DNA of 64,000 nt from Myxococcota bacterium (GTDB taxonomy: Bacteria; Myxococcota_A; UBA9160; UBA4427). The notes beneath the pieces were generated by a model, which saw only the letters and a program-made list of their open reading frames with translations, did no database searches and had not been told where the DNA came from. Of this stretch, positions 1 to 64,000 are shown one piece after another. The stretch spans positions 4,448,001 through 4,512,000 of the forward strand of contig OZ252299.1 of NCBI GenBank assembly GCA_965250285.1, in the 5' to 3' direction. Every line of letters begins with the position of its first letter. Within the stretch, counting starts at the first letter, position 1. Both the position numbers and the translations under genes were made by a program.

Positions 1-1339
1 CGCCCGAGAGGTACCCCTTCTCGATCGCGACCTCGCGCAGCGTCTTCCCCTGCTTGTACGCCGTCTTCGCGACATCGGCGGCCTTGTCGTAGCCGATGTG
101 CGGGTTGAGCGCGGTGACCAGCATGAGCGATCGATGGAGGTTTTCGTCGATGCGCTCGCGGTGGGCCTCGATTCCGACCGCGCAGTGCTCGTCGAACGAG
201 ATCGCGGCGTCCGCCAGCAGATCGATCGACTGCAGCACCGCGTAGGCGATGACCGGCATGTACACGTTGAGTTCGAAGTTGCCCGACGCCCCCGCCATCG
301 TCACCGTCGTGCCGTTGCCGATGACGCGCGTTGCGACCATCGTGAGGGCCTCACACTGCGTCGGGTTGACCTTGCCCGGCATGATCGAAGAACCGGGCTC
401 GTTCTCGGGGATCAGGATCTCGCCAATGCCACAGCGCGGCCCGCTTGCGAGCCATCGTACGTCGTTCGCGATCTTGTGAAGCGCCGTCGCGACGGCGTTG
501 AGCACGCCGTGCAAGCCGACGAGGGCTTCCTTGCCCGCCATCTGCGCGAACTTGTTCTCAGCCGAGACGAAGGGCAGCCCGGTGCGCTTCGCGAGCGCCT
601 CGGCCATACCCGCGGCGTAGCCGGCCCGTGTATTCAGACCGGTCCCCACGGCAGTCCCGCCGATCGCGAGCGCGTAGACCTCTTCGAGTGACCGGTCGAG
701 CTGGCGCTCGCAGATGGCGATCTGCGCCGCGTAGCCCGAGAACTCCTGGCCGAGCGTGAGCGGTGTCGCATCCTGCAGATGGGTGCGGCCGATCTTGACG
801 ATCTCGCCGAAGGCTTCGGCTTTCTCTTCGAGCGTCTTACGAAGCTGCGCGAGCGCGGGGAGCAGCCGCTCTCTCACCTCTTCGGCGGCCGCGACGTGGA
901 TCGCGGTCGGGTAGGCGTCGTTCGTCGACTGAGCGTGGTTCACGTGATCGTTCGGATGCACCGGCGTCTTCGAGCCGAGCTCGCCGCCGAGCGACTCGAT
1001 GGCGCGGTTCGCGATCACCTCGTTGGTGTTCATGTTCGTCTGTGTGCCGCTGCCCGTCTGCCAGACCACGAGCGGAAAGTGCGCATCGAGAGATCCGTCG
1101 ATCACCTCCTGCGCCGCTGCCTCGATCGCCTGACCGATCTCGGCGGGGATCCCACCGAGCCGCGCATTCACCTCGGCAGCCGATTGTTTGACCAGGCCCA
1201 GCGCGCGGATGAGCGGCCGCGGCATGCGCTCGCTCCCGATCTTGAAGTTCTGCAGCGAGCGCTGCGTCTGCGCGCCCCAGTAGCGATCGGCCGGAACCTG
1301 CAGCTCGCCCATGCTGTCGCGTTCGATGCGGACGTCCAT
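1..1339 (-). CDS. fumC: Class II fumarate hydratase (3' end runs off the window)
   Basis: Manual minus-strand translation from ATG 1339: [28 protein letters not shown]...; contains [10 protein letters not shown] and the signature [11 protein letters not shown]. Absent from the ORF track because its stop lies outside the window. Confidence 0.96.
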
Positions 1340-1552
1340 ATGCGCTCACTCCTCTGCGGCAGCCAAGGTGAACGCGGGGCCGGCCGAGGAGTGCGACGAC
1401 GTCGACGGAACGACGCCCTACCCACGAGCGGCGCAGACATCTCGCCGTCGCCAGCTGTGAAGATGACCTTCAAGCTCGAACAACCTATCGAAGCGATCCG
1501 GGCGCAACAAGCCAGCCGATGACGACGCCCGCGTCGACCCCGAACGTCCGGC

Positions 1553-4500
1553 TCAGGGCGTTCCGCACTCGGCCCCCTCGTAGAGACCGATGTCGTCGAG
1601 GGTCACGTCGAGTTCGCTCTGCGCCATGTCGAACGTCAGGCGCGCACGCGGATCCGTCTCTTCGGCGGTGAACACGAAGTGGAACGAAGCGAACTCATCG
1701 GTGAGCTGTGCGGTGTACGCCCCTTCGCTGATCTGTCGGAACTCGGGCTTGTCGGTATCGACGTATGTGATGATCTCGCGCGGCCCTTCGGCCTTCGCGT
1801 CGAAGCAGATCGAGTAGGTCTGCCCCTCCAGGACCATCAATGAGTGGTTCAACGACGCGTGCCAGGCTTCGGGCGATGCGGCGCTGATCGCGACGTTCAT
1901 CTCTTCGTTTCGCACGCTGAACGTCGCAACGATGTCGACCGTATGCCAGTTCACCCCGAAGACGTTGCCGTCGAAGTGACCACCGGTGTTGAGCAAGTTG
2001 CCCTGATGCGGCGCGGGGCTCTGGGTCGAGTAGAACATCAGATCGTTCGAGATGCGACCGCCCGGATTCATCAGCTGAACGAAATGCAGGCCGCCGACGG
2101 GGAGCGCTTCATCCAGCTCGACGTCGATCAGCTCGTCGTCGCACGTGGGAAGACTGCCCGAAACGCATGCCACGTCACCCTCGACCCGGTGGCCGTCGAC
2201 GAAGACGAGCGCACCCGCCTCGACGTGACGCCCATGCATGCGCAGGCTGTTCTCGTCGGAGAGGAACGTGAGGGTGGCGTTCACCTGCTGGACATGGAGA
2301 GGAATGCCGGTGTCCTCCCAGATCCCCGGTTGCGGCGTGTCGGCTTCGACGTCTGCACCGATACGGCCGGTCAGCGTCACGACGACATCGCCCGCAACGA
2401 CCGCGGCGAGCAGGGCGGCGCGGGAGAACTCTCGACCTGCATCGCCGCGCACGCGGTACACGCCGTCATCCCAGTCGATGCCGAGGCCCTTCGGCTCACC
2501 GCCGACGATCTCGACTCCTTCGCCCTGTAGCTCGATCGCCTCTTCGCTCGCTGCGCCCTCGAGCACGTCGAGCAGCCTCGTCGTCTGGGCCGCACCCGCG
2601 CTCTCGGCTGTCAGCGTCACCTGTCTGCCAAATGCGCCGTGAAAGCCGGTGCTCGCCTGCAGCACCATTGCCCAGATGCCGTCCGTCGCTCCGATCGTCT
2701 GCCAGATGAACTGCTCGGGAAACCCGTCGTCGAGCACGCCGAGCAGGATCGCCAGATCGGCCGTGAAGGCCCGCCCCTGTGGCAGTACGAGGTAGCGGTC
2801 GTAGGCGCCTCGCCAGGTCGGGGCATCCATGCCGCTGCCGCGCGTGTTGGTGCTGACGAGGAATGGCTGCTTGTGGCATTCGCCGCAGGCCCCACCCCCG
2901 GTACCGCGCCCGCCAGCCGTGTTGCTCCGAATGAAGTTGAACTCGAAGATGCCGTCGCGTGCGATCGGTTCGAGCGCATTGTCGATCGGCCGCCGTTGCG
3001 CAGGCGGATAGGGGATGTTCAGCAGGAACTCCGAAAGGGCTTCGCGCTCGACCTGGTCGATCGCGCCGGCGAGCCCCTCGTCGTTGCTGGGACAAGCGTC
3101 TTGCAAGCACATCGTCGTTGCCATCCCCCCGTCGACGAGATGACGCGTGCAGCTGGCTTCGTCGCCGATGTCACAGTTCGGGTCGACATCACTGCGAATC
3201 GAAGCCGTATTGATGCCACCGTATGGATCACCGGGAATGCCGTCCCAGTGGTACGGCTGCGTATCGCGCAGGCCACGCGTCGGCATCGTCGAGCGAGGCG
3301 GGATCTGGGTGCAGCCGTCGATGTCGCAGACCGGCGTGTCGAGCACCCACAACAGCTGATCGGTGTGACCGTCGGGGTGGCAGCTCTCGCACGAGAAGGT
3401 CTCGGTGGTCGAAGCATTCGCATCGTGGAACACCTTGCGACCGGCCTTGACGATGGGCGTCGTCGGATCGTCGAGCTCGATGGTCGCCCGCACGACGAGC
3501 GCGCTCGGATCGCTGGCATCAATGACCTGCACCGTGTTGTCCACGACGTTCAGAACCCACGCCTCGGTCGCGACCCCGAGCGCTCCGGACCGGTAAACGA
3601 GCCCGCGCGGCACGGCCCCGACGCCGACGCGCGACAGCACCTCGCCGGTGTCGGCGTTCATGGCGAAGACACGATTCGAGCTCGCTGCGGTTGCGAGCAC
3701 GGTCGCGTCGTCGGGGCTGACGGCGATCGCGAACGGCGTGGCGAGCGCGTCGCCGGGGGCCGGATGTGCAGGCGGAAGTGGCTCGAGATCGTGCCGCGTA
3801 GGCGCCGCGCAGTCGCCGGTGCTGCAGTCGATCATCGTGATCTGATTGAGAAACGCGCGGTTCTCCATCTCATCGAGGCCGTGCTTTTCGGTGCCGGCCT
3901 TGCCGTTCACTGCGTTGCGAGCATCGGTCTGCGCCACGAATACTCGCCCGTTCGAGTCGACCGCGAGGCCGTAGAGCAAAGTGCCAATGCCCTGCACTTC
4001 TTCGACGCGCTCATCGGTCGTCGTATCGAAGACGAAGAGATCGCGGTCGGGGAGCGCCGGGTTGACGACGATATCCGCGTCGTAGCCGAGCGAGAGGATG
4101 TTGTTGTTGAGCACGACGTGAGTCAGGATGTCGAAGGTGCAGAGATCACCGTCGATGTTCTGCGGAAGACAGCCCGAGATTTGGGTCTGGTTGTGCGACT
4201 CGAAGGGCAGGACGTAGAGCCGGTCACCCGCGACGACGATCGCCCGCGGGTCCTGCGCATTGATCGGCAGGCGGCTGGTCACGGCGCGGGTCGCCACATC
4301 GACGACCGCGATCTCGTTGTCGGGACCGAGGGCGACGTACGCCTTGTCGTCGCTCGCGAAGGCGATGCCCGTGGGTTCGTCGAAGTCGGTCACCAGACCG
4401 GAGTCGTCGAAGGCCTGCACCGTGGCGACGACATGGTGCAGCGTCGGGCTGTCGGGATCGGTGTCGATCACGCTGACGCTGTCCGAGATGTGGTTCGCGA

Positions 4501-4819
4501 CCCAGAGCTCATGACCATCGGGTCGCACGGCGAGCGCCACCGGATCGACGCCCACGTGGATCCGGTGAACGACACGGCGTCGCTCCGCATCGATCACATC
4601 GACGGTGTCGGCCGGCGTGTTCGCCACGTAGATGTGCTCGCCCAGACTCGCGATCGGATGCACGTGGGGGCTCATGAACATCGGATGCCCGACCGCGGCA
4701 CCGGCCGGCGCCGCGACGCCGACGTTCGTCTCTGCCTCTTCGGCGGGCTGCTCGGGATCATTCGAACAGCCGGCGACCGAGACGAGGGCGAATAGAAGAA
4801 CCAAGAGCCTGAGGCGCAT
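1553..4819 (-). CDS. Lipoprotein: YVTN/YncE-type beta-propeller + two CXXCH heme motifs + C-terminal CBM4/9-like domain
   Basis: Lipobox ...LVSVAG-C; repeated YVANT/WVANH...VSVID blades; CESCH (3377-3391) and CGECH (2873-2887); C-terminal GNLL..G.F...GQTYSICFDAKA...LDDIGLYE resembles CBM4/9. Confidence 0.75.
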   Translation of the reverse strand: MRLRLLVLLFALVSVAGCSNDPEQPAEEAETNVGVAAPAGAAVGHPMFMSPHVHPIASLGEHIYVANTPADTVDVIDAERRRVVHRIHVGVDPVALAVRPDGHELWVANHISDSVSVIDTDPDSPTLHHVVATVQAFDDSGLVTDFDEPTGIAFASDDKAYVALGPDNEIAVVDVATRAVTSRLPINAQDPRAIVVAGDRLYVLPFESHNQTQISGCLPQNIDGDLCTFDILTHVVLNNNILSLGYDADIVVNPALPDRDLFVFDTTTDERVEEVQGIGTLLYGLAVDSNGRVFVAQTDARNAVNGKAGTEKHGLDEMENRAFLNQITMIDCSTGDCAAPTRHDLEPLPPAHPAPGDALATPFAIAVSPDDATVLATAASSNRVFAMNADTGEVLSRVGVGAVPRGLVYRSGALGVATEAWVLNVVDNTVQVIDASDPSALVVRATIELDDPTTPIVKAGRKVFHDANASTTETFSCESCHPDGHTDQLLWVLDTPVCDIDGCTQIPPRSTMPTRGLRDTQPYHWDGIPGDPYGGINTASIRSDVDPNCDIGDEASCTRHLVDGGMATTMCLQDACPSNDEGLAGAIDQVEREALSEFLLNIPYPPAQRRPIDNALEPIARDGIFEFNFIRSNTAGGRGTGGGACGECHKQPFLVSTNTRGSGMDAPTWRGAYDRYLVLPQGRAFTADLAILLGVLDDGFPEQFIWQTIGATDGIWAMVLQASTGFHGAFGRQVTLTAESAGAAQTTRLLDVLEGAASEEAIELQGEGVEIVGGEPKGLGIDWDDGVYRVRGDAGREFSRAALLAAVVAGDVVVTLTGRIGADVEADTPQPGIWEDTGIPLHVQQVNATLTFLSDENSLRMHGRHVEAGALVFVDGHRVEGDVACVSGSLPTCDDELIDVELDEALPVGGLHFVQLMNPGGRISNDLMFYSTQSPAPHQGNLLNTGGHFDGNVFGVNWHTVDIVATFSVRNEEMNVAISAASPEAWHASLNHSLMVLEGQTYSICFDAKAEGPREIITYVDTDKPEFRQISEGAYTAQLTDEFASFHFVFTAEETDPRARLTFDMAQSELDVTLDDIGLYEGAECGTP

Positions 4820-4980
4820 CCGTGTCTCCTCGGTGGCCCACCTGGGTGGACGGAGGCCATTCTGACACGGTGCGATTCATGATGGACCGACGGTTTCAAT
4901 CGACACGGCGCGGCAACCCCGGGGGACGTCGGGCTGGAGCGCGGGTCAGGCCGCGACCCGACGCGGGGGAAGCGGGCCCT

Positions 4981-6468
4981 CTACGCGCCGCGGTGCTCGC
5001 GCAGCATCTTGCGCGCCACGCGCTCGGCGATCATCACGCAGCCGAGATACGTGTTGCCGGAAGGAATCGTCGGCATGACCGATGCGTCGCAGACCCGCAG
5101 ACCCGCGATGCCCTGCACGCGACAGTCGGCGTCGAGCACCGTGCCCATCGGGCAGGTGCTCGTCATGTGGCCGTAGCTCAGGGGCATGCGCTCGAGCGCA
5201 ACGGCCACGGCGTCGTTCGCCATCAGGTCGTGCGCGACGACCGGGTGACAGCCCAGCTCGCGCGCCGCGCTCGAAGTCTCCCACTTGGCGATGCGATCGA
5301 AGGCGTGCCGCAGGCGTGCTTCTGCGTGGTCGGGGAGCGGGGGGGCCTCGACCTCCGGCCCCGCTTCGAGCGACTCGCCCAACTCGACCCGACCGCGGCC
5401 GCTCGATCTCAGCAGGAAGACGGCCATCGTAAAGAACGTCGGGTCATCCCCGGGCGCGGCAGCGATCGGGAACGCGTGGTAGTCGACGTCGCGACCGTTG
5501 GACGCCCCGATGAGGAGCGTCTGCGCGGGACCGGCCACGCCTCCTCGCTCGCCGTCGTGCTGATACAGGATGCCGGGCCCCAGGTGATCGCTCATCGTCT
5601 GGCCGACCGGCAGATCGGCCTGCACGGTGATTCCGTGCGCTGCGAGCTGGGCCGCCGGCCCGATGCCCGATCGCAGCAACAGAAACGGCGACCACAGTGC
5701 TCCGGCAGCGACGACGACCTCATCGGCTTCGATCTCCTCGCCCGAGACGAGCTCGACCCCCGAGGCTCGACCGGCGCTCGAGACGATCGAAGCGACCTCG
5801 CAGCCCGTCCGCACGCGCAGGTTGGGCCTCGCTCTCACCGCCGGTGTCAGATACGCGAGACTGGTGGTCACGCGTCGATCCTCGGCGTCGATCGTGACCG
5901 GGAAGACGCCCAGGCCAGGCAGCTGCGATGGATCGTTGATGTCGTCGGCCGTCGGCTCGCCGAGCTCGCGCATGCCGTCATAGAACGCACGCTGCGCATG
6001 GCTGAGCTCGTCGCGGCGCCACCTTCGGACGGGGAGCGGGCCCCGGTCGCCGTGGATCGGCGAGTTGCCGAAGTCGGCGTCGCGCTCGGCGGCGATGAAC
6101 GTACTCTCGACGTCGCTCCAGCCCCATCCCTCGAGGCCGGCCGCCGCCCAGCCGTCGTAGTCTTCGGGCAGGCCGCGCAGCGTCGCCAGTCCATTGAGGG
6201 CCGAGGTCCCACCGAGCAGCCGACCCTGGAGCATCGGGATCGGGGGCCCGGACGACCGGTGCATCGGCGTGACCACACTCGGCGTCGTCGCGCCCGACCA
6301 GGCCGTGGCCGCGCGCGCCGGCTCGAGCACGCCGACGTCGTAGGCGTCTTCGTCGGGGCCGGTCTCGAGCAGCGTGACGTCGAGCGTAGGGTCTTCGCTC
6401 AGCCGAGCGGCCAGGACGCAGCCCGCCGTGCCGCCGCCGACCACGATGATGTGTTTCTGCTCTGCCAT
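4981..6468 (-). CDS. GMC family oxidoreductase (choline dehydrogenase-like)
   Basis: IIVVGGGTAGCVLAARLSE FAD motif, GRLLGGTSALNG, C-terminal GLRVCDASVMPTIPSGNT. Confidence 0.92.
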   Translation of the reverse strand: MAEQKHIIVVGGGTAGCVLAARLSEDPTLDVTLLETGPDEDAYDVGVLEPARAATAWSGATTPSVVTPMHRSSGPPIPMLQGRLLGGTSALNGLATLRGLPEDYDGWAAAGLEGWGWSDVESTFIAAERDADFGNSPIHGDRGPLPVRRWRRDELSHAQRAFYDGMRELGEPTADDINDPSQLPGLGVFPVTIDAEDRRVTTSLAYLTPAVRARPNLRVRTGCEVASIVSSAGRASGVELVSGEEIEADEVVVAAGALWSPFLLLRSGIGPAAQLAAHGITVQADLPVGQTMSDHLGPGILYQHDGERGGVAGPAQTLLIGASNGRDVDYHAFPIAAAPGDDPTFFTMAVFLLRSSGRGRVELGESLEAGPEVEAPPLPDHAEARLRHAFDRIAKWETSSAARELGCHPVVAHDLMANDAVAVALERMPLSYGHMTSTCPMGTVLDADCRVQGIAGLRVCDASVMPTIPSGNTYLGCVMIAERVARKMLREHRGA

Positions 6469-6480
6469 CTTGCGACCCCC

Positions 6481-7569
6481 TCAGTCGAAGACCGCCACCG
6501 GACGGCCCAAGCGACCGACCAGGCGCTTCGCCTCTTTGTGAACCGGACGATCGGTCGTCGCCGCATCGAGGGCGTCGACGGCGGTCGCCGGCAGCCGCGC
6601 TGAGACGACGCGCCGAGCCTGCGCGTCGAGCCGCGCGAAGCGACGCCGTAGGGCATCGAGGCACTCAGCCCGGTAGGGCGCCGTAGGGACACGCCAATCG
6701 ACGCCCTGCGCGTGATGGTGCACGAACGTGTCGCCCGAATCGACCGCCGCTGCGTTCGCCACCAGATACGGGAGATAGCTGTCGCCGACCATCTGAAAGA
6801 AGAAATCGAGGTCGTCGGGCAGCTGTTGCAGCTCGGGCGCCGCCTCGACATCGCTGGCTCGAAGCGACCAGAGGCGCGTCACCCAATGCGTCAGGTGGGG
6901 GGCGTGCTTTCGCATGAGCGCCCCGGGCGTCGGGTCACAGAAGAAGTGCCGAAAGAAGGGACCGAACAGGCCGAAGTCGGCGGCGCAGGGCCGATCGCCA
7001 AAGAGGAAGGGGCGCTTCGCGAAGATGCGATCGAGCTCGCGCAGCGAGTCGAGGTAGAGCGTCTCGATCGCGGGGGCCGTCTCGGCCGTGACGCCGTCCC
7101 GATCGAGATACACCCGTCGCTGTCGGTAGAGGATGAACCGGCGGCGTAAAGCCAGCGGCAGGGGAACGTCGCGAAGCAGCGTGCGCGCGATCTGGTTGCT
7201 CATCAGGCGCGCGTCTTCATCGAATGCCCAGCGGTAGTAGAGCGCGGGACGCCAGAACCACTCATCGAAGAGATCTTCGAACAGCGCACTGCAGAACGCC
7301 GTCGCCGGGTTGGCGGGCGTCAGCCGAGGGCCCGGGTGCTCCGACTCGAAGCGCTCGAGGATCGCGGTGGTGTCGGTGAGCCACTCACCGGCGGGCGTCT
7401 GGACACACGGCAGCTGGACGATCCCCGTCGCGCGACCACATGCCCGAAACTGCCTGCGCGTCATCTCTTCGAACCGAAACGGGATGCCCTTGGCCTGAAG
7501 GTAGGCCTCGAGCTTGCCGGTGAAGTACGAGCAGCTCAGCCCGTACACGACGTGAAGGTCTTCGCTCAT
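6481..7569 (-). CDS. Glutathione S-transferase family protein
   Basis: YGLSCSYFTGKLEAYL N-terminal GST motif, LTDTTAI, FLFGDRPCAADFGLFG. Confidence 0.85.
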   Translation of the reverse strand: MSEDLHVVYGLSCSYFTGKLEAYLQAKGIPFRFEEMTRRQFRACGRATGIVQLPCVQTPAGEWLTDTTAILERFESEHPGPRLTPANPATAFCSALFEDLFDEWFWRPALYYRWAFDEDARLMSNQIARTLLRDVPLPLALRRRFILYRQRRVYLDRDGVTAETAPAIETLYLDSLRELDRIFAKRPFLFGDRPCAADFGLFGPFFRHFFCDPTPGALMRKHAPHLTHWVTRLWSLRASDVEAAPELQQLPDDLDFFFQMVGDSYLPYLVANAAAVDSGDTFVHHHAQGVDWRVPTAPYRAECLDALRRRFARLDAQARRVVSARLPATAVDALDAATTDRPVHKEAKRLVGRLGRPVAVFD

Positions 7570-8022
7570 CTAGCGCCCCTCCTGGCCACGGGTCTCGAAG
7601 AGCACGACCGGAATCTCTCGGATCCCGGCGGTTCGCTCTTCGTAGACGCGAAAGCCGGGATCCTGCTCGACGATCTCGTCCCAGACCCTCGCGCGCTCGT
7701 CGCCCTCGAGCGCGCGGGCGTGCACCGGGATCAGCCGATCGCGAATCTGAATCTCGACGTCGGGCTGCGCCATCAGGTTCAGGAACCAAACCGGGTGCTT
7801 CGGCTCACCGGCCCACGACGCTGCGACGGCCCACGAATCGCCTCGGTCGAGATAGATGAGCCCGTTGGTGCGCGGCTGGCCGCTGCGGCGTCCGCGGGTG
7901 TTCAGCAGCAACACCGGCGAATCGCCGAACCGTCCGAGTACGCGGCCGCGGCTCTTGCGGTAGATCCAGGGGTGCCAGCGAAAGAAGAGCTCCGAGAGCT
8001 TGTTTCGACGCGCAACGGGCAT
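7570..8022 (-). CDS. Deazaflavin (F420H2)-dependent nitroreductase/quinone reductase family (Ddn-like)
   Basis: LLLNTRGRRSGQPRT, AASWAGEPKHPVWFLNL, REIPVV motifs. Confidence 0.88.
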   Translation of the reverse strand: MPVARRNKLSELFFRWHPWIYRKSRGRVLGRFGDSPVLLLNTRGRRSGQPRTNGLIYLDRGDSWAVAASWAGEPKHPVWFLNLMAQPDVEIQIRDRLIPVHARALEGDERARVWDEIVEQDPGFRVYEERTAGIREIPVVLFETRGQEGR

Positions 8023-8076
8023 GGGGACGCCTCCTCGTGGGTGGGCCGGACGAATCGCGTCGGCCGGGTCGACCCT

Positions 8077-9093
8077 TCAGCGGCCCGAGACCGCGGGCAG
8101 GACCTGCTTGGCCAGCGCCTGCACCGACTCGGTGCGGACGACGGCATCCATGTCGCGCGAGCCCGGCACGATGCGGACGAAGTCGAGGCCCAGGTCGCGG
8201 ATCTCACCGAGCCGTTCGACGGCTTCGGCGACCGGACCGGCAATGCCGAATCGATGCACGAAGTCGTCATCGATCGCCTGCGCGTGCGCGCTGCCGGCGA
8301 CGCCGTGGTTCGCCATGTCGTAGTTCTGTCGAAGGTGCCGCGCCGATGCGCGCACGCCTTCGGGCAGCGACTCGATATCCATGCCCTTGAAGGCCGAGAA
8401 CGTCGCGAACGAAGCGACACCCCCTCGCACGGCCTCGCGCGCGGCCGCGCGGTCGTCGTGCACGACGCAGTTGACGTAGGCGCCGAGCTTCAGGCTGTCC
8501 GCGTCGCGACCATGCGCGGCAGCGCAGCTTCGGGCGTGCTCGATACACTGCGCGAGACGACCCGGATCGGCGCCCACGGCGAAGCAGATCTGATCGGCGC
8601 TGCGCGCGGCGAGCTCGATCACCTTGGGACCCGTCGCCGCCACCTCGATCGGGACGGGGGCCACCTCACACTCATCGAGCCACTCGATGCGGCTCGGGCT
8701 GCCTTCGCGCTCGATCGTCTCGCCCGACATGTAGGCGTGGAGGCGCTGGATGTAGCGCTCGAAGTCGGCGGGCGGTGCGGGCCGCTTGCCGATCTTCGCC
8801 ATCGACGAGTCGCCGCGGCCGATGCCGACGACCGCGCGCCCCTCGCTGGCGACCTGCAGACCCAGCGCGGCCGACGCGGTGACGGCAGCGTCGCGGCTCA
8901 CCGGGTTGGTGACGCCGGTGCCGAGCTCGATGCGCTCGGTGGCGGCGGCCGCCAGGATCAGCTGGCTCCAAACCTCGGGGGTCAGGCACTGGGTGTCGGC
9001 GAAGACGAGGCTGTCGAAGCCGAGCTCCTCGATCAGGCGCGCGACGGCGGCCGAGCCGCGGGGGCTGGGAAACATCAAGATGCCCATTTTCAT
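8077..9093 (-). CDS. LLM-class flavin/F420-dependent oxidoreductase (Mer-like)
   Basis: EELGFDSLVFAD, TERIELGTGVTNP, GIGRGDS, AATGPK motifs. Confidence 0.9.
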   Translation of the reverse strand: MKMGILMFPSPRGSAAVARLIEELGFDSLVFADTQCLTPEVWSQLILAAAATERIELGTGVTNPVSRDAAVTASAALGLQVASEGRAVVGIGRGDSSMAKIGKRPAPPADFERYIQRLHAYMSGETIEREGSPSRIEWLDECEVAPVPIEVAATGPKVIELAARSADQICFAVGADPGRLAQCIEHARSCAAAHGRDADSLKLGAYVNCVVHDDRAAAREAVRGGVASFATFSAFKGMDIESLPEGVRASARHLRQNYDMANHGVAGSAHAQAIDDDFVHRFGIAGPVAEAVERLGEIRDLGLDFVRIVPGSRDMDAVVRTESVQALAKQVLPAVSGR

Positions 9094-9256
9094 GCTGGAT
9101 CCCTCCGGGTCTATGGCTCGGAGGAGAGGCGCGTCCGGTGCGCCTGGCCGAGCCGTTGAACGCCAGCAGGGTCTCGTAGCGACCCGGTTCGGGGCTACGT
9201 ATCTTGGGCCAACGACTAGTCATTTTGAGCCAGATCGACCCGAACGGATCCGCGCC

Positions 9257-10279
9257 ATGCCGAGCCCCTCGTTGGCGACCCAGCGCATGACCCCGACGTA
9301 CTTTCGCCTGCTACTGCGAAACCTCGGGTTGCCCCGCGGCCAGATCGAGAAGGCCCTCGCGAGCGTCGAGCTGAGTCCGTCGGTCGTGGCCGATCTCGAT
9401 CGCCCCGTCACGGTGAGTCAGCAGCTCGAGCTCTTCGCGCACCTCGTGCGGCAGCGGCCGGCGGACGGATGGCTGCGCGCCGGTCGGCGTTTTCACGTCG
9501 GCACGCACGGCTCTCTCGGCGTCGCCTTCATGAGCGCGCCCGACGTGAAGACGAGCCTCGAGATCCTCGAGCGCTTCGGACCCGTTCGCCTGCCCTATGC
9601 GCGGCCGCGCACCGCCAGCCTGCGCGGGGGTCGCTACGCGCTCGGGTTCGACGTCACGCCGAAGGTCGATCCGCGCGCGCGGGTCGCCATGATGGAAGTG
9701 ATCGCCGTCGTTCGGAAGCATCTACTCGACGCGGTGACGGGCGAACCGATCTCGGGCGTCACGTTCGAGTTCGACTACCCCGCGCCCCGACACGCATCGC
9801 TGTACGAAGATGAGCTCGGCGTGCCCGTGCGCTTCGACCGCCCGAGAACGGCGATGATCGTCCCCGAGTCGCTGCTTCGCCGGCCCTGCACGACGGCCGA
9901 TGCCGAGATGTTCCGGGCGGCCGTCGAGCGGCTCGAGCGTCGAGCACGCCAGCTCGAGGGCAGCCGACCGCTCGCGGCGCACGTCGAAGAGCTGCTCGAT
10001 TCGGCCGGCGATGCGGGTCTGCCCGTCGACGAAGCCGCACGAGCGCTCGGCATGTCGCGCCGCTCGCTCGCGCGCCACCTGACCGAAGCCGGCACGTCGT
10101 ACCGAGCTTTGCACGACCGACACAGAAGAACCCGTGCCGAGGCGCTGTTGCGCGACTCGAGCCTCGACGTGAACGAGATCGCCTGGCGCCTTGGCTACGG
10201 CAACGCCGCGAACTTCGGTCGCGCGACACGCCGGTGGTTCGGGATGCCGCCCGGGAAGTACCGCCAGTCGATCGAATGA
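9257..10279 (+). CDS. AraC family transcriptional regulator (divergent from the LLM operon)
   Basis: HGSLGVAFMSAP N-domain; C-terminal ARALGMSRRSLARHL and IAWRLGYGNAANFGRATRRWFG HTHs. Start set at in-frame ATG 9257. Confidence 0.9.
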   Translation: MPSPSLATQRMTPTYFRLLLRNLGLPRGQIEKALASVELSPSVVADLDRPVTVSQQLELFAHLVRQRPADGWLRAGRRFHVGTHGSLGVAFMSAPDVKTSLEILERFGPVRLPYARPRTASLRGGRYALGFDVTPKVDPRARVAMMEVIAVVRKHLLDAVTGEPISGVTFEFDYPAPRHASLYEDELGVPVRFDRPRTAMIVPESLLRRPCTTADAEMFRAAVERLERRARQLEGSRPLAAHVEELLDSAGDAGLPVDEAARALGMSRRSLARHLTEAGTSYRALHDRHRRTRAEALLRDSSLDVNEIAWRLGYGNAANFGRATRRWFGMPPGKYRQSIE

Positions 10280-10352
10280 GACTCAATCGGCACACTCATG
10301 TGTCGGTGACGACAGTACGCCGCCGGCAAGGACGCTCTGGCATACTGAATCG

Positions 10353-12767
10353 ATGCGACGACGCGACCCCGAACAGGAATCGTGGCGACCCGGTGCCGCG
10401 CTCGGTGAAGCGACCGATCGCGTCGCCTTCGGGCGCTTCGAGCTGAACGAGGATCGGTCGGAGCTGCGCTGCGACGGCGAGCCCGTGCGGCTCGGCTCGA
10501 AGGCCTTGAGCGTGCTGACCGTGCTGGTCGAACAAGCCGGGCGCTTCGTGGCGAAGGATCAGCTACTCGCGCACGTCTGGCCGAGGACGACGGTCAGCGA
10601 TGCATCGGTCTACACGACGCTCCGTGAGCTGCGGGCCGCGCTTGGCGACGACGGCCGCGGCCAGCAGCTGATCGAGACGAAGCGCGGACGGGGCTATCGC
10701 TTGACGGTTTCGGCGCGACGATCGCCGCCCGACTCGATGAGCATCGCTGAGATCGCAGATCGCTGGACCGAGCGGACGGGGCTCGCGGCGGCCCCGATCC
10801 TCACCGACTCGATCGTTCAGAGAACGAGCGGCCGACCCGAATGGGTCGATGCCTTGATCGAAGGCGTTGCCCAGGAGCGCGCCTCACCGTGGAATGCGGC
10901 GCGCCTCGTGGCGACGACGGCGTTGCCACGTCGTCTCTACGAGCGAGCCGATGAGCGGCTGGCCGGACTCGACCCCGACACGCATCAATTCTTGCGCGCC
11001 GCGGCGACGCTCGGCGGCGCCTTCGAACCCACGGTCGCCCTCGAGCTGGCGGGGGGCCGCGAAGCCGATCTCGACGCGCGGCTCGATGCGGCTTCGACGC
11101 GCGGCTTCATCGAGCCCGATCCCCACGAGCTGCGACGCATGCGGTTCTCCGACCCGAGCCTCGCCGAGGGATTCGCCGCGGGCGAGCCACTCTCGGAGCG
11201 AGCGTCGCTGCACGCCTCGGCGGCGCTGCTGCTCGCAGGTCGCAAAGACGATCGCGAGCTCGGACAACGCGCCGCGCTCCACGCTTTGCGCTCGAATCTC
11301 CCCGCTGCGCGGATCTTCGAGCTCTGCCTCGATGCGGCGCGCGCATCGATCGCCGACGGTGCCAGAGAAGACGGCCTCGTACTGCTCCACGCGGCGGTCA
11401 CCGTCGCGAAGGCCGTCGACGTCGCGGCCCGCTACCAGGCGCTGATCGAGCTCGGCGACGCCCTCTTTCTCACGGGCGATCCCGACTCGGCCCGCAAGCA
11501 ATTCGGCCAAGCAATCGACCTTGCGAACGAACTCGACGACCCGACGCGGCTCGCCGAAGCCACCCTCGGCTTCGCGGGGACGAACAACCACGTCGACACC
11601 GGCCTGGCTTCGACCCATCGCACGCGGCTGATCGAAACGGCGCTCCGACACGCCGACCGCCTGTCGACGTCGCTCGTGGCAGCGCTCCGGGCTCGACTCG
11701 CGCTCGAGCTCGCCTGGGCGCAGCGCCCGACTGAAGCGCGACGCATGGCCGATCTGGCTCGGGCGGCCATCGACCGGGGAGAAGTCTCGGATGCGCTCGC
11801 CTCGCGTGCGCTGCACGACGTGTTCTGGTCGACGTGGTCGCCCGACAACCTCGAAGATCGCATCGCGATCGCGAGCGCGATGCGCGATCGGTCGATGTCG
11901 GCGGGGCAGACCGAGGCGAACGCGATGGCGGTTGCGCTGCATGCCGCCGCCATGCTCGAGCGCGGTGAACGCGTCGAGGCCGATTCGGCGTACCTCTCGG
12001 CCACCGAACGCGTCGGGCCGGATCAGGCCGCGATCGAGCTGCTGCGGTCGGGTCGCGAGGTGTGCATGGCCTTGCTCGAGGGGCGCTTCGACGAGGTCGA
12101 AGGGCTGGCGATCCGTGCACATACGCTCGCTCGAGCGAACGGGTCGGTGAATGCCGACACGATCTACGCCGCCCAGATCGGCTGGCTGCGATTCGACCAG
12201 GGCCGACTCGGTGAGCTCGTGTCGGCCGTGGCGGGCAGCCTCGACGCGCCTCGGTTCGAGCAACGCGCCGGTCGAGCGCTGATCTTCGCCTACGCGGGGC
12301 GCGGCACCGAGGCGCGACGTGAGCTCGACGATCTCGTGGGCCACATCGATGCCATCCCGCGCGATTCGTTCTGGATGGCGACGCTGACGATGCTCATCGA
12401 GATCGCCGCGCATCTCGGCGCCAGCGATGCGGCCGGCGTGCTCTACGAGCGGCTTCTGCCGTATGCCGACCGCGCGGTGCTGCTCGGGATCCGGACGGTG
12501 TGTCGCGGCTCGGCCGAGCTCTATCTCGGGCTGGCCGCCCGCGCGCAAGGTGCGCACGAGCAGGCACAACTGCACTTCGAGCGAGCGGCCCAGGCCAACG
12601 CAAGGCTGCGAGCAGCGCCGCTGCTCGCACGGTCGCTGCTGCTCTGGGCCGATTGCACGGAGCAGCTCGGCGCGAGCGACGCAGTCGACGAGATCGCATC
12701 GGCTCGCGACGAAGCGCAGCGGATCCGCGCGCAGCTCGGCCTCGCAACGCACGCGAGCGCCGACTGA
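10353..12767 (+). CDS. OmpR/CadC-type winged-helix regulator with STAND-like helical/TPR region but no P-loop
   Basis: FGRFEL...LLAHVWP...LRAALGDD...IETKRGRGYRL wHTH followed directly by RTSGRP/LRAAATLG helical region and TPR-like repeats; no Walker A or B seen. Confidence 0.8.
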   Translation: MRRRDPEQESWRPGAALGEATDRVAFGRFELNEDRSELRCDGEPVRLGSKALSVLTVLVEQAGRFVAKDQLLAHVWPRTTVSDASVYTTLRELRAALGDDGRGQQLIETKRGRGYRLTVSARRSPPDSMSIAEIADRWTERTGLAAAPILTDSIVQRTSGRPEWVDALIEGVAQERASPWNAARLVATTALPRRLYERADERLAGLDPDTHQFLRAAATLGGAFEPTVALELAGGREADLDARLDAASTRGFIEPDPHELRRMRFSDPSLAEGFAAGEPLSERASLHASAALLLAGRKDDRELGQRAALHALRSNLPAARIFELCLDAARASIADGAREDGLVLLHAAVTVAKAVDVAARYQALIELGDALFLTGDPDSARKQFGQAIDLANELDDPTRLAEATLGFAGTNNHVDTGLASTHRTRLIETALRHADRLSTSLVAALRARLALELAWAQRPTEARRMADLARAAIDRGEVSDALASRALHDVFWSTWSPDNLEDRIAIASAMRDRSMSAGQTEANAMAVALHAAAMLERGERVEADSAYLSATERVGPDQAAIELLRSGREVCMALLEGRFDEVEGLAIRAHTLARANGSVNADTIYAAQIGWLRFDQGRLGELVSAVAGSLDAPRFEQRAGRALIFAYAGRGTEARRELDDLVGHIDAIPRDSFWMATLTMLIEIAAHLGASDAAGVLYERLLPYADRAVLLGIRTVCRGSAELYLGLAARAQGAHEQAQLHFERAAQANARLRAAPLLARSLLLWADCTEQLGASDAVDEIASARDEAQRIRAQLGLATHASAD

Positions 12768-12798
12768 CCGCCCATGTGGGCGACACACCGACGCGTCT

Positions 12799-12825
12799 CT
12801 CAGCGAAAACTCAGGTTCGCCTCAG
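12799..12825 (+). promoter_or_regulatory. Three CTCAG direct repeats at 11-bp period; candidate winged-helix regulator binding site
   Basis: CTCAG at 12799, 12810 and 12821, between the regulator and the downstream gene. Confidence 0.55.
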
Positions 12826-12924
12826 ATTCGGGCTGCCAACATCTCTCGGTGACGGCCGCAGGTGACCCGACGAGGTCCTCCGGTCGTGCGTCCGACGCGC
12901 GGTTCACGACTGAGGGATCGAGAG

Positions 12925-14736
12925 ATGAATGCACACAGCCTGTCGAGAGGCACCGAGATTCGGCTCTCACCCATGCCAAGGCCGCGCGCCAGGTGGGCGC
13001 ATTCCGCGACTCGATCCCCGCGCTGGGTCCCGACCGTCATCGCGGCGGTCTGGATCGGGCTCTCGCCGATGGCGTCGGCGCAGACCGTGCTCTATCACAG
13101 CCCGGCCGACGACGGCGCTGCAGCGACGGAGCCCGCCCTCGTCCCGGCCGGATCCTCGGCCTCTCTCTATCTGTACTGGGCGTCGGGACCGGCCGCGTCG
13201 AGTGCGGCCGAGGAGGTCTGCTCCGCGGGAGACGGGGACGAGATCTGCGCCGGGCAGATCGAGCTGCGCGCGGAGGGGTCGTTCTCGATCGACGCCTTCA
13301 CCCCCGATGCCGCGGCCAACATCGTCTTCGCCGCGTCGCCCACGAGCCTCTCGATCAACGTGCTCGACCCGATCGGGCCCACGCCCGGCGTGAAACGGCT
13401 CGGGCAGCTCGACGTCACGACCGATCTCTCCACCGACTGCACGGCCACCGCGTGCGAGGTCGTCGTGGACCAGTTCGACGTCGTCGAGGCCGACCTCGCC
13501 ATCGCCGCGGGGAGCTTCACGACGCCCACGAGTGCCATCGCGGTTCCAGAGCCCGGGCTGCCCCTGGCCTTCGGCTTCGGCGTCGCCCTGCTCTCTCTAT
13601 TGGCGCGAAGGCGGCGACACGGTGTCAGGAACATCGTCGCAACGACCTTCATCGCGTCGAGCGCGACCCTCATCGCCGTCACCCCCGCCGAAGCCCAGCT
13701 GGAGGTGCTCGAAGACGCGCACTACATCACACGCTGCGCCGGTTCGGAACGGGACCTCCCCGTCGCGAACACGTCGTTCTGCGATCGGCCGAGGGCGTAT
13801 GCCTGGACCGGGCCCCAGGGCGTGTCGATGGCGAGCGGCGAGGCGGTCGTCTCGGCCGAAGCGTTCTCGAGCCGTCCCCGGATCCCGAAGGGCATCCCCG
13901 AAGAGCTCGCTTTGCGATTGCAGCCCCTCCTGGCCGAGCCCTTCGTCGCAATCGCGTTCGTCCAGGCGTCGGCGACCTACGAGACGAGCGGCCCCTTCAA
14001 TCCCCCGCCCGGCGGCACCGGCTTCAACTCGATCGCGATCGACGGCACGGCCGCGGTCGAGGCGACCTTCACCGTGCGACAGAAGGCCACCCCACCCATC
14101 GCAACGACGGTCGTTCCGCTGCGTCTTCGCGTCTTGGGCGAGATGACCATCAATGGCGTCGGCAACACCCAGGGTACCTTTCGGGTCACCGTCAACGGCG
14201 ACGTCGACAACGCGTTCGAGTTCATCCAGTCGGCGACCGGCTTCTACAGCGTGAACAGCGAGTTCCCGGGCGAGATCTTCGAGATCGAAGTCGGGCAGAC
14301 CTTCATCAAGCTGGTGCAGTGCTCGGCCGAAGCCCGCTGGCCCGGCGTCCCCGGCTTCTGCTCAGCCGTGCTCGACCCCATCATCGAGCTCGACCAGGAG
14401 ACCACCGATGCGCTCCTCGGCCCCAACACCTTTCCCCTCGCCGACTACTTCGAGATCGAGTACAGCGAGAACTTTCTGACCGACGCGCCGGCGAACATCT
14501 GCGGCGACGTCACCCTCGACGAGTTCGTGCTCGAATCCGACCTCGACCTTCTTCGGCAGAGCTTCATCGGCCAGGCCAGCCTCTCGGCCGATGCACTCGA
14601 TCGCTGCGCGACGCGCGCCGAGTCGACCGGCTGCGACCTCGCCGACGCCGTCGTCCTCGCTCGCACGGTGCAGGGCGGCGCCGCGCCGCGGGCGCCGGGG
14701 ATCGCGCCCGCCTGTGCCGCCGTCACGAGCCCATGA
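12925..14736 (+). CDS. Secreted protein with internal PEP-CTERM, second signal peptide and C-terminal dockerin-like domain
   Basis: Signal ...IGLSPMASA|Q (13081); VPEP at 13543 + TM + RRRR; then IVATTFIASSATLIAVTPAEA|Q (13696); C-terminal CGDVTLD...DLDLLR...CDLADAVVLAR. GAGGGA upstream of ATG 12925. Confidence 0.8.
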   Translation: MNAHSLSRGTEIRLSPMPRPRARWAHSATRSPRWVPTVIAAVWIGLSPMASAQTVLYHSPADDGAAATEPALVPAGSSASLYLYWASGPAASSAAEEVCSAGDGDEICAGQIELRAEGSFSIDAFTPDAAANIVFAASPTSLSINVLDPIGPTPGVKRLGQLDVTTDLSTDCTATACEVVVDQFDVVEADLAIAAGSFTTPTSAIAVPEPGLPLAFGFGVALLSLLARRRRHGVRNIVATTFIASSATLIAVTPAEAQLEVLEDAHYITRCAGSERDLPVANTSFCDRPRAYAWTGPQGVSMASGEAVVSAEAFSSRPRIPKGIPEELALRLQPLLAEPFVAIAFVQASATYETSGPFNPPPGGTGFNSIAIDGTAAVEATFTVRQKATPPIATTVVPLRLRVLGEMTINGVGNTQGTFRVTVNGDVDNAFEFIQSATGFYSVNSEFPGEIFEIEVGQTFIKLVQCSAEARWPGVPGFCSAVLDPIIELDQETTDALLGPNTFPLADYFEIEYSENFLTDAPANICGDVTLDEFVLESDLDLLRQSFIGQASLSADALDRCATRAESTGCDLADAVVLARTVQGGAAPRAPGIAPACAAVTSP

Positions 14737-15038
14737 GGCGAGCCGCCCGGTCTTGCGATGACGTATTCGTCGAGTCTTCGCCACGATGAACTCGACACCG
14801 GCTGAACCCGCACGTCGCGGACGGGGGTGAATGCCGCCGCGCGACGGGCACTACTCGCCTTCGCGTGACGAAACCGAGGCGCGGTGTCATCCGAAGCGCA
14901 GCCCTCCCCATCTGAGCGGCGTGCGATCTCCACACTCGAACGACGTTCCTTCATGGCGCTTCCACCAGGAAGTCATGTCGCATCTCTAGGCTCGGGGCGT
15001 TTCGGTCGTGAACCCCCACCCCAAGCGAGGTCGATGCC

Positions 15039-16583
15039 ATGTCGAGTCCCAGCTCAGTTCCCGGTTTGAACCGGCGCACCTTCCTGCGCGCCTCCGCGAT
15101 CGGCGCCGCGAGCCTGGCGGCACCGCTCGGCAGCCTGCAGGCGCGTCAGCACAAGGGCTGGCGCCCCGACTTCGCAAACGGCTACGGGCCACTCTTTCCC
15201 ACGATCGACGAAACCACCGGCCTGCCCCTGCTGAAGCTGCCCAAGGGCTTTCGGTACCGCAGCTTCGGGTGGACGGGCGACGTCATGTCGGACGGCACGC
15301 TCACGCCCGACCGACACGACGGCATGGCGGTCGTCGACGTGGGCTGGAGCCGCAAGGAGGGGCTCGTCCTCACGATGATCCGAAATCACGAACGCGGCGC
15401 CGCCGAAGCGGGCAACCCGCTGCCCTTCGTGGGCGACGGCCTGGCGCCCGTGTACGACGAGTTCACCCTCCCCGGTCTCATCGACGGCATCGGCGGCGGT
15501 ACGACGGCGGTTCGCTATAGCGTGTTCAAGCGCTCGTTCATCGGCGACGAAGCCACGCTCGGCGGGACGCTCACCAACTGTGCGGGTGGACCCACGCCCT
15601 GGCGCTCGTGGCTCACGTGCGAAGAAGTGACGATTCGCGGCTCGGCGATCGGCGCACGCGATCACGGCTATGTCTTCGAGGTGCCCTCGCCTCGCGCGGG
15701 CGCGGCGACGGCGGTGCCCATCACCGACATGGGCTTCATGGATCACGAAGCCGTGGCCGTCGATCCCCACACCGGCTTCGTCTATCTCACAGAAGACAAC
15801 GGACCGAGCTGCGGGTTCTACCGCTACCGCCCGCACGAGCGTCCCAAGCGCCCGGGCGACCTCGAGCGCGGCGGCGTGCTCGAGATGCTCAAGGTCGTGG
15901 GCGTCGAGAACGCCGACCTGCGCGACGTGGCGCCGGGCGAAGAGTTCGACGTCGAATGGGTAGTCATCGACGACCCCGATGCCGACCCCGAGGCCTTCGC
16001 GTCGCCCGACCCGGGCTTCCCGCCGATCGAGGGTTCGGGCCGCTCGGGCCCGTTCCTTCAGGGCGAGGCGGCCGGCGGCGCGGTCTTCCGACGGGGCGAA
16101 GGCTGCTGGTACAAGAACGACGTGATCTACTTCGTCGACACGAGCGGGGGCGTCGCGGGCAAGGGCAGCGTGTTCGCCCTCCGCCTGCCCAAGGATCCGG
16201 TGAACGGCATCGGCCGACTGCGGGCGCTCTTCGTCTCGCCCGACGAGGAGACCGCCGACAACCCCGACAACATCACCGTCTCGCCCCGCGGCGGCCTCGT
16301 GCTCTGCGAAGACGGCGGCGGCCAGGTCATCGACGGCGAGCGGACGTTCGGCGCCCGGCTGCTCGGGGTGAATCGACGGGGGGAGTCGTTCGTGTTCGCC
16401 GAGAACAACGTCGTCATCGAGAGCGCTCTCGACGACAAGCCCTTCATCCTGCCCGAAGACTACCGCGGCAGCGAGTTCGCGGGCGCCACGTTCTCACCGT
16501 TCGGGTTCACGCTGTTCGTCAACATCCAGACGCCCGGGATCACCTTCGCCATCGATGGTCCGTGGTGGAAGGGCGGGCTCTGA
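15039..16583 (+). CDS. phoX: PhoX family (DUF839) alkaline phosphatase, Tat-exported
   Basis: Tat motif NRRTFL; HDGM, RNHE, NCAGGPTPW..WLTCEE, DNPDNI, LCEDG, SEFAGATFSP, FVNIQTPG. Confidence 0.88.
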   Translation: MSSPSSVPGLNRRTFLRASAIGAASLAAPLGSLQARQHKGWRPDFANGYGPLFPTIDETTGLPLLKLPKGFRYRSFGWTGDVMSDGTLTPDRHDGMAVVDVGWSRKEGLVLTMIRNHERGAAEAGNPLPFVGDGLAPVYDEFTLPGLIDGIGGGTTAVRYSVFKRSFIGDEATLGGTLTNCAGGPTPWRSWLTCEEVTIRGSAIGARDHGYVFEVPSPRAGAATAVPITDMGFMDHEAVAVDPHTGFVYLTEDNGPSCGFYRYRPHERPKRPGDLERGGVLEMLKVVGVENADLRDVAPGEEFDVEWVVIDDPDADPEAFASPDPGFPPIEGSGRSGPFLQGEAAGGAVFRRGEGCWYKNDVIYFVDTSGGVAGKGSVFALRLPKDPVNGIGRLRALFVSPDEETADNPDNITVSPRGGLVLCEDGGGQVIDGERTFGARLLGVNRRGESFVFAENNVVIESALDDKPFILPEDYRGSEFAGATFSPFGFTLFVNIQTPGITFAIDGPWWKGGL

Positions 16584-16590
16584 GCACGGC

Positions 16591-18132
16591 CTAGACCGGC
16601 GCCACGCAAGGCAGGCGCGTCGCCGGATCGGGCTCGGGCGGCAGCGTCTCGGCCAGTTCCTCGATCATGGCGTCGCGCTGCGCGCGGTGCTGAGGGTCAC
16701 TCCACAGGTTCTCGAACTGGTGCGGGTCGTTCCGCAAATCGTAGAGCTCACCTTCGCCGCCCTCGTACATCGAGCTCGCCTGGTACCGCGTGCACACCCA
16801 CTCGTCGCGGTAGAGCGTGCGCATCGAGACCGAGTGGCCGTGGTACTCGTGGTCCCACTCGGTGGCGACGCTCGCGCGATCGCCGCCCGCCTGCGTCGGC
16901 AGCGCACGGCCCTCGTTCCATTCGGGGATCTCGACACCCGCGATCTCGCAGAAGGTCGCCGCCAGATCGACGTGGCCGACCGGCTCGGGAATGACGCTCG
17001 GCGCGATGCGAGCCGAGGGCGCCGGCTTCCAGATGAAGGGCACGCGCATCAGCGCGTCGACGTGATAGGGCCCCTTGAAGACGAGCCCGAAGTCGCCCTG
17101 GAACTCGCCGTGGTCGCTGGTGAAGAACACGTCGGTGTCTTCAGCCCAGCCTCGGGCCGCGATGTGATCGAGCACGCGGCCGCAGGCTTCGTCGATCAGC
17201 TCGTTCTCGATGTGCGTCATCGCGTTGATCTCGCGAATCTGGTCAGTCGTCAGCTCGGCGGGCACGAAGCCCCGCGGCGCTTCGATGTTGAGCACGCCCC
17301 CCTTGTCGAACCAGTCGAGCCAGTGGCGCGGCTTGCGCGACAGCACCTCGCGACAGCGCTCGGCGCTGCCGGGGTAGCCGCTCGGCAGCTCGAGATCCCG
17401 CCAGTCGACGCGACCGATCTCGGACTGCGGTGGATCCCAGGGATGATGCGGGTCGGGGAAGCTCATCCAGCAGAAGAAGTCGGCGTCGGCGGGCAGCTCG
17501 TCGAGCCAGGCGATGGTGCGGTCGGCGACCCAGTCGGTGTGGTAGAGGTCGCGGGGCACGGGGTTGTGGTGCACCTGGCACGCGCCCGTATCGCCCCCAC
17601 CCTCGTGATTCGGCTGCAGCTCGCCCTCTTCGAAGACGACCTGGCGATAGAAGTGGCGCACCTCGTCGCGGTGGGCCTCGTGCATGTACTTCGGGTAGTG
17701 CCCGAAGCCGAGGGGCCCGTGCATCACGAACTCGACGCGGTCGAAGCCGCGGTAGGGGCCGGTCGAGTTCTCGCGCGCGAGCCGCCCTTCCGAGTACGCA
17801 CCCTCGGGATCGAAGGCCGGCTCGAAGTGGGCCTTGCCGAGCAGAGCCGTGCGGTAGCCCGCCTTCTCTTTCAGCCACGCCGCGATGCTGGGGGCGTCTT
17901 CGGGCAGGGGGACCCCGTTCATCCACACGCCGTGGGTGCGGACGTACTGGCCCGACACCATCGTCGATCGAGAGGGCATGCAGACGACGTTCTGCACGTG
18001 CCCTCGCTGATAGTTGAGCCCCTCGGCGGCGAGTCGGTCGGCGACGGGGGTGCGCGCGACCCGGCCGCCGTTGCAGCCGAGCGCATCGAAGCGCTGCTGA
18101 TCGGTGGTGATGAAGAGGATCTTTCGGCCCAT
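16591..18132 (-). CDS. Sulfatase (formylglycine-dependent)
   Basis: ILFITTDQQR, CMPSR (CxPxR), GKAH, PDPHHP, FTSDHG, ELYDLRNDPHQ. Confidence 0.92.
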   Translation of the reverse strand: MGRKILFITTDQQRFDALGCNGGRVARTPVADRLAAEGLNYQRGHVQNVVCMPSRSTMVSGQYVRTHGVWMNGVPLPEDAPSIAAWLKEKAGYRTALLGKAHFEPAFDPEGAYSEGRLARENSTGPYRGFDRVEFVMHGPLGFGHYPKYMHEAHRDEVRHFYRQVVFEEGELQPNHEGGGDTGACQVHHNPVPRDLYHTDWVADRTIAWLDELPADADFFCWMSFPDPHHPWDPPQSEIGRVDWRDLELPSGYPGSAERCREVLSRKPRHWLDWFDKGGVLNIEAPRGFVPAELTTDQIREINAMTHIENELIDEACGRVLDHIAARGWAEDTDVFFTSDHGEFQGDFGLVFKGPYHVDALMRVPFIWKPAPSARIAPSVIPEPVGHVDLAATFCEIAGVEIPEWNEGRALPTQAGGDRASVATEWDHEYHGHSVSMRTLYRDEWVCTRYQASSMYEGGEGELYDLRNDPHQFENLWSDPQHRAQRDAMIEELAETLPPEPDPATRLPCVAPV

Positions 18133-18178
18133 GCGATCAGCCTAGCAGGCCGACCCTGCGGCATCGGCCGGGTCGGCG

Positions 18179-19111
18179 TCAGGCCGCCTGCTCCCCCAAC
18201 GCTCGACCGAGCTGGACATCGCCTTCGATCGTGGTGCGATTGATCACGCGCCGGACGCCGGGCTTCGTACCCGTCGTACAGTGCATCGCACGCCAGTTGT
18301 CCCACAGGATCATGTCGCCCGGCTGCCACTGGTGGAAGTAGTGGAACTCGGGCTTGCGGGTGTGCGCGACGAGGTCGCGCAAGAGCTCGTCGGCCTCGTC
18401 CGAAGTCATGCCGGCGGCTGCGGGATCGACGACCCGGTCGAGAAACTGCTCGACGATCTCGAGCACCTTCCGGCCGGTGATGGGGTGCTCGACGACCGCC
18501 GGATACGCCGCGTCGGGAAAGTCGGGGAACCCGATCTCGGCCGGCGTCTTCGGGCTCTGCGGACTCGGCTCGTACCCCGCATTGTCGACGAAGCGCATCG
18601 CCTTGCGCTGCACCTGAAACCGATACGCCACCTCGATGTCGGCGAGGCGCGCCTTCGTGGCGTCGTCGAGCGCATCGTAGGCGCGCGCCAGATCGCCGAA
18701 GCCGGTGAGACCGTCTTCGGCGGGGATCTCCACCGCTCGCAGCACGGCGCCGTGGTTCGGCTTGGCCGTGTAGTGGAGATCCATGTGCCAATCGAGCCGG
18801 CCCACGATGGGCTCGCCATGGTAGAAGCCGAAGGGCGCCCGGTCGTTCTCGCCGCCGCTCGAGAGGACGAAGAGCTCGGGATAGTCATCGGAGCGCGTCG
18901 GCTCGAGCGGGTGCACCTCGAGCGGGCCGAAGATGCGGCTGAACTCGATCTGTTCGGCCGGCCCGATGGCCTGGCCGCGAAAGAGCAGAATCGCGTGCTC
19001 GTGCCAGAGTGCGCGCAGCTCGTCTTTCGTGGCCGCGTCGATCGGGGCGGCAGCGTCGAAGCCGACGACCTCGATGCCGACGTGTTCGAGGGGTCTGATC
19101 TCCAGGGCCAT
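18179..19111 (-). CDS. TauD/TfdA family Fe(II)/2-oxoglutarate dioxygenase
   Basis: WHMD (HxD), HPITGRK, WDNWRAMH, distal R. ATG 19111 has GGAG upstream (GTG 19126 is the alternative). Confidence 0.9.
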   Translation of the reverse strand: MALEIRPLEHVGIEVVGFDAAAPIDAATKDELRALWHEHAILLFRGQAIGPAEQIEFSRIFGPLEVHPLEPTRSDDYPELFVLSSGGENDRAPFGFYHGEPIVGRLDWHMDLHYTAKPNHGAVLRAVEIPAEDGLTGFGDLARAYDALDDATKARLADIEVAYRFQVQRKAMRFVDNAGYEPSPQSPKTPAEIGFPDFPDAAYPAVVEHPITGRKVLEIVEQFLDRVVDPAAAGMTSDEADELLRDLVAHTRKPEFHYFHQWQPGDMILWDNWRAMHCTTGTKPGVRRVINRTTIEGDVQLGRALGEQAA

Positions 19112-19133
19112 GTTCAGGATCTCCACTTGCTAA

Positions 19134-19156
19134 TTAGTGAACAGACTGTACATTAA
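19134..19156. promoter_or_regulatory. Imperfect palindrome, probable TetR operator overlapping divergent promoters
   Basis: TTAGTGAACAG-A-CTGTACATTAA (2 mismatches) in the AT-rich gap between tauD-like and tetR; TTGCTA-N16-TACATT promoter-like spacing. Confidence 0.65.
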
Positions 19157-19161
19157 ATTGG

Positions 19162-19761
19162 GTGACCCAATCAACCTCGCGGCGGCGGGGCCGCCCGCGC
19201 GACGCCGAGCGCCATGCGGCGATTCTCGAGGCGACGCGCGATCTGATCCTCGAGGTCGGCTACGCGGGCGTCACCATCGACGCCGTCGCGAAACGCTCGG
19301 GCGCCTCGCGCACGACGATCTACGCGTGGTGGGGGCACCGGGCGCCGCTCGTCGAAGAGGCGATCTTCTCCGACTATGGCGAGTGGCCCGTGCCCGATGC
19401 GGGCCGGTTCGAGCGTGATCTTGGCCAGCTCGTCGACGAGCTGGTCAGCGAAATGACGCGCCCACACGTCGCGCGCGCCTACCCCGCGCTCTCTGCCGAG
19501 TTCCAGGCCAATCCGAAGCTGAAGGCCCAGCTGCGTTCGCAGTATGGTGATCCGATGACGCGGCGCTGGCAGTCGGTCTTTCGGCGAGCGGGCGAGCGCG
19601 GCGAGCTACCGAATGACGCGAATGCCGAGGCGGCGCTGCAGCTCACGCTCGGGGCCGTCATGACGATGACGCAGTCGAGGATCATGTCGCGCGCAAAGCT
19701 CACGCGTTATCTGCTGGGCTTGCTGCTCGGCGGGCTGGGCGGCGCGGCGACGCTCGATTGA
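19162..19761 (+). CDS. TetR/AcrR family transcriptional regulator
   Basis: RGRPRD...GYAGVTIDAVAKRSGASRTTIYAWW HTH. Confidence 0.92.
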   Translation: MTQSTSRRRGRPRDAERHAAILEATRDLILEVGYAGVTIDAVAKRSGASRTTIYAWWGHRAPLVEEAIFSDYGEWPVPDAGRFERDLGQLVDELVSEMTRPHVARAYPALSAEFQANPKLKAQLRSQYGDPMTRRWQSVFRRAGERGELPNDANAEAALQLTLGAVMTMTQSRIMSRAKLTRYLLGLLLGGLGGAATLD

Positions 19762-20291
19762 TGCCCCGGCGCGTCGACGCTCGATTGATGCCCCGGCGCG
19801 CCGATGCTCGATTGATCCCCCGGCGCGTCGGTCTCGACCCGGACACGAAAGACGGGGATCTCTGCGGCAATCGCCTCGAAGTCGGCCAGTGGCGCATCCT
19901 TCGAGACCGGCACATGGGGGCGCGCCCCCGGCGCGCGCTGCAGATACGCCTTGAGGATCGCCGGACGCAGGCTTTCATCGACAGGCTGCAATCGCACCTG
20001 CTCGGTTCGGCCGTGCCGCAGCCGCGCATGCCCGTCGGCCGCCTCGACGTTGCGCACCCACGCGACGCCCTGCCCCATCATCGAGACCAGATATCGCTCG
20101 TCGTCGACCACGGCCATCACGAGCGGAAACGAGATGACGCGCCCCGACCGGCGACCGCGCACCTCGAGGGTGACGAGCCAGTTGGGCGCGATGCCGGCCG
20201 CGTGCAGCCAGGCCCAGCCCCGATTCAGCCAGCGAGCGAGCCGGCCGGGTCGGTTGTCGGGATAGAGGTCGCGCTTGATTCGAGCGAACAA
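19707..20291 (-). CDS. Deazaflavin-dependent nitroreductase/quinone reductase-like protein with repeat-derived C-terminal tail
   Basis: VTLEVRGRRSGR, AWVRNV, PVFRV motifs; TTG 20291 has GGAGG 8 nt upstream. Confidence 0.75.
   Translation of the reverse strand: MFARIKRDLYPDNRPGRLARWLNRGWAWLHAAGIAPNWLVTLEVRGRRSGRVISFPLVMAVVDDERYLVSMMGQGVAWVRNVEAADGHARLRHGRTEQVRLQPVDESLRPAILKAYLQRAPGARPHVPVSKDAPLADFEAIAAEIPVFRVRVETDAPGDQSSIGAPGHQSSVDAPGHQSSVAAPPSPPSSKPSR
19741..19837. repeat. 27-bp tandem repeat, about 3.5 copies
   Basis: GGCGCGnCGAyGCTCGATTGATsCCCC units at 19741, 19768 and 19795; partial unit at 19822. Confidence 0.9.
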
Positions 20292-20464
20292 GGGGCGCAC
20301 CTCCGCCCGGGCGAGTCGAGCGAGTGTGCGCCCCTCGGCGCATCGCACCGACTCGTTCCTGCCCAATGCGTCCGCGCAACCCTCGTCGAGTCAAGCGACG
20401 GGTTGCGAAAGCGTCACGCGAATTGAACTGAAGGTGGATCGCCTGCGGCGCGTGGCCCGTCGGA

Positions 20465-21706
20465 TCAGTTCGGGGCGTCGCCCATCGCGAGGTCGGGGAA
20501 CGGGTTCGGGAGCTCGGTCCAGCTGCTGCCGTCGCCCGAAGCGAGCTTCTCGTCGAGCAGACACGCGTCGAGACCGGCCCGAATCGCCTCTTCGTTCATG
20601 TCCTGGCCGATGAACACCAGCTCCTGCGCGCGGTCGCCGAATCGCGGATGCCAGTTCGCCTGTTCGTCGGGCCGCTGGCCTTCGGGGTGCCCCCAGTGCT
20701 CGCGCGGGACCGCCGCCCACCACATCCCGGCCGGGTCGACGCTGCTGACGCCGCCGGCCTGGGCCCATTCGTAGGCGACGGAATGATTGGCCGCGATCCA
20801 GAAGAAGCCCTTCGATCGAAGCACACCATTCCAGTTGTCGTCGTCGTTCATGAACGCCCACAGCTTCTCGGCGTCGAAGGGCTCGTGCGTTCGGTAGACG
20901 AAGCTCGAGATGCCGTACTCCTCGGTCTCGGGCGTGTGCTCCCCCTGCAGCTCACGAATCCAGCCCGCTGAGCTCGCCGCCTTGTCGTAGTCGAACAGGC
21001 CGGTGTCGAGCACGCTGTCGAGGGGCACCTCGCCTCGCGTGGCCCGCTTGATCTCGGCCCCCGGGTTGAGTGCCTGGATGATGGCCTCGACTTCGCACGC
21101 CTGGTCGTCGGTCACGAGGTCGAGCTTGTTCAGCACGATCACGTCGGCGAACTCGATCTGGTCGATCAGCAGGTCGGTCACCGTGCGGTGGTCGTCCTCG
21201 CCGAGTGACTCGCCGCGTTCTTGCAGCGCGTCGGCGGCGTTGTAGTCACGCAGGAGGCTCGCCGCATCGACGACCGTCACCATCGTATCGAGGCGCGAGA
21301 CGTGACTCAGGCTGACGCCCTCTTCGTCTTCGAACGTGAAGGTCTGTGCGACCGGGATCGGTTCGGAGATGCCGGTCGACTCGATGAGCAGATAGTCGAA
21401 GCGCCCTTCCTGGGCGAGGCGCGACACCTCAGCAAGCAGGTCGTCGCGCAGCGTGCAGCAGATGCAGCCGTTCGACATCTCGACGAGCTTCTCTTCGGTG
21501 CGTGAGAGCTCGGCGCCCCCTCGCTCGACCAGCGCGGCGTCGATGTTGACCTCGCTCATGTCGTTCACGATCACCGCGACGCGGCGACCCTCACGGTTGT
21601 GGAGCACCTGGTTCAGCAGGGTCGTCTTGCCTGCACCGAGAAAGCCCGACAGGACGGTGACGGGCAGACGCTCCGGGCTGGGCGTCGTCGGCTGGCTCGA
21701 GCTCAT
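20465..21706 (-). CDS. COG0523 G3E zinc metallochaperone GTPase (ZigA/YciC-like)
   Basis: [55 protein letters not shown]. Confidence 0.94.
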
Positions 21707-21768
21707 CTCTCTGTTCCTCTCCTTTGTTCGAGAGTGCGTGGATCTGTCAGATCGCTCGACCGGCTCTG

Positions 21769-22956
21769 TCACATGGCCTGTTCGTACAGGCCACGAACGT
21801 CATCACGGCTCGGGTAGCGCGGCGTGTTGAGGATGATCAGATCGCGGAGCGCGTCGGTGGTCAGCCCCTCGACGTCGGCCGCCGTCGCGCCGAGATCGCT
21901 CAGGCTGCGATCCGTCCCCACGGTGGCCGAGAGCTTCTCGACCGCCTCGATCGCGGCGTGCGCGTCGCGCCCGGCGCCGAGCGCCAGACCGACGTCGGCA
22001 TAGCGATCCTTCACCGTCTCGAGGTTGAAGCGCATGACGTGGGGGAGCATCGTGGCCAGCGTCTGGCCGTGCGCGATCCCGAACGTGCCCGAGACCGGGT
22101 GGCCGGTCGCATGCACGAGCCCGAGCAGCGGCCCTGCCGAGAACGCTCGGCCGGCGAGGTGCGAGGCAATCTGCATCGCCGCCCGCGCCTCGACGTCGCT
22201 GCCGTCTGCGACCGCCTTCGGCAGCCACTCGCCCGTGAGCCGAATCGCGTGCAGCGCGAGCCCGTCGGCGTACGGGTTGGCCAGCGTCGAGGTGTAGGCC
22301 TCGGTCGCATGGGTCAAGACATCCATGCCGCAGCACGCCGTCGCGCCCGGAGGCAGACCGACGGTGAGCAGCGGGTCGAGCACAACCGCCCGCGGCTTCA
22401 CGTCTGCATGGCTGAACGTCAGCTTGCGATGATCGGCGCTGCGCGTGATCAGGCCGCCGCCATTGGTCTCCGAGGCCGTGCCCGACGTCGTGGGCACCGC
22501 GATCGTGGGCAGACACGGCGCGCTGGCCTGGGCCGCCGGCGCGAGCGTCGCGAAGTCGATGCGGTCTGCGTCGTCGAGCTCGGGCGAGAACGCCAGCGCG
22601 AGATCGTCGATGCCCGACGGCGCCGCCATCGCGACGTACTTGCCGCAATCCATCACCGACCCACCGCCGACGAGGACCATCACGACGCCCTCCATCCCGA
22701 ACGCCTTCAGGGCCGCCACGCCGCTGGCGACGTTCGCATCGGTCGGATTCGGGTCGACTTCGACGAACGCCTCCCACTCGATGTTCTCGCTGGTCAGCGC
22801 ATCGGTCACCGTGCCCAGGACACCAGCCGACTGCACGCCCTGGTCACTCACCACGAAGGCGCGGCTGCCGTGGGTGCGCACCTGCTGCGCGAGATCGGCG
22901 ACGCTGCCTTCGCCGACGACCGTGGTGCCCATGGGTTCGAGGATGTAGCTGCTCAT
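21769..22956 (-). CDS. Iron-containing alcohol dehydrogenase
   Basis: [36 protein letters not shown]...IAHG metal ligands. Confidence 0.92.
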
Positions 22957-23009
22957 GATGTGTGCTCCTGGCGTTCAGCTCGGCCTGGGTGAGAGTCTCG
23001 TCGTGAGAT

Positions 23010-23822
23010 TCAGGCGAGGCCCGAGAAGTCGATCTGGCCCGTCGTCATGAAGGCGTTGAAGCCCATATCGACGTTCAGATTCACGCCGTTCACGTAGCGC
23101 GATGCATGCGACCCGAGGAACGCGAGGCTCATCGCGATGTCTCGCGGTGTGGCGATCGTCCCGCCGATCTGGTCGACGGTCCAGTTCATGGTCTTCTCGG
23201 TGATCGTCTTGTTGAAGTCGGGCAGCAGCGGTGTATCGATGGGCGCAGGGCAGACGCTGTTCGTGCGCACGTGCCGGGCCAGCGTGTCCTTGGCGCTCTT
23301 CATCGTGTAGACCTGGACGCACTCTTTCGAGAACGCATAGCCATCGCCTACGAGCTCGGCGTGGTCGCGGCACCAGCCGAACAGCTCGTCGCGGCTCTCG
23401 ATGGCGATGCAATCGAGCACCTCTTGCAGGTGCCCGGGCCACTGCCCGCCCGCAATCGAGGCGGTGTTCGCGATCGCACCATCTTCTCGGATCTTCGGCA
23501 GCAGCCCCTCCGAGAGCTGACGAAGACCGAGCCAGTTCACCGCCATCACGTCTTCGACCGGATGCGTTGCGGCGATCCCGGCGTTGTTGAAGAGCGCATC
23601 GATGGGCCTGTCGATCGCGTCGATGGCCGCATCGACCGACGCCGCAGCGCCCATGTTCGTCTCGATGAAGCGGTCGAAGGGGCCGGTCGGCTCCTTGATG
23701 TCGAGCACGATCACCTCGGGGCGGCCGAGCTCTGCGAGGACATCGAGGAGAGCCGCGCCGACGCCCGAGAAGGCACCGGTGATGACGACTCGCTTGTTCG
23801 AGTAGTCGAAGCAATGGGACAT
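23010..23822 (-). CDS. SDR family oxidoreductase (coniferyl-alcohol/3-alpha-HSD-like)
   Basis: VITGAFSGVG, FNNAG, YAFSK (YxxxK), VNGVNLNVDMG. Confidence 0.88.
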   Translation of the reverse strand: MSHCFDYSNKRVVITGAFSGVGAALLDVLAELGRPEVIVLDIKEPTGPFDRFIETNMGAAASVDAAIDAIDRPIDALFNNAGIAATHPVEDVMAVNWLGLRQLSEGLLPKIREDGAIANTASIAGGQWPGHLQEVLDCIAIESRDELFGWCRDHAELVGDGYAFSKECVQVYTMKSAKDTLARHVRTNSVCPAPIDTPLLPDFNKTITEKTMNWTVDQIGGTIATPRDIAMSLAFLGSHASRYVNGVNLNVDMGFNAFMTTGQIDFSGLA

Positions 23823-23920
23823 GAATTTCAACTCCAGTCAGGGGGCATCAGTGCCCCGGTTTCAGCGGGTTCGTGATCCGCGCCGTGTCGATGACCGCGG
23901 GGGATCTAGGGTGGGGGCAC

Positions 23921-25150
23921 TCAGTTCAGTCCGCCGCGAGAGCTCACGATCGAGCCGGGCCAGGCGACTTCCTCGACCGAAGCCAACGGGACCGCGTCGA
24001 TCGCCTCCTCCTCGGAGAGCAGGCACTCGTCGAGGGACGCAGCGAGCGCGGCGGCGTCGAGATCGACGCCGACGAAGGCGAGCTCTTGTCGGCGGTCGCC
24101 GAAGCGCGGATGCCACAAGGCGAGCAGTCGTCGACGGTCTTCGTCGCGCGCCGGCCACGCAGCACCGCTACAGCTGGCCCACCAGCGCGCCGCCGGAAAG
24201 ACCCGATGCACCGCCCCTGCGCAGGAGTAGCCCATCGAGAGCTCGCTGCTGTTCGCGAGCCAGAGCTTGCCCTTCGCGCGCAGGATCTCACGAGGCGGAT
24301 CGGCGAACCACTGCCCGAACCGCTCTGGATCGAAGGGACACGATCGCCGGTAGATGAGCCGATCGGCCGCGCACGGCGCGTCGAGCTCGGCCTGCAGCAG
24401 CTCGAGCCAGGGCGGCACCACACGAGCCGATCCGGCGACGCGGGAGGAGCGACTCCCGCGTCGCGGCGCCGTCAGAAACGCACACAAGGACGGATCCGTC
24501 GCTGCATCGAGCGCGAGGACTTCGGCGGTGGGGTTCAGGGTGGTCAGGACACGCTGCACCTCGCCGTGCGCCGACGCCGCGCCGGTCACGACCAGGTGGG
24601 TCGCCGATTCGATCTGCCCAGCGAGAATGTCGGCCACCGAGCGCACGTCGCGGGCTCGAGCCGACCAGCCATGCGCCGCGATGGGATCGCTCGACATCAG
24701 GTGGGCTTCGAGGTGGTCCGAATCGACGAGCGTCGCGACGTTGCCGATGCGCAGGTGGGCGCCGCACTGGCTGGACAGAAAGTCGTTCGCCTCCCAGTGC
24801 TCTACGATTTCGGATGTCTCGTCGTCAGGCGACAGCAGGACGCCGACGTGGTCTCCGTCGCACGGGCCGGGCGGATCGAAGTCGCGGAGCGGACCGAGCG
24901 GCATGACGGCGCGAATGCGGTCGAAGGCATGACGCACCGCGATCGTCGGCAGGCCACCGAAGAGATGGACGCGCTGAATCGGAGCGACCTCCGCCCCCTC
25001 GGTTTGCCGGGTCGGGACCGTCAACGGTTGCCTTGCTGGAGCATCGAATGCGAGGCCCCGCTCCCAGTTGGCAGCATGACGACGAGCGCGCGGCGTCGGC
25101 GCCTCACCCAGCGCAGGCCCCGCGTTCGTCCAATTCTCGAGCCGCGGCAC
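23921..25150 (-). CDS. Degenerate COG0523-like protein (CobW C-terminal domain intact, GTPase motifs eroded); start uncertain
   Basis: TLVD...ADILAGQIESA...LNPTAEV, RCPFDPERF-like [39 protein letters not shown]; no GxxGxGKT or CxCC. Confidence 0.7.
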   Translation of the reverse strand: MPRLENWTNAGPALGEAPTPRARRHAANWERGLAFDAPARQPLTVPTRQTEGAEVAPIQRVHLFGGLPTIAVRHAFDRIRAVMPLGPLRDFDPPGPCDGDHVGVLLSPDDETSEIVEHWEANDFLSSQCGAHLRIGNVATLVDSDHLEAHLMSSDPIAAHGWSARARDVRSVADILAGQIESATHLVVTGAASAHGEVQRVLTTLNPTAEVLALDAATDPSLCAFLTAPRRGSRSSRVAGSARVVPPWLELLQAELDAPCAADRLIYRRSCPFDPERFGQWFADPPREILRAKGKLWLANSSELSMGYSCAGAVHRVFPAARWWASCSGAAWPARDEDRRRLLALWHPRFGDRRQELAFVGVDLDAAALAASLDECLLSEEEAIDAVPLASVEEVAWPGSIVSSRGGLN

Positions 25151-25547
25151 GCACCGAAACCGGCGCGCCTCGGGTCAGGACCGCGTGCCGCAACGCGATC
25201 GCAGCGTTTCTCATCTGATAGCGCCGATCAGGGCCCTCGAGTTCCACGCGATCGCCATTTCTGCCGATCGGATCAGACGCGCGGGCGTGATCGCCGACAC
25301 CCCAACGCGCCGACGGTGGGCCAGGGCACCTCGAGGGCCGAGTCCGCCCTGCCCGCTGAGCGGCAGCGCCGACCGCGCGTTGGCCGGGCTAACGCAGGGC
25401 CCGCGACTTGCCGAGAAGAAGAGGGTGGAGCAGTCTGGCGACACGCGAACCGGCACTGACTCTGCAACAGCGGGGTCGAAACTCGGCGCGTGATGGCCGT
25501 GCCCCCCTCTTTGATCAGGCGCCGCGCGCACTGCGGCGCGAACGGGG

Positions 25548-26099
25548 ATGTTCCGGGTGGTCGAGTTCCGAGCGAATGCGACTGAAGCAACGGCTGGGCG
25601 GGTCGGCGGCGGCCTCGTCTCGTTTGCGATGATCTTCGCGCTGGCCGGCTTGGTCGCGGCGCCGATCTCGGCCGAAGACGACCACGGTCACCACGATCAC
25701 GCGGCACCCCACGGTGGCACGCTCGTCGTCTTCGGCGACGAGGTCGCCCACGTCGAGTTCGTCGTCGACGAAGAAAATGGGGAGATCACCGCCTACGTGC
25801 TCGACGGCGAGGCAGAGCGCGGCGTCGCGGTTCAGCAGGCCTCGCTGACCGTGGTGATCGAGCCGGCATCGGGTCCCGACTTCGAAGTCGCTCTGTCGCC
25901 CGTCGAGAACGTCCTGACCGGAGAGACCCGAGGCAACACGTCTCAGTTCTCGGGTCGGTCCCCGAAGCTCGAGGGTCTTCACCACTTTCACGGCGAGATC
26001 CGAACACTCGAGATCAAGGGGCAGCGGTTCGAAGACGTCGCGTTCAGATTCCCCGAAGGCAACGAAGACCATGCCCATCCTGCGGAGAAGGCACCATGA
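25548..26099 (+). CDS. Secreted His-rich putative metal-binding protein
   Basis: Hydrophobic signal ...LAGLVAAPISA|EDDHGHHDHAAPHGG; C-terminal EDHAH. Exact start uncertain. Confidence 0.7.
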   Translation: MFRVVEFRANATEATAGRVGGGLVSFAMIFALAGLVAAPISAEDDHGHHDHAAPHGGTLVVFGDEVAHVEFVVDEENGEITAYVLDGEAERGVAVQQASLTVVIEPASGPDFEVALSPVENVLTGETRGNTSQFSGRSPKLEGLHHFHGEIRTLEIKGQRFEDVAFRFPEGNEDHAHPAEKAP

Positions 26100-26710
26100 G
26101 TGAGGATGCCCCGCCCACGCCGAGCGAACGAAAGAAGCCGACGACGGCCGCCCGCGTGGTGAAGTACGTCGTGATCACGACCTACGTCGTCGGGTTCTTG
26201 AGCTCGCCGCAGTGGCTGCCGCTCATGTTCCCGGAGACGCCCGTCGTCACCGAGCAGGCGGCGCTGGATGGCGTCGAAGCACAGGATTTCGAGACCATCT
26301 CGTGGAACCGGCTCGGCGGCTTCCCGTACGAGTTCGAGATGGCCGGCTTCCTCGACGACGCGTCGCCCGAGGTGCTCGCCGAACGCAACGAACGATTGAT
26401 CCCGACCGAAGTGCGCGCCCTCGACGGCCAACCGGTCGCGGTGCGCGGCTACGCGATCCCCGTCTCGATCTCGCAGGGCCGGGTCACCGACTTCATCCTC
26501 GCCGCCAAGAACGAGATCGGCTGCTGCTTCGGGGCCGGCCTGGCCATGAATCAGTGGATCCATGTCGCCGTGCCCGAGGGCCAGGTCTTCGACATCGAGC
26601 CCTACGAGATCGCCACGATCCTCGGGCGACTCGAGGTCGGCGAGGAGGTGAAGCAGGGCACCGTGCTGAGCCTCTACCGCCTGCGCGACGCGACGGCCCG
26701 CCGCGGGTGA
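26096..26710 (+). CDS. DUF3299 family protein
   Basis: ALDGQPVAVRGYAIP, DFIL...GCCFG...NQWIHV, GRLEVG, YRL; ATGA overlap with upstream gene. Confidence 0.75.
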   Translation: MSEDAPPTPSERKKPTTAARVVKYVVITTYVVGFLSSPQWLPLMFPETPVVTEQAALDGVEAQDFETISWNRLGGFPYEFEMAGFLDDASPEVLAERNERLIPTEVRALDGQPVAVRGYAIPVSISQGRVTDFILAAKNEIGCCFGAGLAMNQWIHVAVPEGQVFDIEPYEIATILGRLEVGEEVKQGTVLSLYRLRDATARRG

Positions 26711-27384
26711 CAGCGGCGCTTCACATCGAGGGGCTCCGAAAGAGCTACACCACACCCGAAGGCGAGCGCCAAACGGTGATCGACCTGCCGTCGTTCTCGA
26801 TCGACGCGGGGGAGCAGGTCGCGCTGCACGGGCGCAGCGGCTGCGGCAAGACCACCCTGCTCCACCTCATCGCCGGCATCCTGAGCCCCGACGCCGGTCG
26901 CATCGTCGTGGCGGGCGAAGAGATCACCGTACAGTCCGAAGGCGAGCGCGACCGCACGCGCGGTCGACTGATCGGCTACGTATTCCAGAGCTTCAACCTG
27001 CTCGGTGCCTACTCTGCGCTCGAGAACGTGCTCCTCGCCATGCACTTCGGCGAAGGGGAGAGCGCCGACCGCGCGGCCGAGCTGCTCGAGCGCGTGGGGC
27101 TCGGCGATCGGATGCACTACCGACCCCCTCAGCTCTCGATCGGGCAACGGCAGCGCGTCGCCGTCGCCCGCGCGCTGGCCAACCAGCCGGCGCTGGTGCT
27201 CGCCGACGAACCGACGGGCAACCTCGACCCCGAGAACGCCGCATCGTCGCTCGCTCTACTCAGAGACACGGCGCACGAGATGGGCGCCGCGATGCTGCTC
27301 GTGAGCCACGACGACGAGATCTTGCGCGCATTCGATCGCTGCGAAGAGTTCGGCGAGCTCGCGCGCGCAGGAGCCGAACGTTGA
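26707..27384 (+). CDS. ABC transporter ATP-binding protein (LolD/MacB-like)
   Basis: GRSGCGKTT, LSIGQRQRVAVARAL, LADEPTGNLD; GTGA overlap at 26707-26710. Confidence 0.92.
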   Translation: MTAALHIEGLRKSYTTPEGERQTVIDLPSFSIDAGEQVALHGRSGCGKTTLLHLIAGILSPDAGRIVVAGEEITVQSEGERDRTRGRLIGYVFQSFNLLGAYSALENVLLAMHFGEGESADRAAELLERVGLGDRMHYRPPQLSIGQRQRVAVARALANQPALVLADEPTGNLDPENAASSLALLRDTAHEMGAAMLLVSHDDEILRAFDRCEEFGELARAGAER

Positions 27385-28640
27385 GGGCGGGGCTCGGCCT
27401 GCTCGTCCGGCGCAGCTTGCGCGAGCATCTCTTCTCGAGCTGCATCACGATCGCATCGGTCGGCCTCGCCACCGGGCTGGTGCTCGCCGTGTTTGCGATT
27501 CAGGAGCAGAGCCTGCGCGCGTTCGCTGGGGGACCGCTCGGCTTCGACGCCGTGCTCGGCGCGCGGGGCAGTCAGCTACAGCTGGTGCTCAACGCCGTAT
27601 TCCATCTCGAGACGTCGCCGGGCAACATCCCGTGGACGCTCTACGAAGCCATCGAGCGCAATCCCCAGGTCGAACGCGCGATCCCCTACGCCGTCGGCGA
27701 CAACTACCAAGGCTTTCGCATCGTCGGGACGGTGCCGGCGCTGTTCGATGCGAAGGACGACGATGGCCGACCGCCGCTGCGCGTCGCGCCGGGCGGGCGG
27801 CTCTTCGATTCGGATCGGTCCGAGGCCGTCATCGGCGACCAGGTCGCGCGTGCGACCGGTCTCGGTCTCGGCGATCGCTTTCATCCCTATCACGGTCTCG
27901 TTTTCGACGAGGATGCGCGGCACGCCGAGGAGTACGTCGTCGCGGGTGTGCTCGAGTCGAGCAACACACCCGCAGATCGCGTCATCTGGATCCCGATCGA
28001 CGGGATCTACCGAATGGCTGGCCACGTGCTCAAGGGGAGTGGCGAAGTCTACGAGGCCGGCGCGCAGGCCGAGATCCCCGACGAGCACAAGGAGGTGAGC
28101 GCGGTCATGCTGAAGCTGTCCGCGCCGCAGGCCGGCTTCATGCTCGACCAGATGATCAACAAGCAGGGCAAGATCGCCACGCTCGCTTGGCCGATCGGCG
28201 GCGTGATGGTGGATCTCTTCGATAAGCTCGGCTGGGCGATTCGGGTGCTGGGCCTGGTGGCCTATCTCGTCGTGCTCGTCGCGGCCGGCTCGATCGTCGC
28301 GAGCATCGTCAACACCATGCAGGAGCGAAGCCGCGACTTCGCGGTGCTGCGCGCACTCGGTGCGCGTCGCTTCACGGTCTCAGCCGCGATCGTGGGCGAA
28401 GCGGCGAGCATCGGCGCCCTCGGCGCGCTGATCGGCTTCGCGGTGTATGCGGCGATCTTCGGCCTCGCGCGCGCGGTCGTGCGCACTGAGACCGGGGTCG
28501 TCCTCGACCCGTGGATGTGGCATCCGGTCTTCGTGATCGCACCCGCTGCGGTGATCGGGCTCGCAGCGGTCGCGGGCCTGATCCCCGCGCGACTCGCCTA
28601 CCGCACGGACGTCGCCACGCACCTGCTGCCGCCGAGCTGA
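27381..28640 (+). CDS. ABC transporter permease (FtsX/MacB-like)
   Basis: GARGSQLQLVLNAVFH, GDNYQGFRIVGT, ERSRDFAVLRALGA, TM helices. Confidence 0.9.
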   Translation: MRAGLGLLVRRSLREHLFSSCITIASVGLATGLVLAVFAIQEQSLRAFAGGPLGFDAVLGARGSQLQLVLNAVFHLETSPGNIPWTLYEAIERNPQVERAIPYAVGDNYQGFRIVGTVPALFDAKDDDGRPPLRVAPGGRLFDSDRSEAVIGDQVARATGLGLGDRFHPYHGLVFDEDARHAEEYVVAGVLESSNTPADRVIWIPIDGIYRMAGHVLKGSGEVYEAGAQAEIPDEHKEVSAVMLKLSAPQAGFMLDQMINKQGKIATLAWPIGGVMVDLFDKLGWAIRVLGLVAYLVVLVAAGSIVASIVNTMQERSRDFAVLRALGARRFTVSAAIVGEAASIGALGALIGFAVYAAIFGLARAVVRTETGVVLDPWMWHPVFVIAPAAVIGLAAVAGLIPARLAYRTDVATHLLPPS

Positions 28641-28672
28641 AGCGGCGAGCGGGGGACGCGCGTGGCCGACGG

Positions 28673-29509
28673 CTAGAGCCGCTCGGCATGCCAGCGCAGG
28701 TGGTCCTCGATGAACGTGGCCATGAAGAAGTAGCTGTGGTCGTGGCCGGGCTGCCGACGCAGCTCGAGCGAGATGCCGGCCGAGCCGCATGCGGCTTCGA
28801 GCCGTTCGGGCATCAGCTGGTCTTGCAGAAAGCCATCTTCGAGGCCCTGATCGACGAGGATCTCGGGCACGCGCGCGCCGTCTTCGATCAGAGCGCAGGC
28901 ATCGTACGCCCGCCATGCGCCGCGGTCGCTGCCGAGATAGTGCCCGAGCGCCTTCTGGCCCCAGGGACAGTGGCTCGGCGCGCAGATCGGTGCGAACGCA
29001 GACACCGAACGGAACGCGCCGGGGTTTCGAAGCGCCAGCGTGAGCGCCCCGTGCCCGCCCATCGAGTGACCGCTGATGCCGATCCGACCGTCGGCGACCG
29101 GCAGCTCGGCGACCGCGAGCGCGCGCAGCTCGTGCTCGACATAGCTGCGCATGCGGTAGTGGCGTGACCAGGGCGCCTCGGTCGCGTCGACGTAGAAGCC
29201 GGCCCCGAGGCCGAAATCCCAGGCGCCCTCTGGATCATCGGGCACGCCATCGCCTCGCGGCGACGTGTCGGGCGCCAGGATCACGAGGCCGAGCTCGCTG
29301 GCCACGCGCTGTGCCCCGGCCTTCACGGTGAAGTTCTCTTCGGTACAGGTGAGCCCCGAAAGCCAGAGCAGCGTCGGCGCCGGGGCGTCGAGACCATCGG
29401 GCACGTAGGCCGCGAAGCGCATTCGGCACCCGAGCGTCTCGGCGTCGTGCGAGTAGACGAACTGCGTGCCGCCAAAGCAGCGATTCGTGGATTCGGTGGT
29501 GATCGGCAT
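28673..29509 (-). CDS. fghA: S-formylglutathione hydrolase
   Basis: CFGG, WLSGLTC, DFGLGAGFYVDAT, GHSMGGHGAL, HDHSYFF. Confidence 0.95.
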   Translation of the reverse strand: MPITTESTNRCFGGTQFVYSHDAETLGCRMRFAAYVPDGLDAPAPTLLWLSGLTCTEENFTVKAGAQRVASELGLVILAPDTSPRGDGVPDDPEGAWDFGLGAGFYVDATEAPWSRHYRMRSYVEHELRALAVAELPVADGRIGISGHSMGGHGALTLALRNPGAFRSVSAFAPICAPSHCPWGQKALGHYLGSDRGAWRAYDACALIEDGARVPEILVDQGLEDGFLQDQLMPERLEAACGSAGISLELRRQPGHDHSYFFMATFIEDHLRWHAERL

Positions 29510-29758
29510 GGGCGCAGTGTAGGAGACGTCGCCTCGCTGACGAGAGACGATGCACGAGTCGGCGCCGACGGCTGAAGCGCGGGCCGTGTGCGTCGCGCAC
29601 TCACGACCCGAGGGGCGGCGGGCGAGACGCAGAAGCGCGCTCAAACACGTGACGGCAGAGGATGACATCGACCGACGCGCCGGGGTGTCCGCACACAATG
29701 TGTGACGAGATCATGACCTCGCCCTCGCCATCCCTTCAATCGACACGCGTCGGGCTTC

Positions 29759-29764
29759 TATAAT
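29759..29764 (+). promoter_or_regulatory. Perfect -10 hexamer TATAAT 7 nt before ATG; probable leaderless promoter
   Basis: TATAAT-CGACCGA-ATG(29772); no SD-like sequence. Confidence 0.6.
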
Positions 29765-29771
29765 CGACCGA

Positions 29772-32417
29772 ATGTGGCGCATCGGTCCGTATCGACTCGA
29801 CCCATCGACGTTCACGCTCGACCGAGACGGCGAGCCGATCGCGCTGCAGCGTCGCCCCTACGATCTCCTCTTGTATCTCGTTGCCCACAGCGACCGAGTC
29901 GTCTCGCGCGACGAGCTGTTGCGAGAGGTGTGGGGTGGCATATCGGTCGCTTCGGGCGCGGTGAGCACGGCCGTGTACGAGGTTCGAGCCGCGCTCGGCG
30001 ATCTCGAGCGACCGCGCGACGAACGCTTGATCGAGACGATCCGCGGGCGGGGCTTCCGTTTTCGCGGATCGGGTCAGGTGACCGAGGCAGACCGACCGAA
30101 CCACGACGCCCTGCCCTTCATTGGCCGCGGTCGAGTGCTCGATCGCTTGCGTACGCGGCTCGAAGCCGCGCGACGCGGTCGCGGCGGCGCCCTCGTGGTC
30201 GAGGGGCGCGCCGGGATCGGCAAGACCCGCGTCCTCCAGGAGCTCGTCGGAGAGTTGAGCGGCTTCGCGATCGAGACGGTGCACTGCGAGCCCGGTGCGC
30301 CTCCGCTCTGGCCTTGGACGCAGCTGCGGCAATCGCTCGGACACGCCGACGCCGTCGCATCGCCCGTCGAGCTCGACGAGGCAGAAGACGACGCCCGCCT
30401 GCACTTCGAGCGCATCGGGCGCTACGCGGAGCTGCTCGGCGAGGCGTCGCTCGCGCATCCCGTCGTCGTCCTGATCGAGGATCTTCACTGGGCCGATCCA
30501 TCTTCGCGTGCCGTCCTCGAATCGCTCGCACCGCGCCTCTCAAATGAGCGCGTGCAGATCATCGCGACCGAGCGAAGCGAAGGCGACCGCGAGCCCGAGG
30601 GCGAGCGCGTCGGATCGAGTCGGGTGGAGCGGGTTCGTTTGAGCGCACTTCGAACGACGCAGCTCTACCCCTTCATCGAGTCGATCCTAGGAAGAATCCC
30701 GTCGCCCGAGCTCGTCGGATGGATCGAGCGCCACAGCCAGGGCATTCCACTGATGGTCCGCGAGCTCGCCGAGCGCGTCTCGATCGAAGGCGAGTCATTG
30801 ATCGATGTGCCTCGAATCGCCGGGCTCGTCTTCGCCCATCGTTTCGATCGGCTCGACGCGACCTCTCGACTGGCGATCGGGGTCGCGTCGCTCTGCGGGA
30901 TCCGGTTCGACGCGCCGCTGGTCGAAGCCGCCGCGGGCGATGCCCTCCCCGCCGATCGTGTGTGGATTCGCGAGGGCCTGCAGTCGGGCATCCTCGTCCA
31001 CGTCACGGGACATCCGCTGCGCTTCGCGTTTCGTCATGCGCTGCTGAGGGACGCGGCCGAGAGCATGCTCGAAGCGACATCGGTGTCGGGCTGGCATCGG
31101 CGGCTGGCGTCGGCGATCGAGCGAGGGAGGCCCGAGCCGGTCGGATCGACGCTGTCGCAACTCGCCCGCCACTCAGCCGCCGCGGCCGTCGAGCAGGCCG
31201 ATGTGAGCGGCCCGCTCCACTACGCTCTGCTCGCGGCGCAACGCGCTGCCCGTGTGTTCGAGTGGGCCGAGGTCGCGACCCACACGGCTCACGCACTGAG
31301 CTGGATCGAGTATGCCCCCCCTGGCCTCGATCGCGATCGCCAGGAGATCGAAGCAGCGCTCCTGCGCTGCGCAGCGATCGCTTCGTCCACCGGCCACGTC
31401 GAAGAGACCGCCGCGTTGCTCGAGCGAATCGACCCCCTCCTGCCACGATGCGGCGCCCCGTGGGCGCGCGGCGCGGCGGAGGCGTTCCAGTTCTCGAACG
31501 CGAGATGCGTCGGTGACTACGATCGCGCCTGGCAAGCCATCGAGGTGATCGAGCTTCAGCCCGAGCTCGCACGGGTCGCCGACTGTTGGCGACGCACGCT
31601 CACCGTCGCGACGGGCGACTTCTCTCCGTCGGCCGACGACGCGGACTGGGGCGCACGCCTGCCGCTCGACCCCGAGTTCCACGCGTTCGCTCGGCTCTCG
31701 GGGCGAGATCCCGGGATCGACCGATTGGGGCACGTCGCGCTCGCACACTTCGCGCGCGGCGAAGATGCGCGGGCCGTCGCCTGCGCCGAGCGTGCGGTGG
31801 CCTGGGCCGATGCGAGCGGCGACGCCCGCGGACGCATCTGGGCGCTCTTCCTCTTGTGCACGGTGCACGAGATGCGTCGCGACTGGGGCGAGCTTCGACG
31901 CCTCGCGCCCGAGATCGATCAGGCGGGCCGACGGACCGGGCTGAGCGCCTGGCTCGGCGTGGGGGCCGGGTTTCGGCTCTGGGCCGAGGCACGCGAGAAG
32001 GGCGATCCAAGCCCGGCGCTCATGCCGCTTGCGCGGATCCTTCACGACCGCGGCCGATCGACGAGCACCACCCTGACGACCCCTCTCCTGCTCTTCGCGA
32101 GCCGGGTGTTCAGCTGGAGCGGCGCGCACGAAACCGCTGCACGCGTGGCGCGCGAGGGCATCGCGTGGGTCGAACGCACGGGGGAGCACATGGTCTCGGC
32201 CGAGCTGTACCGGCAGCTCGGCCACGCCCTCGATCGAGGCGCTGCGCCCGAGGAGGCCGCCGCGGCCAGGCGGCGCGGCATCGAGCTCGCGCGCCGGCAA
32301 GGTCACGTCGTCAGCGAAGCCCGAGGCCTGCGCGATCGCCAGCGGGCCGGCGTCGCCACGCCGACCGAGCTGACCCGCCTGCTCGAGCTCGAAGAGACGC
32401 CTCCGGCAGAGACGTAG
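29772..32417 (+). CDS. Winged-helix + AAA/STAND ATPase + TPR-like transcriptional regulator
   Basis: wHTH (SRDELLREVW...IETIRGRGFRF), FIGR, Walker A GRAGIGKT, Walker B LIEDLHWAD, FAFRHALLRD. Confidence 0.88.
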   Translation: MWRIGPYRLDPSTFTLDRDGEPIALQRRPYDLLLYLVAHSDRVVSRDELLREVWGGISVASGAVSTAVYEVRAALGDLERPRDERLIETIRGRGFRFRGSGQVTEADRPNHDALPFIGRGRVLDRLRTRLEAARRGRGGALVVEGRAGIGKTRVLQELVGELSGFAIETVHCEPGAPPLWPWTQLRQSLGHADAVASPVELDEAEDDARLHFERIGRYAELLGEASLAHPVVVLIEDLHWADPSSRAVLESLAPRLSNERVQIIATERSEGDREPEGERVGSSRVERVRLSALRTTQLYPFIESILGRIPSPELVGWIERHSQGIPLMVRELAERVSIEGESLIDVPRIAGLVFAHRFDRLDATSRLAIGVASLCGIRFDAPLVEAAAGDALPADRVWIREGLQSGILVHVTGHPLRFAFRHALLRDAAESMLEATSVSGWHRRLASAIERGRPEPVGSTLSQLARHSAAAAVEQADVSGPLHYALLAAQRAARVFEWAEVATHTAHALSWIEYAPPGLDRDRQEIEAALLRCAAIASSTGHVEETAALLERIDPLLPRCGAPWARGAAEAFQFSNARCVGDYDRAWQAIEVIELQPELARVADCWRRTLTVATGDFSPSADDADWGARLPLDPEFHAFARLSGRDPGIDRLGHVALAHFARGEDARAVACAERAVAWADASGDARGRIWALFLLCTVHEMRRDWGELRRLAPEIDQAGRRTGLSAWLGVGAGFRLWAEAREKGDPSPALMPLARILHDRGRSTSTTLTTPLLLFASRVFSWSGAHETAARVAREGIAWVERTGEHMVSAELYRQLGHALDRGAAPEEAAAARRRGIELARRQGHVVSEARGLRDRQRAGVATPTELTRLLELEETPPAET

Positions 32418-32596
32418 ACGCGGCTCGCCGGGGTCCTCGCAGCGGCCGCGCAGCAAGGCGGCACTTCGAGCGCCGAAACACACGAACTGAAGAAACGCTG
32501 AACCTTCCGGGCGGAGCGAGCGCCCTTTGGGACGAGAAAGCGCGGCATGCTGTTTCGGCGCGGGAACGGGTGGCACCGATCCCCAGGAGACTCGAA

Positions 32597-34480
32597 ATGG
32601 CGCCCAGCGAAGCAGATCCCACCACCCCGGCGACGGCCGACTCTCGCCCCGCGTGGGGACGGGTCGTCGGGCTCGTCGTGGCGATCTTCGGGTTCGTCTG
32701 CGCCAGCCCCTCCGTCGCGCAGGAGATCGTGCGCGCGTCCCCCGATGTGACGATCCCCATTGGCGCCGCAGCCGTGGTCACGCGCGACGATCAGGTCGCC
32801 GTCGACGACCGTCTCGGCGCCGTCACGGCCGACGTACTCGTCGGCATCCCCGAGACCGCGGCGATCGCGGCCTTCTCTCGCGTCGGCGCGTCGTACGCCG
32901 TGGCCTTCGAGACGCAGACCCAGCTGCCGGGCGGGCTCATCGCCGACCCGGCCGACGTCGTCGTCTACGATGCGCTCAACGCGGCCTACAAGATCTTCTT
33001 CGACGGCTCGGGCCTGCCGCTCGGCACCCGGGTCGATGCGGTCTCGTTCGCCGGAAGCGCGCTGCTTCTGTCGTTCGGCGAGCGCACGAACCTGGGATTC
33101 ATCGTCGACGACGAAGACGTCGTTCGCTGGGACGGGAGCTTCTATACGCTCGCCTTCGATGGCTCGGCGGCGGGCCTCGATCCGGCCGTCGACACCGACG
33201 CGGTTCAGATGCTCGGACCGAATACACTGCTGTTGAGCTTCGACATCACGGGCGCGGTGGGCGGCATCGTGTTTCGCGATGAAGACGTGATGCGCTTCGA
33301 AGACGGTGTATGGAGCCTCGAGTACCAGGCGGCGGCCAGCGAGCCGAGCTGGATCGCGGCCGACCTCGACGCCATGACCGTGCCCGAGCCAACGACGGGG
33401 CCGCTCTTCGTGGCCGGCTTCGCTTCGCTCGCGGCAATGGCCGCGCGCAGACGGCGGCGCCGGGGCCCCGTTGCTGTGACGTGCACGCTGGCGATCGCGG
33501 CGCTGACCCTGGGCCCCGCCACAGGGGCCGGCGCGAGCGAGGGACGCCTCGAAATCAACCACACCTGCGCCACGCAGACGGGCTGCGGCGCGGGCGACAC
33601 GCCGGGCTATCCGGTCACGATCACGAGCGCGAGTCGGCGCAGCATCGTGCTGACGAGCAACCTCGTCGTACCCGACGCATCGACGACCGCCATCGACATT
33701 CTGGTCAGCGACGTCACGGTCGACCTCGCAGGCTTCTCGATCCTGCGCAGCGGCTGCGAAGGCGCGACGGCGAGCTGCACGGATACGTCGGCGAGCAACG
33801 CCGGCATCCGCGCCATCGGCTCTCCCAGTCCGAGCATCGAGCTGTACGGCTTCCGGGTGTACGGCGGCAGCGCCATCGGCTTCAGCGACGGGGTCGTGCT
33901 CGGGTACGCATCCGAGATTTCGAACGTGCGCGCACGTTGGAACCGCTTCTCGGGCATCGGAACGATCGGGTACGGCGGCCTGCTCTTCGACAACACGACG
34001 CTCGAGAACCCCGAGTTCGGCGTCACTACCGGAACGTTCGGGCCCAGTGTCGCGATCGGCAATCGAACCCATCAGAACGGTGTCGGCCTCATCGGGACTG
34101 GCAGTGCCCTGGTGCTGGCCGACAACGTCGGGTTCGAGAACAGCGTCGGCGGCTTTTCGACGAGCACGTCGACCAGCGTATTCGTGTCGAATACGAGCTA
34201 CGGCAATGCGGGCAACGGGCTCACCGTCTCGCCCGGCGAAGCCGCGATCTTCGAAGTGAATACGGTCTACGACAACACAGACGGGATCTTCGGTGGCGAC
34301 GGCACCCTCGCGCGGGGCAACGTGGCGCGGAACAACTCGGGCATTGGCATCCGACTCGGCCCGGACGGTGGCTATCGCGAGAACGTCCTGACGAACAACG
34401 CGGGGGGCCAAGTGAGCTCGGGGATCAACCTCGGCGACAACGCCTGCTCGGGGCCATCGGGGGTGGCGCCATGTCCGTGA
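32597..34480 (+). CDS. Secreted protein: repeat domain + internal PEP-CTERM + second signal peptide + right-handed beta-helix domain
   Basis: AGGAGA RBS; signal ...FVCASPSVA|Q (32720); VPEP at 33380 + TM + RRRRRR; GPVAVTCTLAIAALTLGPATGAGA|SEGRLEINHTC (33536); N-x-x-x-x-N-x-x-x-G repeats. Confidence 0.85.
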   Translation: MAPSEADPTTPATADSRPAWGRVVGLVVAIFGFVCASPSVAQEIVRASPDVTIPIGAAAVVTRDDQVAVDDRLGAVTADVLVGIPETAAIAAFSRVGASYAVAFETQTQLPGGLIADPADVVVYDALNAAYKIFFDGSGLPLGTRVDAVSFAGSALLLSFGERTNLGFIVDDEDVVRWDGSFYTLAFDGSAAGLDPAVDTDAVQMLGPNTLLLSFDITGAVGGIVFRDEDVMRFEDGVWSLEYQAAASEPSWIAADLDAMTVPEPTTGPLFVAGFASLAAMAARRRRRRGPVAVTCTLAIAALTLGPATGAGASEGRLEINHTCATQTGCGAGDTPGYPVTITSASRRSIVLTSNLVVPDASTTAIDILVSDVTVDLAGFSILRSGCEGATASCTDTSASNAGIRAIGSPSPSIELYGFRVYGGSAIGFSDGVVLGYASEISNVRARWNRFSGIGTIGYGGLLFDNTTLENPEFGVTTGTFGPSVAIGNRTHQNGVGLIGTGSALVLADNVGFENSVGGFSTSTSTSVFVSNTSYGNAGNGLTVSPGEAAIFEVNTVYDNTDGIFGGDGTLARGNVARNNSGIGIRLGPDGGYRENVLTNNAGGQVSSGINLGDNACSGPSGVAPCP

Positions 34481-35529
34481 GCCATCTCGAAGCGGCTCCG
34501 CGCGCCCGTTCTCCGTTCGGCCGACGGGGCGGGTATCGCGCCGCTCTGCTCGCCTTCGCCCTCTTCATGGCGGGCAGCGATCGTGCCTTCGCGAGCGACG
34601 GATTGGTCGAGCTCGACCAGCTGTGTGCCGTTCATTCGGGCTGCATGGCGGGCGACACGCCGGGCTTCCCGATCACAATCACCGGCGCAGGGGGCCGCAG
34701 CTTCATCCTGACGACCAACCTCATCGTGCCGGGCGGCGGGACCAATGCGATCTCGATCGACGCAACCGACGTCTCGATCGATCTGAACGAGCACACGATT
34801 CTGCGTTCGGAGTGCGTCGGCGCCACGACCGACTGCAGCAGCACCGCGTTCGGTGCGATCGCGATCGTACAGACAGCGCCGGCGGCAGCCGCTGGCGGTG
34901 CGACCGTCCGAGATGGGCGGATCCTGGGTTTCGGGCAAGGCCTGCTTCTCGGTCGGGGTGCGGAGGTTCGCAACGTCGTCACGCGATGGATTCGCGGCGC
35001 CGGCATCTCTTCGCGCGGTCACGGCACGCTCCTATTCAGCAACACCGTGGATCAGTGCTTCGGGAGCCTGCTCGCGAACAGCATCGATCCGGGCGGGGTG
35101 GCGATCGGCAATCGCGTTTCGGGCGGTGCGAGCTTTGGCTTCGCGGTGAACCAACCGGGCATCGTCGTCGTCGACAACGTCGCGCTCGAGAACGGCGCGG
35201 TCGGGCTCTTGGCCAGTGAAAGCGCAGTGATGGTCGACAACGTCGCCCAGGGGAACACGACGTACGGCCTGACCGCCGACGAAGGCTCGGTCGTCATTCG
35301 AAACACCGCCCATGACAACGACCAGGGGGGCCTGTTCGTACAGGGCGGCTCTCTGGTCCGAGGCAACGTCGCACGCAGCAGCTCGATCGGCCCGGGCATC
35401 ACGGCAGCCGCACCGACGGGCCAGGGGCATCTGGAGAACGTCTCGAGCAACAACGCCGGCGGCGACGTCGTGGGCCCGCGCGTCGACCTGGGTGCCAATG
35501 CATGTGGCGGAACACCCGGGTGCCCCTGA
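34471..35529 (+). CDS. Secreted right-handed parallel beta-helix protein (paralog 2)
   Basis: Signal ...ALLAFALFMAGSDRAFA|SDGLVELDQLC...GDTPGFPITI; ends DLGANACGGTPGCP; start overlaps upstream stop (ATG 34471 or GTG 34477). Confidence 0.85.
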   Translation: MSVSHLEAAPRARSPFGRRGGYRAALLAFALFMAGSDRAFASDGLVELDQLCAVHSGCMAGDTPGFPITITGAGGRSFILTTNLIVPGGGTNAISIDATDVSIDLNEHTILRSECVGATTDCSSTAFGAIAIVQTAPAAAAGGATVRDGRILGFGQGLLLGRGAEVRNVVTRWIRGAGISSRGHGTLLFSNTVDQCFGSLLANSIDPGGVAIGNRVSGGASFGFAVNQPGIVVVDNVALENGAVGLLASESAVMVDNVAQGNTTYGLTADEGSVVIRNTAHDNDQGGLFVQGGSLVRGNVARSSSIGPGITAAAPTGQGHLENVSSNNAGGDVVGPRVDLGANACGGTPGCP

Positions 35530-35647
35530 CACAGCGCCCACCCCGACGGAAAGGGGTCACGCCGATCCGCCGAACGAAACGACGCGCAGAAGCGAAGAGC
35601 AGCGAGACGAGACGCAGCGAAGAGCGTGCCCGAAGGAGAAGCCGAAG

Positions 35648-36655
35648 ATGACGCAGAACCGCACCCGACCCACCTCGCTCGCGGCGGCCCTGGCCGCCGC
35701 GAGCCTCGGCGTCGCACTGTACGCGCCGTCGGCGGCGGCGCTCGACGGTCGCTTCGAGCTGAATCAGCTGTGCGCGACCGTCACCGGCTGCATTCAGGGC
35801 GACACGCCCGGCTTTCCCATCACGCTGACGGTGGCGGCAACGGCTGGCTACGTCTTGACGAGCGAACTCGTCGTCCCCGACGCGAATACCTCGGCGATCG
35901 TGATCTCGGCGAACGACGTGCACATCGACCTGAACGGGTTTCGCATCGTTCGCAGCGGGTGCGAGAACGCCGTCGCCACGTGTGAAGCCGCGAGCGGATC
36001 GGGCGATGGCATCGGCGTCGACGACTTCTCGCTTCGACGCGGAACGAGCGTGACGAACGGCAACGTCGTCGGGATGGGCCGATACGGACTGCTCCTGGGC
36101 CCGCAGGCCCATGTGACGCACATTCAGGCGCGTTGGAATCGTCTCGAGGGCATCGCCGTGAACGAGAGCGGGCGCGTGCATCGCGTTCGCTCGATCGAGA
36201 ATGGAGGCGCGGGGATCTCGGTCGCCAGCGGCTCGACGGTGTCGGAAAGTGCAGCCGTCGGAAACGGCGGCGCCGGCATCTTCACCGCGACGGGATGCCA
36301 CGTCGTCCGCAACGTCGCCTGGGACAATGACGCTCAGGGCATCCGCAGTACGACCGGCTCGGTGATCCGACACAACGCCGTCGGCGACAACGGCAACATC
36401 GCGGGCATCCAGGCCGCCGCTTCCACCGTGGCGGGCAACGCCGTTGCGAACCAATCGGGCGGGCCGGGCATTCTCGCGACGACCGGCTCGATGGTCGAGT
36501 CGAATGCGATCACCGATACGGCCCTCGGCAGCGAAGGGCTCTCGCTCGGAGACGCGGGCTACCGTGGCAACGTGCTGACCGACAACCCCACTGGCCATGT
36601 CACGGGCGGAATCAACCTGGGCGCGAACGCCTGCGACGGAGTGCTCTGCCCCTAG
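35648..36655 (+). CDS. Secreted right-handed parallel beta-helix protein (paralog 3)
   Basis: AAGGAG RBS; signal ...LYAPSAAA|LDGRFELNQLC...GDTPGFPITL; ends NLGANACDGVLCP. Confidence 0.88.
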   Translation: MTQNRTRPTSLAAALAAASLGVALYAPSAAALDGRFELNQLCATVTGCIQGDTPGFPITLTVAATAGYVLTSELVVPDANTSAIVISANDVHIDLNGFRIVRSGCENAVATCEAASGSGDGIGVDDFSLRRGTSVTNGNVVGMGRYGLLLGPQAHVTHIQARWNRLEGIAVNESGRVHRVRSIENGGAGISVASGSTVSESAAVGNGGAGIFTATGCHVVRNVAWDNDAQGIRSTTGSVIRHNAVGDNGNIAGIQAAASTVAGNAVANQSGGPGILATTGSMVESNAITDTALGSEGLSLGDAGYRGNVLTDNPTGHVTGGINLGANACDGVLCP

Positions 36656-36705
36656 CGATCGGCGCCGTTCCGCGTCGAGTCCCGTGCCGCGGCGGCGCCC
36701 CGGCG

Positions 36706-37578
36706 CTAGTCCGCCTTCTCGAAGAGCAGCGTCGCCCGGTCGCTCTCGCCGATGGCGGTGTACTTGTCCTTGTCGACCTCGCCGAGCGCGAACGACGGCG
36801 GCAACGTCCAGACGCCGGCCTCGTGATCGGCCGGATCTTTCGGGTTGGCGTTGATCTCGCTCTGATCGACCAGGCGGAAGCCGTTCAGCTCCATGAGCGC
36901 GATGACGTCGGCCTCACGCAGATAGCCCTTGTTGCCGTCGGCATAGCTGTAGGGAGCATCGGGCTTTGCCCGGTGCTGCACGACGCCCACCATGCCGTCG
37001 TCCTTGAGCATGAGCCGCAGCGCCCGCAGCTCCTGATCGGCGATGTCCCAGCGGATCAGGTTGTGGAGCATGCGCGGGATCAGAATGCGGTCGACGGTGC
37101 CATTGGCCTCGTCGGGGATCGCGTTGCCGAAGTAGCCCGTCACGTTGTCGGCCGACACGCCCGACATGGCCTCGACACGGTCGGGGAACGTCTCGTCCCA
37201 CGTCTCGAGCGCCTTCTGAACCCGCTCGATCGGCGTGTCGTCGCCGGCGAACACCACGCCGATGTACTGGCCTTCGTCGGCCACGTACGGCGCCAGGATG
37301 CGCGTGTACCAGCCGCCGCCCGGTGCGTACTCGACGACCGTGTGCGTGGGCTGCACGTCGAAGAAGCGCAGCGTCTCGTTCGGGTGCCGGTAGGCGTCCC
37401 TCGCCCGGTCGTCGTCGCGGCGCTCGTGCGCGAGCACATCGTTGAGATGCTTGAAGTCTCCGCTCGCCGCGCGTTCGGGCCGCGGGGGCTCGGTCGTTTC
37501 GGTCGGCTTCGTCTCGAACAGGGCGCAGCCCATCGAGGTGGCCAGGGCAGCAACCAGGGTGAGCATGGCGAGTCGCAT
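36706..37578 (-). CDS. Predicted class I SAM-dependent methyltransferase (COG4798-like) with lipoprotein signal
   Basis: LATSMG-C lipobox; RDAYRHPNETLRFF, VVEYAPGGGWYT, SEINANPKD, GVWTLPP, IGESDR. Confidence 0.85.
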   Translation of the reverse strand: MRLAMLTLVAALATSMGCALFETKPTETTEPPRPERAASGDFKHLNDVLAHERRDDDRARDAYRHPNETLRFFDVQPTHTVVEYAPGGGWYTRILAPYVADEGQYIGVVFAGDDTPIERVQKALETWDETFPDRVEAMSGVSADNVTGYFGNAIPDEANGTVDRILIPRMLHNLIRWDIADQELRALRLMLKDDGMVGVVQHRAKPDAPYSYADGNKGYLREADVIALMELNGFRLVDQSEINANPKDPADHEAGVWTLPPSFALGEVDKDKYTAIGESDRATLLFEKAD

Positions 37579-37682
37579 CGGAGGATCCTCTCGTCTTCGG
37601 AAGGCGACGTTCGTCGCCGGTGGGCGCGTCCGCCGGGGCGGAATGGCGAGCTGCAGGCCGGAGCAGGCCCACGGCCCGCCCG

Positions 37683-38126
37683 ATGCTAGGGACACGAAAC
37701 GGCCCGGGCGAGACCCTGGTTCAGATCAGCGACGGCGAGACCGTCGACGTGCTCGATCCGTTCGCCACGGGCGTGTCGCCCTCGGACGAGTTCTCTGCGA
37801 TCGACCTCACCGTCCGCTTCGACGAGAACGACACCGGCGGGCTGCAGGCTCGAGTCGGCGCTTCTACGGCTTCGACTTTCGCAGTGATCTCGCGTGCTGG
37901 ACCGGCAGCAGCAGCCCCGACTGCCATCGCACCCGATGCCTCGGGCGCCCTGTTTCGCGACACCCTCTTCCTCAGCGACGGCGCGGCGTGCGATGCGCAG
38001 CTGACCTGGGCGCTCCTCCTCGACCGAGACCGGCGGCGGCGATCCCGCTCGGGCGAACGGGGCGGTCGAAACGTGCTTCGCAAGAGCGCAGCGGGCTCGA
38101 ATGGGGCCGCTGAGTTCGCGCGGTGA
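37683..38126 (+). pseudogene. Possible gene remnant or hypothetical protein
   Basis: Central part has coding-like GC3-rich codons (DVLDPFATG...RFDENDTGGLQ) but no RBS, no recognisable family and a low-complexity end. Confidence 0.3.
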
Positions 38127-38139
38127 CGCCGTCCCCCAC

Positions 38140-38190
38140 CTATTCCTAATTGGACATAATCTGTTTCTCATATCGTCTATTTTCAATTCC
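38140..38190. promoter_or_regulatory. AT-rich promoter/operator region upstream of the hemerythrin-GST operon
   Basis: TATTCCTAATTGGACATAATCTGTTTCTCATATCGTCTATTTTCAATT in an otherwise GC-rich background. Confidence 0.5.
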
Positions 38191-38248
38191 ACCGACATGC
38201 CGAATCTTCCCCGTCGAGCCCCAACCACCCACCGACGGAGGGGACGAC

Positions 38249-38833
38249 ATGTTCACGCCGATGACGAAGCGCGAGTGGCAGGCCCACCCCCGCTTCCCCT
38301 CACAGACGCTCCTGCTCGGCTCGCACGAGAACTTTCGCCAGGTGTCGGAGGTGCTCGTGGCCGAAGCCGAGGGCGGCGGCTTCGTGCGACCGATCGACCG
38401 GCTGTACCGACGCTGGATCGGGGCCATGCGCAGCCATGAAGCCTACGAAGAGGGGAAGCTCTACCCCTACCTCGAGCGTCGGTTTGCCACCTCGTTCGAG
38501 GCCGCCGAAGCCGGGCATCGGGCCCTGCACGCCGCTCATGACGGCGTCGTGAAGGCGCTCGCCGAGGCCCAGGGCGGCGACGATCCCCGGGCCACCGACG
38601 CGCTGCACCAGGCCCTCGCTCGACACGACGGCGTGCTGGGCACGCATCTCGACGTCGAGGAAGAGCTCGTGATCCCGATGCTGCTCGCGCTGTCGCCCGA
38701 CGAGTTCGTCGAGTACTGCGACACCCCGATCGACCAGCTGATGCTGCGCCTCGATGCGCGCTCGATCGAGGCCATGCGAAGCGAAACGCACGAAGAGACT
38801 CGAGAGGAGGCGAACGATGGGCCGGCTGGTTGA
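38249..38833 (+). CDS. Hemerythrin-like (HHE) domain protein
   Basis: GGAGGGG RBS; SHENF, SHEAYEEGKLYP, GHRALH, THLDVEEELVIP (HxxxE repeats). Confidence 0.75.
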   Translation: MFTPMTKREWQAHPRFPSQTLLLGSHENFRQVSEVLVAEAEGGGFVRPIDRLYRRWIGAMRSHEAYEEGKLYPYLERRFATSFEAAEAGHRALHAAHDGVVKALAEAQGGDDPRATDALHQALARHDGVLGTHLDVEEELVIPMLLALSPDEFVEYCDTPIDQLMLRLDARSIEAMRSETHEETREEANDGPAG

Positions 38834-39779
38834 CGGTGTCTGGAACGGCGAAGAAGAGCAGACGCGCATCGCTGAAGATGGAGCGTTCGTGCGAGGTGTG
38901 ACTTCGTTCCGGGGCCGCGTGTCGCGTGACCCCGGGGCGGAGTTCGCCGCCGAAGCCGGTCGCTACCACCTCTTCGTTGCGCACAACTGCCCCTGGGCCC
39001 ACCGTGCCGTCATCGTGCGCAACCTGAAGCAGCTGCAAGACACGATCGGTATGAGCGTCGCGAACACGCTCCGCAACGACGACGGCTGGTGGTACGCCGA
39101 AGGGCTCGACGACCATCAGCCCGTCGGCGGCCAGCTGCCCCTGCATCGTTTCTACTCGGCCGCCCGCGAGGCCTACACCGGCAGCGCCACCGTGCCGGTG
39201 CTGTGGGATCGCCGGCTCGGCACGATCGTGAACAACGAGTCGGCCGAGATCATCGAGATGCTGAACTCGGCGTTCGACGCCTTCGGTGACGCATCGGTCG
39301 ACCTCTATCCCGAGCCGCTGCGCGAAGGCATCGATGCGATCAACGAGCGGGTCTACGCCACCGTCAACAACGGCGTCTACAAGTGCGGCTTCGCGCGCAC
39401 GCAGGCCGCCTACGACGCGGCGGTGGTCCCACTCTTCGAGACGCTCGACGACATCGAGCAGACGCTCGCTCACGAGCGCTATCTCGTCGGTGACACGATG
39501 ACCCTCGCCGACGTGCGCCTCTTCACCACGCTCGCGCGCTTCGACGCCGTCTACTTCGGCCACTTCAAGTGCAACGTTCGGCGGATCGTCGACTACCCGA
39601 ATCTCTGGGCCTACACCCGTGATCTCTATCAGACGCCCGGGATCGGCGAGACGGTCCAGATCGACGTCTACAAGAAGGGCTACTACGGGCGCAGCCCGGG
39701 CATCAACCCGCGCGGGATCATCCCCTACGGCCCCGACCTCGACTTCGAGGCGCCGCACGGTCGCGCGGCGCTCTCTTGA
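38817..39779 (+). CDS. Glutathionyl-hydroquinone reductase (YqjG / GST Xi class)
   Basis: GRYHL...CPWAHR, TVPVLWD, IVNNESAEII, NNGVYKCGFA, RFDAVY..HFKCN, INPRGIIP. Confidence 0.92.
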   Translation: MGRLVDGVWNGEEEQTRIAEDGAFVRGVTSFRGRVSRDPGAEFAAEAGRYHLFVAHNCPWAHRAVIVRNLKQLQDTIGMSVANTLRNDDGWWYAEGLDDHQPVGGQLPLHRFYSAAREAYTGSATVPVLWDRRLGTIVNNESAEIIEMLNSAFDAFGDASVDLYPEPLREGIDAINERVYATVNNGVYKCGFARTQAAYDAAVVPLFETLDDIEQTLAHERYLVGDTMTLADVRLFTTLARFDAVYFGHFKCNVRRIVDYPNLWAYTRDLYQTPGIGETVQIDVYKKGYYGRSPGINPRGIIPYGPDLDFEAPHGRAALS

Positions 39780-39830
39780 GCACACCGCTCACTTCTTCAC
39801 CCCAATGACGAACCACCGAGGAGAACGACG

Positions 39831-40175
39831 ATGGACAATCGAGCAAACGTGCAGGCTGTGATCGACGGCATTCTGAAGGGCGAGATCCTGGAAACCTTCG
39901 ATCGCTACTACGCCGACGGCGTGATCATGAGCGAGAACGGCGTCGATGAGCGCGTCGGCAAGAGTGCGTGCCGCGCATACGAGGAGGCGTTCGTGAACGG
40001 CGTGACCTTCCACGGTGCCGAGGTCGGCGAGGTGCTGGTCGACGGCGACCGATCGGTCGTCGAGTGGGTCTTCGACCTGACGCCGAACGGCGGCGACCGC
40101 ACGTTCCAGAAGCAGGCGGCGGTGCAGACGTGGCGCGACGGCCAGATCGTTCGCGAGGTGTTCTACCACGGCTAG
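39831..40175 (+). CDS. SnoaL/NTF2-like protein
   Basis: FDRYYADGVIMSEN, AVQTWRDGQIVREVFYH; GAGGAG RBS. Confidence 0.85.
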   Translation: MDNRANVQAVIDGILKGEILETFDRYYADGVIMSENGVDERVGKSACRAYEEAFVNGVTFHGAEVGEVLVDGDRSVVEWVFDLTPNGGDRTFQKQAAVQTWRDGQIVREVFYHG

Positions 40176-40291
40176 CCTGGGCGTTGCGCGTCGAGCGACC
40201 CCCGGCTCGCCCGACCAAGCGACCGCAGTCTGCCAAGCCGAAGAGACCTTGCCTGGCTGCGGTCGCAGCGCGAGCCCGACTTGACCCAGTC

Positions 40292-40702
40292 TCAGTCGGG
40301 CCATTCCATGACCACCGAATCGGCCGAACGCACGGGCGTTCCATCCATCACGGCTTCGATGTTGTTGCCATCGGGGTCGAGGACGAACGCCGCGTAGTAG
40401 CCGGGCTTGTAGGGTCGGGGCCCCGGGGCTCCGTTGTCACGACCCCCTGCGCCGATCGCCGATCGGTGGAACGCGCGCACGGTGGCGTGATCGCGCGCCT
40501 GAAAGGCGATGTGCAAACCCGTGCTCGCCGGGGCACCGGGACCGAACGAGAACTCGTCGATCTGCACGTAGTCGCCGCGATCGTCGAAGGCGACGTCCAG
40601 CGCCTCGAAGACGGCGCGGTAGAAGCGCTTCGACGCTTCGAAGTCGCGAACGTGAATGTGAACGTGATCGAAGAGGCGTCCGAAGTGAAAGCGCTTCGAC
40701 AT
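40292..40702 (-). CDS. VOC/glyoxalase family protein
   Basis: DHVHIHVRDFEASKRFY, HIAF, GGRDNGAPGPR, YYAAFVLDPDGNNIEAV. Confidence 0.92.
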   Translation of the reverse strand: MSKRFHFGRLFDHVHIHVRDFEASKRFYRAVFEALDVAFDDRGDYVQIDEFSFGPGAPASTGLHIAFQARDHATVRAFHRSAIGAGGRDNGAPGPRPYKPGYYAAFVLDPDGNNIEAVMDGTPVRSADSVVMEWPD

Positions 40703-40830
40703 CGGTTCGCTCCTTTTCGCGTGTCGCGCTGCGAGCGTAGCCCCGCATGCGGTCGGCCGACCACGCGCCCGCTGCATCCCATGTGGCGAACGCGTTCGAC
40801 ATGCTTTCGCGAGCGCGCGACCATCAGCGG

Positions 40831-41253
40831 ATGGACACCTTCTCCCTGACCCCTCAGGCCATCGACGAGGCCGTGCGCCAGTCGTGGACCGATCGACCGA
40901 ATCGCTGCCTCGAGATCTCGCCGACGCATGCGCTCGCCGTGCAGGAGATCGACCCTGATCGGCTGCGCCCCGGCGCGCTCGTGCCGGGGCCGACGCTCTT
41001 CGCTCTGGCCGATCTGGTGCTCTGGTACCTCACGTTCGGCGCGATCGATCGCATCGAACCCATGGCCCTCACGTCCGACCTGTCGATTCGCTTCCTGCGC
41101 CCGGCCCAGGGCGAGAAGGCCTACGCCCGAGCAGACCTGGAGAAAGCCGGGCGCCTGATGGTGATCGGGACGGTGAGGATCTGGATGGACGACGAGCCCG
41201 ACCGCCTCGTGGCGACCGCGCAGGGCACCTACGTCTTGCCACGGGAGTCGTAG
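40831..41253 (+). CDS. PaaI family thioesterase (hotdog fold)
   Basis: LRPGALVPGPTLFALAD, ALTSDLSIRFLRPA, VATAQGTY. Confidence 0.88.
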   Translation: MDTFSLTPQAIDEAVRQSWTDRPNRCLEISPTHALAVQEIDPDRLRPGALVPGPTLFALADLVLWYLTFGAIDRIEPMALTSDLSIRFLRPAQGEKAYARADLEKAGRLMVIGTVRIWMDDEPDRLVATAQGTYVLPRES

Positions 41254-41389
41254 CCCGACACCAACCCGTGTGCGGCCGGAGGCGTGCCTCGAATCAGACC
41301 TCGACGACACCGTGCTCGAGGCCGCCTACTCCAGCATCGAACCGAAGCGCCGCAACCGAGCGCTCGTGCGCCGACACGAAGAGGATCGC

Positions 41390-42034
41390 ATGGTGGCAAC
41401 GCATCACCCCCTCGACCATCTGGTCTACGCCGTCCCGTCTCTTGCGGAGGCCGTGGAGCACTTTGATCGAGCGCTCGGCGTGAGGCCCTCGCTCGGCGGT
41501 CGACATGAGGCATTCGGCAGCCACAATGCGATCCTGCCGATGCAGGGTGAGAGCTACGTCGAGCTGATCGCGCTCGACCCCGAGAACCCCGAGCCGCCGC
41601 AGGCGCCGCCCTTCGGCCTCGCCGAGCTGCGCGAAGCGCGACTCGTCACGTGGGCCGTACGCAGCGTCGACATCGACGCCAGCGCCGAGAAAGCGAAGGC
41701 GGCGGGCTACGACCCGGGTCTCATCGTTCCCGTTTCACGGCTGGCCCCGGATGGGACGCGGCTCGAGTGGAAGCTCAGCCTTCGGCCGCGCCCGACCGGT
41801 GACGGTCTCGTGCCCTTCGTGATCGACTGGGGATCGACGCCGCATCCCTCGAACGACGGCGGTTCAGATGATCAGAGGTGCCAGCTGCAGTCGTTTCAGG
41901 CGGTGCATCCCGAACCCGAGCCCGTCCGCCACGACCTCCGCGCTCTCGGCGCACAGCTCGAAGTCGGGATGGGCACGCAGCCCGGTCTACGCGCCGTGCT
42001 CGAGGGGCCGGGCGGGACGCTGGAGCTTCGCTGA
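41390..42034 (+). CDS. VOC family protein (Glyoxalase_3-like)
   Basis: LDHLVYAVPSL, GGRHEAFGSHNA, YVELIALDP, PFVIDWG..PHPS. Confidence 0.88.
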   Translation: MVATHHPLDHLVYAVPSLAEAVEHFDRALGVRPSLGGRHEAFGSHNAILPMQGESYVELIALDPENPEPPQAPPFGLAELREARLVTWAVRSVDIDASAEKAKAAGYDPGLIVPVSRLAPDGTRLEWKLSLRPRPTGDGLVPFVIDWGSTPHPSNDGGSDDQRCQLQSFQAVHPEPEPVRHDLRALGAQLEVGMGTQPGLRAVLEGPGGTLELR

Positions 42035-42193
42035 ACCGGCTCGAGGCGCGCGGGGCACGACCGATCGCGGCGCCGGAGCGGGCGGAAGCCCGCGATTCGA
42101 CTGACGCATCGGCGTTCGACGTCCAAAACCCCCCATGCGCGACACGACGCCATCGTGCGACCTTCTCAGCGCCTCATGACGGAGGGGCCGTGC

Positions 42194-43441
42194 ATGGACG
42201 TCCACTCGATGAGTGTCAGGGCCCGGCGCGCGTTCAATGCGAGCTTCGTGGCGATGGTCGTCGGGCTCCCACTGCTCACGTGGTACTTCGCCGTCGCCTT
42301 CGTGTCCCACGACGCCACACTCGTCTGGCCCGACGCCGCCTTCTGGCGATCGGTCGAGCCACCCAGTGCTCCCGTCGTCGCCGCGTATCTCGGCTGGCTC
42401 GCCCTTCAGGCGGCGCTGTTCGCGTGGCTCCCGGGCCGAACGACGACCGGCGTCGTCGAGCCCGACGGACGGCGGCATCGCTATCGGCTGAACGGGTTCA
42501 TGGCGCTCTCGGTGACGGTCGGCGCGGCCGTCGCCGCCGTTGTCGCCGGGCTCGTGCCCGGCGGCATATTCTACGACGTCTGGGGTGCGCTCGTCACGAC
42601 GGCGAACATCACGGTGCTCGTCGGCTGCGTCGCCGTCTGTGCGATCGGCCGCCGACAGGCGACGCCCGACGAGCGCCGGCTCAACTGGCTCGAGGCGTAC
42701 ACGCTCGGCGCATGCCGCAACCCGCGCGTCGGGCGCTTCGACCTCAAGTTCTTCTGCGAGTCGCGTCCGAGCATGATCCTCTGGGTGCTGATCGATCTCT
42801 CGCTCGCTGCGAAACAGTTCGAGCTACACGGCACGGTCAGCAACGCGATGATCCTCGTCTGCGCCTTCCAGATCCTCTACGTCGCTGACTACTTCTGGTT
42901 CGAGGACGCGATCCTCTCGACCTGGGACATCAAGAACGAGAACTTCGGGTTCATGCTGGGGTGGGGCTGTCTGGTCTGGATCCCGTTCTCCTATGCGCTG
43001 CAGCCGCTCTACCTGGTCCACCACCCCGAGCCCCTGCCGGCCCTCGGCGCCGCAGGCATCTTCGCGTTGAACGCGCTCGGCTTCTTGATCTTTCGCAGCT
43101 CGAATCTGCAGAAGCACCGCTTCTCGAGTGACCCGACGCGAGAGATCTGGGGACGCAAGCCCGAGGTCATCGAGACCGAGCAGGGCAATCGGCTGTTGGC
43201 GTCCGGCTGGTGGGGCCTGTCGCGACACGCCAACTACCTGGGCGACTGGTTGATGGGGCTGTCGTGGTCTCTGACCACCGGTTTCGGGGCGCTCCTGCCC
43301 TATTTCTACCCGATCTACTTCGCCATTCTTCTGCTTCACCGCGAGTGGCGAGACAACCGGCACTGCGCGGCGAAGTACGGCGACGACTGGCGCCGCTACA
43401 CCCAGCGCGTGCGCTGGCGGATCGTTCCCTGGGTCTACTGA
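42194..43441 (+). CDS. ERG4/ERG24 family sterol reductase (delta14-sterol reductase/LBR/DHCR7-like)
   Basis: YRLNG, NPRVGRFDLKFFCESRP, TWDI..ENFGFML.WG, LLASGWWGLSRHANYLGD, LLHREWRD..HCAAKYG..WRRY..RV.WRIVPWVY; GGAGGGG RBS. Confidence 0.9.
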   Translation: MDVHSMSVRARRAFNASFVAMVVGLPLLTWYFAVAFVSHDATLVWPDAAFWRSVEPPSAPVVAAYLGWLALQAALFAWLPGRTTTGVVEPDGRRHRYRLNGFMALSVTVGAAVAAVVAGLVPGGIFYDVWGALVTTANITVLVGCVAVCAIGRRQATPDERRLNWLEAYTLGACRNPRVGRFDLKFFCESRPSMILWVLIDLSLAAKQFELHGTVSNAMILVCAFQILYVADYFWFEDAILSTWDIKNENFGFMLGWGCLVWIPFSYALQPLYLVHHPEPLPALGAAGIFALNALGFLIFRSSNLQKHRFSSDPTREIWGRKPEVIETEQGNRLLASGWWGLSRHANYLGDWLMGLSWSLTTGFGALLPYFYPIYFAILLLHREWRDNRHCAAKYGDDWRRYTQRVRWRIVPWVY

Positions 43442-43557
43442 GGCGAATCATCGGCGGTGCTTCGTGCGCAGGCGGTCGCTAGCCTCGGTCGGGTCGATCG
43501 CTGCACCGGCGCCGTGACACGCGAGCTCATGGCCGTCGAGATACGGAGGAGGCTTCG

Positions 43558-44538
43558 ATGGCGCCCTGGCTCGTCGATGGCCTCGTGCTCGCATTCGGGA
43601 TCGCGCTCCTCATCGGGGGCGGCGAGTCGCTCGTTCGCGGCGCTGCGGCGCTGGCCCGACGACTCGGTGTGTCTCCACTCGTCGTCGGGCTCACGGTGGT
43701 CGCGTTCGGCACCAGCGCACCCGAGCTCGCAGTGAACCTCACGGCGGCGGTCGGCGGCTCGGGCGCGATGGCCTTCGGCAGCGTGGTCGGATCGAACCTC
43801 GCGAACATCGGCCTGATCCTCGCGTGCTCGGGCATCTTCCGTCGACTCTCGATCGAGAGCAGCGTCATCACGCGCGAGATCCCGATGATGCTGCTGGCGA
43901 GCATCGCCACCCTGATCATGGGCCTCGATGCGCTCCGCGCAGCGCCTTCGTCGAAGTACGACCGGGCCGATGGCCTGCTGCTGCTGCTCTTCTTCACGGT
44001 CTTCATCTACTACACCGTCGCAGCCAACCTGCGAAAGCGAAGCGAGGACACATTCGTCGAGCAGGTCCGCGACCAGCCGCTCGGCAAGCAGCGCGCGACG
44101 GTGCTGGGCGAGATCGGCTTCCTGATCGCCGGGATGCTCGGGCTCGCCCTCGGCGGCCGCTTCACCGTTTCGGGCGCCGTCGGCGTCGCCACGGCGCTCG
44201 GCGCACCGAAGGGCCTCATCGGTTTGACCGTCGTCGCGGTCGGCACGAGCCTCCCGGAGCTGAGCGCCAGCATCATCGCGGCCCGACGCGGCGAATCGGA
44301 TCTCGCGATCGGCAACGTCGTGGGCTCGAACATCTTCAACCTGCTCTTCGTGCTGGGGCTCACGGCGTGCGTGAGCCCCGTCCCCGTGCCCGTCGACGGC
44401 TTCGCCGATCTGATCGTCATGCTCGGTTTCACGGGTGCCTTGCTCGGCTTCAGCCTGCTGCGCGGCCACATCGGGCGCCGCGAGGGTCTGACCCTCTTGA
44501 TCTCGTACCTCGGCTACATCACGTGGCGCGTGGCGTAG
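43558..44538 (+). CDS. Calcium/sodium antiporter (YrbG-like)
   Basis: Two alpha repeats GLTVVAFGTSAPE and GLTVVAVGTSLPE; GNVVGSNIFN. Confidence 0.93.
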   Translation: MAPWLVDGLVLAFGIALLIGGGESLVRGAAALARRLGVSPLVVGLTVVAFGTSAPELAVNLTAAVGGSGAMAFGSVVGSNLANIGLILACSGIFRRLSIESSVITREIPMMLLASIATLIMGLDALRAAPSSKYDRADGLLLLLFFTVFIYYTVAANLRKRSEDTFVEQVRDQPLGKQRATVLGEIGFLIAGMLGLALGGRFTVSGAVGVATALGAPKGLIGLTVVAVGTSLPELSASIIAARRGESDLAIGNVVGSNIFNLLFVLGLTACVSPVPVPVDGFADLIVMLGFTGALLGFSLLRGHIGRREGLTLLISYLGYITWRVA

Positions 44539-44584
44539 CGCGAACGCGACGGATGCCGGACGAGCCCGCGAGCGCGGGGCGGGA

Positions 44585-47500
44585 TCATGCCCCCTGCGAT
44601 CGCGCGTGGTCGCTCGACTCGGGTTCACGCGAACGTCGTCCCAGCCGTTGACACAGCACGTAGAAGACGGGCGTGAAGAGCAAGCCGAGGATCGTCACGC
44701 CCAGCATCCCCGAGAAGACCGTGATGCCCAGCGCCCGCCGCATCTCGGCGCCCGGCCCGGTCGCGATGACGAGCGGCACGACGCCCAGAATGAACGAGAG
44801 CGCGGTCATCAAAATGGGGCGGAGCCGCAGCCGGGCTGCTTCGATCGCCGCCTGCTCGGGCGAGGCGCCCTCGTCTTCGCGCTGCTTGGCGAACTCGACG
44901 ATGAGAATCGCGTTCTTCGCAGCCAGACCGACGAGCACGATGAGGCCGACCTGCACCAGGATGTTGTTGTCCCAACCCGTGAGCCAGATGCCCAACATCG
45001 CGAAGAGCAGGCCCATGGGTACGATGAGCACGACGGCGAGGGGCAGCCGAAAGCTCTCGTACTGGGCCGCGAGCAGCAGGAACACGAAGAGCGCGGCGAG
45101 CGCGAACACGAACACGCCGCTGTCACCCGCGAGCTTCTGCTGCAAGGCCAGCTCGGTCCACTCGAAGCTGAGCCCGTCGGGCAACCGCTCCGAGGCCAGC
45201 TGTTCGAGCTGGTCGATCGCATCCCCCGTGCTGGTGCCGGGCAACGTGTTGCCGTAGACCGAAGCGGCCGGGTAGAGGTTGTAGCGACTCACCCTGTACG
45301 GAACGGTTCGGTACTCGGTGCGAGCAACGCTACCAAGCGGCACGGCCTCGCCGAACGCGTTTCGTGTGCGCAGCGCAAGCAGATCTTCGGGCGTCTGTCG
45401 GTAGGGCTCGTCGGCCTGTGCGGTCACGCGAAACGTGCGGCCCAGAAAATTGAAGTCGTTCACGAAGGCCGAGCCGAAGTAGATCTCGACCGCGTCGAAG
45501 ACACCCGAAACAGGCACGTTCAATCGGCGCGCCCGTTCGCGATCGATGTCGAGGAAGAGCTGCGGCGTCGCCGTATTGAAGAGCGTGAACACCCCCGTGA
45601 GCCCCTCGCTCTCGCTCGCGGCGTCGACGATGTCGCGCGTCGACGATTCGAGCAGCTCCAGCCCTCGACCCTCGCGATCCTGGATCATCATCCGAAAGCC
45701 GCCGGCGTTGCCGATGCCTCGAACAGGCGGCGGCTCGATGACCAGAACGAAAGCCTCCGGGGTCTCAGCCGCGACGTCCCACGCGGCATCGACCAGCTCC
45801 CTGAACCCGATCCCACGACTTTCACGATCCTCGAACGACGCGAACGTCGCGAAGATCGTGGCGGCGTTCGGGGCGTTCGTGAACGTCGCGCCCGAGAAGC
45901 CAGCGAAACCGACGGCGTTCTCGATGCCATCGACCTCGAGCAGACGGGCGGTCACGTCCTGCGTTACCGCGTCGGTTCGATCGAGGTCGGCGCCCGGAGG
46001 CAGCTCGATCGAGACGATCACGTAACCCTGATCCTGCGCGGGAATGAAGCCAGCCGGCACGATCCCGAACTGCAGAACCGCGAGGGCAACGAGCCCGACG
46101 TAGACGAGGGCTGCGATCGCCGACCGACGCCCAATGCCGCCCACGACCCTGGCGTACGTGCCCGAGACGCGGTGAAGGCCTCGGTTGAACGGGCCGAACA
46201 CCCGCGCCGCGAGTCCCGACTCGTCTGACTCGTCTCGAGGCTCGAGCAGGAGCGCGGCCAGGGCCGGACTGAGCGTAAGTGAGACCGCGACCGAGATCAT
46301 CGTCGCGGTTGCGATCGTCAGTGCGAACTGCCGAAAGAACTGCCCCGAGATCCCGGTCACGAAGGCCGCGGGCACGAAGACGGCCACCAGCACCAGGCCG
46401 AGCGCCACCAGCGCGCTGCCCACCTCGTCCATTGTGCGGTGCGCGGCGTCTCGCGCCCCGAGCCCTTCTTGGATGTTTCGCTCGACGTTCTCGACCACCA
46501 CGATCGCATCGTCCACGACGATTCCGATCGCGAGCACGAGGCCGAAGAGCGTCAGGTTGTTCAGGCTGAAGCCGAAGGCGGACATGACCGCGAACGTGCC
46601 GACCAGCGACACGGGGATCGCCACCACCGGTATGATCGCCGCACGCCAGCTCTGCAGGAACAGCACGATGACGAGCGCGACGAGGAAGACGGCCTCGAAG
46701 ATCGTCTCGATGACCGCGTCGACTGACTTCGCGATGAACTCGGTCGGGTTGTAGACGATCGCGTACTCGAGATCGTCGGGGAAGCTCTGGGCGAGCTCGG
46801 CCATCGTTGCCTGCAGCTCGGCGGCGGTCTCGAGCGCATTCGTGCCGGGCGTCTGAAAGATCGGCAACGCAATGGCAGGTTGATTCGCCAGATACCCGCG
46901 CGTCGAGTAGCTCTGCGCGCCGAGCTCGACCCGCGCGACGTCGCGAAGACGCACGATCCGACCGTCGTCTTCGGCCTTGACCACGATCTCCTCGAACTCT
47001 TCGGGCCGAATCAACCGCCCACGCGCCTGCACGCCGATCTCGAAGGCAAGAGGGGTCGAGGAGGGCGCCTGATTCATCGAACCGGCCGCGACCTGCACGT
47101 TCTGGCTGCGCAACGCGTTCACGACCTCACCCGCGGTCAACCCGACCGAGTTCACACGCTGGGGATCGAGCCAGACCCGCATCGCGTACTCACTGGCGCC
47201 GAAGAGTCGAATCTGTCCGACCCCGTTGATGCGCGCCAGGCGATCTCGGATCTGAAGCGTCGCGTAGTTGGCGATGTACAGCTGGTCATAGGTGTCATTG
47301 GGCGAGTAGAGGTTCACGACCATCATCAGGTCGGGCGAACTCTTCTGAGTCACGACGCCCAGACGACGCACCTCTTCGGGCAGACGGGGCTCGGCGATCG
47401 CGACGCGGTTCTGAACGAGCACCTGGGCTTCGTCGAGATCGGTCCCGAGCGCGAACGTGACGGCGAGGCTGAGCGCGCCATCGCCCGTCGAGTTGGAGCT

Positions 47501-47740
47501 CATGTAGAGCATGTTCTCCACCCCGTTGATCTCTTGCTCGAGCGGAGTGGCGACGGTGTTCGCGACGGTCTCAGCCGATGCGCCAGGGTAGGTCGCCGTC
47601 ACCTGGATGGTCGGCGGTGCGATCTCGGGGTACTGGGTCACGGGGAGACCCACGTAGGCGAGCCCACCCAAGAGGAAGATGACGACCGAGAGGACCGCCG
47701 CGAAGATCGGTCGCTCGATGAAGAAGTGCGTGAAGCTCAC
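44585..47740 (-). CDS. RND efflux permease (HAE1 family)
   Basis: FFIERPIFAAV, LAIGIVVDDAIVVVENVER, GLAAKNAILIVEFA, RLRPILMT. Confidence 0.96.
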   Translation of the reverse strand: MSFTHFFIERPIFAAVLSVVIFLLGGLAYVGLPVTQYPEIAPPTIQVTATYPGASAETVANTVATPLEQEINGVENMLYMSSNSTGDGALSLAVTFALGTDLDEAQVLVQNRVAIAEPRLPEEVRRLGVVTQKSSPDLMMVVNLYSPNDTYDQLYIANYATLQIRDRLARINGVGQIRLFGASEYAMRVWLDPQRVNSVGLTAGEVVNALRSQNVQVAAGSMNQAPSSTPLAFEIGVQARGRLIRPEEFEEIVVKAEDDGRIVRLRDVARVELGAQSYSTRGYLANQPAIALPIFQTPGTNALETAAELQATMAELAQSFPDDLEYAIVYNPTEFIAKSVDAVIETIFEAVFLVALVIVLFLQSWRAAIIPVVAIPVSLVGTFAVMSAFGFSLNNLTLFGLVLAIGIVVDDAIVVVENVERNIQEGLGARDAAHRTMDEVGSALVALGLVLVAVFVPAAFVTGISGQFFRQFALTIATATMISVAVSLTLSPALAALLLEPRDESDESGLAARVFGPFNRGLHRVSGTYARVVGGIGRRSAIAALVYVGLVALAVLQFGIVPAGFIPAQDQGYVIVSIELPPGADLDRTDAVTQDVTARLLEVDGIENAVGFAGFSGATFTNAPNAATIFATFASFEDRESRGIGFRELVDAAWDVAAETPEAFVLVIEPPPVRGIGNAGGFRMMIQDREGRGLELLESSTRDIVDAASESEGLTGVFTLFNTATPQLFLDIDRERARRLNVPVSGVFDAVEIYFGSAFVNDFNFLGRTFRVTAQADEPYRQTPEDLLALRTRNAFGEAVPLGSVARTEYRTVPYRVSRYNLYPAASVYGNTLPGTSTGDAIDQLEQLASERLPDGLSFEWTELALQQKLAGDSGVFVFALAALFVFLLLAAQYESFRLPLAVVLIVPMGLLFAMLGIWLTGWDNNILVQVGLIVLVGLAAKNAILIVEFAKQREDEGASPEQAAIEAARLRLRPILMTALSFILGVVPLVIATGPGAEMRRALGITVFSGMLGVTILGLLFTPVFYVLCQRLGRRSREPESSDHARSQGA

Positions 47741-48954
47741 CGGGCACCAGCAGCTTCGGTCGCCGATTCGTCCTGCATCGGGCGTGCCGCGTTGCCGATT
47801 CGAACCCGGTGGAAGGCGCCGGAGATCACCTGCTCATCCCCGGTCAGCCCTTCGCGGATGATGCGCCTGCCTTCGTGTATCGGACCGAGCACGACGAATC
47901 GGCGCCGTACGACGCCCTCGTCGTCGAGCACGAATACGAACTGACGCGCCTGATCGAACTGGATCACCTCGTCCGGTACGAGCACCGCTTCGTAGAGCCC
48001 GCTGCCCTGCAGCCTGAGACGACCGAACACGCCGGGCTGGAGGAAGCTGCCCGGGTTCGCCAACACGGCGCGTCCCTCGAGCGTGCCGGAGCTCGGGTCG
48101 AGCTCGTTGTCGACGAAATCCATCACACCATGGTGTACGAACTCGTCCTCGTCGAGCAGCTTGATGGCCACCGCGTTCGGGGTCGTGCGTGAGCTGGCGC
48201 GGGCGCCGCTCTCGTTCAGTCGGGTGTACTTCAGGTACGCGGCCTCGCTCGCCTCGAACACGAAGTAGATCGGATCCTCTTGAACGATCGTCGTCAGCAG
48301 CGTCGCCGAAGCGTTGCCGCCGCTGATGAGGTTGCCGGCATCGACCATCCGCTCGCCCACGCGACCGGCGATGGGTGCACGGACCTCCGTCCACTCGAGA
48401 TCGAGCTCAGCCTGTGCCAAAGCGGCGCGGCGATTTGCCACACGCGCTGCGGCACTCTGCTGCTCGGCGAGCCTCTCGTCGAATTGGTCCTGTGGAATCG
48501 TGCGCGTCTCGATCAGGCGCTTCGCTCGCTCGACCTCGACTTCGGCGAGATCGCGTCTCGAGATCGCCTCTTGCAGATCGGCTCGCGCAGCGTCGAGCGC
48601 GATGCGGAAGGGTCGCTGATCGATGACGAAGAGCAGCGCGCCCTTTTCGACGACCTGCCCCTCCTGGAGCGCGACCTCATCAAGGAACCCGCTGACGCGC
48701 GCGCGCACCTCGACCCGGCGAACCGCCTGGAATCGCCCTGTGTATTCGTCGTACTCGACCAGCTCCCGGCGCTCGGGCCGAACGATGGGCAGCTCGAGTG
48801 GCTCGTCCGAGGGCGATTGCGCCCAAATCGGCGCGGCGACCCACATCGAGAGGACCGCGACGATTGCGGCAGCGAACGCTGCCTTGACACGTCGGTTGTC
48901 AGCGAGGATGCTCGCCGCGACACGGAGGTGAGCTGTGCGATCGCTTGGGCGCAT
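47737..48954 (-). CDS. RND efflux periplasmic adaptor (MFP); start uncertain
   Basis: [49 protein letters not shown]. Confidence 0.88.
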
Positions 48955-49489
48955 GTTGTTCAGATTCCCGATCGTGGCGCTGGTTGCGGCGCTGGCGGGG
49001 ATCGCCGTGGCTTCGACGCCGAGCGTGGGTGATCTCGCACCCGACTTCTCACTCACCGGCTCCGACGGCAAGACCTACGCGCTCTCCGACTACCGCGGGA
49101 AGACCGCCATCGTGCTCGCGTGGTACCCCCAGGCGTTCACCAGCGGTTGCACGCTGGAGTGCAAGTCGCTCATCGAAGACGGCGCGCGCCTCCGCTCGTA
49201 CGGGGTGCCCTACTTCATGGTCAGCGTGGATCCGCCGGCCGAGAACACCCGCTTTGCGCGCTCCATGAAGGCCGACTTCCCGTTGCTCAGCGACCCGACC
49301 AAAGAAACAGCCCGTGCGTACGGCGTTCTCCACCAGGACCGCTTCGCACTGCGCACCAACTTCTACATCGGTGCGGATGGCAGGATTCTCCGGATCGAGC
49401 GCAACGTCGACCCGGCCACCGCCGCCGCTGACATCGCGCAGAACCTCGAGGAGCTGGGCTTCTCGGCGAAACCGCCACCCGGGTCATGA
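48935..49489 (+). CDS. Peroxiredoxin (BCP/AhpC-TSA family) with N-terminal signal
   Basis: [34 protein letters not shown] 6 nt before GTG 48935. Confidence 0.88.
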
Positions 49490-49504
49490 GTACCGCGGCC
49501 TCAC

Positions 49505-49795
49505 TCAATCCGTCGTGACGTCCCGTCGGCCATCTTCGTCGAGCAGCGGGGGCGCGATCGACAGCGCGCGGTGGATCAACTCGACTCGGCTGGCGCAGCG
49601 CGTCTTGCGAAGGATCGCTTTGGTCTGAGCCCTGACCGTCTCGAGGCTCACTCCGCGCTGGTCGGCGATCTCCATGTTGCTCAACCCCTCGGCCATCGAT
49701 GCGCACACAGCGCTCTCCGCGGCCGTCAAGCCGTACACCCGATCGAGCCCGTGGGTCGAGATGACGTCACGGCGCTCGGGGTCGACGGCCATCAC
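49505..49795 (-). CDS. Stand-alone LuxR-type helix-turn-helix protein (possibly truncated)
   Basis: YGLTAAESAVC..MAEGLSNMEIADQRGVSLETVRAQTKAILRKT...RVEL; AAAGGAG upstream. Confidence 0.7.
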   Translation of the reverse strand: MMAVDPERRDVISTHGLDRVYGLTAAESAVCASMAEGLSNMEIADQRGVSLETVRAQTKAILRKTRCASRVELIHRALSIAPPLLDEDGRRDVTTD

Positions 49796-49985
49796 AGCTC
49801 CTTTCGGAGCGTTCAGCCTAGGGCGAGCTCGATTCGGATCGCATCACCCTGCAGGGTGAGAACGGTTTCGTTGCATGCGCACGGTCACGACTCGACCCGA
49901 AAGCGAACGCGCTCCAGTCGACACGCGTCAGCGCGGCTGCATGCTCTTCACCGAACGGACGAACTCGGCTCGTTGGCGGCGCGCC

Positions 49986-51035
49986 TCACCGCTTCTGCCC
50001 CACGCGCCAGGCCGTCACACCGCCCTGACCGTCGAGCGCGGCGAGTGCGCGTCCGTCCGGACGCCAGTACAGATCGCTGACGATGTCGGCCAGCAGTGCG
50101 CCCCCGATCGCATCCCCCTGCCCATCGGGCTTGAGCGACCACACGACCACGGTGCAGTCGCGGCCGCCCGAAGCCAGGGCCCTTCCGCGACACGCGAAGG
50201 TCAGGGTCGTGACGAGTTGATCATGGAGCTCGAGCACGCCCGGCTTCGTTCCTTCGGGTCCGTCCCCCTCGAAGGACCAGACGGAGATCGTCGGCCCACC
50301 GCCCGTCGCCAGCAGCGTGCCCGTATCGTCGAAGTCGAGCGCGGAGGGCTTGGCCGGATAGCCCGCCATCATCGAATCCTGCCCCGTCGAGCGGCGCCAG
50401 AAGTGGACCGTGCTGTCCTGACTGCCGCAGGCGACGACGTCGCCGTCGGGGCTGAGCGCCATCGAAACCAGCGAGCCCTTCCACTCGAGCTTCTGATTCA
50501 GCTCGCCGCTCGTTCCTTCGAAGAACGCGACCTGTCCGTAGCAGGTCGTTGCGAGCTCACCCGCGTCGGACCACGCGATCGCGCTGACGGTGCTGGGGTG
50601 GTCGTCCGACCGCCAGATCTCGGCGCCATCCGGTCCATACACGCAGACCTGCTTCGCACACGACGTCGCCAGAAACCGACCATCGGGAGACCACGACGCG
50701 TTCTCCACCCAGCCGCGGCCGACGTCGATCGTGTGCTCGACCTGCCCCTCGGCGACACCCCAGATCAGGGCTCGACCGTCCTGCCCGGCCGTGGCGAAGA
50801 CTCGGCCTTCTGGATGGACCGCCAATGCAAGGACGCCGCCCTCGTGCGTCCCCTTCTCCGGCCACGCTCTCTTGCCCGACTTGCCATCGAGCGCGTAAAC
50901 GCCCCCCGCAGCGTCCGCCACCACCAGCGCATCACCGCGTTCGCTCCAGCCACCGGCGATCGCGTAGTCGTCGACCTCGGCGGTCCAGCCGCTGCGAAGG
51001 ACACCGATCGTTTCGCCGACCTTCAGATCAGACAT
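49986..51035 (-). CDS. WD40 repeat protein
   Basis: Repeated ATAGQDGRALIW, WSPDGRFLA, ACGSQDSTVHFW, ASGGRDCTVVVW. Confidence 0.92.
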   Translation of the reverse strand: MSDLKVGETIGVLRSGWTAEVDDYAIAGGWSERGDALVVADAAGGVYALDGKSGKRAWPEKGTHEGGVLALAVHPEGRVFATAGQDGRALIWGVAEGQVEHTIDVGRGWVENASWSPDGRFLATSCAKQVCVYGPDGAEIWRSDDHPSTVSAIAWSDAGELATTCYGQVAFFEGTSGELNQKLEWKGSLVSMALSPDGDVVACGSQDSTVHFWRRSTGQDSMMAGYPAKPSALDFDDTGTLLATGGGPTISVWSFEGDGPEGTKPGVLELHDQLVTTLTFACRGRALASGGRDCTVVVWSLKPDGQGDAIGGALLADIVSDLYWRPDGRALAALDGQGGVTAWRVGQKR

Positions 51036-52369
51036 GCTTCGAAGCCCTCTCGCATGGCGTCCTCATCGAGGTTTCGGCCGATGAACACGAGCTGACTTCG
51101 CCTCGGCGCATCCCCCCATGGTCGATCCGGCTGACTATCGAAGATCATGTGGACACCCTGGAAGACGTAGCGATTCTCCTCGCCCTTGAGGCTGATGAAG
51201 CCCTTCATGCGAAAGATGTCGACACCGCGCTCTCGCAAGAGCTCACCGAGCCAGGCGTTGAGCTTCTCGGGATCGACGTCACCGTCCCGCTCGATCGAGA
51301 TCGAGCCGACCTCGTCGTCGTGCTCGTGTTGGGCCACCCACGTGCGCTCGGCCTCGAAATCGACCGCCTTGCCATCGGCGTCCAGCACCCTCAGATCGAA
51401 CTCTTCGGCCGTATGCTGGGCGAAGAGGCCGACGCGCGCCGCCCGATCGACCTCGAGCACGAACGACTTGCGCCCCTCGGCCTCGAGCTGCAGCTCGACA
51501 TGTTTGCCGATCGGGATCATCTCGCCGGGCTGGATCGACTCGGGCGGCTCGGCGTACTGCCGCACGCACCACTCGGCACCCTCACGCAGCGCCGCATCAT
51601 CGGTGCCCTGCTCTGGCGTGACGACGAGAGACATCGCCGGATCGGGCCCTTCGGCGAGGCTGAGCTCGTAGCGACCGGACGAGAGCGCATAGACGCCCGT
51701 CCACTCGAATGGATACTCGGGCTCGAGGAAGGTCGGACGACGCTCGAGCGCCGTATCGAGATCGAAGGCAGCGAGATTGAGAACCGTATCGACGGGGACG
51801 TTGCCCCGCTCGGTACGAACGACGCGGGCCATTCGGTTCATCTCGCGGAGCCGAGCCTCGACGACATCGAGCTTCTCGTCGTCGACGAGGTCGGTCTTGT
51901 TGAGCACGAGGACGTCGGCAAACGCGACCTGCTCGGTGCTCTCGTCGCTCCGGCCGAGCTGCTGGTCGATGTGCGCCGCATCGACGAGCGTGACGATCCC
52001 GTCGAGGGCGAACTCTTCGCCGATCTCCTCGTCCATGAAGAACGTCTGCGCGACCGGACCGGGATCGGCCAGCCCCGTGGTCTCGACGAGCACGTAGTCG
52101 AACTTGTCTCGGCGCTTCATCAGGTTGCCCAGCACACGAATCAGATCGCCGCGTACCGTGCAGCAGATGCAGCCGTTCGACATCTCGAAGATCTCTTCGT
52201 CGGCGTCGATGACGAGCGCTTGATCGATGCCGACCTCACCGAACTCGTTCTCGATCACGGCGATGCGCTTGCCGTGCTCTTCACTCAAGATGCGATTGAG
52301 CAGCGTCGTCTTGCCCGAGCCGAGGAAGCCCGTGAAAATGGTGACCGGGACTGCGCCAGGCGAATCCAT
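51023..52369 (-). CDS. COG0523/CobW family GTP-binding metallochaperone with internal insertion
   Basis: TGFLGSGKTT, ENEFGEVGID, GCICCTVRGD, ETTGLADP, FRMKG, FQGVH, VFIGRNLD. Confidence 0.92.
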   Translation of the reverse strand: MDSPGAVPVTIFTGFLGSGKTTLLNRILSEEHGKRIAVIENEFGEVGIDQALVIDADEEIFEMSNGCICCTVRGDLIRVLGNLMKRRDKFDYVLVETTGLADPGPVAQTFFMDEEIGEEFALDGIVTLVDAAHIDQQLGRSDESTEQVAFADVLVLNKTDLVDDEKLDVVEARLREMNRMARVVRTERGNVPVDTVLNLAAFDLDTALERRPTFLEPEYPFEWTGVYALSSGRYELSLAEGPDPAMSLVVTPEQGTDDAALREGAEWCVRQYAEPPESIQPGEMIPIGKHVELQLEAEGRKSFVLEVDRAARVGLFAQHTAEEFDLRVLDADGKAVDFEAERTWVAQHEHDDEVGSISIERDGDVDPEKLNAWLGELLRERGVDIFRMKGFISLKGEENRYVFQGVHMIFDSQPDRPWGDAPRRSQLVFIGRNLDEDAMREGFEACLI

Positions 52370-52687
52370 CTAGTTCTCCTTGGTGCCTGTGGTGAGTAAT
52401 GACAGAGCGGCGACGTCGACTTCGAATCCCCAGGCCTTGCAGACCTCCATGAGATCCTGGGGGCTCACATCGTCCGTGGGCTTATGCAGCTTGTGTTGAA
52501 GCTGAGGGCCGTCCGATCGAAGCAACCCGAACACGGTTTCGACCGGGGCGCAGTCTTCTTCGAGACAGGCCAGTTCGCTGACCGTGATCGTCGCGTCGTC
52601 ACGCAGATCGAGCGCGTCGCGCAACACCTGCTTGATGCGACGGACGGTATCGAGATTCGGCTTCGTCGATGAGCGGCCGATCAGCAT
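52370..52687 (-). CDS. Small conserved hypothetical protein (CxExxCxPxET motif)
   Basis: VSELACLEEDCAPVET; translationally coupled between the ECF gene and COG0523. Confidence 0.75.
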   Translation of the reverse strand: MLIGRSSTKPNLDTVRRIKQVLRDALDLRDDATITVSELACLEEDCAPVETVFGLLRSDGPQLQHKLHKPTDDVSPQDLMEVCKAWGFEVDVAALSLLTTGTKEN

Positions 52688-54039
52688 GCGACTTCTCCCT
52701 CTCGAGACACGGCGAGGCCGGCGTGCACGAGCCACCGGTTCGACAGACCCTCCGCGATCGGCCCGTCGAACACGATCCGCCCCTCGCGCAAGAGCACGAC
52801 GCGCGCTGCCTGGGGCGGCAGCGCGTGCAGATCGTGTGTGGCCCAGATGCAGGCGGCCCCGTTCCGGCGAACCGACTGTTCCACGAGCGTCCGGAGCTCG
52901 TCTGCGGCAACGGGATCGAGCCCCGAGGTCGGCTCGTCGAGGAGAAGCAACGACGGCTCGGTCACGAGGAGACCCGCGAGCGCAACCCGACGCTGTTCAC
53001 CGAAGCTCAGCTCGTGACACGGGCGTTCCCACAGATGATCGATGCGCAGCGCCGTCGCCATCTCGAGGGCGCGGTCGCGCGCTTGCTCGAGATCGACGCC
53101 CCGTCGAACCAGTCCCCACGTGATGTCTTCGTCGACCGTGCTCGCGATGAAATGATGCTCTGGGTTCTGGTCGAGCAGCGCGACGCGACCATCGAGTCGG
53201 GCGCCGAGCGCGGCACCGGGCTGCAGCGGAACGCCGAGACGATGCATCGCCCCGCCGGTCGGAGCATCGAGCCCAGCGAGCAAACGCAAGAGACTGGATT
53301 TGCCCGCTCCGCTCGGACCGCAGACGACCACCCACTCGGCCGGGTGCACGCGAAGGTCGAGCTGCTCGAGAACGCGCTTCCCACCGCGCTCGACGTCGAC
53401 CGCATCGAGACCGAAGCCGTCGGCGGCGTCGGCACCGATCCGCGCGCTGCTCCGCAGCAGCGCGTTCTCCTCCACGCGCTCGAGGCGGAGAAAGGACTGC
53501 AACGCACCCTCGCCGAGCAGCGAACCCCAGGATGTGAGGGGCAGCCCCGGGCGCCCCAGGCGCAGGCGCGCCGCATCGCGCCGCTGCGCCCATTCGCGCC
53601 GCGTGAGCACACCATGCAGGAGCGCGTGGTCGAGGGCCGCAACGACGCGCTCGGGCACACGCATCCGAAGCATGATCTGTCGAAGCGAGGCCCAGTCGAC
53701 CCGGGTTCCGAGCCAGAGAACCCAGACCACGCCGCACAGGACGCGAGCGCCGACCTCGACGGCACGACGTGTGTCGGAGCTGACGAGGACCCCGCTCAGC
53801 AGGACGAAGACCACGAGGATCATCGCCCATGCGAGGACCGGCTCGATCCGTCGTTGCCCGCGCGCGTACGCGACGCCGATCAGGACGGCGCCCACGCTCG
53901 CCCCGATCCCAGACACCACGGGATCACGCGCGCCCGCATTGACGACCAGCACGCAGAGAGTGAGTGCGAGGCTCGAGGCCGCGACCCACAGCGGTTGACG
54001 ACGTTCGAAGAACAGCGAGTGCTCAGCGCTGATGTGCAT
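52681..54039 (-). CDS. Fused ECF transporter T component (CbiQ-like) + ATPase (CbiO-like)
   Basis: N-terminal TMs with AARLR and ALLR coupling helices; GPSGAGKSS, QNPEH, LSFGEQRRVALAG, LLDEPTSGLDP, ATHD. Confidence 0.85.
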   Translation of the reverse strand: MHISAEHSLFFERRQPLWVAASSLALTLCVLVVNAGARDPVVSGIGASVGAVLIGVAYARGQRRIEPVLAWAMILVVFVLLSGVLVSSDTRRAVEVGARVLCGVVWVLWLGTRVDWASLRQIMLRMRVPERVVAALDHALLHGVLTRREWAQRRDAARLRLGRPGLPLTSWGSLLGEGALQSFLRLERVEENALLRSSARIGADAADGFGLDAVDVERGGKRVLEQLDLRVHPAEWVVVCGPSGAGKSSLLRLLAGLDAPTGGAMHRLGVPLQPGAALGARLDGRVALLDQNPEHHFIASTVDEDITWGLVRRGVDLEQARDRALEMATALRIDHLWERPCHELSFGEQRRVALAGLLVTEPSLLLLDEPTSGLDPVAADELRTLVEQSVRRNGAACIWATHDLHALPPQAARVVLLREGRIVFDGPIAEGLSNRWLVHAGLAVSREGEVAC

Positions 54040-54937
54040 CGCGCTGCCCTCCGAGCACACGCTCCCAGGCGCGGCCTGCCACGAAGCCGAGCCCGAAGAG
54101 GATGAGGATCGTCATCGCCAGCCCGAGCTCGCCCTGGCTGAGGTCGACGAGACTGCCCGTCGGTGGTCGCCCCGCCGTCTCGGCGATCGCACCGAAGACG
54201 GTGCCGTCGATGCCCTCGTAGCTGCAGCCCACCAGGCCGATCGAGAGCAACAGGACCATGGCCGATGCCCTGGCGAGCGGGGATTTGCGAAGCAGTCGCA
54301 GCGATTCGGGCAGAAGGTCGGGCCGACGCGCAACCAACAGGCGGACGATGCCGACCGAAGCGAAGGCCTCGAGCAGCGCCAACGGCACCTGCACGGGCGC
54401 AAAGCCGAGCAGCACTGCGGTGAAGGTGGTCGCGGGCGCCACCGCGCTCGAGAGTCCGAGCGCGAGCACCACGGCGTCGGCCATGTAGACGCTCAGATCG
54501 GCGAGGCCACATGCCAGGGCAACCCCGATGCCGTTCGAGACACCCAGCCGCTGCATCAGCGTCCACAGGCCAACCGCCGCCCACGGTCCCAATACGCCGA
54601 GTGTCAGGGTATTCACCCCGAGCGTGGTGAGCCCGCCGTGCGCGAAGAAGATCGCCTGCAGCACGAGTACGAAGAACGTCGGCCACACGATGTGACGGAC
54701 GCCCACGATCAGCGCGAGTACCGGCGTCAGGCAGATGTGACTGGTTGCACCGACGACCGGTACCGGGAGCGGCAGCAACGTGGCCGCGAACAGCAGACTC
54801 GTTGCACCCGCCATCGCGACCGGCGCTGGTGCCGTCTCTGCCTGTGCGCCCCGTATGCTCCAGGCGACGACGGGCGCGGCCGCGACGCTCCATCCAATGG
54901 CCTGACCGAGCGGAAGCACGCCTTCGGCTAGATGCAC
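54023..54937 (-). CDS. cbiM: ECF Co/Ni substrate component CbiM fused to a CbiN-like C-terminal domain
   Basis: GTG 54937 gives the canonical N-terminus MHLAEGVLP; GATSH, QAIFFAHGGLTTLGVN; extra TM-loop-TM tail (YEGID...GELGL). Confidence 0.85.
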   Translation of the reverse strand: MHLAEGVLPLGQAIGWSVAAAPVVAWSIRGAQAETAPAPVAMAGATSLLFAATLLPLPVPVVGATSHICLTPVLALIVGVRHIVWPTFFVLVLQAIFFAHGGLTTLGVNTLTLGVLGPWAAVGLWTLMQRLGVSNGIGVALACGLADLSVYMADAVVLALGLSSAVAPATTFTAVLLGFAPVQVPLALLEAFASVGIVRLLVARRPDLLPESLRLLRKSPLARASAMVLLLSIGLVGCSYEGIDGTVFGAIAETAGRPPTGSLVDLSQGELGLAMTILILFGLGFVAGRAWERVLGGQRDAHQR

Positions 54938-55834
54938 GAGCACTCTCCCAAGTGCGGGGACACCAGCCCCGCCATGCTCGACCGCAGGGGCGGGGGCCGT
55001 GCTGCTCGCGGAGTGAATCCGTGGACGGCCTCGAGGAAGAGCGAAACGCCGTCGAAGATATCACGCACGCTCTCGCCAGGACGCGGATCGTCGACGGGTT
55101 CGACCGATCTCCCCGGCGTGGTACCGGCGATTCGACGAGGCCCAGGGCCGGCCCACCGACACGCCGTGGATCGAACATCGAAGAGATGCCGATGGGGGCC
55201 ATCTTCGACCGAGGCGTGAAGATCGCGATACAGGTGGCATCGCTGCCAGCTCTCCTTCGGCTCGCGCGAGCTCCCCATCTCCCCGTATGAAGCGAAGACA
55301 CGGGGCGTGCGGGATGAGGCGCACTCGTCCAGGTTCGTCGGCGGTGCGAGCCGTCCCGTCGCAACGTCGGCTCGTCCGCCGGTCTCTGACTCGGCGCGCC
55401 GACCCCCCCGAGCGCGCGAGGGGCCCGCACGTCGACGATCTCCGCGGCGAATCACGCGCGCCTCCGATGGCTCGGGGAACGAGCGAAACACCTGGGCACC
55501 GTCGGCGCATCCGAAGGCGACGGCCTGCTGAGGGGCATGGAGCAACGGTGGCCTGCGAGTCAAACGAACGATGACGCGAATGAGAGGCGCGTGATGAGCA
55601 ACGGCGGAGCGCCACGACGACCGCGGCTCGACGCGGTGCCAGTGGACCCAGCGATCCCACGTCAATAGCGCCGGCCGGCTCGGTCGAGTTCCCCTCTGTC
55701 CGAAGAAAATCGACCGGGCCGATCTCACGGTTCGACACAGGGAGTGGGCCTGCGCACCTCATCCGACAGTGCGAGACTTCGGCGGGCTGTCACCCCGGGA
55801 CGCCGCGACGAGAATGAATGGACACGAGGTAGAC

Positions 55835-56272
55835 ATGAAGGACATCAAGGGCGTCTTCCGCAACCTCGAAAAGAAGCTGATGCAGTCGAGCTGGTTCGAT
55901 GACGACTGGGAGATCTACAACCGCGGCCCCTACCTGCAGCTCTACAAGGTGAACTGGCACAACGACAACCAGGGCGGCGTGCACTTCGAAACCTACATCG
56001 AGGCGCCGCAGATCAAGCAGAAGGAGTTCCCGATCTGCATGCATGCCGAAGAGGATTGTCCGTCGCAGCCCGAGTTCATCGAGACGTTCCTGGCCCTGGA
56101 GGGCGAGCGGATCGCGGGCTGGAAGGGGTATCAGACGATCGGCACGGGCTACAGCATCTGTGAGCGACGGCTCCCTCTGAACTTCAAGAACCTCGAGGGC
56201 CGGCTGGTCGAAGAGTTCAATCGCCTTCGGCAGCTCGAAGCCGGCATCGATCAGGTTCTGGGTCGACTCTAG
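55835..56272 (+). CDS. Hypothetical protein
   Basis: GAGGT RBS, strong GC3 codon bias, globular composition (LQLYKVNWHN...GVHFE). Confidence 0.75.
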   Translation: MKDIKGVFRNLEKKLMQSSWFDDDWEIYNRGPYLQLYKVNWHNDNQGGVHFETYIEAPQIKQKEFPICMHAEEDCPSQPEFIETFLALEGERIAGWKGYQTIGTGYSICERRLPLNFKNLEGRLVEEFNRLRQLEAGIDQVLGRL

Positions 56273-56319
56273 GTTCGGCGACCGCAGATCACCAAACGCC
56301 TTCGCTTCGGAGCAGGACC

Positions 56320-56508
56320 ATGAGCCGCGACAAGAATCCGTGCATCGACGTGTGCGAATTCTCTGGCCCGAAGGGGTGGTGTCTGGGGTGCGGGCGGACC
56401 CGAGAAGAAGCCCAGAAGTGGAAGTCGCTCAAGCCCTATGCGAGGAACATCCTGCTGAAGGAGCTCGAGAAGCGGCGGTCTCGCCTTCAGGCGCAGCAGT
56501 CCCGGTGA
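56320..56508 (+). CDS. DUF1289 family small Cys-rich protein
   Basis: PCIDVC...WCLGCGRTREE..KW; AGGA RBS. Confidence 0.85.
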   Translation: MSRDKNPCIDVCEFSGPKGWCLGCGRTREEAQKWKSLKPYARNILLKELEKRRSRLQAQQSR

Positions 56509-56596
56509 ACGCCCGGCTCGCCCGCTGGCGGCAGAAGCGACACCATCCAGCCATGCCCCCGACTCGACCGCCCTCTCATCGCGCAGGCGGCGGGCC

Positions 56597-58588
56597 TCAC
56601 TTCGCTGCAGCCGAACCGATCGGCGTGCGATCGCCTTCGATCTGGCCGAGGAACTCGTCGAGGCCGAGCTCGCCGAGCTGTTCACCCTCACCCGAGCGGA
56701 CGTTGATCGTGCGGGCCGCGGTTTCCTTCTCGCCCACCACGAGGGCGTACGGGATCTTCTGCAGGCTCGCCTCGCGGATCTTGTAGCCGACCCGATCGTC
56801 TCGAACGTTGACCTCGACCCGCAGGCCGGCGTCGAGCAGCTGCTCTTCGACCTCGCGCGCGTAGTCGTTGAAGCGCTCGCTCACGGGCAGCACCACCACT
56901 TGGACCGGCGCAAGCCACAGCGGGAACCGACCCGCGAAGTGCTCGATCAGGATGCCGAGAAACCGTTCGACGCTGCCGTAGCAGGCCCGGTGGATCATCA
57001 CCGGCACGTGCTTGTCGCCGTCGGCGCCGACGTAGCTCAGGCCGAACCGTTCCGGCATCGAGAAGTCGAGCTGGATGGTGCCGCACTGCCACGAGCGCTT
57101 GAGGACGTCGCGAATGTGAAAGTCGATCTTCGGGCCATAGAAGGCGCCATCACCGGCGTTGAGCTCGTAGTCCATGCCCGCGGCGTCGAGCGCCTCGCGC
57201 AGGGCATCCTCGGCCTGGTCCCAGATCTCATCGCTGCCGACGCGCTTCTCGGGCCGGGTCGAGAGCTCGACGCGTACGTCGTCGAGACCGAAGTAGCCGT
57301 ACACCTCCTGAAAGAACGCGATCAGCATGCCGATCTCGCCGGCGATCTGTTCGGGCGTACAGAAGTGATGGGCGTCGTCCTGGGTGAAGGCCTGCACGCG
57401 GAAGAGCCCATGACGAACCCCCGAGAGCTCGCGCCGGTGCACGAGCCCCATCTCCTGAAAACGCAGCGGGAACTCGTTGTGGCTGTGGTTCCGGTGCTTG
57501 TAGACCAGAACGTGTCCCGGGCAGTTCATGGGCTTCACCGCCATGGGGCGGTGCTCTTCGACGTTGTCGTGGATCTCGTCGGGATGCGCCTCATCGCGCA
57601 GCTTCAGCTTCGTGAAGAACATGTTCTCGAGGTAGTTGTCGTAGTGCCCCGACACGTGCCAGAGCCGTTCCGAGAGCACGAGCGGCGTCTTGAGCTCTTC
57701 GTACCCCCGGCGCGAGAGCAGACCGCGCATCGTATCCACGAGCGTCGTGAACAGCGTGGTGCCCTTCGGGTGGAAGAACGGGAAGCCCGGCGCCTCCTCC
57801 TCGAAGTGGAAGAGATCGAGCTGCTCGCCCAGCACCCGATGATCGCGCTTGCGCGCCTCCTCGAGCAGATGCAGGTGCTCCTTCAGGTCGTCCTTGCTGA
57901 AGAAGGCCGTGCCGTAGACCCGCACGAGCTGCTCGTTCTCGGCGTCGGCGCGCCAGTACGCACCCGAGACGCTCGTCAGCTTCACGTGCTTGAGCCATCC
58001 GGTGTGGGGGACGTGTGGGCCGCGGCAGAGGTCGACGAACTCGCCATGCCGGTAGAGCGTGATCTCCTCGCCCCGGGCCTCGATGTCGCCGACGATCTCG
58101 GCCTTGAATCGGTTGTGCCCTCCATCGATGGCGCGATAGCGCGCGAACGACTCGTCGGCCTCCTTGTCGCGCACCACACATCGCTCGAACGGCAGCGCCT
58201 GCTTGGCGAGGCTCGCCATCTCGGCCTCGATGGCGGCAAAGTCATCGGGGTGGATCGCGCCGTCGGGCAGATAGATGTCGTAGTAGAAGCCGTCTTCGAC
58301 CACGGGGCCGATGGTGAGCTGGGCCTCGGGATGGAGACGCAGGATCGCGTCGGCCATCAGATGGGCGGCCGAGTGCCGCAAGACCTCGAGGGCCTCGGGA
58401 TCCTTGCGGGTCAACAGCGCGACCTCTGCACCGTCGACCAGGGGCTGGGCGAGATCCTGAACCCGACCCTCCACCCGGGCCGCGACGGCGGCCTTGGCGA
58501 GTCCGGGCCCGATTTCGCGGGCGAGATCTGCAGCGCTGGCGCCGTCCGGCAGGACGCGCGCGCTGCCGTCGGGCAGCGTGACTTCCAT
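56597..58588 (-). CDS. thrS: Threonine--tRNA ligase
   Basis: TGS domain VTLPDGS, RHSAAHL, DLCRGPH, GAYWR, KPMNCPGH, FTQDDAH, GAFYGPKID, QCGTIQLDF, MIHRA, PLWLAPVQ. Confidence 0.97.
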   Translation of the reverse strand: MEVTLPDGSARVLPDGASAADLAREIGPGLAKAAVAARVEGRVQDLAQPLVDGAEVALLTRKDPEALEVLRHSAAHLMADAILRLHPEAQLTIGPVVEDGFYYDIYLPDGAIHPDDFAAIEAEMASLAKQALPFERCVVRDKEADESFARYRAIDGGHNRFKAEIVGDIEARGEEITLYRHGEFVDLCRGPHVPHTGWLKHVKLTSVSGAYWRADAENEQLVRVYGTAFFSKDDLKEHLHLLEEARKRDHRVLGEQLDLFHFEEEAPGFPFFHPKGTTLFTTLVDTMRGLLSRRGYEELKTPLVLSERLWHVSGHYDNYLENMFFTKLKLRDEAHPDEIHDNVEEHRPMAVKPMNCPGHVLVYKHRNHSHNEFPLRFQEMGLVHRRELSGVRHGLFRVQAFTQDDAHHFCTPEQIAGEIGMLIAFFQEVYGYFGLDDVRVELSTRPEKRVGSDEIWDQAEDALREALDAAGMDYELNAGDGAFYGPKIDFHIRDVLKRSWQCGTIQLDFSMPERFGLSYVGADGDKHVPVMIHRACYGSVERFLGILIEHFAGRFPLWLAPVQVVVLPVSERFNDYAREVEEQLLDAGLRVEVNVRDDRVGYKIREASLQKIPYALVVGEKETAARTINVRSGEGEQLGELGLDEFLGQIEGDRTPIGSAAAK

Positions 58589-58690
58589 CGGTTCGTCTCC
58601 CTGTCTTGCGGGACGGCTACGATCCGCCCTCGCGCGGCATCCGACGGCTACGACCCGCCGAATCCCTCGAAGACCGGAGCGTGGCTCATC

Positions 58691-59521
58691 ATGATCCTCA
58701 AGCAAGCCCGTCGACCCGACGTGAGCCTCAAGAGCGCCGCCGAGCTGGAGGGCATGGCCGCCGCGGGCCGACTCGCGGCGCGGTGCCTCTCCTGGATCGT
58801 CCGCCAGGTGGGCCCGGGGATGACGACGAACGAGATCGACGACCTGCAAGTGCAGTTCGCACGAGAGCATGGCGTGACGGCCGCCCCCCTGAACTACCGC
58901 GGGTTTCCGAAGAGCATCTGCACATCCGTGAATGAGGTGGTCTGCCACGGCATTCCCAGCGACCGAAAGCTCGTCGAGGGGGACATCATCGGCGTGGATG
59001 TCACGCTGATCGTCGAGGGCTACCACGGCGACACGGCCACCACGATCCCAGTGGGGGCCGTGGCACCCGAGGTGGCGCGGCTGCTCGAGCGGACGCTCGA
59101 GTGCCAGCGGCGTGGCATCGACGCCGCTCGGCCGGGCGCCCGCATCGGGGACATCGGGGCCGCGATTCAGTCCACCGTCGAGCCCGCGGGCTTCTCCGTC
59201 GTACGAGACTTCGTGGGCCACGGCATCGGGCGGGGCTTCCACGAGCCGCCTGAGATCCCCCACTATGGCCAGGCGGGCAAGGGCCGCCGCCTGCTCGCGG
59301 GCATGACCTTCACCGTCGAGCCGATGATCAATGCCGGCAGCTGGGCGACCGAGGTGCTCGACGACGATTGGACGGCGGTCACCGCCGACGGATCGCTCTC
59401 GGCGCAGTACGAGCACACCATCGCGGTCACCGACGACGGCTACCGCGTACTTACGGTGCAGAACGACACCGGTGCATGGGAGCCACCCGGCCGCTGGAGC
59501 CCATCGGGCTGGATCGACTGA
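58691..59521 (+). CDS. map: Methionine aminopeptidase type I
   Basis: NYRGFPKSICTSVNEVVCHGIP, GYHGD, GHGIG..FHE.P, FTVEPMIN, SAQYEHT. Confidence 0.96.
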   Translation: MILKQARRPDVSLKSAAELEGMAAAGRLAARCLSWIVRQVGPGMTTNEIDDLQVQFAREHGVTAAPLNYRGFPKSICTSVNEVVCHGIPSDRKLVEGDIIGVDVTLIVEGYHGDTATTIPVGAVAPEVARLLERTLECQRRGIDAARPGARIGDIGAAIQSTVEPAGFSVVRDFVGHGIGRGFHEPPEIPHYGQAGKGRRLLAGMTFTVEPMINAGSWATEVLDDDWTAVTADGSLSAQYEHTIAVTDDGYRVLTVQNDTGAWEPPGRWSPSGWID

Positions 59522-59748
59522 GCGCACCGACCGGTTGGCGTGCCTGCGCATGGTGCTGATGGCGCTCGCGGATCGGACGCTCGCGCAGTGGACGCCTCGA
59601 ACGGGGCGAACCAGACTCTCACCGAGATCCGACCCCGCCCGGGCGGCGTCGAATCGAAGGGGGACCCGACCGGGTCCAGTCCGTCGACCGCACGGACCGA
59701 GATGAAGAGGGAGACGGCGCGCGTTCCGAGGAACACGCCTTCGACGCC

Positions 59749-60888
59749 ATGTCTGCAGGATCTCGAAGCACATCCACATCGCCCGGTTCGCGATCGATCG
59801 ACGGCATCCTGCCGGCGCAGGGCATTCGGCAGCTCATCGATGAGGGCGCGGTCGGGCTGAGCGCCCCCATGAGCGATCGGCAGCTTCAGCCAGCCAGCCT
59901 CGACCTGCGTCTCGGCAGGAAGGCCTACCGATTGCGAGCCAGCTTCTTGCCGGGCCCGGGCCGCCCCGTCGAAGACCGGATCAAGCAGCTCGCCCTGCAT
60001 GACATCGACCTCGCCGAAGGAGCCGTTCTCGAGACGGGCTGCGTATACCTCGTGCCGCTCCTCGAGTCTCTCGATCTGCCAGGCGACACCTCTGCTGCGA
60101 CGAACCCGAAGAGCTCGACCGGACGCCTCGACGTCTTCACCCGCGTGATCGCAAGCGGCGCCAACGCATTCGATCAGATCCCAGCGGGCTATCGGGGCCC
60201 ACTCTTTGCCGAGATCTGCCCCCAGACCTTCCCGATCGTCGTGCGTACGGGTTCGACGCTGAGCCAGATTCGATTTCGCGTCGGCTCGCCGGCCGAGACG
60301 GACGAAGGCCTGCGCAGCCTCCATGCCAGCGATGTGCTGGTCTCCGGAGCGACGCCGGCCGACATCCAGGATGGCATCGCCCTCTCGGTCGACCTGTCCC
60401 CGACGCTGGCTGAAGACTCGGGAGGGCTCGTCGGCTACCGCGCCAAACGAAACACCGGCCTGGTCGACGTCGACGCACCGTCCTCGTGCGCCATCGCGGA
60501 CTACTGGGAACCGATCCAGCTGGATGCCTCCCAGAGCTTCGTGCTCGATCCCGACCAGTTCTACATCCTCGCTTCGAAAGAGGCCGTCCACGTCCCACCC
60601 ACGCATGCGGCAGAGATGGTGCCGTTCAACCCGCTCGTCGGAGAGTTTCGAGTGCACTACGCCGGATTCATGGATCCAGGCTTCGGTCACGCTCCGGCCG
60701 GCGGCGGCGGGGCGCGCGTCGTGCTGGAAGTTCGTAGCCACAAGGTGCCCTTCATCCTCGAAGACGGGCAGATCGTCGGTCGGTTGATCTACGAGCGCAT
60801 GGCTTCGACGCCCGAACGACTCTACGGAAGCGACCTCGGCAGCCACTACCAGGCCCAGGGCCTCAAGCTGTCGAAGCACTTCGTCTGA
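59749..60888 (+). CDS. dcd: 2'-deoxycytidine 5'-triphosphate deaminase (long type)
   Basis: QPASLDLRLG, NPKSSTGRLDVFTR, GEFRVHYAGFMDPGFG, YQAQGLKLSKHF. Confidence 0.92.
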   Translation: MSAGSRSTSTSPGSRSIDGILPAQGIRQLIDEGAVGLSAPMSDRQLQPASLDLRLGRKAYRLRASFLPGPGRPVEDRIKQLALHDIDLAEGAVLETGCVYLVPLLESLDLPGDTSAATNPKSSTGRLDVFTRVIASGANAFDQIPAGYRGPLFAEICPQTFPIVVRTGSTLSQIRFRVGSPAETDEGLRSLHASDVLVSGATPADIQDGIALSVDLSPTLAEDSGGLVGYRAKRNTGLVDVDAPSSCAIADYWEPIQLDASQSFVLDPDQFYILASKEAVHVPPTHAAEMVPFNPLVGEFRVHYAGFMDPGFGHAPAGGGGARVVLEVRSHKVPFILEDGQIVGRLIYERMASTPERLYGSDLGSHYQAQGLKLSKHFV

Positions 60889-60900
60889 TCTACGGATGGC

Positions 60901-60944
60901 GGGCGAGCGGAAGACGAGGGGGATGGATCAGAGATCGCTCGCCC
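60901..60944. terminator. Inverted repeat between convergent dcd and azoR; possible terminator
   Basis: GGGCGAGCG (60901) ... CGCTCGCCC (60936); long loop, no U-tract. Confidence 0.3.
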
Positions 60945-61184
60945 CTACGCTCCTCTGCGTCGGCGATGATCCGCGCACCGCGCAAGCCAGGGCGGCGCGA
61001 CGCGCGCCGACTACACGTTCGCCTACCACAAGCTCGACGAGAAGGTGCTCATCTCACTGCATCACTCTTCGCTGACGTGGATCCCGCCGGCGAGCTGAGT
61101 CGAGCCCGGGCCATCGTTCGAGTCAGAGCACGGGCCGCTCGAGCGCGCCGGTGGACGTCTGGCCCAGCGACGCGCCCTCGCCCC

Positions 61185-61808
61185 TCACGCCGCACGCTCG
61201 AGCCGCTGCGCAATGAACCGCTCGGCCCGCGCATCGGCTTCGGCGTACGCTGCGGCGACGGCCTCTTCGCCGCCGCGCATCAGCCCGGCCGCCGCGATGA
61301 CCTCGACATCGTGCAAGCCGAGGAACCCGAGCATGTGTCGCAGCCAGGGTGTGGCGAAGTCGACCTCGCCCTCGATCTCGGTGCCGCCACTGGTCACGAT
61401 GAGAAAGACCTTGCGATCGGCGAGCAGACCTTCGGGGCCGTCGGGCGTGTAGTGGAACGTGCGGCGCACGCGCGCAACCGCATCGACCCAGGCCTTCAGC
61501 GTCGACGGCACCCCGAAGTTGTAGATCGGCGTCGAGACGACCAGCACGTCGGTCGCCTCCAGTTCTTGCACCAGGGCGTCCGACTCACCGAGCCGCTCGC
61601 GCATGGCTTCGGTGCGCTCGGACTCGGGGGTGTTGGTCGCCGCGGCGAAGGCCGCGTCGACGGGTGCGATCGCCTGCGACACGTCGCGCGTGACGACCTC
61701 GACCTGCGGCAGCCCCGCAGCGAGCCTTTCGACCAGGCGGGACGCGAGCCCGCGGCTGACCGAGTCACCCGCGTCGTGGGCGCTTGCTCCGACGTTCAGA
61801 ATCCGCAT
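61185..61808 (-). CDS. azoR: FMN-dependent NADH-azoreductase
   Basis: SVSRGL, STPIYNFGVPSTLKAWVD, RTFHYTPDGPEGLL, TSGG, LGFLG. Confidence 0.92.
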   Translation of the reverse strand: MRILNVGASAHDAGDSVSRGLASRLVERLAAGLPQVEVVTRDVSQAIAPVDAAFAAATNTPESERTEAMRERLGESDALVQELEATDVLVVSTPIYNFGVPSTLKAWVDAVARVRRTFHYTPDGPEGLLADRKVFLIVTSGGTEIEGEVDFATPWLRHMLGFLGLHDVEVIAAAGLMRGGEEAVAAAYAEADARAERFIAQRLERAA

Positions 61809-61936
61809 GGGTTCTCCTCTCTCTTTCTCTCTCTATTTCTGTGCGCTGCTGGTTTCGTCTGCGCTGGGCGCTCGGCGTGCGCGGTCCGAGATCGGCGCCT
61901 CAGAAGGGACTCTACGGACGCTCGGTATCTGACGTA

Positions 61937-61977
61937 ATAGAGACTCTATGGGTATCTCTATCCCGATCTTCGGGATA
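61937..61977. promoter_or_regulatory. Palindromes in the azoR/LysR divergent promoter (candidate LysR sites)
   Basis: ATAGAG-A-CTCTAT (61937-61949) and TATCCCGA-TCT-TCGGGATA (61959-61977). Confidence 0.5.
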
Positions 61978-62006
61978 ATCTTCCGTCAGGCTGAATCGAG
62001 GGCGTC

Positions 62007-62936
62007 GTGGCGGATCGACTGACAGACATGCGGGCCTTCGCGCGCGTGGCGCGTCTCGCCAGCTTCGCCCGCGCGGCGGCCGAGCTGCGGATGTCGCCGA
62101 CCGCCGTCAGCCGGCGCGTGAACGCCCTCGAAGAAGGGCTCGGCGTGCGCCTGCTCGAGCGCACCACTCGCCGGCTGCGCCTCACCGCCGAGGGCGAGGC
62201 GTATCTCGAGCGCAGCGAACGCATCCTCGAGGAGATCGAAGACCTCGAAGCCTCGGTGGCCCTCGAGCAGGCGTCGCCCCGCGGTCGGCTTCGGGTAGCC
62301 GCCGGCGTCTCGTTCGCGCTCGAGCAGCTGCTCCCCCTGCTGCCCGAGTTTCTCGGCCAGCATCCCGACCTCTCGGTCGACCTCGAGATGTCGGATCGCT
62401 ACGTCGACCTCGTGGCCGACGGCATCGATGTCGCGATCCGAATCGGACGACTCCCCGACTCGAGCCTCATCGCCCGCCGACTGGCCGTCTCGCGGCTCGT
62501 GCTCTGCGCCTCGGCCGAGTACGCGGCGCGCGCGGCATTGCCCGATGTGCCCGCCGGGCTGGCGGGACATCAGTTCGTGATCGATCGCAACGGCCCGCGC
62601 GCCTTCGAGCTGCATGGACCGGATGGAGAGGAGCGGTTCACGCCCGAAGGACGGCTCTACGTCAACGACGCGCACGCCACGCGCGATGCCCTGCGAATGG
62701 GCCTCGGCATCGGGCAGCTGCCGACGTTCGTCGCCGGACCCGACTTGGCCGCAGGACGGCTCGTCCCCGTCTTGCCGCGGTACCGAATGCCCGTCGCGAC
62801 GGTCAGCGCCGTGTACCCGCCGAGCCGACAGCTCTCGACCAAGGTCAGGGTGTGGATCGACCACCTGGTCGCGTGTTTCGGCGATCCGCCGAGCTGGGAT
62901 GCGGGCCTGCCAGAGGGCGACCCGCTGTCGCCCTAG
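62007..62936 (+). CDS. LysR family transcriptional regulator (CrgA-like)
   Basis: SFARAAAEL.MS..AVSRRVNALEE.LGVRLLERTTRRLRLT; DLVADGIDVAIRIG. Confidence 0.95.
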   Translation: MADRLTDMRAFARVARLASFARAAAELRMSPTAVSRRVNALEEGLGVRLLERTTRRLRLTAEGEAYLERSERILEEIEDLEASVALEQASPRGRLRVAAGVSFALEQLLPLLPEFLGQHPDLSVDLEMSDRYVDLVADGIDVAIRIGRLPDSSLIARRLAVSRLVLCASAEYAARAALPDVPAGLAGHQFVIDRNGPRAFELHGPDGEERFTPEGRLYVNDAHATRDALRMGLGIGQLPTFVAGPDLAAGRLVPVLPRYRMPVATVSAVYPPSRQLSTKVRVWIDHLVACFGDPPSWDAGLPEGDPLSP

Positions 62937-63009
62937 TGCGCACGCGAGCTCCGGGCCCGGGCACCACACCGAGCCACGACACCGGAGCGGATCCCTCGTG
63001 CGCCTTGGC

Positions 63010-64000
63010 TCAGCGGGCGGGCAACAGATCGAAGCGCGCCTGGCGCCGCAGCGCCGCGGTCGACGACAGCGTGGGCCAGAGAAGCCGTCGCATCGCCTGA
63101 TCGGTGCGCAGCGCGGCACGGGGGAGCCTGCGCCAGAGCGGCCGTGCATCGAGCTGCGTCATCACCAGCTCGAAGACCGCCTCCTTCGCGGCACCGAGAG
63201 CAGGGCCCGCGAATGCGCGATCCCCGATGACCATGAAGCAGCTGAGATCGCCGAACGAGATCAGCGTCGGCTTGCCCGAAGGCTTGAACCGCACGAGCCG
63301 CCTTCGCTCGATGAAGCGCGCCGCATTGCGCGCGGCACAGACGCCCATGTCGAGCGCGTGGTAGCCCTGCTTCGAGATCGGATCGGGCAGATCGGCCGCA
63401 TCCCCGGCAATGAAGATCTCGGGGTGATCGAGATGCTGCAGGGTGCGCTTCACGGGCACCCATTCACGCGGCGGCGCCAGCGCGGCCTCCGCCAGCAAGG
63501 CCGGGGGCGCGGGCCCGCCGGTCCAGATCGTCAGGTCGGATTCGATTCGGCGCCCGCCTGCGAGCACGACGGCGTCTTCGTCGATGCGCTCGACCGGTGA
63601 ACCGAGACAGAACTCGACACCGAACGCCGACGCGAGCCCGCGAATGTGCGCGTCGAGCGAAGCCGGGGCCTCAGGCAGCAGTCGGGGCTGTGCCTCGACG
63701 AGATGCACACGAAGCGAATGCTGACGATGGGCGCGCAGAATCTCACCGAGCGCCTCGATCCCTTCGAGGCCGCCTCCGACGATCACGACGTCGCTCGCCG
63801 CCCGCTGACGGCTGAGCTTCGATAGCCGACGACCGATCCTTGCGCAGTCGTCGACCGACTTGAAGGGCAGCGCATGCTCGACGACACCCGGCACGCCTCG
63901 GGTCGCGTCGACCCCGCCTATGCCGACGATGAGCGCGTCGTAGTCGAGCGGCCGCTTGCGGCGCGCGAGCGACACGGCGTGGCCCTTCGCATCGATCGCC
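63010..64000 (-). CDS. NAD(P)/FAD-dependent oxidoreductase (NDH-2/AIF-like), 5' end beyond the window
   Basis: YDALIVGIG, VVIVGGGLEGIE, IWTGG, IFIAGDAA. Confidence 0.85.
   Translation of the reverse strand, partial: AIDAKGHAVSLARRKRPLDYDALIVGIGGVDATRGVPGVVEHALPFKSVDDCARIGRRLSKLSRQRAASDVVIVGGGLEGIEALGEILRAHRQHSLRVHLVEAQPRLLPEAPASLDAHIRGLASAFGVEFCLGSPVERIDEDAVVLAGGRRIESDLTIWTGGPAPPALLAEAALAPPREWVPVKRTLQHLDHPEIFIAGDAADLPDPISKQGYHALDMGVCAARNAARFIERRRLVRFKPSGKPTLISFGDLSCFMVIGDRAFAGPALGAAKEAVFELVMTQLDARPLWRRLPRAALRTDQAMRRLLWPTLSSTAALRRQARFDLLPAR

Follow-up and report, generated by a model that had tools for sequence, protein, structure and literature searches.

Two regulator genes and two polyprotein genes lie on the forward strand of the window, a 64,000-nucleotide stretch of contig OZ252299.1 from a Myxococcota bacterium (assembly GCA_965250285.1). 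Each regulator gene is directly 5' of, and co-oriented with, an open reading frame in which an internal PEP-CTERM is followed by a second signal-peptide-like segment. This agrees with the gene order given in a preliminary description of this DNA for the reading frames at 12925-14736 (polyprotein 1) and 32597-34480 (polyprotein 2).

Domain make-up of the regulators

Regulator 1 (10353..12767, 804 aa) has an OmpR-type winged helix (wHTH) at aa 42-117 joined directly to a STAND-derived helical and TPR region. Regulator 2 (29772..32417, 881 aa) has a wHTH at aa 20-97, an AAA_16 STAND ATPase at aa 115-262 and a helical C-terminal region. Both were described as wHTH plus STAND/TPR proteins. An N-terminal Trans_reg_C domain (PF00486) was identified in both, and regulator 2 is complete, with an AAA_16 match at E 3.9e-19, Walker A, Walker B and GxP motifs at aa 145, 233 and 323, and 18 residues between wHTH and AAA_16. 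The description fails for regulator 1 in one respect, as neither an AAA_16 match nor a Walker A motif, that is, no P-loop domain, was found. Its C-terminal part can be aligned to full-length relatives only from about residue 320 of theirs; a GxP-like motif and the downstream region are retained. The ATPase domain is also absent from its orthologues.

Neither regulator matched BTAD at E≤0.05 or a receiver domain, and in both the wHTH is N-terminal. A 19-residue hydropathy scan found no clear transmembrane helix in either, the best values being 1.31 in regulator 2 and, in regulator 1, a borderline 1.66 at aa 341, far from the wHTH. The best PDB matches were the winged-helix regulators CadC (5ju7), CovR and PhoB. 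A scan of the genome collection with the regulator 2 wHTH alone gave 4 distant matches, which were left out of the analysis.

The -10-like hexamers reported 6-7 nt before both regulator ATGs were found, CATACT preceded by TG (10341..10346) at 6 nt for regulator 1 and TATAAT (29759..29764) at 7 nt for regulator 2, both of leaderless type. Such an element is not a special trait of these regulators, since TAnnnT occurs 6-10 nt before the ATG in 257/3304 ATG genes of the genome by our own gene calls.

Composition of the polyproteins and their junctions

Polyprotein 1 (603 aa, PEP at aa 208) begins with a signal peptide region (12925..13080, cleavage site placed by eye), followed by module A1 with a predicted cohesin fold (13081..13545), the internal PEP-CTERM (13546..13617), consisting of PEP, a hydrophobic helix and RRRR, and the second signal-peptide-like segment, which ends in AEA (13618..13695). 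Cargo B1 (13696..14499), whose free-standing homologues adjoin regulator 1 orthologues, and a Cys-rich variant of a dockerin-like domain (14500..14736) complete the chain. The preliminary description had not recognised a cohesin-dockerin pair in this protein. Searches with B1 returned one protein-database homologue and otherwise unnamed Atlas clusters alone. Around the closest B1 relative (G203, 57%), a stretch of 1.5 kb showed no regulator and no cohesin.

Polyprotein 2 (627 aa, PEP at aa 263) comprises a first signal peptide region (32597..32719), module A2 (32720..33382), an internal PEP-CTERM over the TIGR02595 cut-off (33383..33463), a second signal-peptide-like segment ending in AGA (33464..33535) and module B2, a right-handed beta-helix (33536..34480). 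A2 is an Asp-rich beta-propeller with no close solved relative; a PDB sequence search gave no match, and the best structural match had a Z of 9.9 and an rmsd of 4.4. Two free-standing B2 paralogues with their own signal peptides follow on the same strand (34477..35529 and 35648..36655), and their predicted mature starts align with the one after the second signal of polyprotein 2. A free-standing B1-dockerin protein (P0001) likewise begins where the internal signal ends.

The AF2 model of A1 (pLDDT 86) shows the nine-stranded beta-sandwich of cohesins, and cohesins were its top Foldseek matches (best E 2e-5, TM about 0.6), while 0/32 A1 family members matched the Pfam cohesin models. Type I dockerins are marked by a duplicated calcium loop-helix motif; a profile of the present dockerin domain matched solved dockerins (best E 1.5e-4). 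Pfam Dockerin_1 was matched by 4/15 members of the dockerin family; the copy in the window, whose first calcium loop is degenerate, did not match. The predicted A1-dockerin complex scored 0.88 against 0.23 for the best control, with at least 93% of contacts agreeing between runs and a partner pLDDT of at least 72. The mark used for such scores was reached by 116/157 solved pairs and 2/215 mismatched pairs; the score may reflect likeness, because cohesin-dockerin complexes have already been solved. The two domains also occur together. The genome has three A1 modules and three such dockerins, both within the same three genes, and a dockerin accompanies A1 in 18/19 larger A1 loci, in the same reading frame in 12 and nearby in 6. 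Polyprotein 1 is thus predicted, in part from structural models, to be a chain of cohesin fold, PEP-CTERM, second signal peptide, cargo and dockerin, which is a new finding of this study.

The sorting tags are not at the extreme C-terminus, since 396 residues follow the PEP-CTERM in polyprotein 1 and 365 in polyprotein 2. TIGR02595 scored 18.2 and 25.8 bits respectively against a cut-off of 16, and in another run polyprotein 1 scored 13.7, below the cut-off. The genome contains 72 PEP-CTERM matches over the cut-off and 6 exosortase-family (PF09721) matches. No PrsR (TIGR02915) over the cut-off was found in the genome, and a sigma-54-like box was absent before both polyproteins and present before 1/69 terminal PEP genes.

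The A2-PEP-signal-B2 arrangement is fused in 11/40 loci and A1 is fused in 18/35 matches. The second hydrophobic segment is kept at 35/37 distinct junctions. We think it unlikely that the fusions are tolerated losses of stop codons, with the downstream module made from an internal start or kept in place by two membrane helices, and with processing by two enzymes absent. Split forms are as frequent as fused ones, as that explanation would have it, and its internal start could lie among the in-frame GTG and ATG codons of the polyprotein 2 junction or at the internal Met kept by some long junctions (L067, L089, L008); the polyprotein 1 junction (13546-13695), however, has no in-frame ATG or GTG, the two start codons checked. 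Atypically placed PEP-CTERMs were suggested to be possibly non-functional where such placements are considered by Haft 2006 (PMC1569441). At many junctions here, trimming has left nothing between the Arg cluster and the second hydrophobic segment with its AxA site. The polyprotein 1 junction is crossed with zero differences by contigs from two public runs, possibly of the source sample itself, which also argues against accidental stop loss.

Phased repeats and regulator neighbourhoods

The preliminary description reported pentamer repeats with an 11-bp period in both regulator-polyprotein gaps. Gap 1 has three copies of CTCAG (12799..12825, starts 12799, 12810 and 12821), the likely, putative operator of regulator 1. 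Exact pentamer triples at period 11 occur in 4/2405 gaps genome-wide, and this is the sole intergenic CTCAG triple in the genome. The claim holds less well for gap 2, which has only two exact copies of CTGAA (32487..32502, starts 32487 and 32498), the likely, putative operator of regulator 2. Taken alone this pair is weak evidence, because an exact pentamer pair at period 11 turns up in 9.6% of the 2405 gaps. The gap cores, TCAG and TGAA, are unlike and oppositely oriented. A single motif common to both gaps was ruled out, as the core depends on the regulator clade (TGAR in that of regulator 2). A genome-wide regulon was ruled out for either motif: between genes, the CTCAG pair has 6 further matches and the CTGAA pair has 1, and none of these is at a PEP gene.

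A likely extended -10, TG-c-CAACAT (12834..12842), is the predicted polyprotein 1 promoter element, its hexamer starting at 12837, 26 nt past the second TCAG core. The third CTCAG copy falls past the -35 position and ahead of the -10. In the list of differences from a relative of about 90% identity, the TCAG cores are unchanged, and spacer bases and the three central bases of the -10 are altered. In gap 2 no -10 was found 25-26 nt past a core, the nearest being at 47.

The repeats are conserved before cargo genes in a clade-specific manner. TCAG-N7-TCAG precedes the adjoining PEP-CTERM cargo gene on the sense strand in 4/4 independent full-length regulator 1 relatives, against a background of 11/2881 gaps. 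The pairs in L245, L246 and L279 were examined after the prediction had been made; the repeats of L248 were known before it. The cargo gene lies upstream of the regulator in L245, is convergent in L246 and divergent in L248, and lies downstream in L279, which has a recognition helix identical to that of regulator 1. Of the four cargo genes, three encode homologues of B1, each of which has its own signal peptide and a terminal PEP-CTERM. Shorter regulator 1 relatives deviate, the pair being on the opposite strand in L247, and neither a TCAG pair nor a PEP neighbour being found in L282.

The regulator 2 clade (tree support 0.999) was counted with partial members L232 and L277 added and with target gaps picked by eye. 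TGAR-N7-TGAR is on the target sense strand in 5/12 members (L090, L225, L228, L233, L277; background 24/2881 gaps), and the phased pair is reversed in 4/12 and absent in 3/12. L225, the best-scoring relative, has a nearly identical 20-base site with another gene between site and regulator. The A2/B2 cassette adjoins only 4/12 members.

A YAnnnT hexamer, taken as the predicted -10, begins 25-26 nt past a core in 6/9 clade gaps, including gap 1 and excluding gap 2. The same offset is the peak, with 6/24, among arrays picked regardless of offset, the next highest having 2. A -10 at this usual distance suggests that the repeat stands in for the -35. These comparisons make it likely that the repeats behave as operators of the cargo gene, whatever the orientation of the regulator.

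Period-11 triples occur in 15/112 upstream and 9/104 downstream regions, against 0-4 at other periods, and a strong array is absent from about three quarters of the 112 regulators. A general code linking recognition helix to core was sought over 128 regulators and is suggestive at most; by counts, TGGAG goes with one subfamily and CAGGA with another, and many regulators with a common helix pattern show nothing.

In this genome 6/9 N-terminal wHTH regulators adjoin PEP-CTERM genes, compared with 0/6 response regulators and a background of 2.5%. The gene-neighbourhood analysis proposed in the preliminary description gave a divided answer. Among the matches listed, 22/90 relatives have PEP-CTERM neighbours against 5.2 expected, about a fourfold enrichment, and just 2/90 have a polyprotein within 3.5 kb. 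The regulator is next to the cassette in 3/11 fused and 3/15 split cases, and no such regulator is nearby in 34/40 A2 loci and 19/19 larger A1 loci. These counts ruled out that the regulator goes with the cohesin module or with fusion of the cassette. As the orientation of the regulator also varies, the proposed fixed module of regulator, repeats and polyprotein is not supported. Together with the metagenome counts given below, this makes the regulator-plus-repeat part a general activator design, of a kind already known. The regulator belongs with the cargo (B1, or A2/B2-type proteins), and polyprotein fusion is a separate, recurrent event.

The regulators might alternatively be general activators of mobile accessory islands, with real operators and a PEP-CTERM link that reflects the same variable regions in this lineage. 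Among the matches listed, 68/90 relatives lack a PEP-CTERM within 3.5 kb; the clustering of PEP-CTERM genes in this genome and the varying regulator orientation also fit. A wider metagenome set keeps the repeats (25/59) and has PEP-CTERM neighbours in 0/27 loci of at least 5 kb. Nevertheless, regulator 1 orthologues in two further genomes from the order, and one on a metagenome contig, adjoin a B1 homologue, in three arrangements and with the TCAG array before B1, which argues for specific pairing and not common territory, and we regard the island explanation as quite unlikely. The earlier suggestion of a dedicated regulator for each cassette survives without the strict module: a clade-specific core before the cargo and related cargo kept adjacent support, by comparison of sequences, each regulator as the probable controller of its own surface-protein cassette.

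It is very unlikely that the repeats serve repression or autoregulation and not activation of the cargo gene: one subfamily does have TGGAG arrays just 5' of the regulator's own start, and the third copy in gap 1 has a position that would suit a repressor, but in L245 and L246 it is the cargo promoter that has the array, at a distance from the regulator start, and the core is placed by spacing at the -35 position, like AfsR repeats, which overlap the -35 and activate in the account consulted (PMC11301090).

Proposed mechanism and known systems

We consider it probable that the regulators are one-component activators acting through 11-bp-phased repeats at the -35, and that the cassette products are cut in two, polyprotein 1 into a cohesin anchor and a dockerin cargo that docks. 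Each regulator would bind its own repeat where a -35 would be, activating the neighbouring cassette. Exosortase and signal peptidase would then cut each product, giving two exported proteins. In the case of polyprotein 1 these would be a cohesin anchored in the membrane and a cargo with a dockerin tag, which would dock back onto the cohesin in the cell. Regulator 2 may be switched through nucleotide exchange, as other STAND activators are; regulator 1 has no ATPase and would therefore either rely on its helical sensor region alone for switching or act constitutively.

Our judgement is evenly balanced on a broader proposal, that this is a one-gene, self-anchoring display system of a diderm in which a cohesin lipid-anchored by exosortase and a dockerin cargo released by signal peptidase re-associate 1:1, and in which cargo-specific BTAD-less wHTH-STAND activators, including a conserved ATPase-less form, act through clade-specific 11-bp operators and replace PrsR and sigma-54. 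The locus offers two concrete, putative pairs of regulator and operator, with TCAG and TGAR cores, in a lineage where no PrsR scored over the cut-off, and a conserved ATPase-less STAND derivative as a natural test of the purpose of the nucleotide switch. The chain of cohesin, PEP, signal, cargo and dockerin would give a reason for a mid-chain tag, socket and plug being made in equal amounts and passing the same translocon. Polyprotein 1 is a small substrate for asking whether exosortase cuts internally, and is possibly a one-gene display scaffold.

Our literature search returned no relevant paper on PEP-CTERM polyproteins, polyproteins with internal signal peptides, cohesin and dockerin with PEP-CTERM, one-component winged-helix STAND proteins with direct repeats, myxobacterial CadC/ToxR, or fbcH. 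The DNA-binding fold is common to PhoB/OmpR, CadC/ToxR and the regulators described here. The pho box has a period of 11 bp, and the membrane regulators CadC and ToxR have a transmembrane helix after the wHTH. Unlike either group, the present regulators have no receiver and no clear membrane helix, and their N-terminal wHTH is followed by a cytoplasmic STAND-type region.

As portrayed in PMC11301090, AfsR and the large SARPs of Streptomyces resemble these regulators in the OmpR-type N-terminal DNA-binding domain and in repeats at the -35 (relative to predicted -10s here). They differ in that the BTAD, which in SARPs directly follows the DNA-binding domain, is missing from both regulators and the ATPase also from regulator 1, the targets here are surface proteins, and the -10 here usually comes 25-26 nt after the last core.

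PEP-CTERM/exosortase systems with PrsK/PrsR and sigma-54, as outlined in PMC1569441 and PMC9850573, share the PEP-helix-Arg sorting tags; here the tags lie within the chain, ahead of a second signal peptide, and local, predicted sigma-70-type activators are found instead. Haft 2006 (PMC1569441) remarks that PEP-CTERM genes had further regulators and DNA motifs yet to be discovered. MXAN_5598 also has a mid-chain sorting tag, an internal MYXO-CTERM attributed to gene fusion, for which processing was proposed (PMC11980579). It is a single case with another tag and sortase, and the account consulted describes neither a second signal peptide nor cohesin-dockerin pairing.

Single-cohesin anchors with dockerin cargo (type I cohesins, PDB 2xdh, 6kgc, 4dh2) and the 'planctosome' proposal, as presented in PMC6461901, have in common with polyprotein 1 a cohesin fold and a dockerin-tagged secreted partner. 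Polyprotein 1 differs from both in its predicted PEP-CTERM anchor in a diderm, its Cys-rich dockerin, and the presence of socket and plug-bearing cargo in one chain.

Regulators and their PEP-CTERM neighbours

The preliminary description placed a winged-helix (wHTH) plus STAND regulator ahead of each of two PEP-CTERM polyprotein genes. An N-terminal Trans_reg_C domain was found in both regulator 1 (10353-12767) and regulator 2 (29772-32417), which bears out the wHTH part. The complete STAND architecture holds for regulator 2, where the wHTH is followed by an AAA_16 domain that carries the Walker A, Walker B and GxP motifs, and not for regulator 1, in which no part of a P-loop domain was found. 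Neither regulator has a BTAD, receiver or clear membrane helix. The downstream ORFs, polyprotein 1 (12925-14736) and polyprotein 2 (32597-34480), both encode a signal peptide, module A, a PEP-helix-Arg cluster, a second hydrophobic segment with an AxA site, and module B, in that order.

Genes in the genome, a single 6.25-Mb contig, were called with a purpose-built dicodon model, and genome-wide counts therefore hinge on these calls. Trans_reg_C occurs in 15 genes and is N-terminal in 9. A PEP-CTERM gene adjoins 6/9 N-terminal wHTH regulators; the figure is 0/6 for response regulators and 2.5% for other genes. Such a regulator lies directly upstream of 3/6 internal-PEP genes and is adjacent to 3/69 terminal-PEP genes (Fisher p 0.005, post hoc and including both genes that prompted the test).

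Loci of relatives (110) were chosen, by frame length and available flank, among the matches listed, and contained 112 N-terminal wHTH regulators. After 22 with short flanks were dropped, a PEP-CTERM gene lay within 3.5 kb of 22/90 regulators, where the PEP density of each genome would predict 5.2; with one regulator per genome, the values are 6.5/38 and 2.0. Expectations were scaled from the present genome, and related loci are not independent. The PEP-CTERM gene was downstream in the same orientation 10 times, upstream divergent 6, upstream in the same orientation 5 and downstream convergent 4 (a locus may count twice), and a polyprotein was near 2/90 regulators. The proposed adjacency survives as PEP-CTERM enrichment, without a fixed orientation or a regular polyprotein neighbour.

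The genome has six exosortase-family genes, and no PrsR over the cut-off was found genome-wide. A literature search, with most subscription papers outside it, found nothing published that places such regulators next to PEP-CTERM genes, describes PEP-CTERM polyproteins or links cohesin to PEP-CTERM. Elsewhere in the window, a Tat-exported PhoX alkaline phosphatase (15039-16583) follows polyprotein 1 by 300 bp on the same strand, and a 1088-aa lipoprotein-like ORF (1553-4819) has weak YVTN-type propeller, di-haem peroxidase and CBM_4_9 matches, all below cut-off. Between the two modules lie what we take, by eye, to be a COG0523-type metallochaperone GTPase (20465-21706) and a His-rich protein with an ABC transporter (25548-28640), a possible metal-uptake cluster.

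Repeat arrays and promoter geometry

The 11-bp-period repeats originally noted in both gaps are of unequal weight. The exact period-11 triple of gap 1 (CTCAG) is rare (4/2405 gaps), while the exact pair of gap 2 (CTGAA) is by itself commonplace (9.6% of gaps). The -10-like hexamer ahead of both regulator ATGs turned out to be a leaderless signal found genome-wide (257/3304 genes, peak at 6-7 nt) and is not special. At least 8% of ATG genes in the genome appear leaderless (TAnnnT 6-10 nt ahead of the start).

Across 225 searched genomes of the class, regulator 1 has two full-length ATPase-less orthologues (41% and 37%) plus two partial orthologues; three of these cluster with it (support 0.999). 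A metagenome contig, L279, supplied another (46%); L280 duplicates L245, and L281 spans only the C-terminal half of the regulator. In L245, L246 and L279 the regulator adjoins a free-standing homologue of B1, the cargo of polyprotein 1; these homologues each carry a signal peptide and a terminal PEP-CTERM of their own and resemble B1 mostly in the C-terminal part. In L248 the regulator adjoins a different PEP gene. TCAG-N7-TCAG occurs upstream of the cargo, on its sense strand, in 4/4 of these loci (background 11/2881 gaps). The regulator is variously downstream, convergent, divergent or upstream, and the array is at the cargo throughout. L247 and L282 are exceptions. A marine-metagenome contig, ∼90% identical, spans gap 1; among the differences listed, the TCAG cores are unchanged, spacer bases 12804, 12807, 12810 and 12815 differ, and CAACAT becomes CACTCT. 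The L248 regulator (2153-4564) has an alpha/beta-hydrolase domain in place of the C-terminal part and keeps the TCAG array.

Ten relatives cluster with regulator 2 (support 0.999), to which partial L232 and L277 were added. Genes for A2 or B2, the modules of polyprotein 2, flank 4/12 members (L090, L099, L232, L233), L090 with the same layout as at regulator 2. The L228 regulator precedes a different beta-helix protein, and most of the remaining members lie close to a PEP gene. TGAR-N7-TGAR was present on the sense strand of the target in 5/12, a reversed pair in 4/12 and neither in 3/12. Since the background is 24/2881 gaps and target gaps were picked by eye (L090, L228 and L233 glimpsed beforehand, the L225 gap and L277 new), the gap 2 repeat is likely real, with weaker support than gap 1.

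Near-perfect period-11 triples occurred upstream of 15/112 regulators versus 0-4 at periods 7-16, and downstream of 9/104 versus 0-3. The wider family was sampled by 60 distinct regulators from metagenomes: such triples lay upstream in 25/59 versus 0-1 at other periods, and no PEP-CTERM was found in 27 metagenome loci of at least 5 kb. By these two results, the repeats are a feature of the regulator family as a whole, and the PEP-CTERM association is one of this lineage. A wHTH subfamily of ∼525 aa that lacks Walker A (L038, L039, L111, L115, L116, L147) has TGGAG x3 at period 11, mostly immediately ahead of its own start, apparently a clean regulator-operator pair. The same array lies upstream of an A2 cassette in L105, with no regulator in view.

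Polyproteins and a predicted cohesin-dockerin pair

A2, a beta-propeller, is present in 62/193 genomes of the order. Among 40 larger loci, 11 have A2 fused to B2 (a beta-helix), 25 have it with a terminal tag and 6 have a regulator next to it; of cassettes with B2, a regulator adjoins 3/11 fused and 3/15 split ones. A1, the first module of polyprotein 1, is present in 52/193 genomes and fused in 18/35 matches (including two paralogues from this genome and one apparently spurious match). Sequencing error is unlikely to lie behind the fusions, because they recur and contigs match. The second hydrophobic segment is kept at 35/37 distinct junctions. The predicted mature start of B2 lines up with those of two free-standing neighbours, and that of B1 with a free-standing B1-dockerin.

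A1 is predicted to adopt a cohesin fold and is unmatched by any Pfam cohesin model; the C-terminal 79 residues of polyprotein 1 belong to a Cys-rich dockerin family. The genome has three A1 modules and three such dockerins, in the same three genes. In 19 larger A1 loci the dockerin is in the same ORF in 12 and in a nearby gene in 6, and across all 273 loci, which are not independent, A1 occurs in 41/44 dockerin loci, the dockerin profile having been seeded from A1 loci. The predicted A1-dockerin complex scored 0.88 versus 0.23 for the best control, with contact via both dockerin helices; the score may reflect likeness to solved complexes. B1 occurs with its own PEP-CTERM anchor (L245, L246, L279), as a free B1-dockerin (G203, the genome with its closest relative) and fused behind cohesin-PEP (polyprotein 1), and we read these forms as a probable exchange of direct anchoring for docking, a reading that does not extend to A2 and B2.

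Other polyproteins of this genome are given by contig position. At 2966414-2974506, a third regulator-polyprotein case, a 157-aa wHTH-only stub is followed by a cohesin-PEP-signal-cargo-dockerin polyprotein (947 aa) and a two-partner secretion pair (TPS domain protein and ShlB-type transporter). At 456539-470614, with no regulator upstream, a 4691-aa polyprotein comprises cohesin-PEP, a second signal, giant repeat-rich cargo and a C-terminal dockerin. Those at 960403-962082 and 2850916-2852523 have two PEP-CTERM tags each; the former is a tandem duplicate (halves 56% identical) with a long linker and an internal Met, which may reflect a recently lost stop codon. In loci L030 (12410-18016 of the locus) and L129 (2205-3953 of the locus) the internal PEP-CTERM is followed by an apparent lipoprotein signal, not a type I signal: the hydrophobic run ends in Cys.

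Comparison with known systems

The Bradyrhizobium fbcH precursor has an internal signal; a literature search on fbcH found no relevant paper. A precedent with another tag is MXAN_5598, with an internal MYXO-CTERM, according to PMC11980579.

In 6/9 clade gaps a YAnnnT hexamer begins 25-26 nt past a core, and 6/24 unselected arrays show one at the equivalent offset; with this spacing, a core sits around -38 to -35. AfsR repeats overlap -35 and recruit polymerase, as described in PMC11301090. From these two points we infer that the regulators would act as activators of the cargo genes. Although they fall outside the SARP family because they have no BTAD, their design appears to work similarly to that of AfsR/SARP.

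Follow-up and report, generated by a model that had tools for sequence, protein, structure and literature searches.

Several described systems each share part of the layout reported here. The envelope precursors of flaviviruses and alphaviruses, and FbcH of Bradyrhizobium, carry an anchor helix, a basic loop and a following signal on one chain that is cut by signal peptidase. Single-cohesin anchoring proteins attach by SLH or LPXTG. In substrates of the PEP-CTERM/exosortase system, the sorting tag lies near the C-terminus "virtually without exception" according to the available text of Haft et al. (2006, PMC1569441), and how these proteins cross the outer membrane is described as undefined in the accessible part of a further report (PMC12188702). 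Internal sorting signals are on record elsewhere; as far as the available text of the reports goes, Haloferax volcanii HVO_0405 has a central sorting signal that arose by gene fusion and is cut by the exosortase homologue ArtA (PMC7157517, PMC6098224), and Myxococcus xanthus MXAN_5598 has an internal tag in a proposed fusion of TraA-like and TraB-like parts, of which the front half is proposed to be anchored (PMC11980579). According to the consulted excerpt of PMC5244752, it is not known what part cohesins and dockerins play when they occur apart from cellulosomes.

The window analyzed here is a stretch of 64,000 nucleotides from a Myxococcota genome (single contig, 6.25 Mb, 68.6% GC). It contains an ORF, P0001, in which elements of these systems stand on one chain, and a second ORF, P0002, with the same type of junction. 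Their features are as follows, in positions of the window.

12925..14736, + strand: polyprotein ORF P0001, 603 aa, internal stops 0
12925..13080, + strand: signal peptide 1, putatively of Sec/signal peptidase I type, with a long basic n-region and an ASA↓Q end; same position in relatives
13081..13542, + strand: domain 1, 154 aa, predicted cohesin fold (AlphaFold2 model and Foldseek)
13543..13617, + strand: internal PEP-CTERM, with VPEP, a hydrophobic helix and RRRR, called from sequence
13618..13695, + strand: signal peptide 2, for which the Arg cluster also forms the n-region; T-P-A-E-A↓Q end; aligns with the P0153 signal
13696..14493, + strand: cargo domain, 266 aa, without known family
14494..14733, + strand: dockerin-like module with four conserved Cys (family profile and model)
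32597..34480, + strand: second ORF with internal PEP-CTERM and signal 2, P0002; repeat domain, then beta-helix cargo

The likely start of P0001 is ATG 12925 (in-frame alternatives are GTG 12862 and ATG 12973), the SPMASA↓Q boundary of signal 1 falls at 13080/13081, and the part after signal 2 comprises 346 aa with the dockerin-like module at its end. An earlier note had described the end of signal 1, a domain of about 150 aa, an internal PEP-CTERM, a second signal and a part of about 345 aa, and each was found at the place given for it; the 603-codon frame is open throughout and holds no stop at the junction, as the note had said. Its statement that P0001 has no visible similarity to the 32597 protein was also borne out (best BLASTP E 0.14). 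P0001 resembles other PEP-CTERM/exosortase substrates (TIGR02595, PF07589) in its N-terminal signal, PEP motif, helix and basic cluster and in the presence of exosortases in the genome. Unlike them, it continues for 372 residues downstream of the Arg cluster, which places the tag mid-chain, and the tag runs directly into a second signal. The P0001 tag scored 13.7 bits against TIGR02595, under the curated cut-off of 16, and that of P0002 passed with 23.4 bits. A scan of window 12700-15100 for promoters and terminators found none.

An assembly error, or a stop lost in a single strain, would also produce such a frame. A stop or indel near 13620 was looked for in Logan contigs of three runs (X1, X2 and X3) and none was found; each contig spans the P0001 junction without a single difference or gap, and contigs of X1 and X2 also span the 32597 junction without difference. 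Because all three runs belong to one study and X1 is possibly the source sample, their agreement excludes an error of this assembly rather than a strain-specific mutation. Both are refuted by the existence of fused orthologues at 56% identity, and with 45 fused loci in the family this explanation is scarcely credible. The earlier note had argued against a one-off lost stop, and this is supported: the junction occurs seven times in the genome and is in frame in orthologues with approximately 35-40% junction identity.

For domain 1, an AlphaFold2 model was obtained with a pLDDT of 94.2, and the top 10 Foldseek matches to this model were cohesins only (E 9.4e-5). Comparison with 6kge_A gave Z 12.5 and rmsd 2.9 over 124 aligned residues, and rows 1-28 were cohesin entries only; the adhesin CLIPPER domain reached Z 10.8 in the same comparison, which re-ranks the Foldseek matches and is not independent of them. 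At the sequence level, no Pfam cohesin match was seen in 71 family members at E <= 0.05, nor did domain 1 match any PDB sequence. The family has a near-invariant Cys pair (C47 and C56 of the domain). Domain 1 is predicted to adopt a cohesin (beta-sandwich) fold, type I-like.

The C-terminal module gave sequence matches as well as structural ones. Its family profile matched type I dockerins with E 1.6e-7 (5nrk_B), and Pfam Dockerin_1 (PF00404) matched 19 of 55 family members at E <= 0.05, P0001's own copy being without a match. The top Foldseek rows for the modelled module were all dockerins, with rmsd mostly 1.4-2.5 and E values that were all above 0.001 (best 0.029). Helices in the model span residues 17-27, 35-40 and 52-64, corresponding to two loop-helix segments and a short joining helix; the family consensus does not have two canonical calcium loops, the second one being degenerate and Cys-bridged. 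On the basis of the family profile and the predicted model, the last module of P0001 is a dockerin homologue. Leave-one-out profiles recovered every left-out cohesin (E 4e-8 to 9e-14) and, among the matches listed, at least one of the three dockerins that had been withheld (E 1.7e-11).

Between signal 2 and this module, the cargo domain (13696-14493) had no Pfam match and gave only weak leads, to unnamed clusters, in the Atlas. It has three relatives: the fused P0152 (an orthologue of P0001, 596 aa, 56% identity) and P0154, and the stand-alone P0153. Two fused family members bear the source label Myxococcota bacterium. The rear half of the cargo has weak matches in three other genomes, in terminal PEP-CTERM proteins (E 3e-12 to 4e-6). 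That a terminal PEP-CTERM replaces the dockerin in these weak homologues, and that a dockerin stands at the end in place of the tag in L131, a member of the 32597 family, is a hint that the dockerin serves as a tether.

Modelling of domain 1 together with the dockerin-like module gave an ipSAE of 0.72, compared with 0.02 for the best of three controls; 116/157 solved complexes attain the ipSAE mark, compared with 2/215 mismatched pairs. Contact agreement between runs was at least 93%, partner pLDDT was at least 61, and dockerin helices 1 and 3 lay against a cohesin sheet face. As cohesin–dockerin complexes of this kind have already been solved, the value of 0.72 shows likeness to them rather than measured binding. 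Conservation was not clearly higher in predicted interface columns than in others (0.46 versus 0.37 in the cohesin, 0.44 versus 0.45 in the dockerin). We predict from the model that domain 1 and the dockerin-like module bind each other. The earlier note had missed this predicted pairing, which would give the fusion a specific job. Cohesin and dockerin similarity across unrelated cargos correlated with rho 0.36 (1141 pairs) and, with one member per cluster, with a median rho of 0.29 (p approximately 0.015 at the median, up to 0.30); being weak and confounded by kinship, it was dropped as evidence for pairing.

In its predicted cohesin fold P0001 resembles single-cohesin anchoring proteins with type I dockerin partners (OlpA and OlpC, in complexes 3ul4 and 4dh2; C. 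acetobutylicum 6kge; A. fulgidus 2xdh). It also resembles them in the model's packing of helices 1 and 3 of the dockerin against the sheet face, and in what would be one anchored socket per tagged protein. It differs from them in sequence (6-15% identity), in its Cys-rich modules, its PEP-CTERM and its diderm host, and in having socket and plug on one chain; the cargos of its family are FG-GAP, GDSL, RHS, VWD or without known family, and not cellulases. A cellulosome is also a poor comparison, as the genome has three single cohesins and no multi-cohesin scaffoldin.

The genome-wide count of internal and terminal PEP-CTERMs that the earlier note had proposed was then carried out. A loose pattern scan gave 91 matches, 17 of which had more than 60 aa downstream; requiring at least three basic residues and removing by eye five matches that were not PEP-CTERMs left 81, comprising 74 terminal and 7 internal. 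A compact second signal directly follows the tag in six of the seven internal cases, and in the seventh (C1:961096) a longer linker containing ATGs intervenes. Domain 1 and the Cys-rich C-terminal module are common to three of the seven, P0001 included, and profiles built from relatives found exactly three cohesins and three such dockerins in the genome, all in these three ORFs, of which the two besides P0001 are at C1:470092 and C1:2967803. Thus 3/3 cohesins are fused, versus 4/78 of the other PEP-CTERMs, the three being paralogues and not independent cases. The genome also has six exosortase (PF09721) matches above cut-off, a signal peptidase I gene and GspD.

Among the other internal-tag ORFs, the largest member seen (L001:1543-15738, − strand; G000:C1:456539-470737) has the same layout, with an FG-GAP-type repeat cargo of approximately 4,460 aa and a terminal dockerin. 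Two are without a cohesin: L003 (G000:C1:1404321-1410746) has a YD repeat before the internal PEP-CTERM and signal 2 and an RHS-type protein after them, and L004 (G000:C1:2850730-2852523) consists of two PEP-CTERM proteins in series, the second with a terminal tag. A gene for a Trans_reg_C-type winged helix lies directly before three of the seven (window 10191-12767 and 29772-32417; G000:C1:2966366-2966887); 14 such frames occur in the genome, and they are found at only two of the relatives' cohesin loci. Elsewhere, at G000:C1:5181095-5182263 (− strand), a small secreted protein that is nearly all dockerin (Pfam) is encoded immediately upstream of a PEP-CTERM protein with a terminal tag, and paralogues of the latter are clustered in the vicinity; the two may be a second, unrelated cohesin–dockerin pair.

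A profile built from 3 sequences detected the cohesin in 38/67 genomes of the family, and one built from 71 sequences detected it in 85/225 genomes of the class, spread over 7 families. The locus set was made up of all 70 non-self family matches of the 3-sequence profile, and the 74 cohesin matches include, in addition, the genome's own three. Their ORFs continue for more than 150 aa in 46 cases and are terminal in 23; three lie at contig edges and two are without a PEP tag. Under a hydropathy rule, 44 of the 46 long ORFs have a second signal with a cleavage site. L104, which is without a second signal, was dropped afterwards, leaving 45 fused loci, and L087, counted as terminal, is in fact a fused junction interrupted by Ns, leaving 22 true terminal ones. 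A dockerin is present in the same ORF in 35 of the 46. Of the 22 true terminal cohesins, 17 have a dockerin gene within the stretch retrieved; it lies upstream in 11 loci, downstream in 5 and on the opposite strand in 1. In the 32597 family, for which stretches were shorter, a dockerin gene was found at 1 of 29 loci. The architecture, its conservation and the linkage of cohesin to dockerin are matters of direct observation. The order is anchor-first in 45 fused and 5 split loci; cargo-first pairs number 11, and all are split. The earlier note had raised the prospect of orthologues that are always split into two genes. They are not, as P0152, P0154 and 12/12 orthologues with a GDSL cargo are fused, but split relatives do exist.

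Fused cohesin members fall into ten cargo clusters, and Pfam domains in the scanned examples were FG-GAP, GDSL, RHS, VWD and DUF4082; no glycoside hydrolase was found by Pfam in 12 cohesin-family or cargo proteins. From outside the family, 20 loci were hand-picked from the matches with long frames favored, and 9 of them, all from one further family, show the fusion together with a compact second signal; a more distant family contributed five loci, which have no tag and resemble cohesin–thrombospondin–dockerin adaptors. In the global library, the cohesin profile found 580 clusters at 50% identity. The best 150 of these 580 representatives, a sample that leans toward the training family and contains P0001 itself, comprise 86 short terminal forms, 40 fused forms with a second signal (30 with a dockerin), 5 with tails of 62-99 aa and no second signal, and 19 without a tag by pattern. 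Whenever a cohesin-PEP protein among these 150 had more than 100 aa downstream, a second hydrophobic signal was present (40/40). Pattern scans, which were too insensitive to define the range, returned one locus in genome contigs and none in metagenome contigs. The predicted layout is common to dozens of related genomes.

Variants of the layout were also seen. In L067, L071, L076, L170, L171, L173 and L174, an FG-GAP-type domain is fused directly ahead of the cohesin and another FG-GAP-type cargo comes after signal 2; the two would form an anchored propeller pair. In L050, L077, L078, L091 and L105 the cohesin and cargo are fused, and the dockerin occupies a separate overlapping ORF, through either a conserved split or a frameshift. 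P0104, P0073, P0117 and L179-L183 have a cohesin without PEP-CTERM, then thrombospondin type 3 repeats and a dockerin; they are adaptor-like, a call made with Pfam for P0104 (labelled Gammaproteobacteria) and mostly by eye for the others.

The junction itself was best followed in the GDSL-cargo orthologues, which come from three genera and in which it is in frame in all 12. Mean identity is approximately 40% in the junction versus 72% in the cargo, and the junction has nine different lengths. With sites placed by the conserved cargo start, Ala occupies position −1 in 12/12 and Ala or Ser position −3 in 12/12, giving [AS]-x-A before a conserved Q-D. The PEP tripeptide is intact in 45/45 fused junctions, whose loops together hold 256 K/R versus 13 D/E, in line with the positive-inside rule. 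Pro is found near the putative cleavage site in 30/45. P0153, the stand-alone cargo orthologue, has an N-terminal signal peptide that aligns with signal 2 of P0001, both ending A↓Q; in its genome (G078) the gene immediately before it encodes a terminal PEP-CTERM protein from another family, and no cohesin of the P0001 type was found within 14 kb. The internal signal appears suited to signal peptidase I, with a basic n-region, an h-region and small residues at −3 and −1. Re-export by the Tat pathway was considered and rejected, as no Tat-like motif was found in the 45 junctions.

Signal 2, called with our own hydropathy rule rather than a trained predictor, has a median of 7 strongly hydrophobic residues, compared with 8 for the PEP-CTERM helix, and an uncharged span of 18. 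With a hydrophobicity close to that of the first helix, it could remain in the membrane, and P0001 might then be an uncut or partly cut membrane protein: a hairpin with clasped periplasmic arms, or a cohesin kept by its own helix. Such a product would agree with a tag under the TIGR02595 cut-off and with the suggestion, in the available text of Haft et al. (2006, PMC1569441), that long-tailed examples may be non-functional; exosortase action on an internal PEP-CTERM was not found in the literature examined. We nevertheless consider it unlikely, given that A-x-A↓Q persists in all 12 orthologues despite divergence of the junction to 40% identity, that no fused junction has lost its PEP motif and that signal 2 matches the ordinary N-terminal signal of P0153. 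In a covalent hairpin, moreover, the dockerin clasp would be largely redundant.

Separate translation of the cargo, from TTG 13600 in P0001 or from an ATG in the 32597 gene, would make each locus two overlapping in-frame genes. A start at TTG 13600 would give a protein beginning M-A-R-R-R-R-H and thus a well-formed, normal signal peptide, and an in-frame start codon of some kind is present in 29/45 junctions, P0001 included. The other 16 have none, and a Shine-Dalgarno-like word was found in only 3/45. TTG 13600 has no such word of at least 4 bases upstream, so there is no start supported by a ribosome-binding site, as the earlier note had held. Starts near the helix end are not commoner in fused ORFs (23/46) than in terminal ones (14/23), and with no stop in the frame the cohesin would still be made as a long chain. 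Candidate internal starts are neither conserved nor enriched, and this reading is very improbable.

The reading that we favor, with a probability of roughly 65%, is that processing of the chain yields a cohesin anchored by an exosortase and a separate dockerin-tagged cargo, which the cohesin would capture one to one and keep at the cell envelope. Signal 1 would take the cohesin through Sec, and the PEP-CTERM helix would halt transfer with the Arg loop remaining cytoplasmic; signal 2 would then re-enter Sec, the cargo would be exported, and signal peptidase I would cleave at A-x-A↓Q. By analogy with archaeosortase, the exosortase would cleave at PEP and join the cohesin to some acceptor, and the dockerin is predicted by the model to bind the cohesin. 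The cohesin–cargo pair might then be carried to the surface, perhaps via type II secretion, a speculative step suggested by the presence of GspD and by MYXO-CTERM proteins (PMC11980579). Type II surface delivery, like the joining of the cohesin to a lipid or some other acceptor, is put forward by analogy only.

How the fused layout arose was considered from gene order and from the cohesin tree. In the genome, 8 of the 74 terminal PEP-CTERM genes (one of the eight looks spurious) are a single stop loss or frameshift away from a fused layout, because they are packed tightly against the next gene. The cohesin tree places fused and split sisters with the same cargo together (L047 with L041/L042, 0.98; L088 with L092, 0.90); the alignment is short, with weak deep support, and too weak for counting fusion events. 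The packed neighbors and these sisters suggest that the junction is a product of repeated fusion rather than a mobile linker. The earlier note had argued for a reusable linker, a view that finds no support in that form: the junctions share a grammar and no sequence, and each resembles the fusion of an anchor gene with the signal of the next gene. The layout probably arose several times by fusion of anchor-first gene pairs and was then kept.

Whether the fused state brings a benefit is a separate matter. It may be selected for cognate pairing, the lineage using the chain as a standard display device that is threaded twice through Sec and cut by both enzymes, like a viral polyprotein, to give a private pair at 1:1 with cargos of up to approximately 4,500 aa; this proposal is tentative, and we rate its chances as somewhat short of even. 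Fusion is not obligatory, as the 86 short terminal forms among the best 150 representatives make plain. The fusion could alternatively be a tolerated accident, with the products of a split operon and no benefit, a view that is compatible with cutting and departs from our best explanation solely in denying selection for the fused state. It would recur only because anchor genes overlap the next signal peptide, 8 of the 74 terminal ones being one mutation away, and once the second start is lost it may be hard to undo; the interleaving of fused and split members on the weakly supported cohesin tree, the stand-alone cargo orthologue in G078 and the mostly split 32597 family all fit. Accident sits less easily with fusion in every GDSL orthologue and throughout a large FG-GAP-type cargo group across two families, or with the fusion of 45/50 anchor-first cohesin loci, set against 4/78 of the other PEP-CTERMs of the genome. 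On balance it is distinctly unlikely.

The 32597 family marks the low extreme of fusion frequency and the cohesin family the high one. P0002 was searched by profile for a cohesin or dockerin, and none was found. The loci of 29 relatives are mostly split and include three compact fusions and one long linker with its own Met. Downstream of P0002, at window 34480-36655, follow two stand-alone beta-helix paralogues of its cargo, each with a signal peptide of its own that stops at the same point as the internal one. Such stand-alone beta-helix genes are often found in relatives next to the front domain of the 32597 protein, possibly as a second anchor–cargo pair.

Cutting at a central tag is known in archaea and proposed in Myxococcus; what is new, as far as searched, is a putatively anchored, predicted cohesin and a dockerin-bearing cargo in one ORF. 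The literature examined gave no description of a PEP-CTERM with a dockerin or of the combined one-ORF layout, and subscription papers and supplements may mention such proteins. HVO_0405 differs in being a strain-specific fusion to a NifU-domain gene and an archaeal Tat substrate; the available text on it mentions no second signal or binding pair, whereas the P0001-type fusion is conserved across genera. In the accessible account of MXAN_5598, a single proposed case, the tag is of MYXO-CTERM/myxosortase type, there is no cohesin or dockerin, and a second signal is unmentioned. In the viral and FbcH polyproteins the first helix is not sortase-type, whereas the P0001 tag is itself likely to be removed and its products are predicted to rejoin through the cohesin–dockerin pair.

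If the favored scheme is true, a sorting tag classed as "C-terminal" is functional in the middle of a chain, as a feature conserved in bacteria, and its Arg anchor also serves to begin a second export signal. The scheme would connect two open questions, the role of PEP-CTERM proteins and that of cohesins and dockerins outside cellulosomes, and the fusion would name a predicted binding partner for a family of cohesins (580 clusters) that escapes Pfam. With the tag in a central position, cutting would change the product's length by hundreds of residues, and this offers an easy gel read-out of a bacterial exosortase, much as HVO_0405 has served for archaeosortase. Annotation treats such ORFs as single proteins, and caution is needed there.

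Two minor observations concern the locus itself. The gene downstream of P0001 (window 15039-16583) encodes a PhoX alkaline phosphatase (Pfam PF05787) with a twin-arginine-like signal, and no tie to the polyprotein was seen. Gln is very often the first residue after both signals (window 13081 and 13696, and in many relatives), which may mean pyroglutamate capping, an idea for Gln-starting mature chains that comes from Bacteroidota.

Follow-up and report, generated by a model that had tools for sequence, protein, structure and literature searches.

Proteins of the PEP-CTERM class (TIGR02595, PF07589) combine an N-terminal signal peptide with a PEP motif, a transmembrane helix and an Arg cluster, and are found in genomes that hold many copies of the tag as well as exosortase genes. 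According to the main text of Haft 2006 (PMC1569441), fewer than ten residues follow the tag in 87% of the published set, and long-tailed copies are said there to be ones that "may represent non-functional examples". Cleavage of even the terminal tags is still to be investigated according to PMC9850573.

Sorting tags in the middle of a chain have both curated and published precedents. A mid-chain exosortase cut is already a curated idea in the family NF033207 (midcut-by-XrtH), on which we found no paper; 251 searched genomes yielded three members above the cut-off (45 bits), in all of which a first signal, an IPxL-type tag, a helix and a basic patch precede another hydrophobic stretch, whose last residues are IHA, ARA or LHA, and a further domain. 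One gene that yields two proteins through an internal signal-peptidase-type site was reportedly described by Thony-Meyer in 1991, i.e., the FbcH cytochrome b-c1 precursor of Bradyrhizobium, which, unlike the protein reported here, reportedly serves a respiratory membrane complex, carries no sorting tag and is not a reusable linker. In Haloferax, HVO_0405 is a fusion of two genes with a central tag for an exosortase-family enzyme, and ArtA has been shown to cut this tag; the protein is archaeal and is described as strain-specific, and a second export signal is not mentioned in the main text (PMC7157517). For MXAN_5598 of Myxococcus, the main text of PMC11980579 gives an internal MYXO-CTERM tag followed by an envelope domain, and proposes both an origin by gene fusion and processing of the N-terminal part; this is a single case with a myxosortase tag and enzyme, and no second signal peptide is described for it there. 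Our search for internal tags covered main texts (Table S1 of PMC11980579 may list more), among which those of Haft 2023 and 2011 gave no passage on the subject, and it found no paper on a polyprotein that joins a PEP-CTERM tag to a second signal, which Haft 2012, Abdul Halim 2017 and Thony-Meyer 1991 may anticipate.

Here we report on a gene (ORF 32597..34480, + strand; protein P0001) in a window, i.e., the analyzed stretch, of 64,000 nucleotides from a Myxococcota bacterium whose genome is a single 6.25-Mb metagenome contig; the nearest named homologues of this genome are mostly labelled Myxococcota or Deltaproteobacteria. Unlike common PEP-CTERM substrates, P0001 does not have its tag in the terminal position, as 338 residues follow the Arg cluster and comprise another signal-like segment as well as an entire domain. 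The gene also differs from NF033207, in which an IPTL-type tag and exosortase H go with a short peptide before the tag, in that P0001 has a VPEP tag behind a folded domain of 220 aa. P0001 is not a member of that family, as it was not among the matches and the genome has none over the cut-off; its homologues P0011, the only one with an IPTL-type mid-chain tag, and P0002 scored 19.7 (E 7e-4) and 14.3, respectively. A PEP tag and second signal after a folded domain is thus a variant of already known internal-tag layouts, and the view, taken at first, that the layout is unprecedented had to be abandoned in light of NF033207, MXAN_5598 and HVO_0405. Overall, the sequence comparisons below suggest that one gene was formed from two genes for exported proteins, and that its product is probably threaded out-in-out through the inner membrane and cut into two mature proteins.

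Layout, relatives and origin of the fused gene

Translation gives a stop-free frame of 627 aa that begins with ATG 32597 behind a Shine-Dalgarno sequence (AGGAG, 32585..32589, +; anti-SD pairing -7.4 kcal/mol). The first signal peptide (signal 1; aa 1-41, 32597..32719) has its hydrophobicity peak at aa 23-41 and a predicted cut SPSVA|Q, which places Q42 at 32720; homologues end in register with AxA|Q or similar. It is followed by cargo 1 (aa 42-261, 32720..33379), which AlphaFold2 models as an all-beta, three-repeat domain with propeller-like blades (pLDDT 93.6). The internal PEP-CTERM tag (aa 262-289, 33380..33463) consists of VPEP, starting at aa 262 (33380), a transmembrane helix that is also present in the model, and six Arg (aa 284-289); aa 262-288 match TIGR02595 with 23.4 bits against a cut-off of 16, while Pfam PF07589 scores 19.9, slightly below its cut-off of 20.7. 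The second signal-like segment (h- and c-region, aa 290-313, 33464..33535) contains a hydrophobic stretch at aa 292-304 (Kyte-Doolittle 13-window 2.16) and ends at a predicted signal peptidase I site, AGA|S, within GAGA|SEGRLEIN, so that the mature part would start at S314 (33536); a basic n-region, a hydrophobic h-region and small residues at -3 and -1 are all present. Cargo 2 (aa 314-627, 33536..34480) comprises a Cys-containing cap and a right-handed beta-helix, with PF13229 above cut-off at aa 432-570. In the AlphaFold2 model, two confident domains are linked by low-confidence helices at residues 268-288 and 291-304. An earlier note made from the DNA alone had described a single uninterrupted frame with both signals, VPEP, RRRRRR, an AxA site and a beta-helix; translation and HMMs bear this out, including the TIGR02595 search that it proposed.

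The function of the two cargo domains was not found with Pfam, PDB sequences, Foldseek or the Atlas, which returned unnamed clusters only (0.93-0.95). Cargo 1 had no Pfam match and, in Foldseek, matched Kelch propellers only (TM about 0.4, rmsd about 8), and cargo 2 had no PDB relative by sequence. The modelled combination of an all-beta domain, which would be extracellular, and a beta-helix suggests binding to a surface or to polysaccharides. In relatives, the N-domain (32720-33379) is also found to end in 'IF.DGFE'-type tails or in other domains. Downstream, two free-standing beta-helix paralogues on the same strand carry their own signal peptides, as the earlier note had stated; these end AFA|SDGLVELDQ (34471..35529) and AAA|LDGRFELNQ (35648..36655), respectively. 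The more likely start of the first paralogue, ATG 34471 (anti-SD pairing -9.9 kcal/mol), overlaps the stop of ORF 32597..34480. Upstream, a cluster at 25548-28640 encodes a His-rich exported protein, a DUF3299-like protein and an ABC transporter, a combination that, as judged from sequence, is suggestive of metal export or uptake.

Homology searches, which had been proposed as a check for an internal tag and signal in relatives, found 27 proteins, 10 of which are fused like P0001, cover 73-99% of the query and show 35-62% aligned identity. Among 76 genome loci, both domains were located in one ORF in 13 ORFs. In a quick tree of the N-domain, the gene is placed inside an all-fused clade of six (SH-aLRT 99), and comparative evidence of this kind indicates that the layout is real, old and stable. 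Quick trees required 13 changes between fused and split states for the C-domain and 8 for the N-domain, of which the starred branches force only 2; the trees are compatible with a single as well as with a repeated origin of the fusion. At 15 loci the N-domain occurs alone with a terminal PEP-CTERM, and at one locus (L011) the N- and C-domain genes are separate neighbours in the same order as in the fusion; two other pairs of a tag gene and its neighbour (L147, L150) are one in-frame stop away from fusion. Two adjacent genes probably became fused when the in-frame stop separating them was lost, and the spacer was probably shortened afterwards, a scenario that would fit the observed range of 45 to 77 residues between tag and mature start. 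The tag itself varies among homologues, as P0011 has IPTL instead of PEP and retains signal 2, and three others show a decayed motif, PES or PEI. P0016, a beta-helix homologue, has signal 1, about 15 residues, a helix, an Arg cluster and signal 2 in succession, with no PEP motif, and resembles a midcut-like remnant.

Predicted topology and processing

We propose that Sec would export cargo 1, with signal peptidase I removing signal 1, that the PEP-CTERM helix would stop transfer with the six Arg remaining inside, and that the Arg cluster would then serve as the n-region of the second hydrophobic stretch, which would restart export. Basic clusters are cytoplasmic under the positive-inside rule; with the Arg cluster in the cytoplasm, helix 1 would run out-to-in and helix 2 in-to-out, and AGA|S would come to lie at the outer face, the side on which signal peptidase I is active. 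Signal peptidase I could then cut AGA|S and free the beta-helix, while the PEP tag would be the site of an exosortase cut, by which cargo 1 would be either set free or anchored anew, with a small two-helix stub left behind. This topology and all three cuts (signal peptidase I twice, exosortase once) are likely as judged from sequence, and we infer that the two mature proteins would be made at 1:1 stoichiometry. The predicted cut at AGA|S would, with high probability, suffice by itself to give two polypeptides. An out-in-out hairpin with a shared Arg cluster had been suggested before, and is now supported by conservation, by the free-standing paralogues and by the exosortase-family genes for which the earlier note had advised a search. 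Six PF09721 genes over the cut-off were found in the genome, with Cys, Arg and His motifs visible in each; two of them pass TIGR02602 and one is XrtT, and L006 scored 79.6 against TIGR04177 (exosortase H; cut-off 86).

Conservation of the second signal was assessed with the mature start set by a motif of the C-domain and with homologues picked by domain homology rather than by their junction. Position -1 is Ala and position -3 is A, S or V in 23/23 fused homologues, which are kin and not independent events, with position -2 being free (11 + 9 + 3 sequences from three sets, excluding P0009, a duplicate of L041, and P0016, which has a different layout). In free-standing C-domain paralogues (n = 78, excluding one extra row with <20 upstream residues), which each carry a signal of matching register, Ala is located at -1 in 72/78 and A or V at -3 in 70/78. 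Moreover, mean h-region hydrophobicity was 2.55 in 11 fused as compared to 2.55 in the 78 free-standing proteins. Counts at -1 and -3 over 241 profile-found junctions were excluded as evidence for cleavage, as they are circular, i.e., both the profile and the matrix select for these residues. These data indicate that the second hydrophobic segment behaves like a signal peptide.

If signal peptidase I were the only enzyme to act, the beta-helix would be released and cargo 1 would stay tethered by the two-helix hairpin with its PEP tag unprocessed. This seems unlikely to us, and it would still give two polypeptides from one gene. Low scores of internal tags, with only 1/13 other proteins scanned passing the TIGR02595 cut-off, are consistent with it, as are the PES and PEI variants and the remark on atypical copies in the main text of Haft 2006 (PMC1569441). 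Against it, VPEP is 90% identical to P0001 over ten homologues, as compared to 20% for the helix behind it, the tag of P0011 has been replaced by that of another exosortase (IPTL), and the central tag of HVO_0405 is cut, as stated in the main text of PMC7157517. An exosortase probably does act on the internal tag, by analogy with its archaeal homologue, which cuts a central tag, and because of the conserved VPEP and the swapped tag, though this is less sure than the cut by signal peptidase I because internal tags score low and because one study (PMC9850573) has left C-terminal cleavage of a PEP-CTERM protein open.

Absence of a second cut would leave a two-helix membrane protein that displays both domains outside. 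In its favor, signal 2 is at the weak end, with a score of 8.9 for the junction on a custom weight matrix trained on 74 free signals, whose 10th percentile is 10.0; three other junctions of the same genome score only 2.2-5.1. The junction of P0001 outscores 74/75 read-through controls on this matrix, and among ten homologues the identity to P0001 is 14% for h-region 2, 12% for signal 1 and 100% at the -1 position, with 49% and 40% in the two domains. As small residues at -1 and -3 are thus retained while neighbouring positions drift, and as the C-domain family otherwise consists of secreted proteins with a cleaved signal, we regard an uncut product as improbable.

A further alternative is a pair of nested genes, in which most of the beta-helix would come from initiation inside the ORF (ATG 33437 or GTG 33476) and the read-through chain would be incidental; we consider this quite improbable. 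Initiation at ATG 33437, which the earlier note had allowed for, would yield a normal-looking signal, but anti-SD pairing there is +1.9 kcal/mol, as compared to -7.4, -9.9 and -8.8 at three genuine start codons, and homologues do not retain the Met; this start is rejected on both counts. GTG 33476 overlaps a TGA in the +1 frame and pairs at -5.0 kcal/mol, a value that represents background because 7/26 internal start codons of the ORF reach -5. Moreover, no ATG, GTG or TTG occurs between the first helix and position -16 in 7/11 fused junctions, whereas in 61/78 free-standing genes an ATG pairs at -5 or better; L048 is an exception, as its spacer retains an ATG with a strong ribosome site. Cargo 1, in any case, can only arise within the long chain. 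An internal start for the beta-helix thus appears unlikely from the sequences.

An assembly error or a recent, non-functional loss of a stop, for which one might point to the single metagenome contig and to the in-frame neighbours one stop short of fusion, is already largely refuted and hardly credible, as contigs from two sequencing runs are identical across the junction, the fused clade spans about 0.5 changes per site and GC3 of the junction (0.86-0.87) is similar to that of both domains. The comparison used Logan contigs of sequencing runs rather than raw reads. In run X1 (depth 48), which may be from the source sample, one 18-kb contig was identical over 32500-35500, and in run X2 (another sample of the same study) a contig was identical over 32864-33766, with no indels listed for either; a miscalled stop, the first point that the earlier note wished to see checked, is thereby ruled out. 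Among the pieces listed for run X3, none bridges this junction, nor was it bridged in run X4 (a different strain at low share), and no RNA dataset with the locus was among those listed.

If a single chain cut into two exported proteins is indeed made, a C-terminal sorting tag would work mid-chain and could be chained with a second export signal, secreted polyproteins would be routine in bacteria, and the annotation of many large PEP-CTERM proteins as single proteins would be wrong. P0001 also offers a simple test for exosortase cleavage of PEP-CTERM and for the position of the cut. The loss of <30 residues by a terminal cut is difficult to see, while P0001 with signal 2 blocked would shift by >300 residues, in parallel to HVO_0405 with its archaeosortase in the main text of PMC7157517.

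Related junctions in the same genome and in databases

The genome contains 75 terminal tags as compared to six tight internal junctions with unrelated cargo plus one case with a long spacer (an ORF at 960376 with two paralogous halves, not counted among the six). A second ORF of the window (12853..14736, +; open frame, start not fixed) has the same junction joining unrelated domains, with VPEP at 13543 and AEA|Q at 13695, and this junction is spanned unchanged by contigs of X1, X2 and X3.

A junction profile built from 15 sequences gave full-length, stop-free matches in at least 14 of 40 relatives, among the matches listed; of 13 profile loci inspected, 10 were such junctions, 2 had an in-frame stop and 1 was a terminal tag. 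Against 1.84 billion representatives, the profile gave 713 matches at E 0.001, possibly including terminal tags. Among the best 150 of these 713, 149 were new, and the tag was internal in 137, with two or more internal tags in 63; P0028, which is encoded in a Planctomycetales genome, carries nine tags within the chain in addition to a terminal one. These matches indicate that the junction layout is conserved and widespread. We lean slightly towards the view that the junction of tag, Arg cluster and signal is a general, reusable bacterial polyprotein linker, with which exosortase and signal peptidase I would turn one frame into two to ten exported proteins. A linker of this kind would be a prokaryotic counterpart of the viral polyproteins processed by signal peptidase, and one chain with fixed stoichiometry would replace an operon of surface genes.

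Several individual loci show further combinations. On genome contig C1, L033 (2850730-2852523, +) contains two PEP-CTERM proteins in one frame, the second being a DUF4465 protein, and this fusion is kept in five relatives (G001, G003, G004, G018, G022). L035 (1404321-1410746, +) has the same junction between a short module, consisting of one YD-like repeat and a PEP tag, and an RHS-repeat/DUF6531 protein of about 1,900 aa. L036 (456539-470737, -) is a frame of 4,732 codons in which an internal PEP junction is followed by a very long, repeat-rich, adhesin-like protein, and its N-module is similar to the N-modules of the fusions at 12853 and 2966888. The long-spacer case, L037 (960376-962082, +), joins two paralogous PEP-CTERM proteins in one frame through a Met-containing spacer, and has the appearance of a recently lost stop. 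In the order sampled around G043, three loci (L114, L125 and L128) join two large domains through IPTL-like tags and a second hydrophobic stretch ending ALA or AWA, and score below the NF033207 cut-off. Within the window, genes for a regulator with a winged helix and an AAA ATPase (10191-12767, judged from sequence, and 29772-32417, called with Pfam) are located directly before both fused genes, and regulator and fused gene may represent a shared regulatory cassette.
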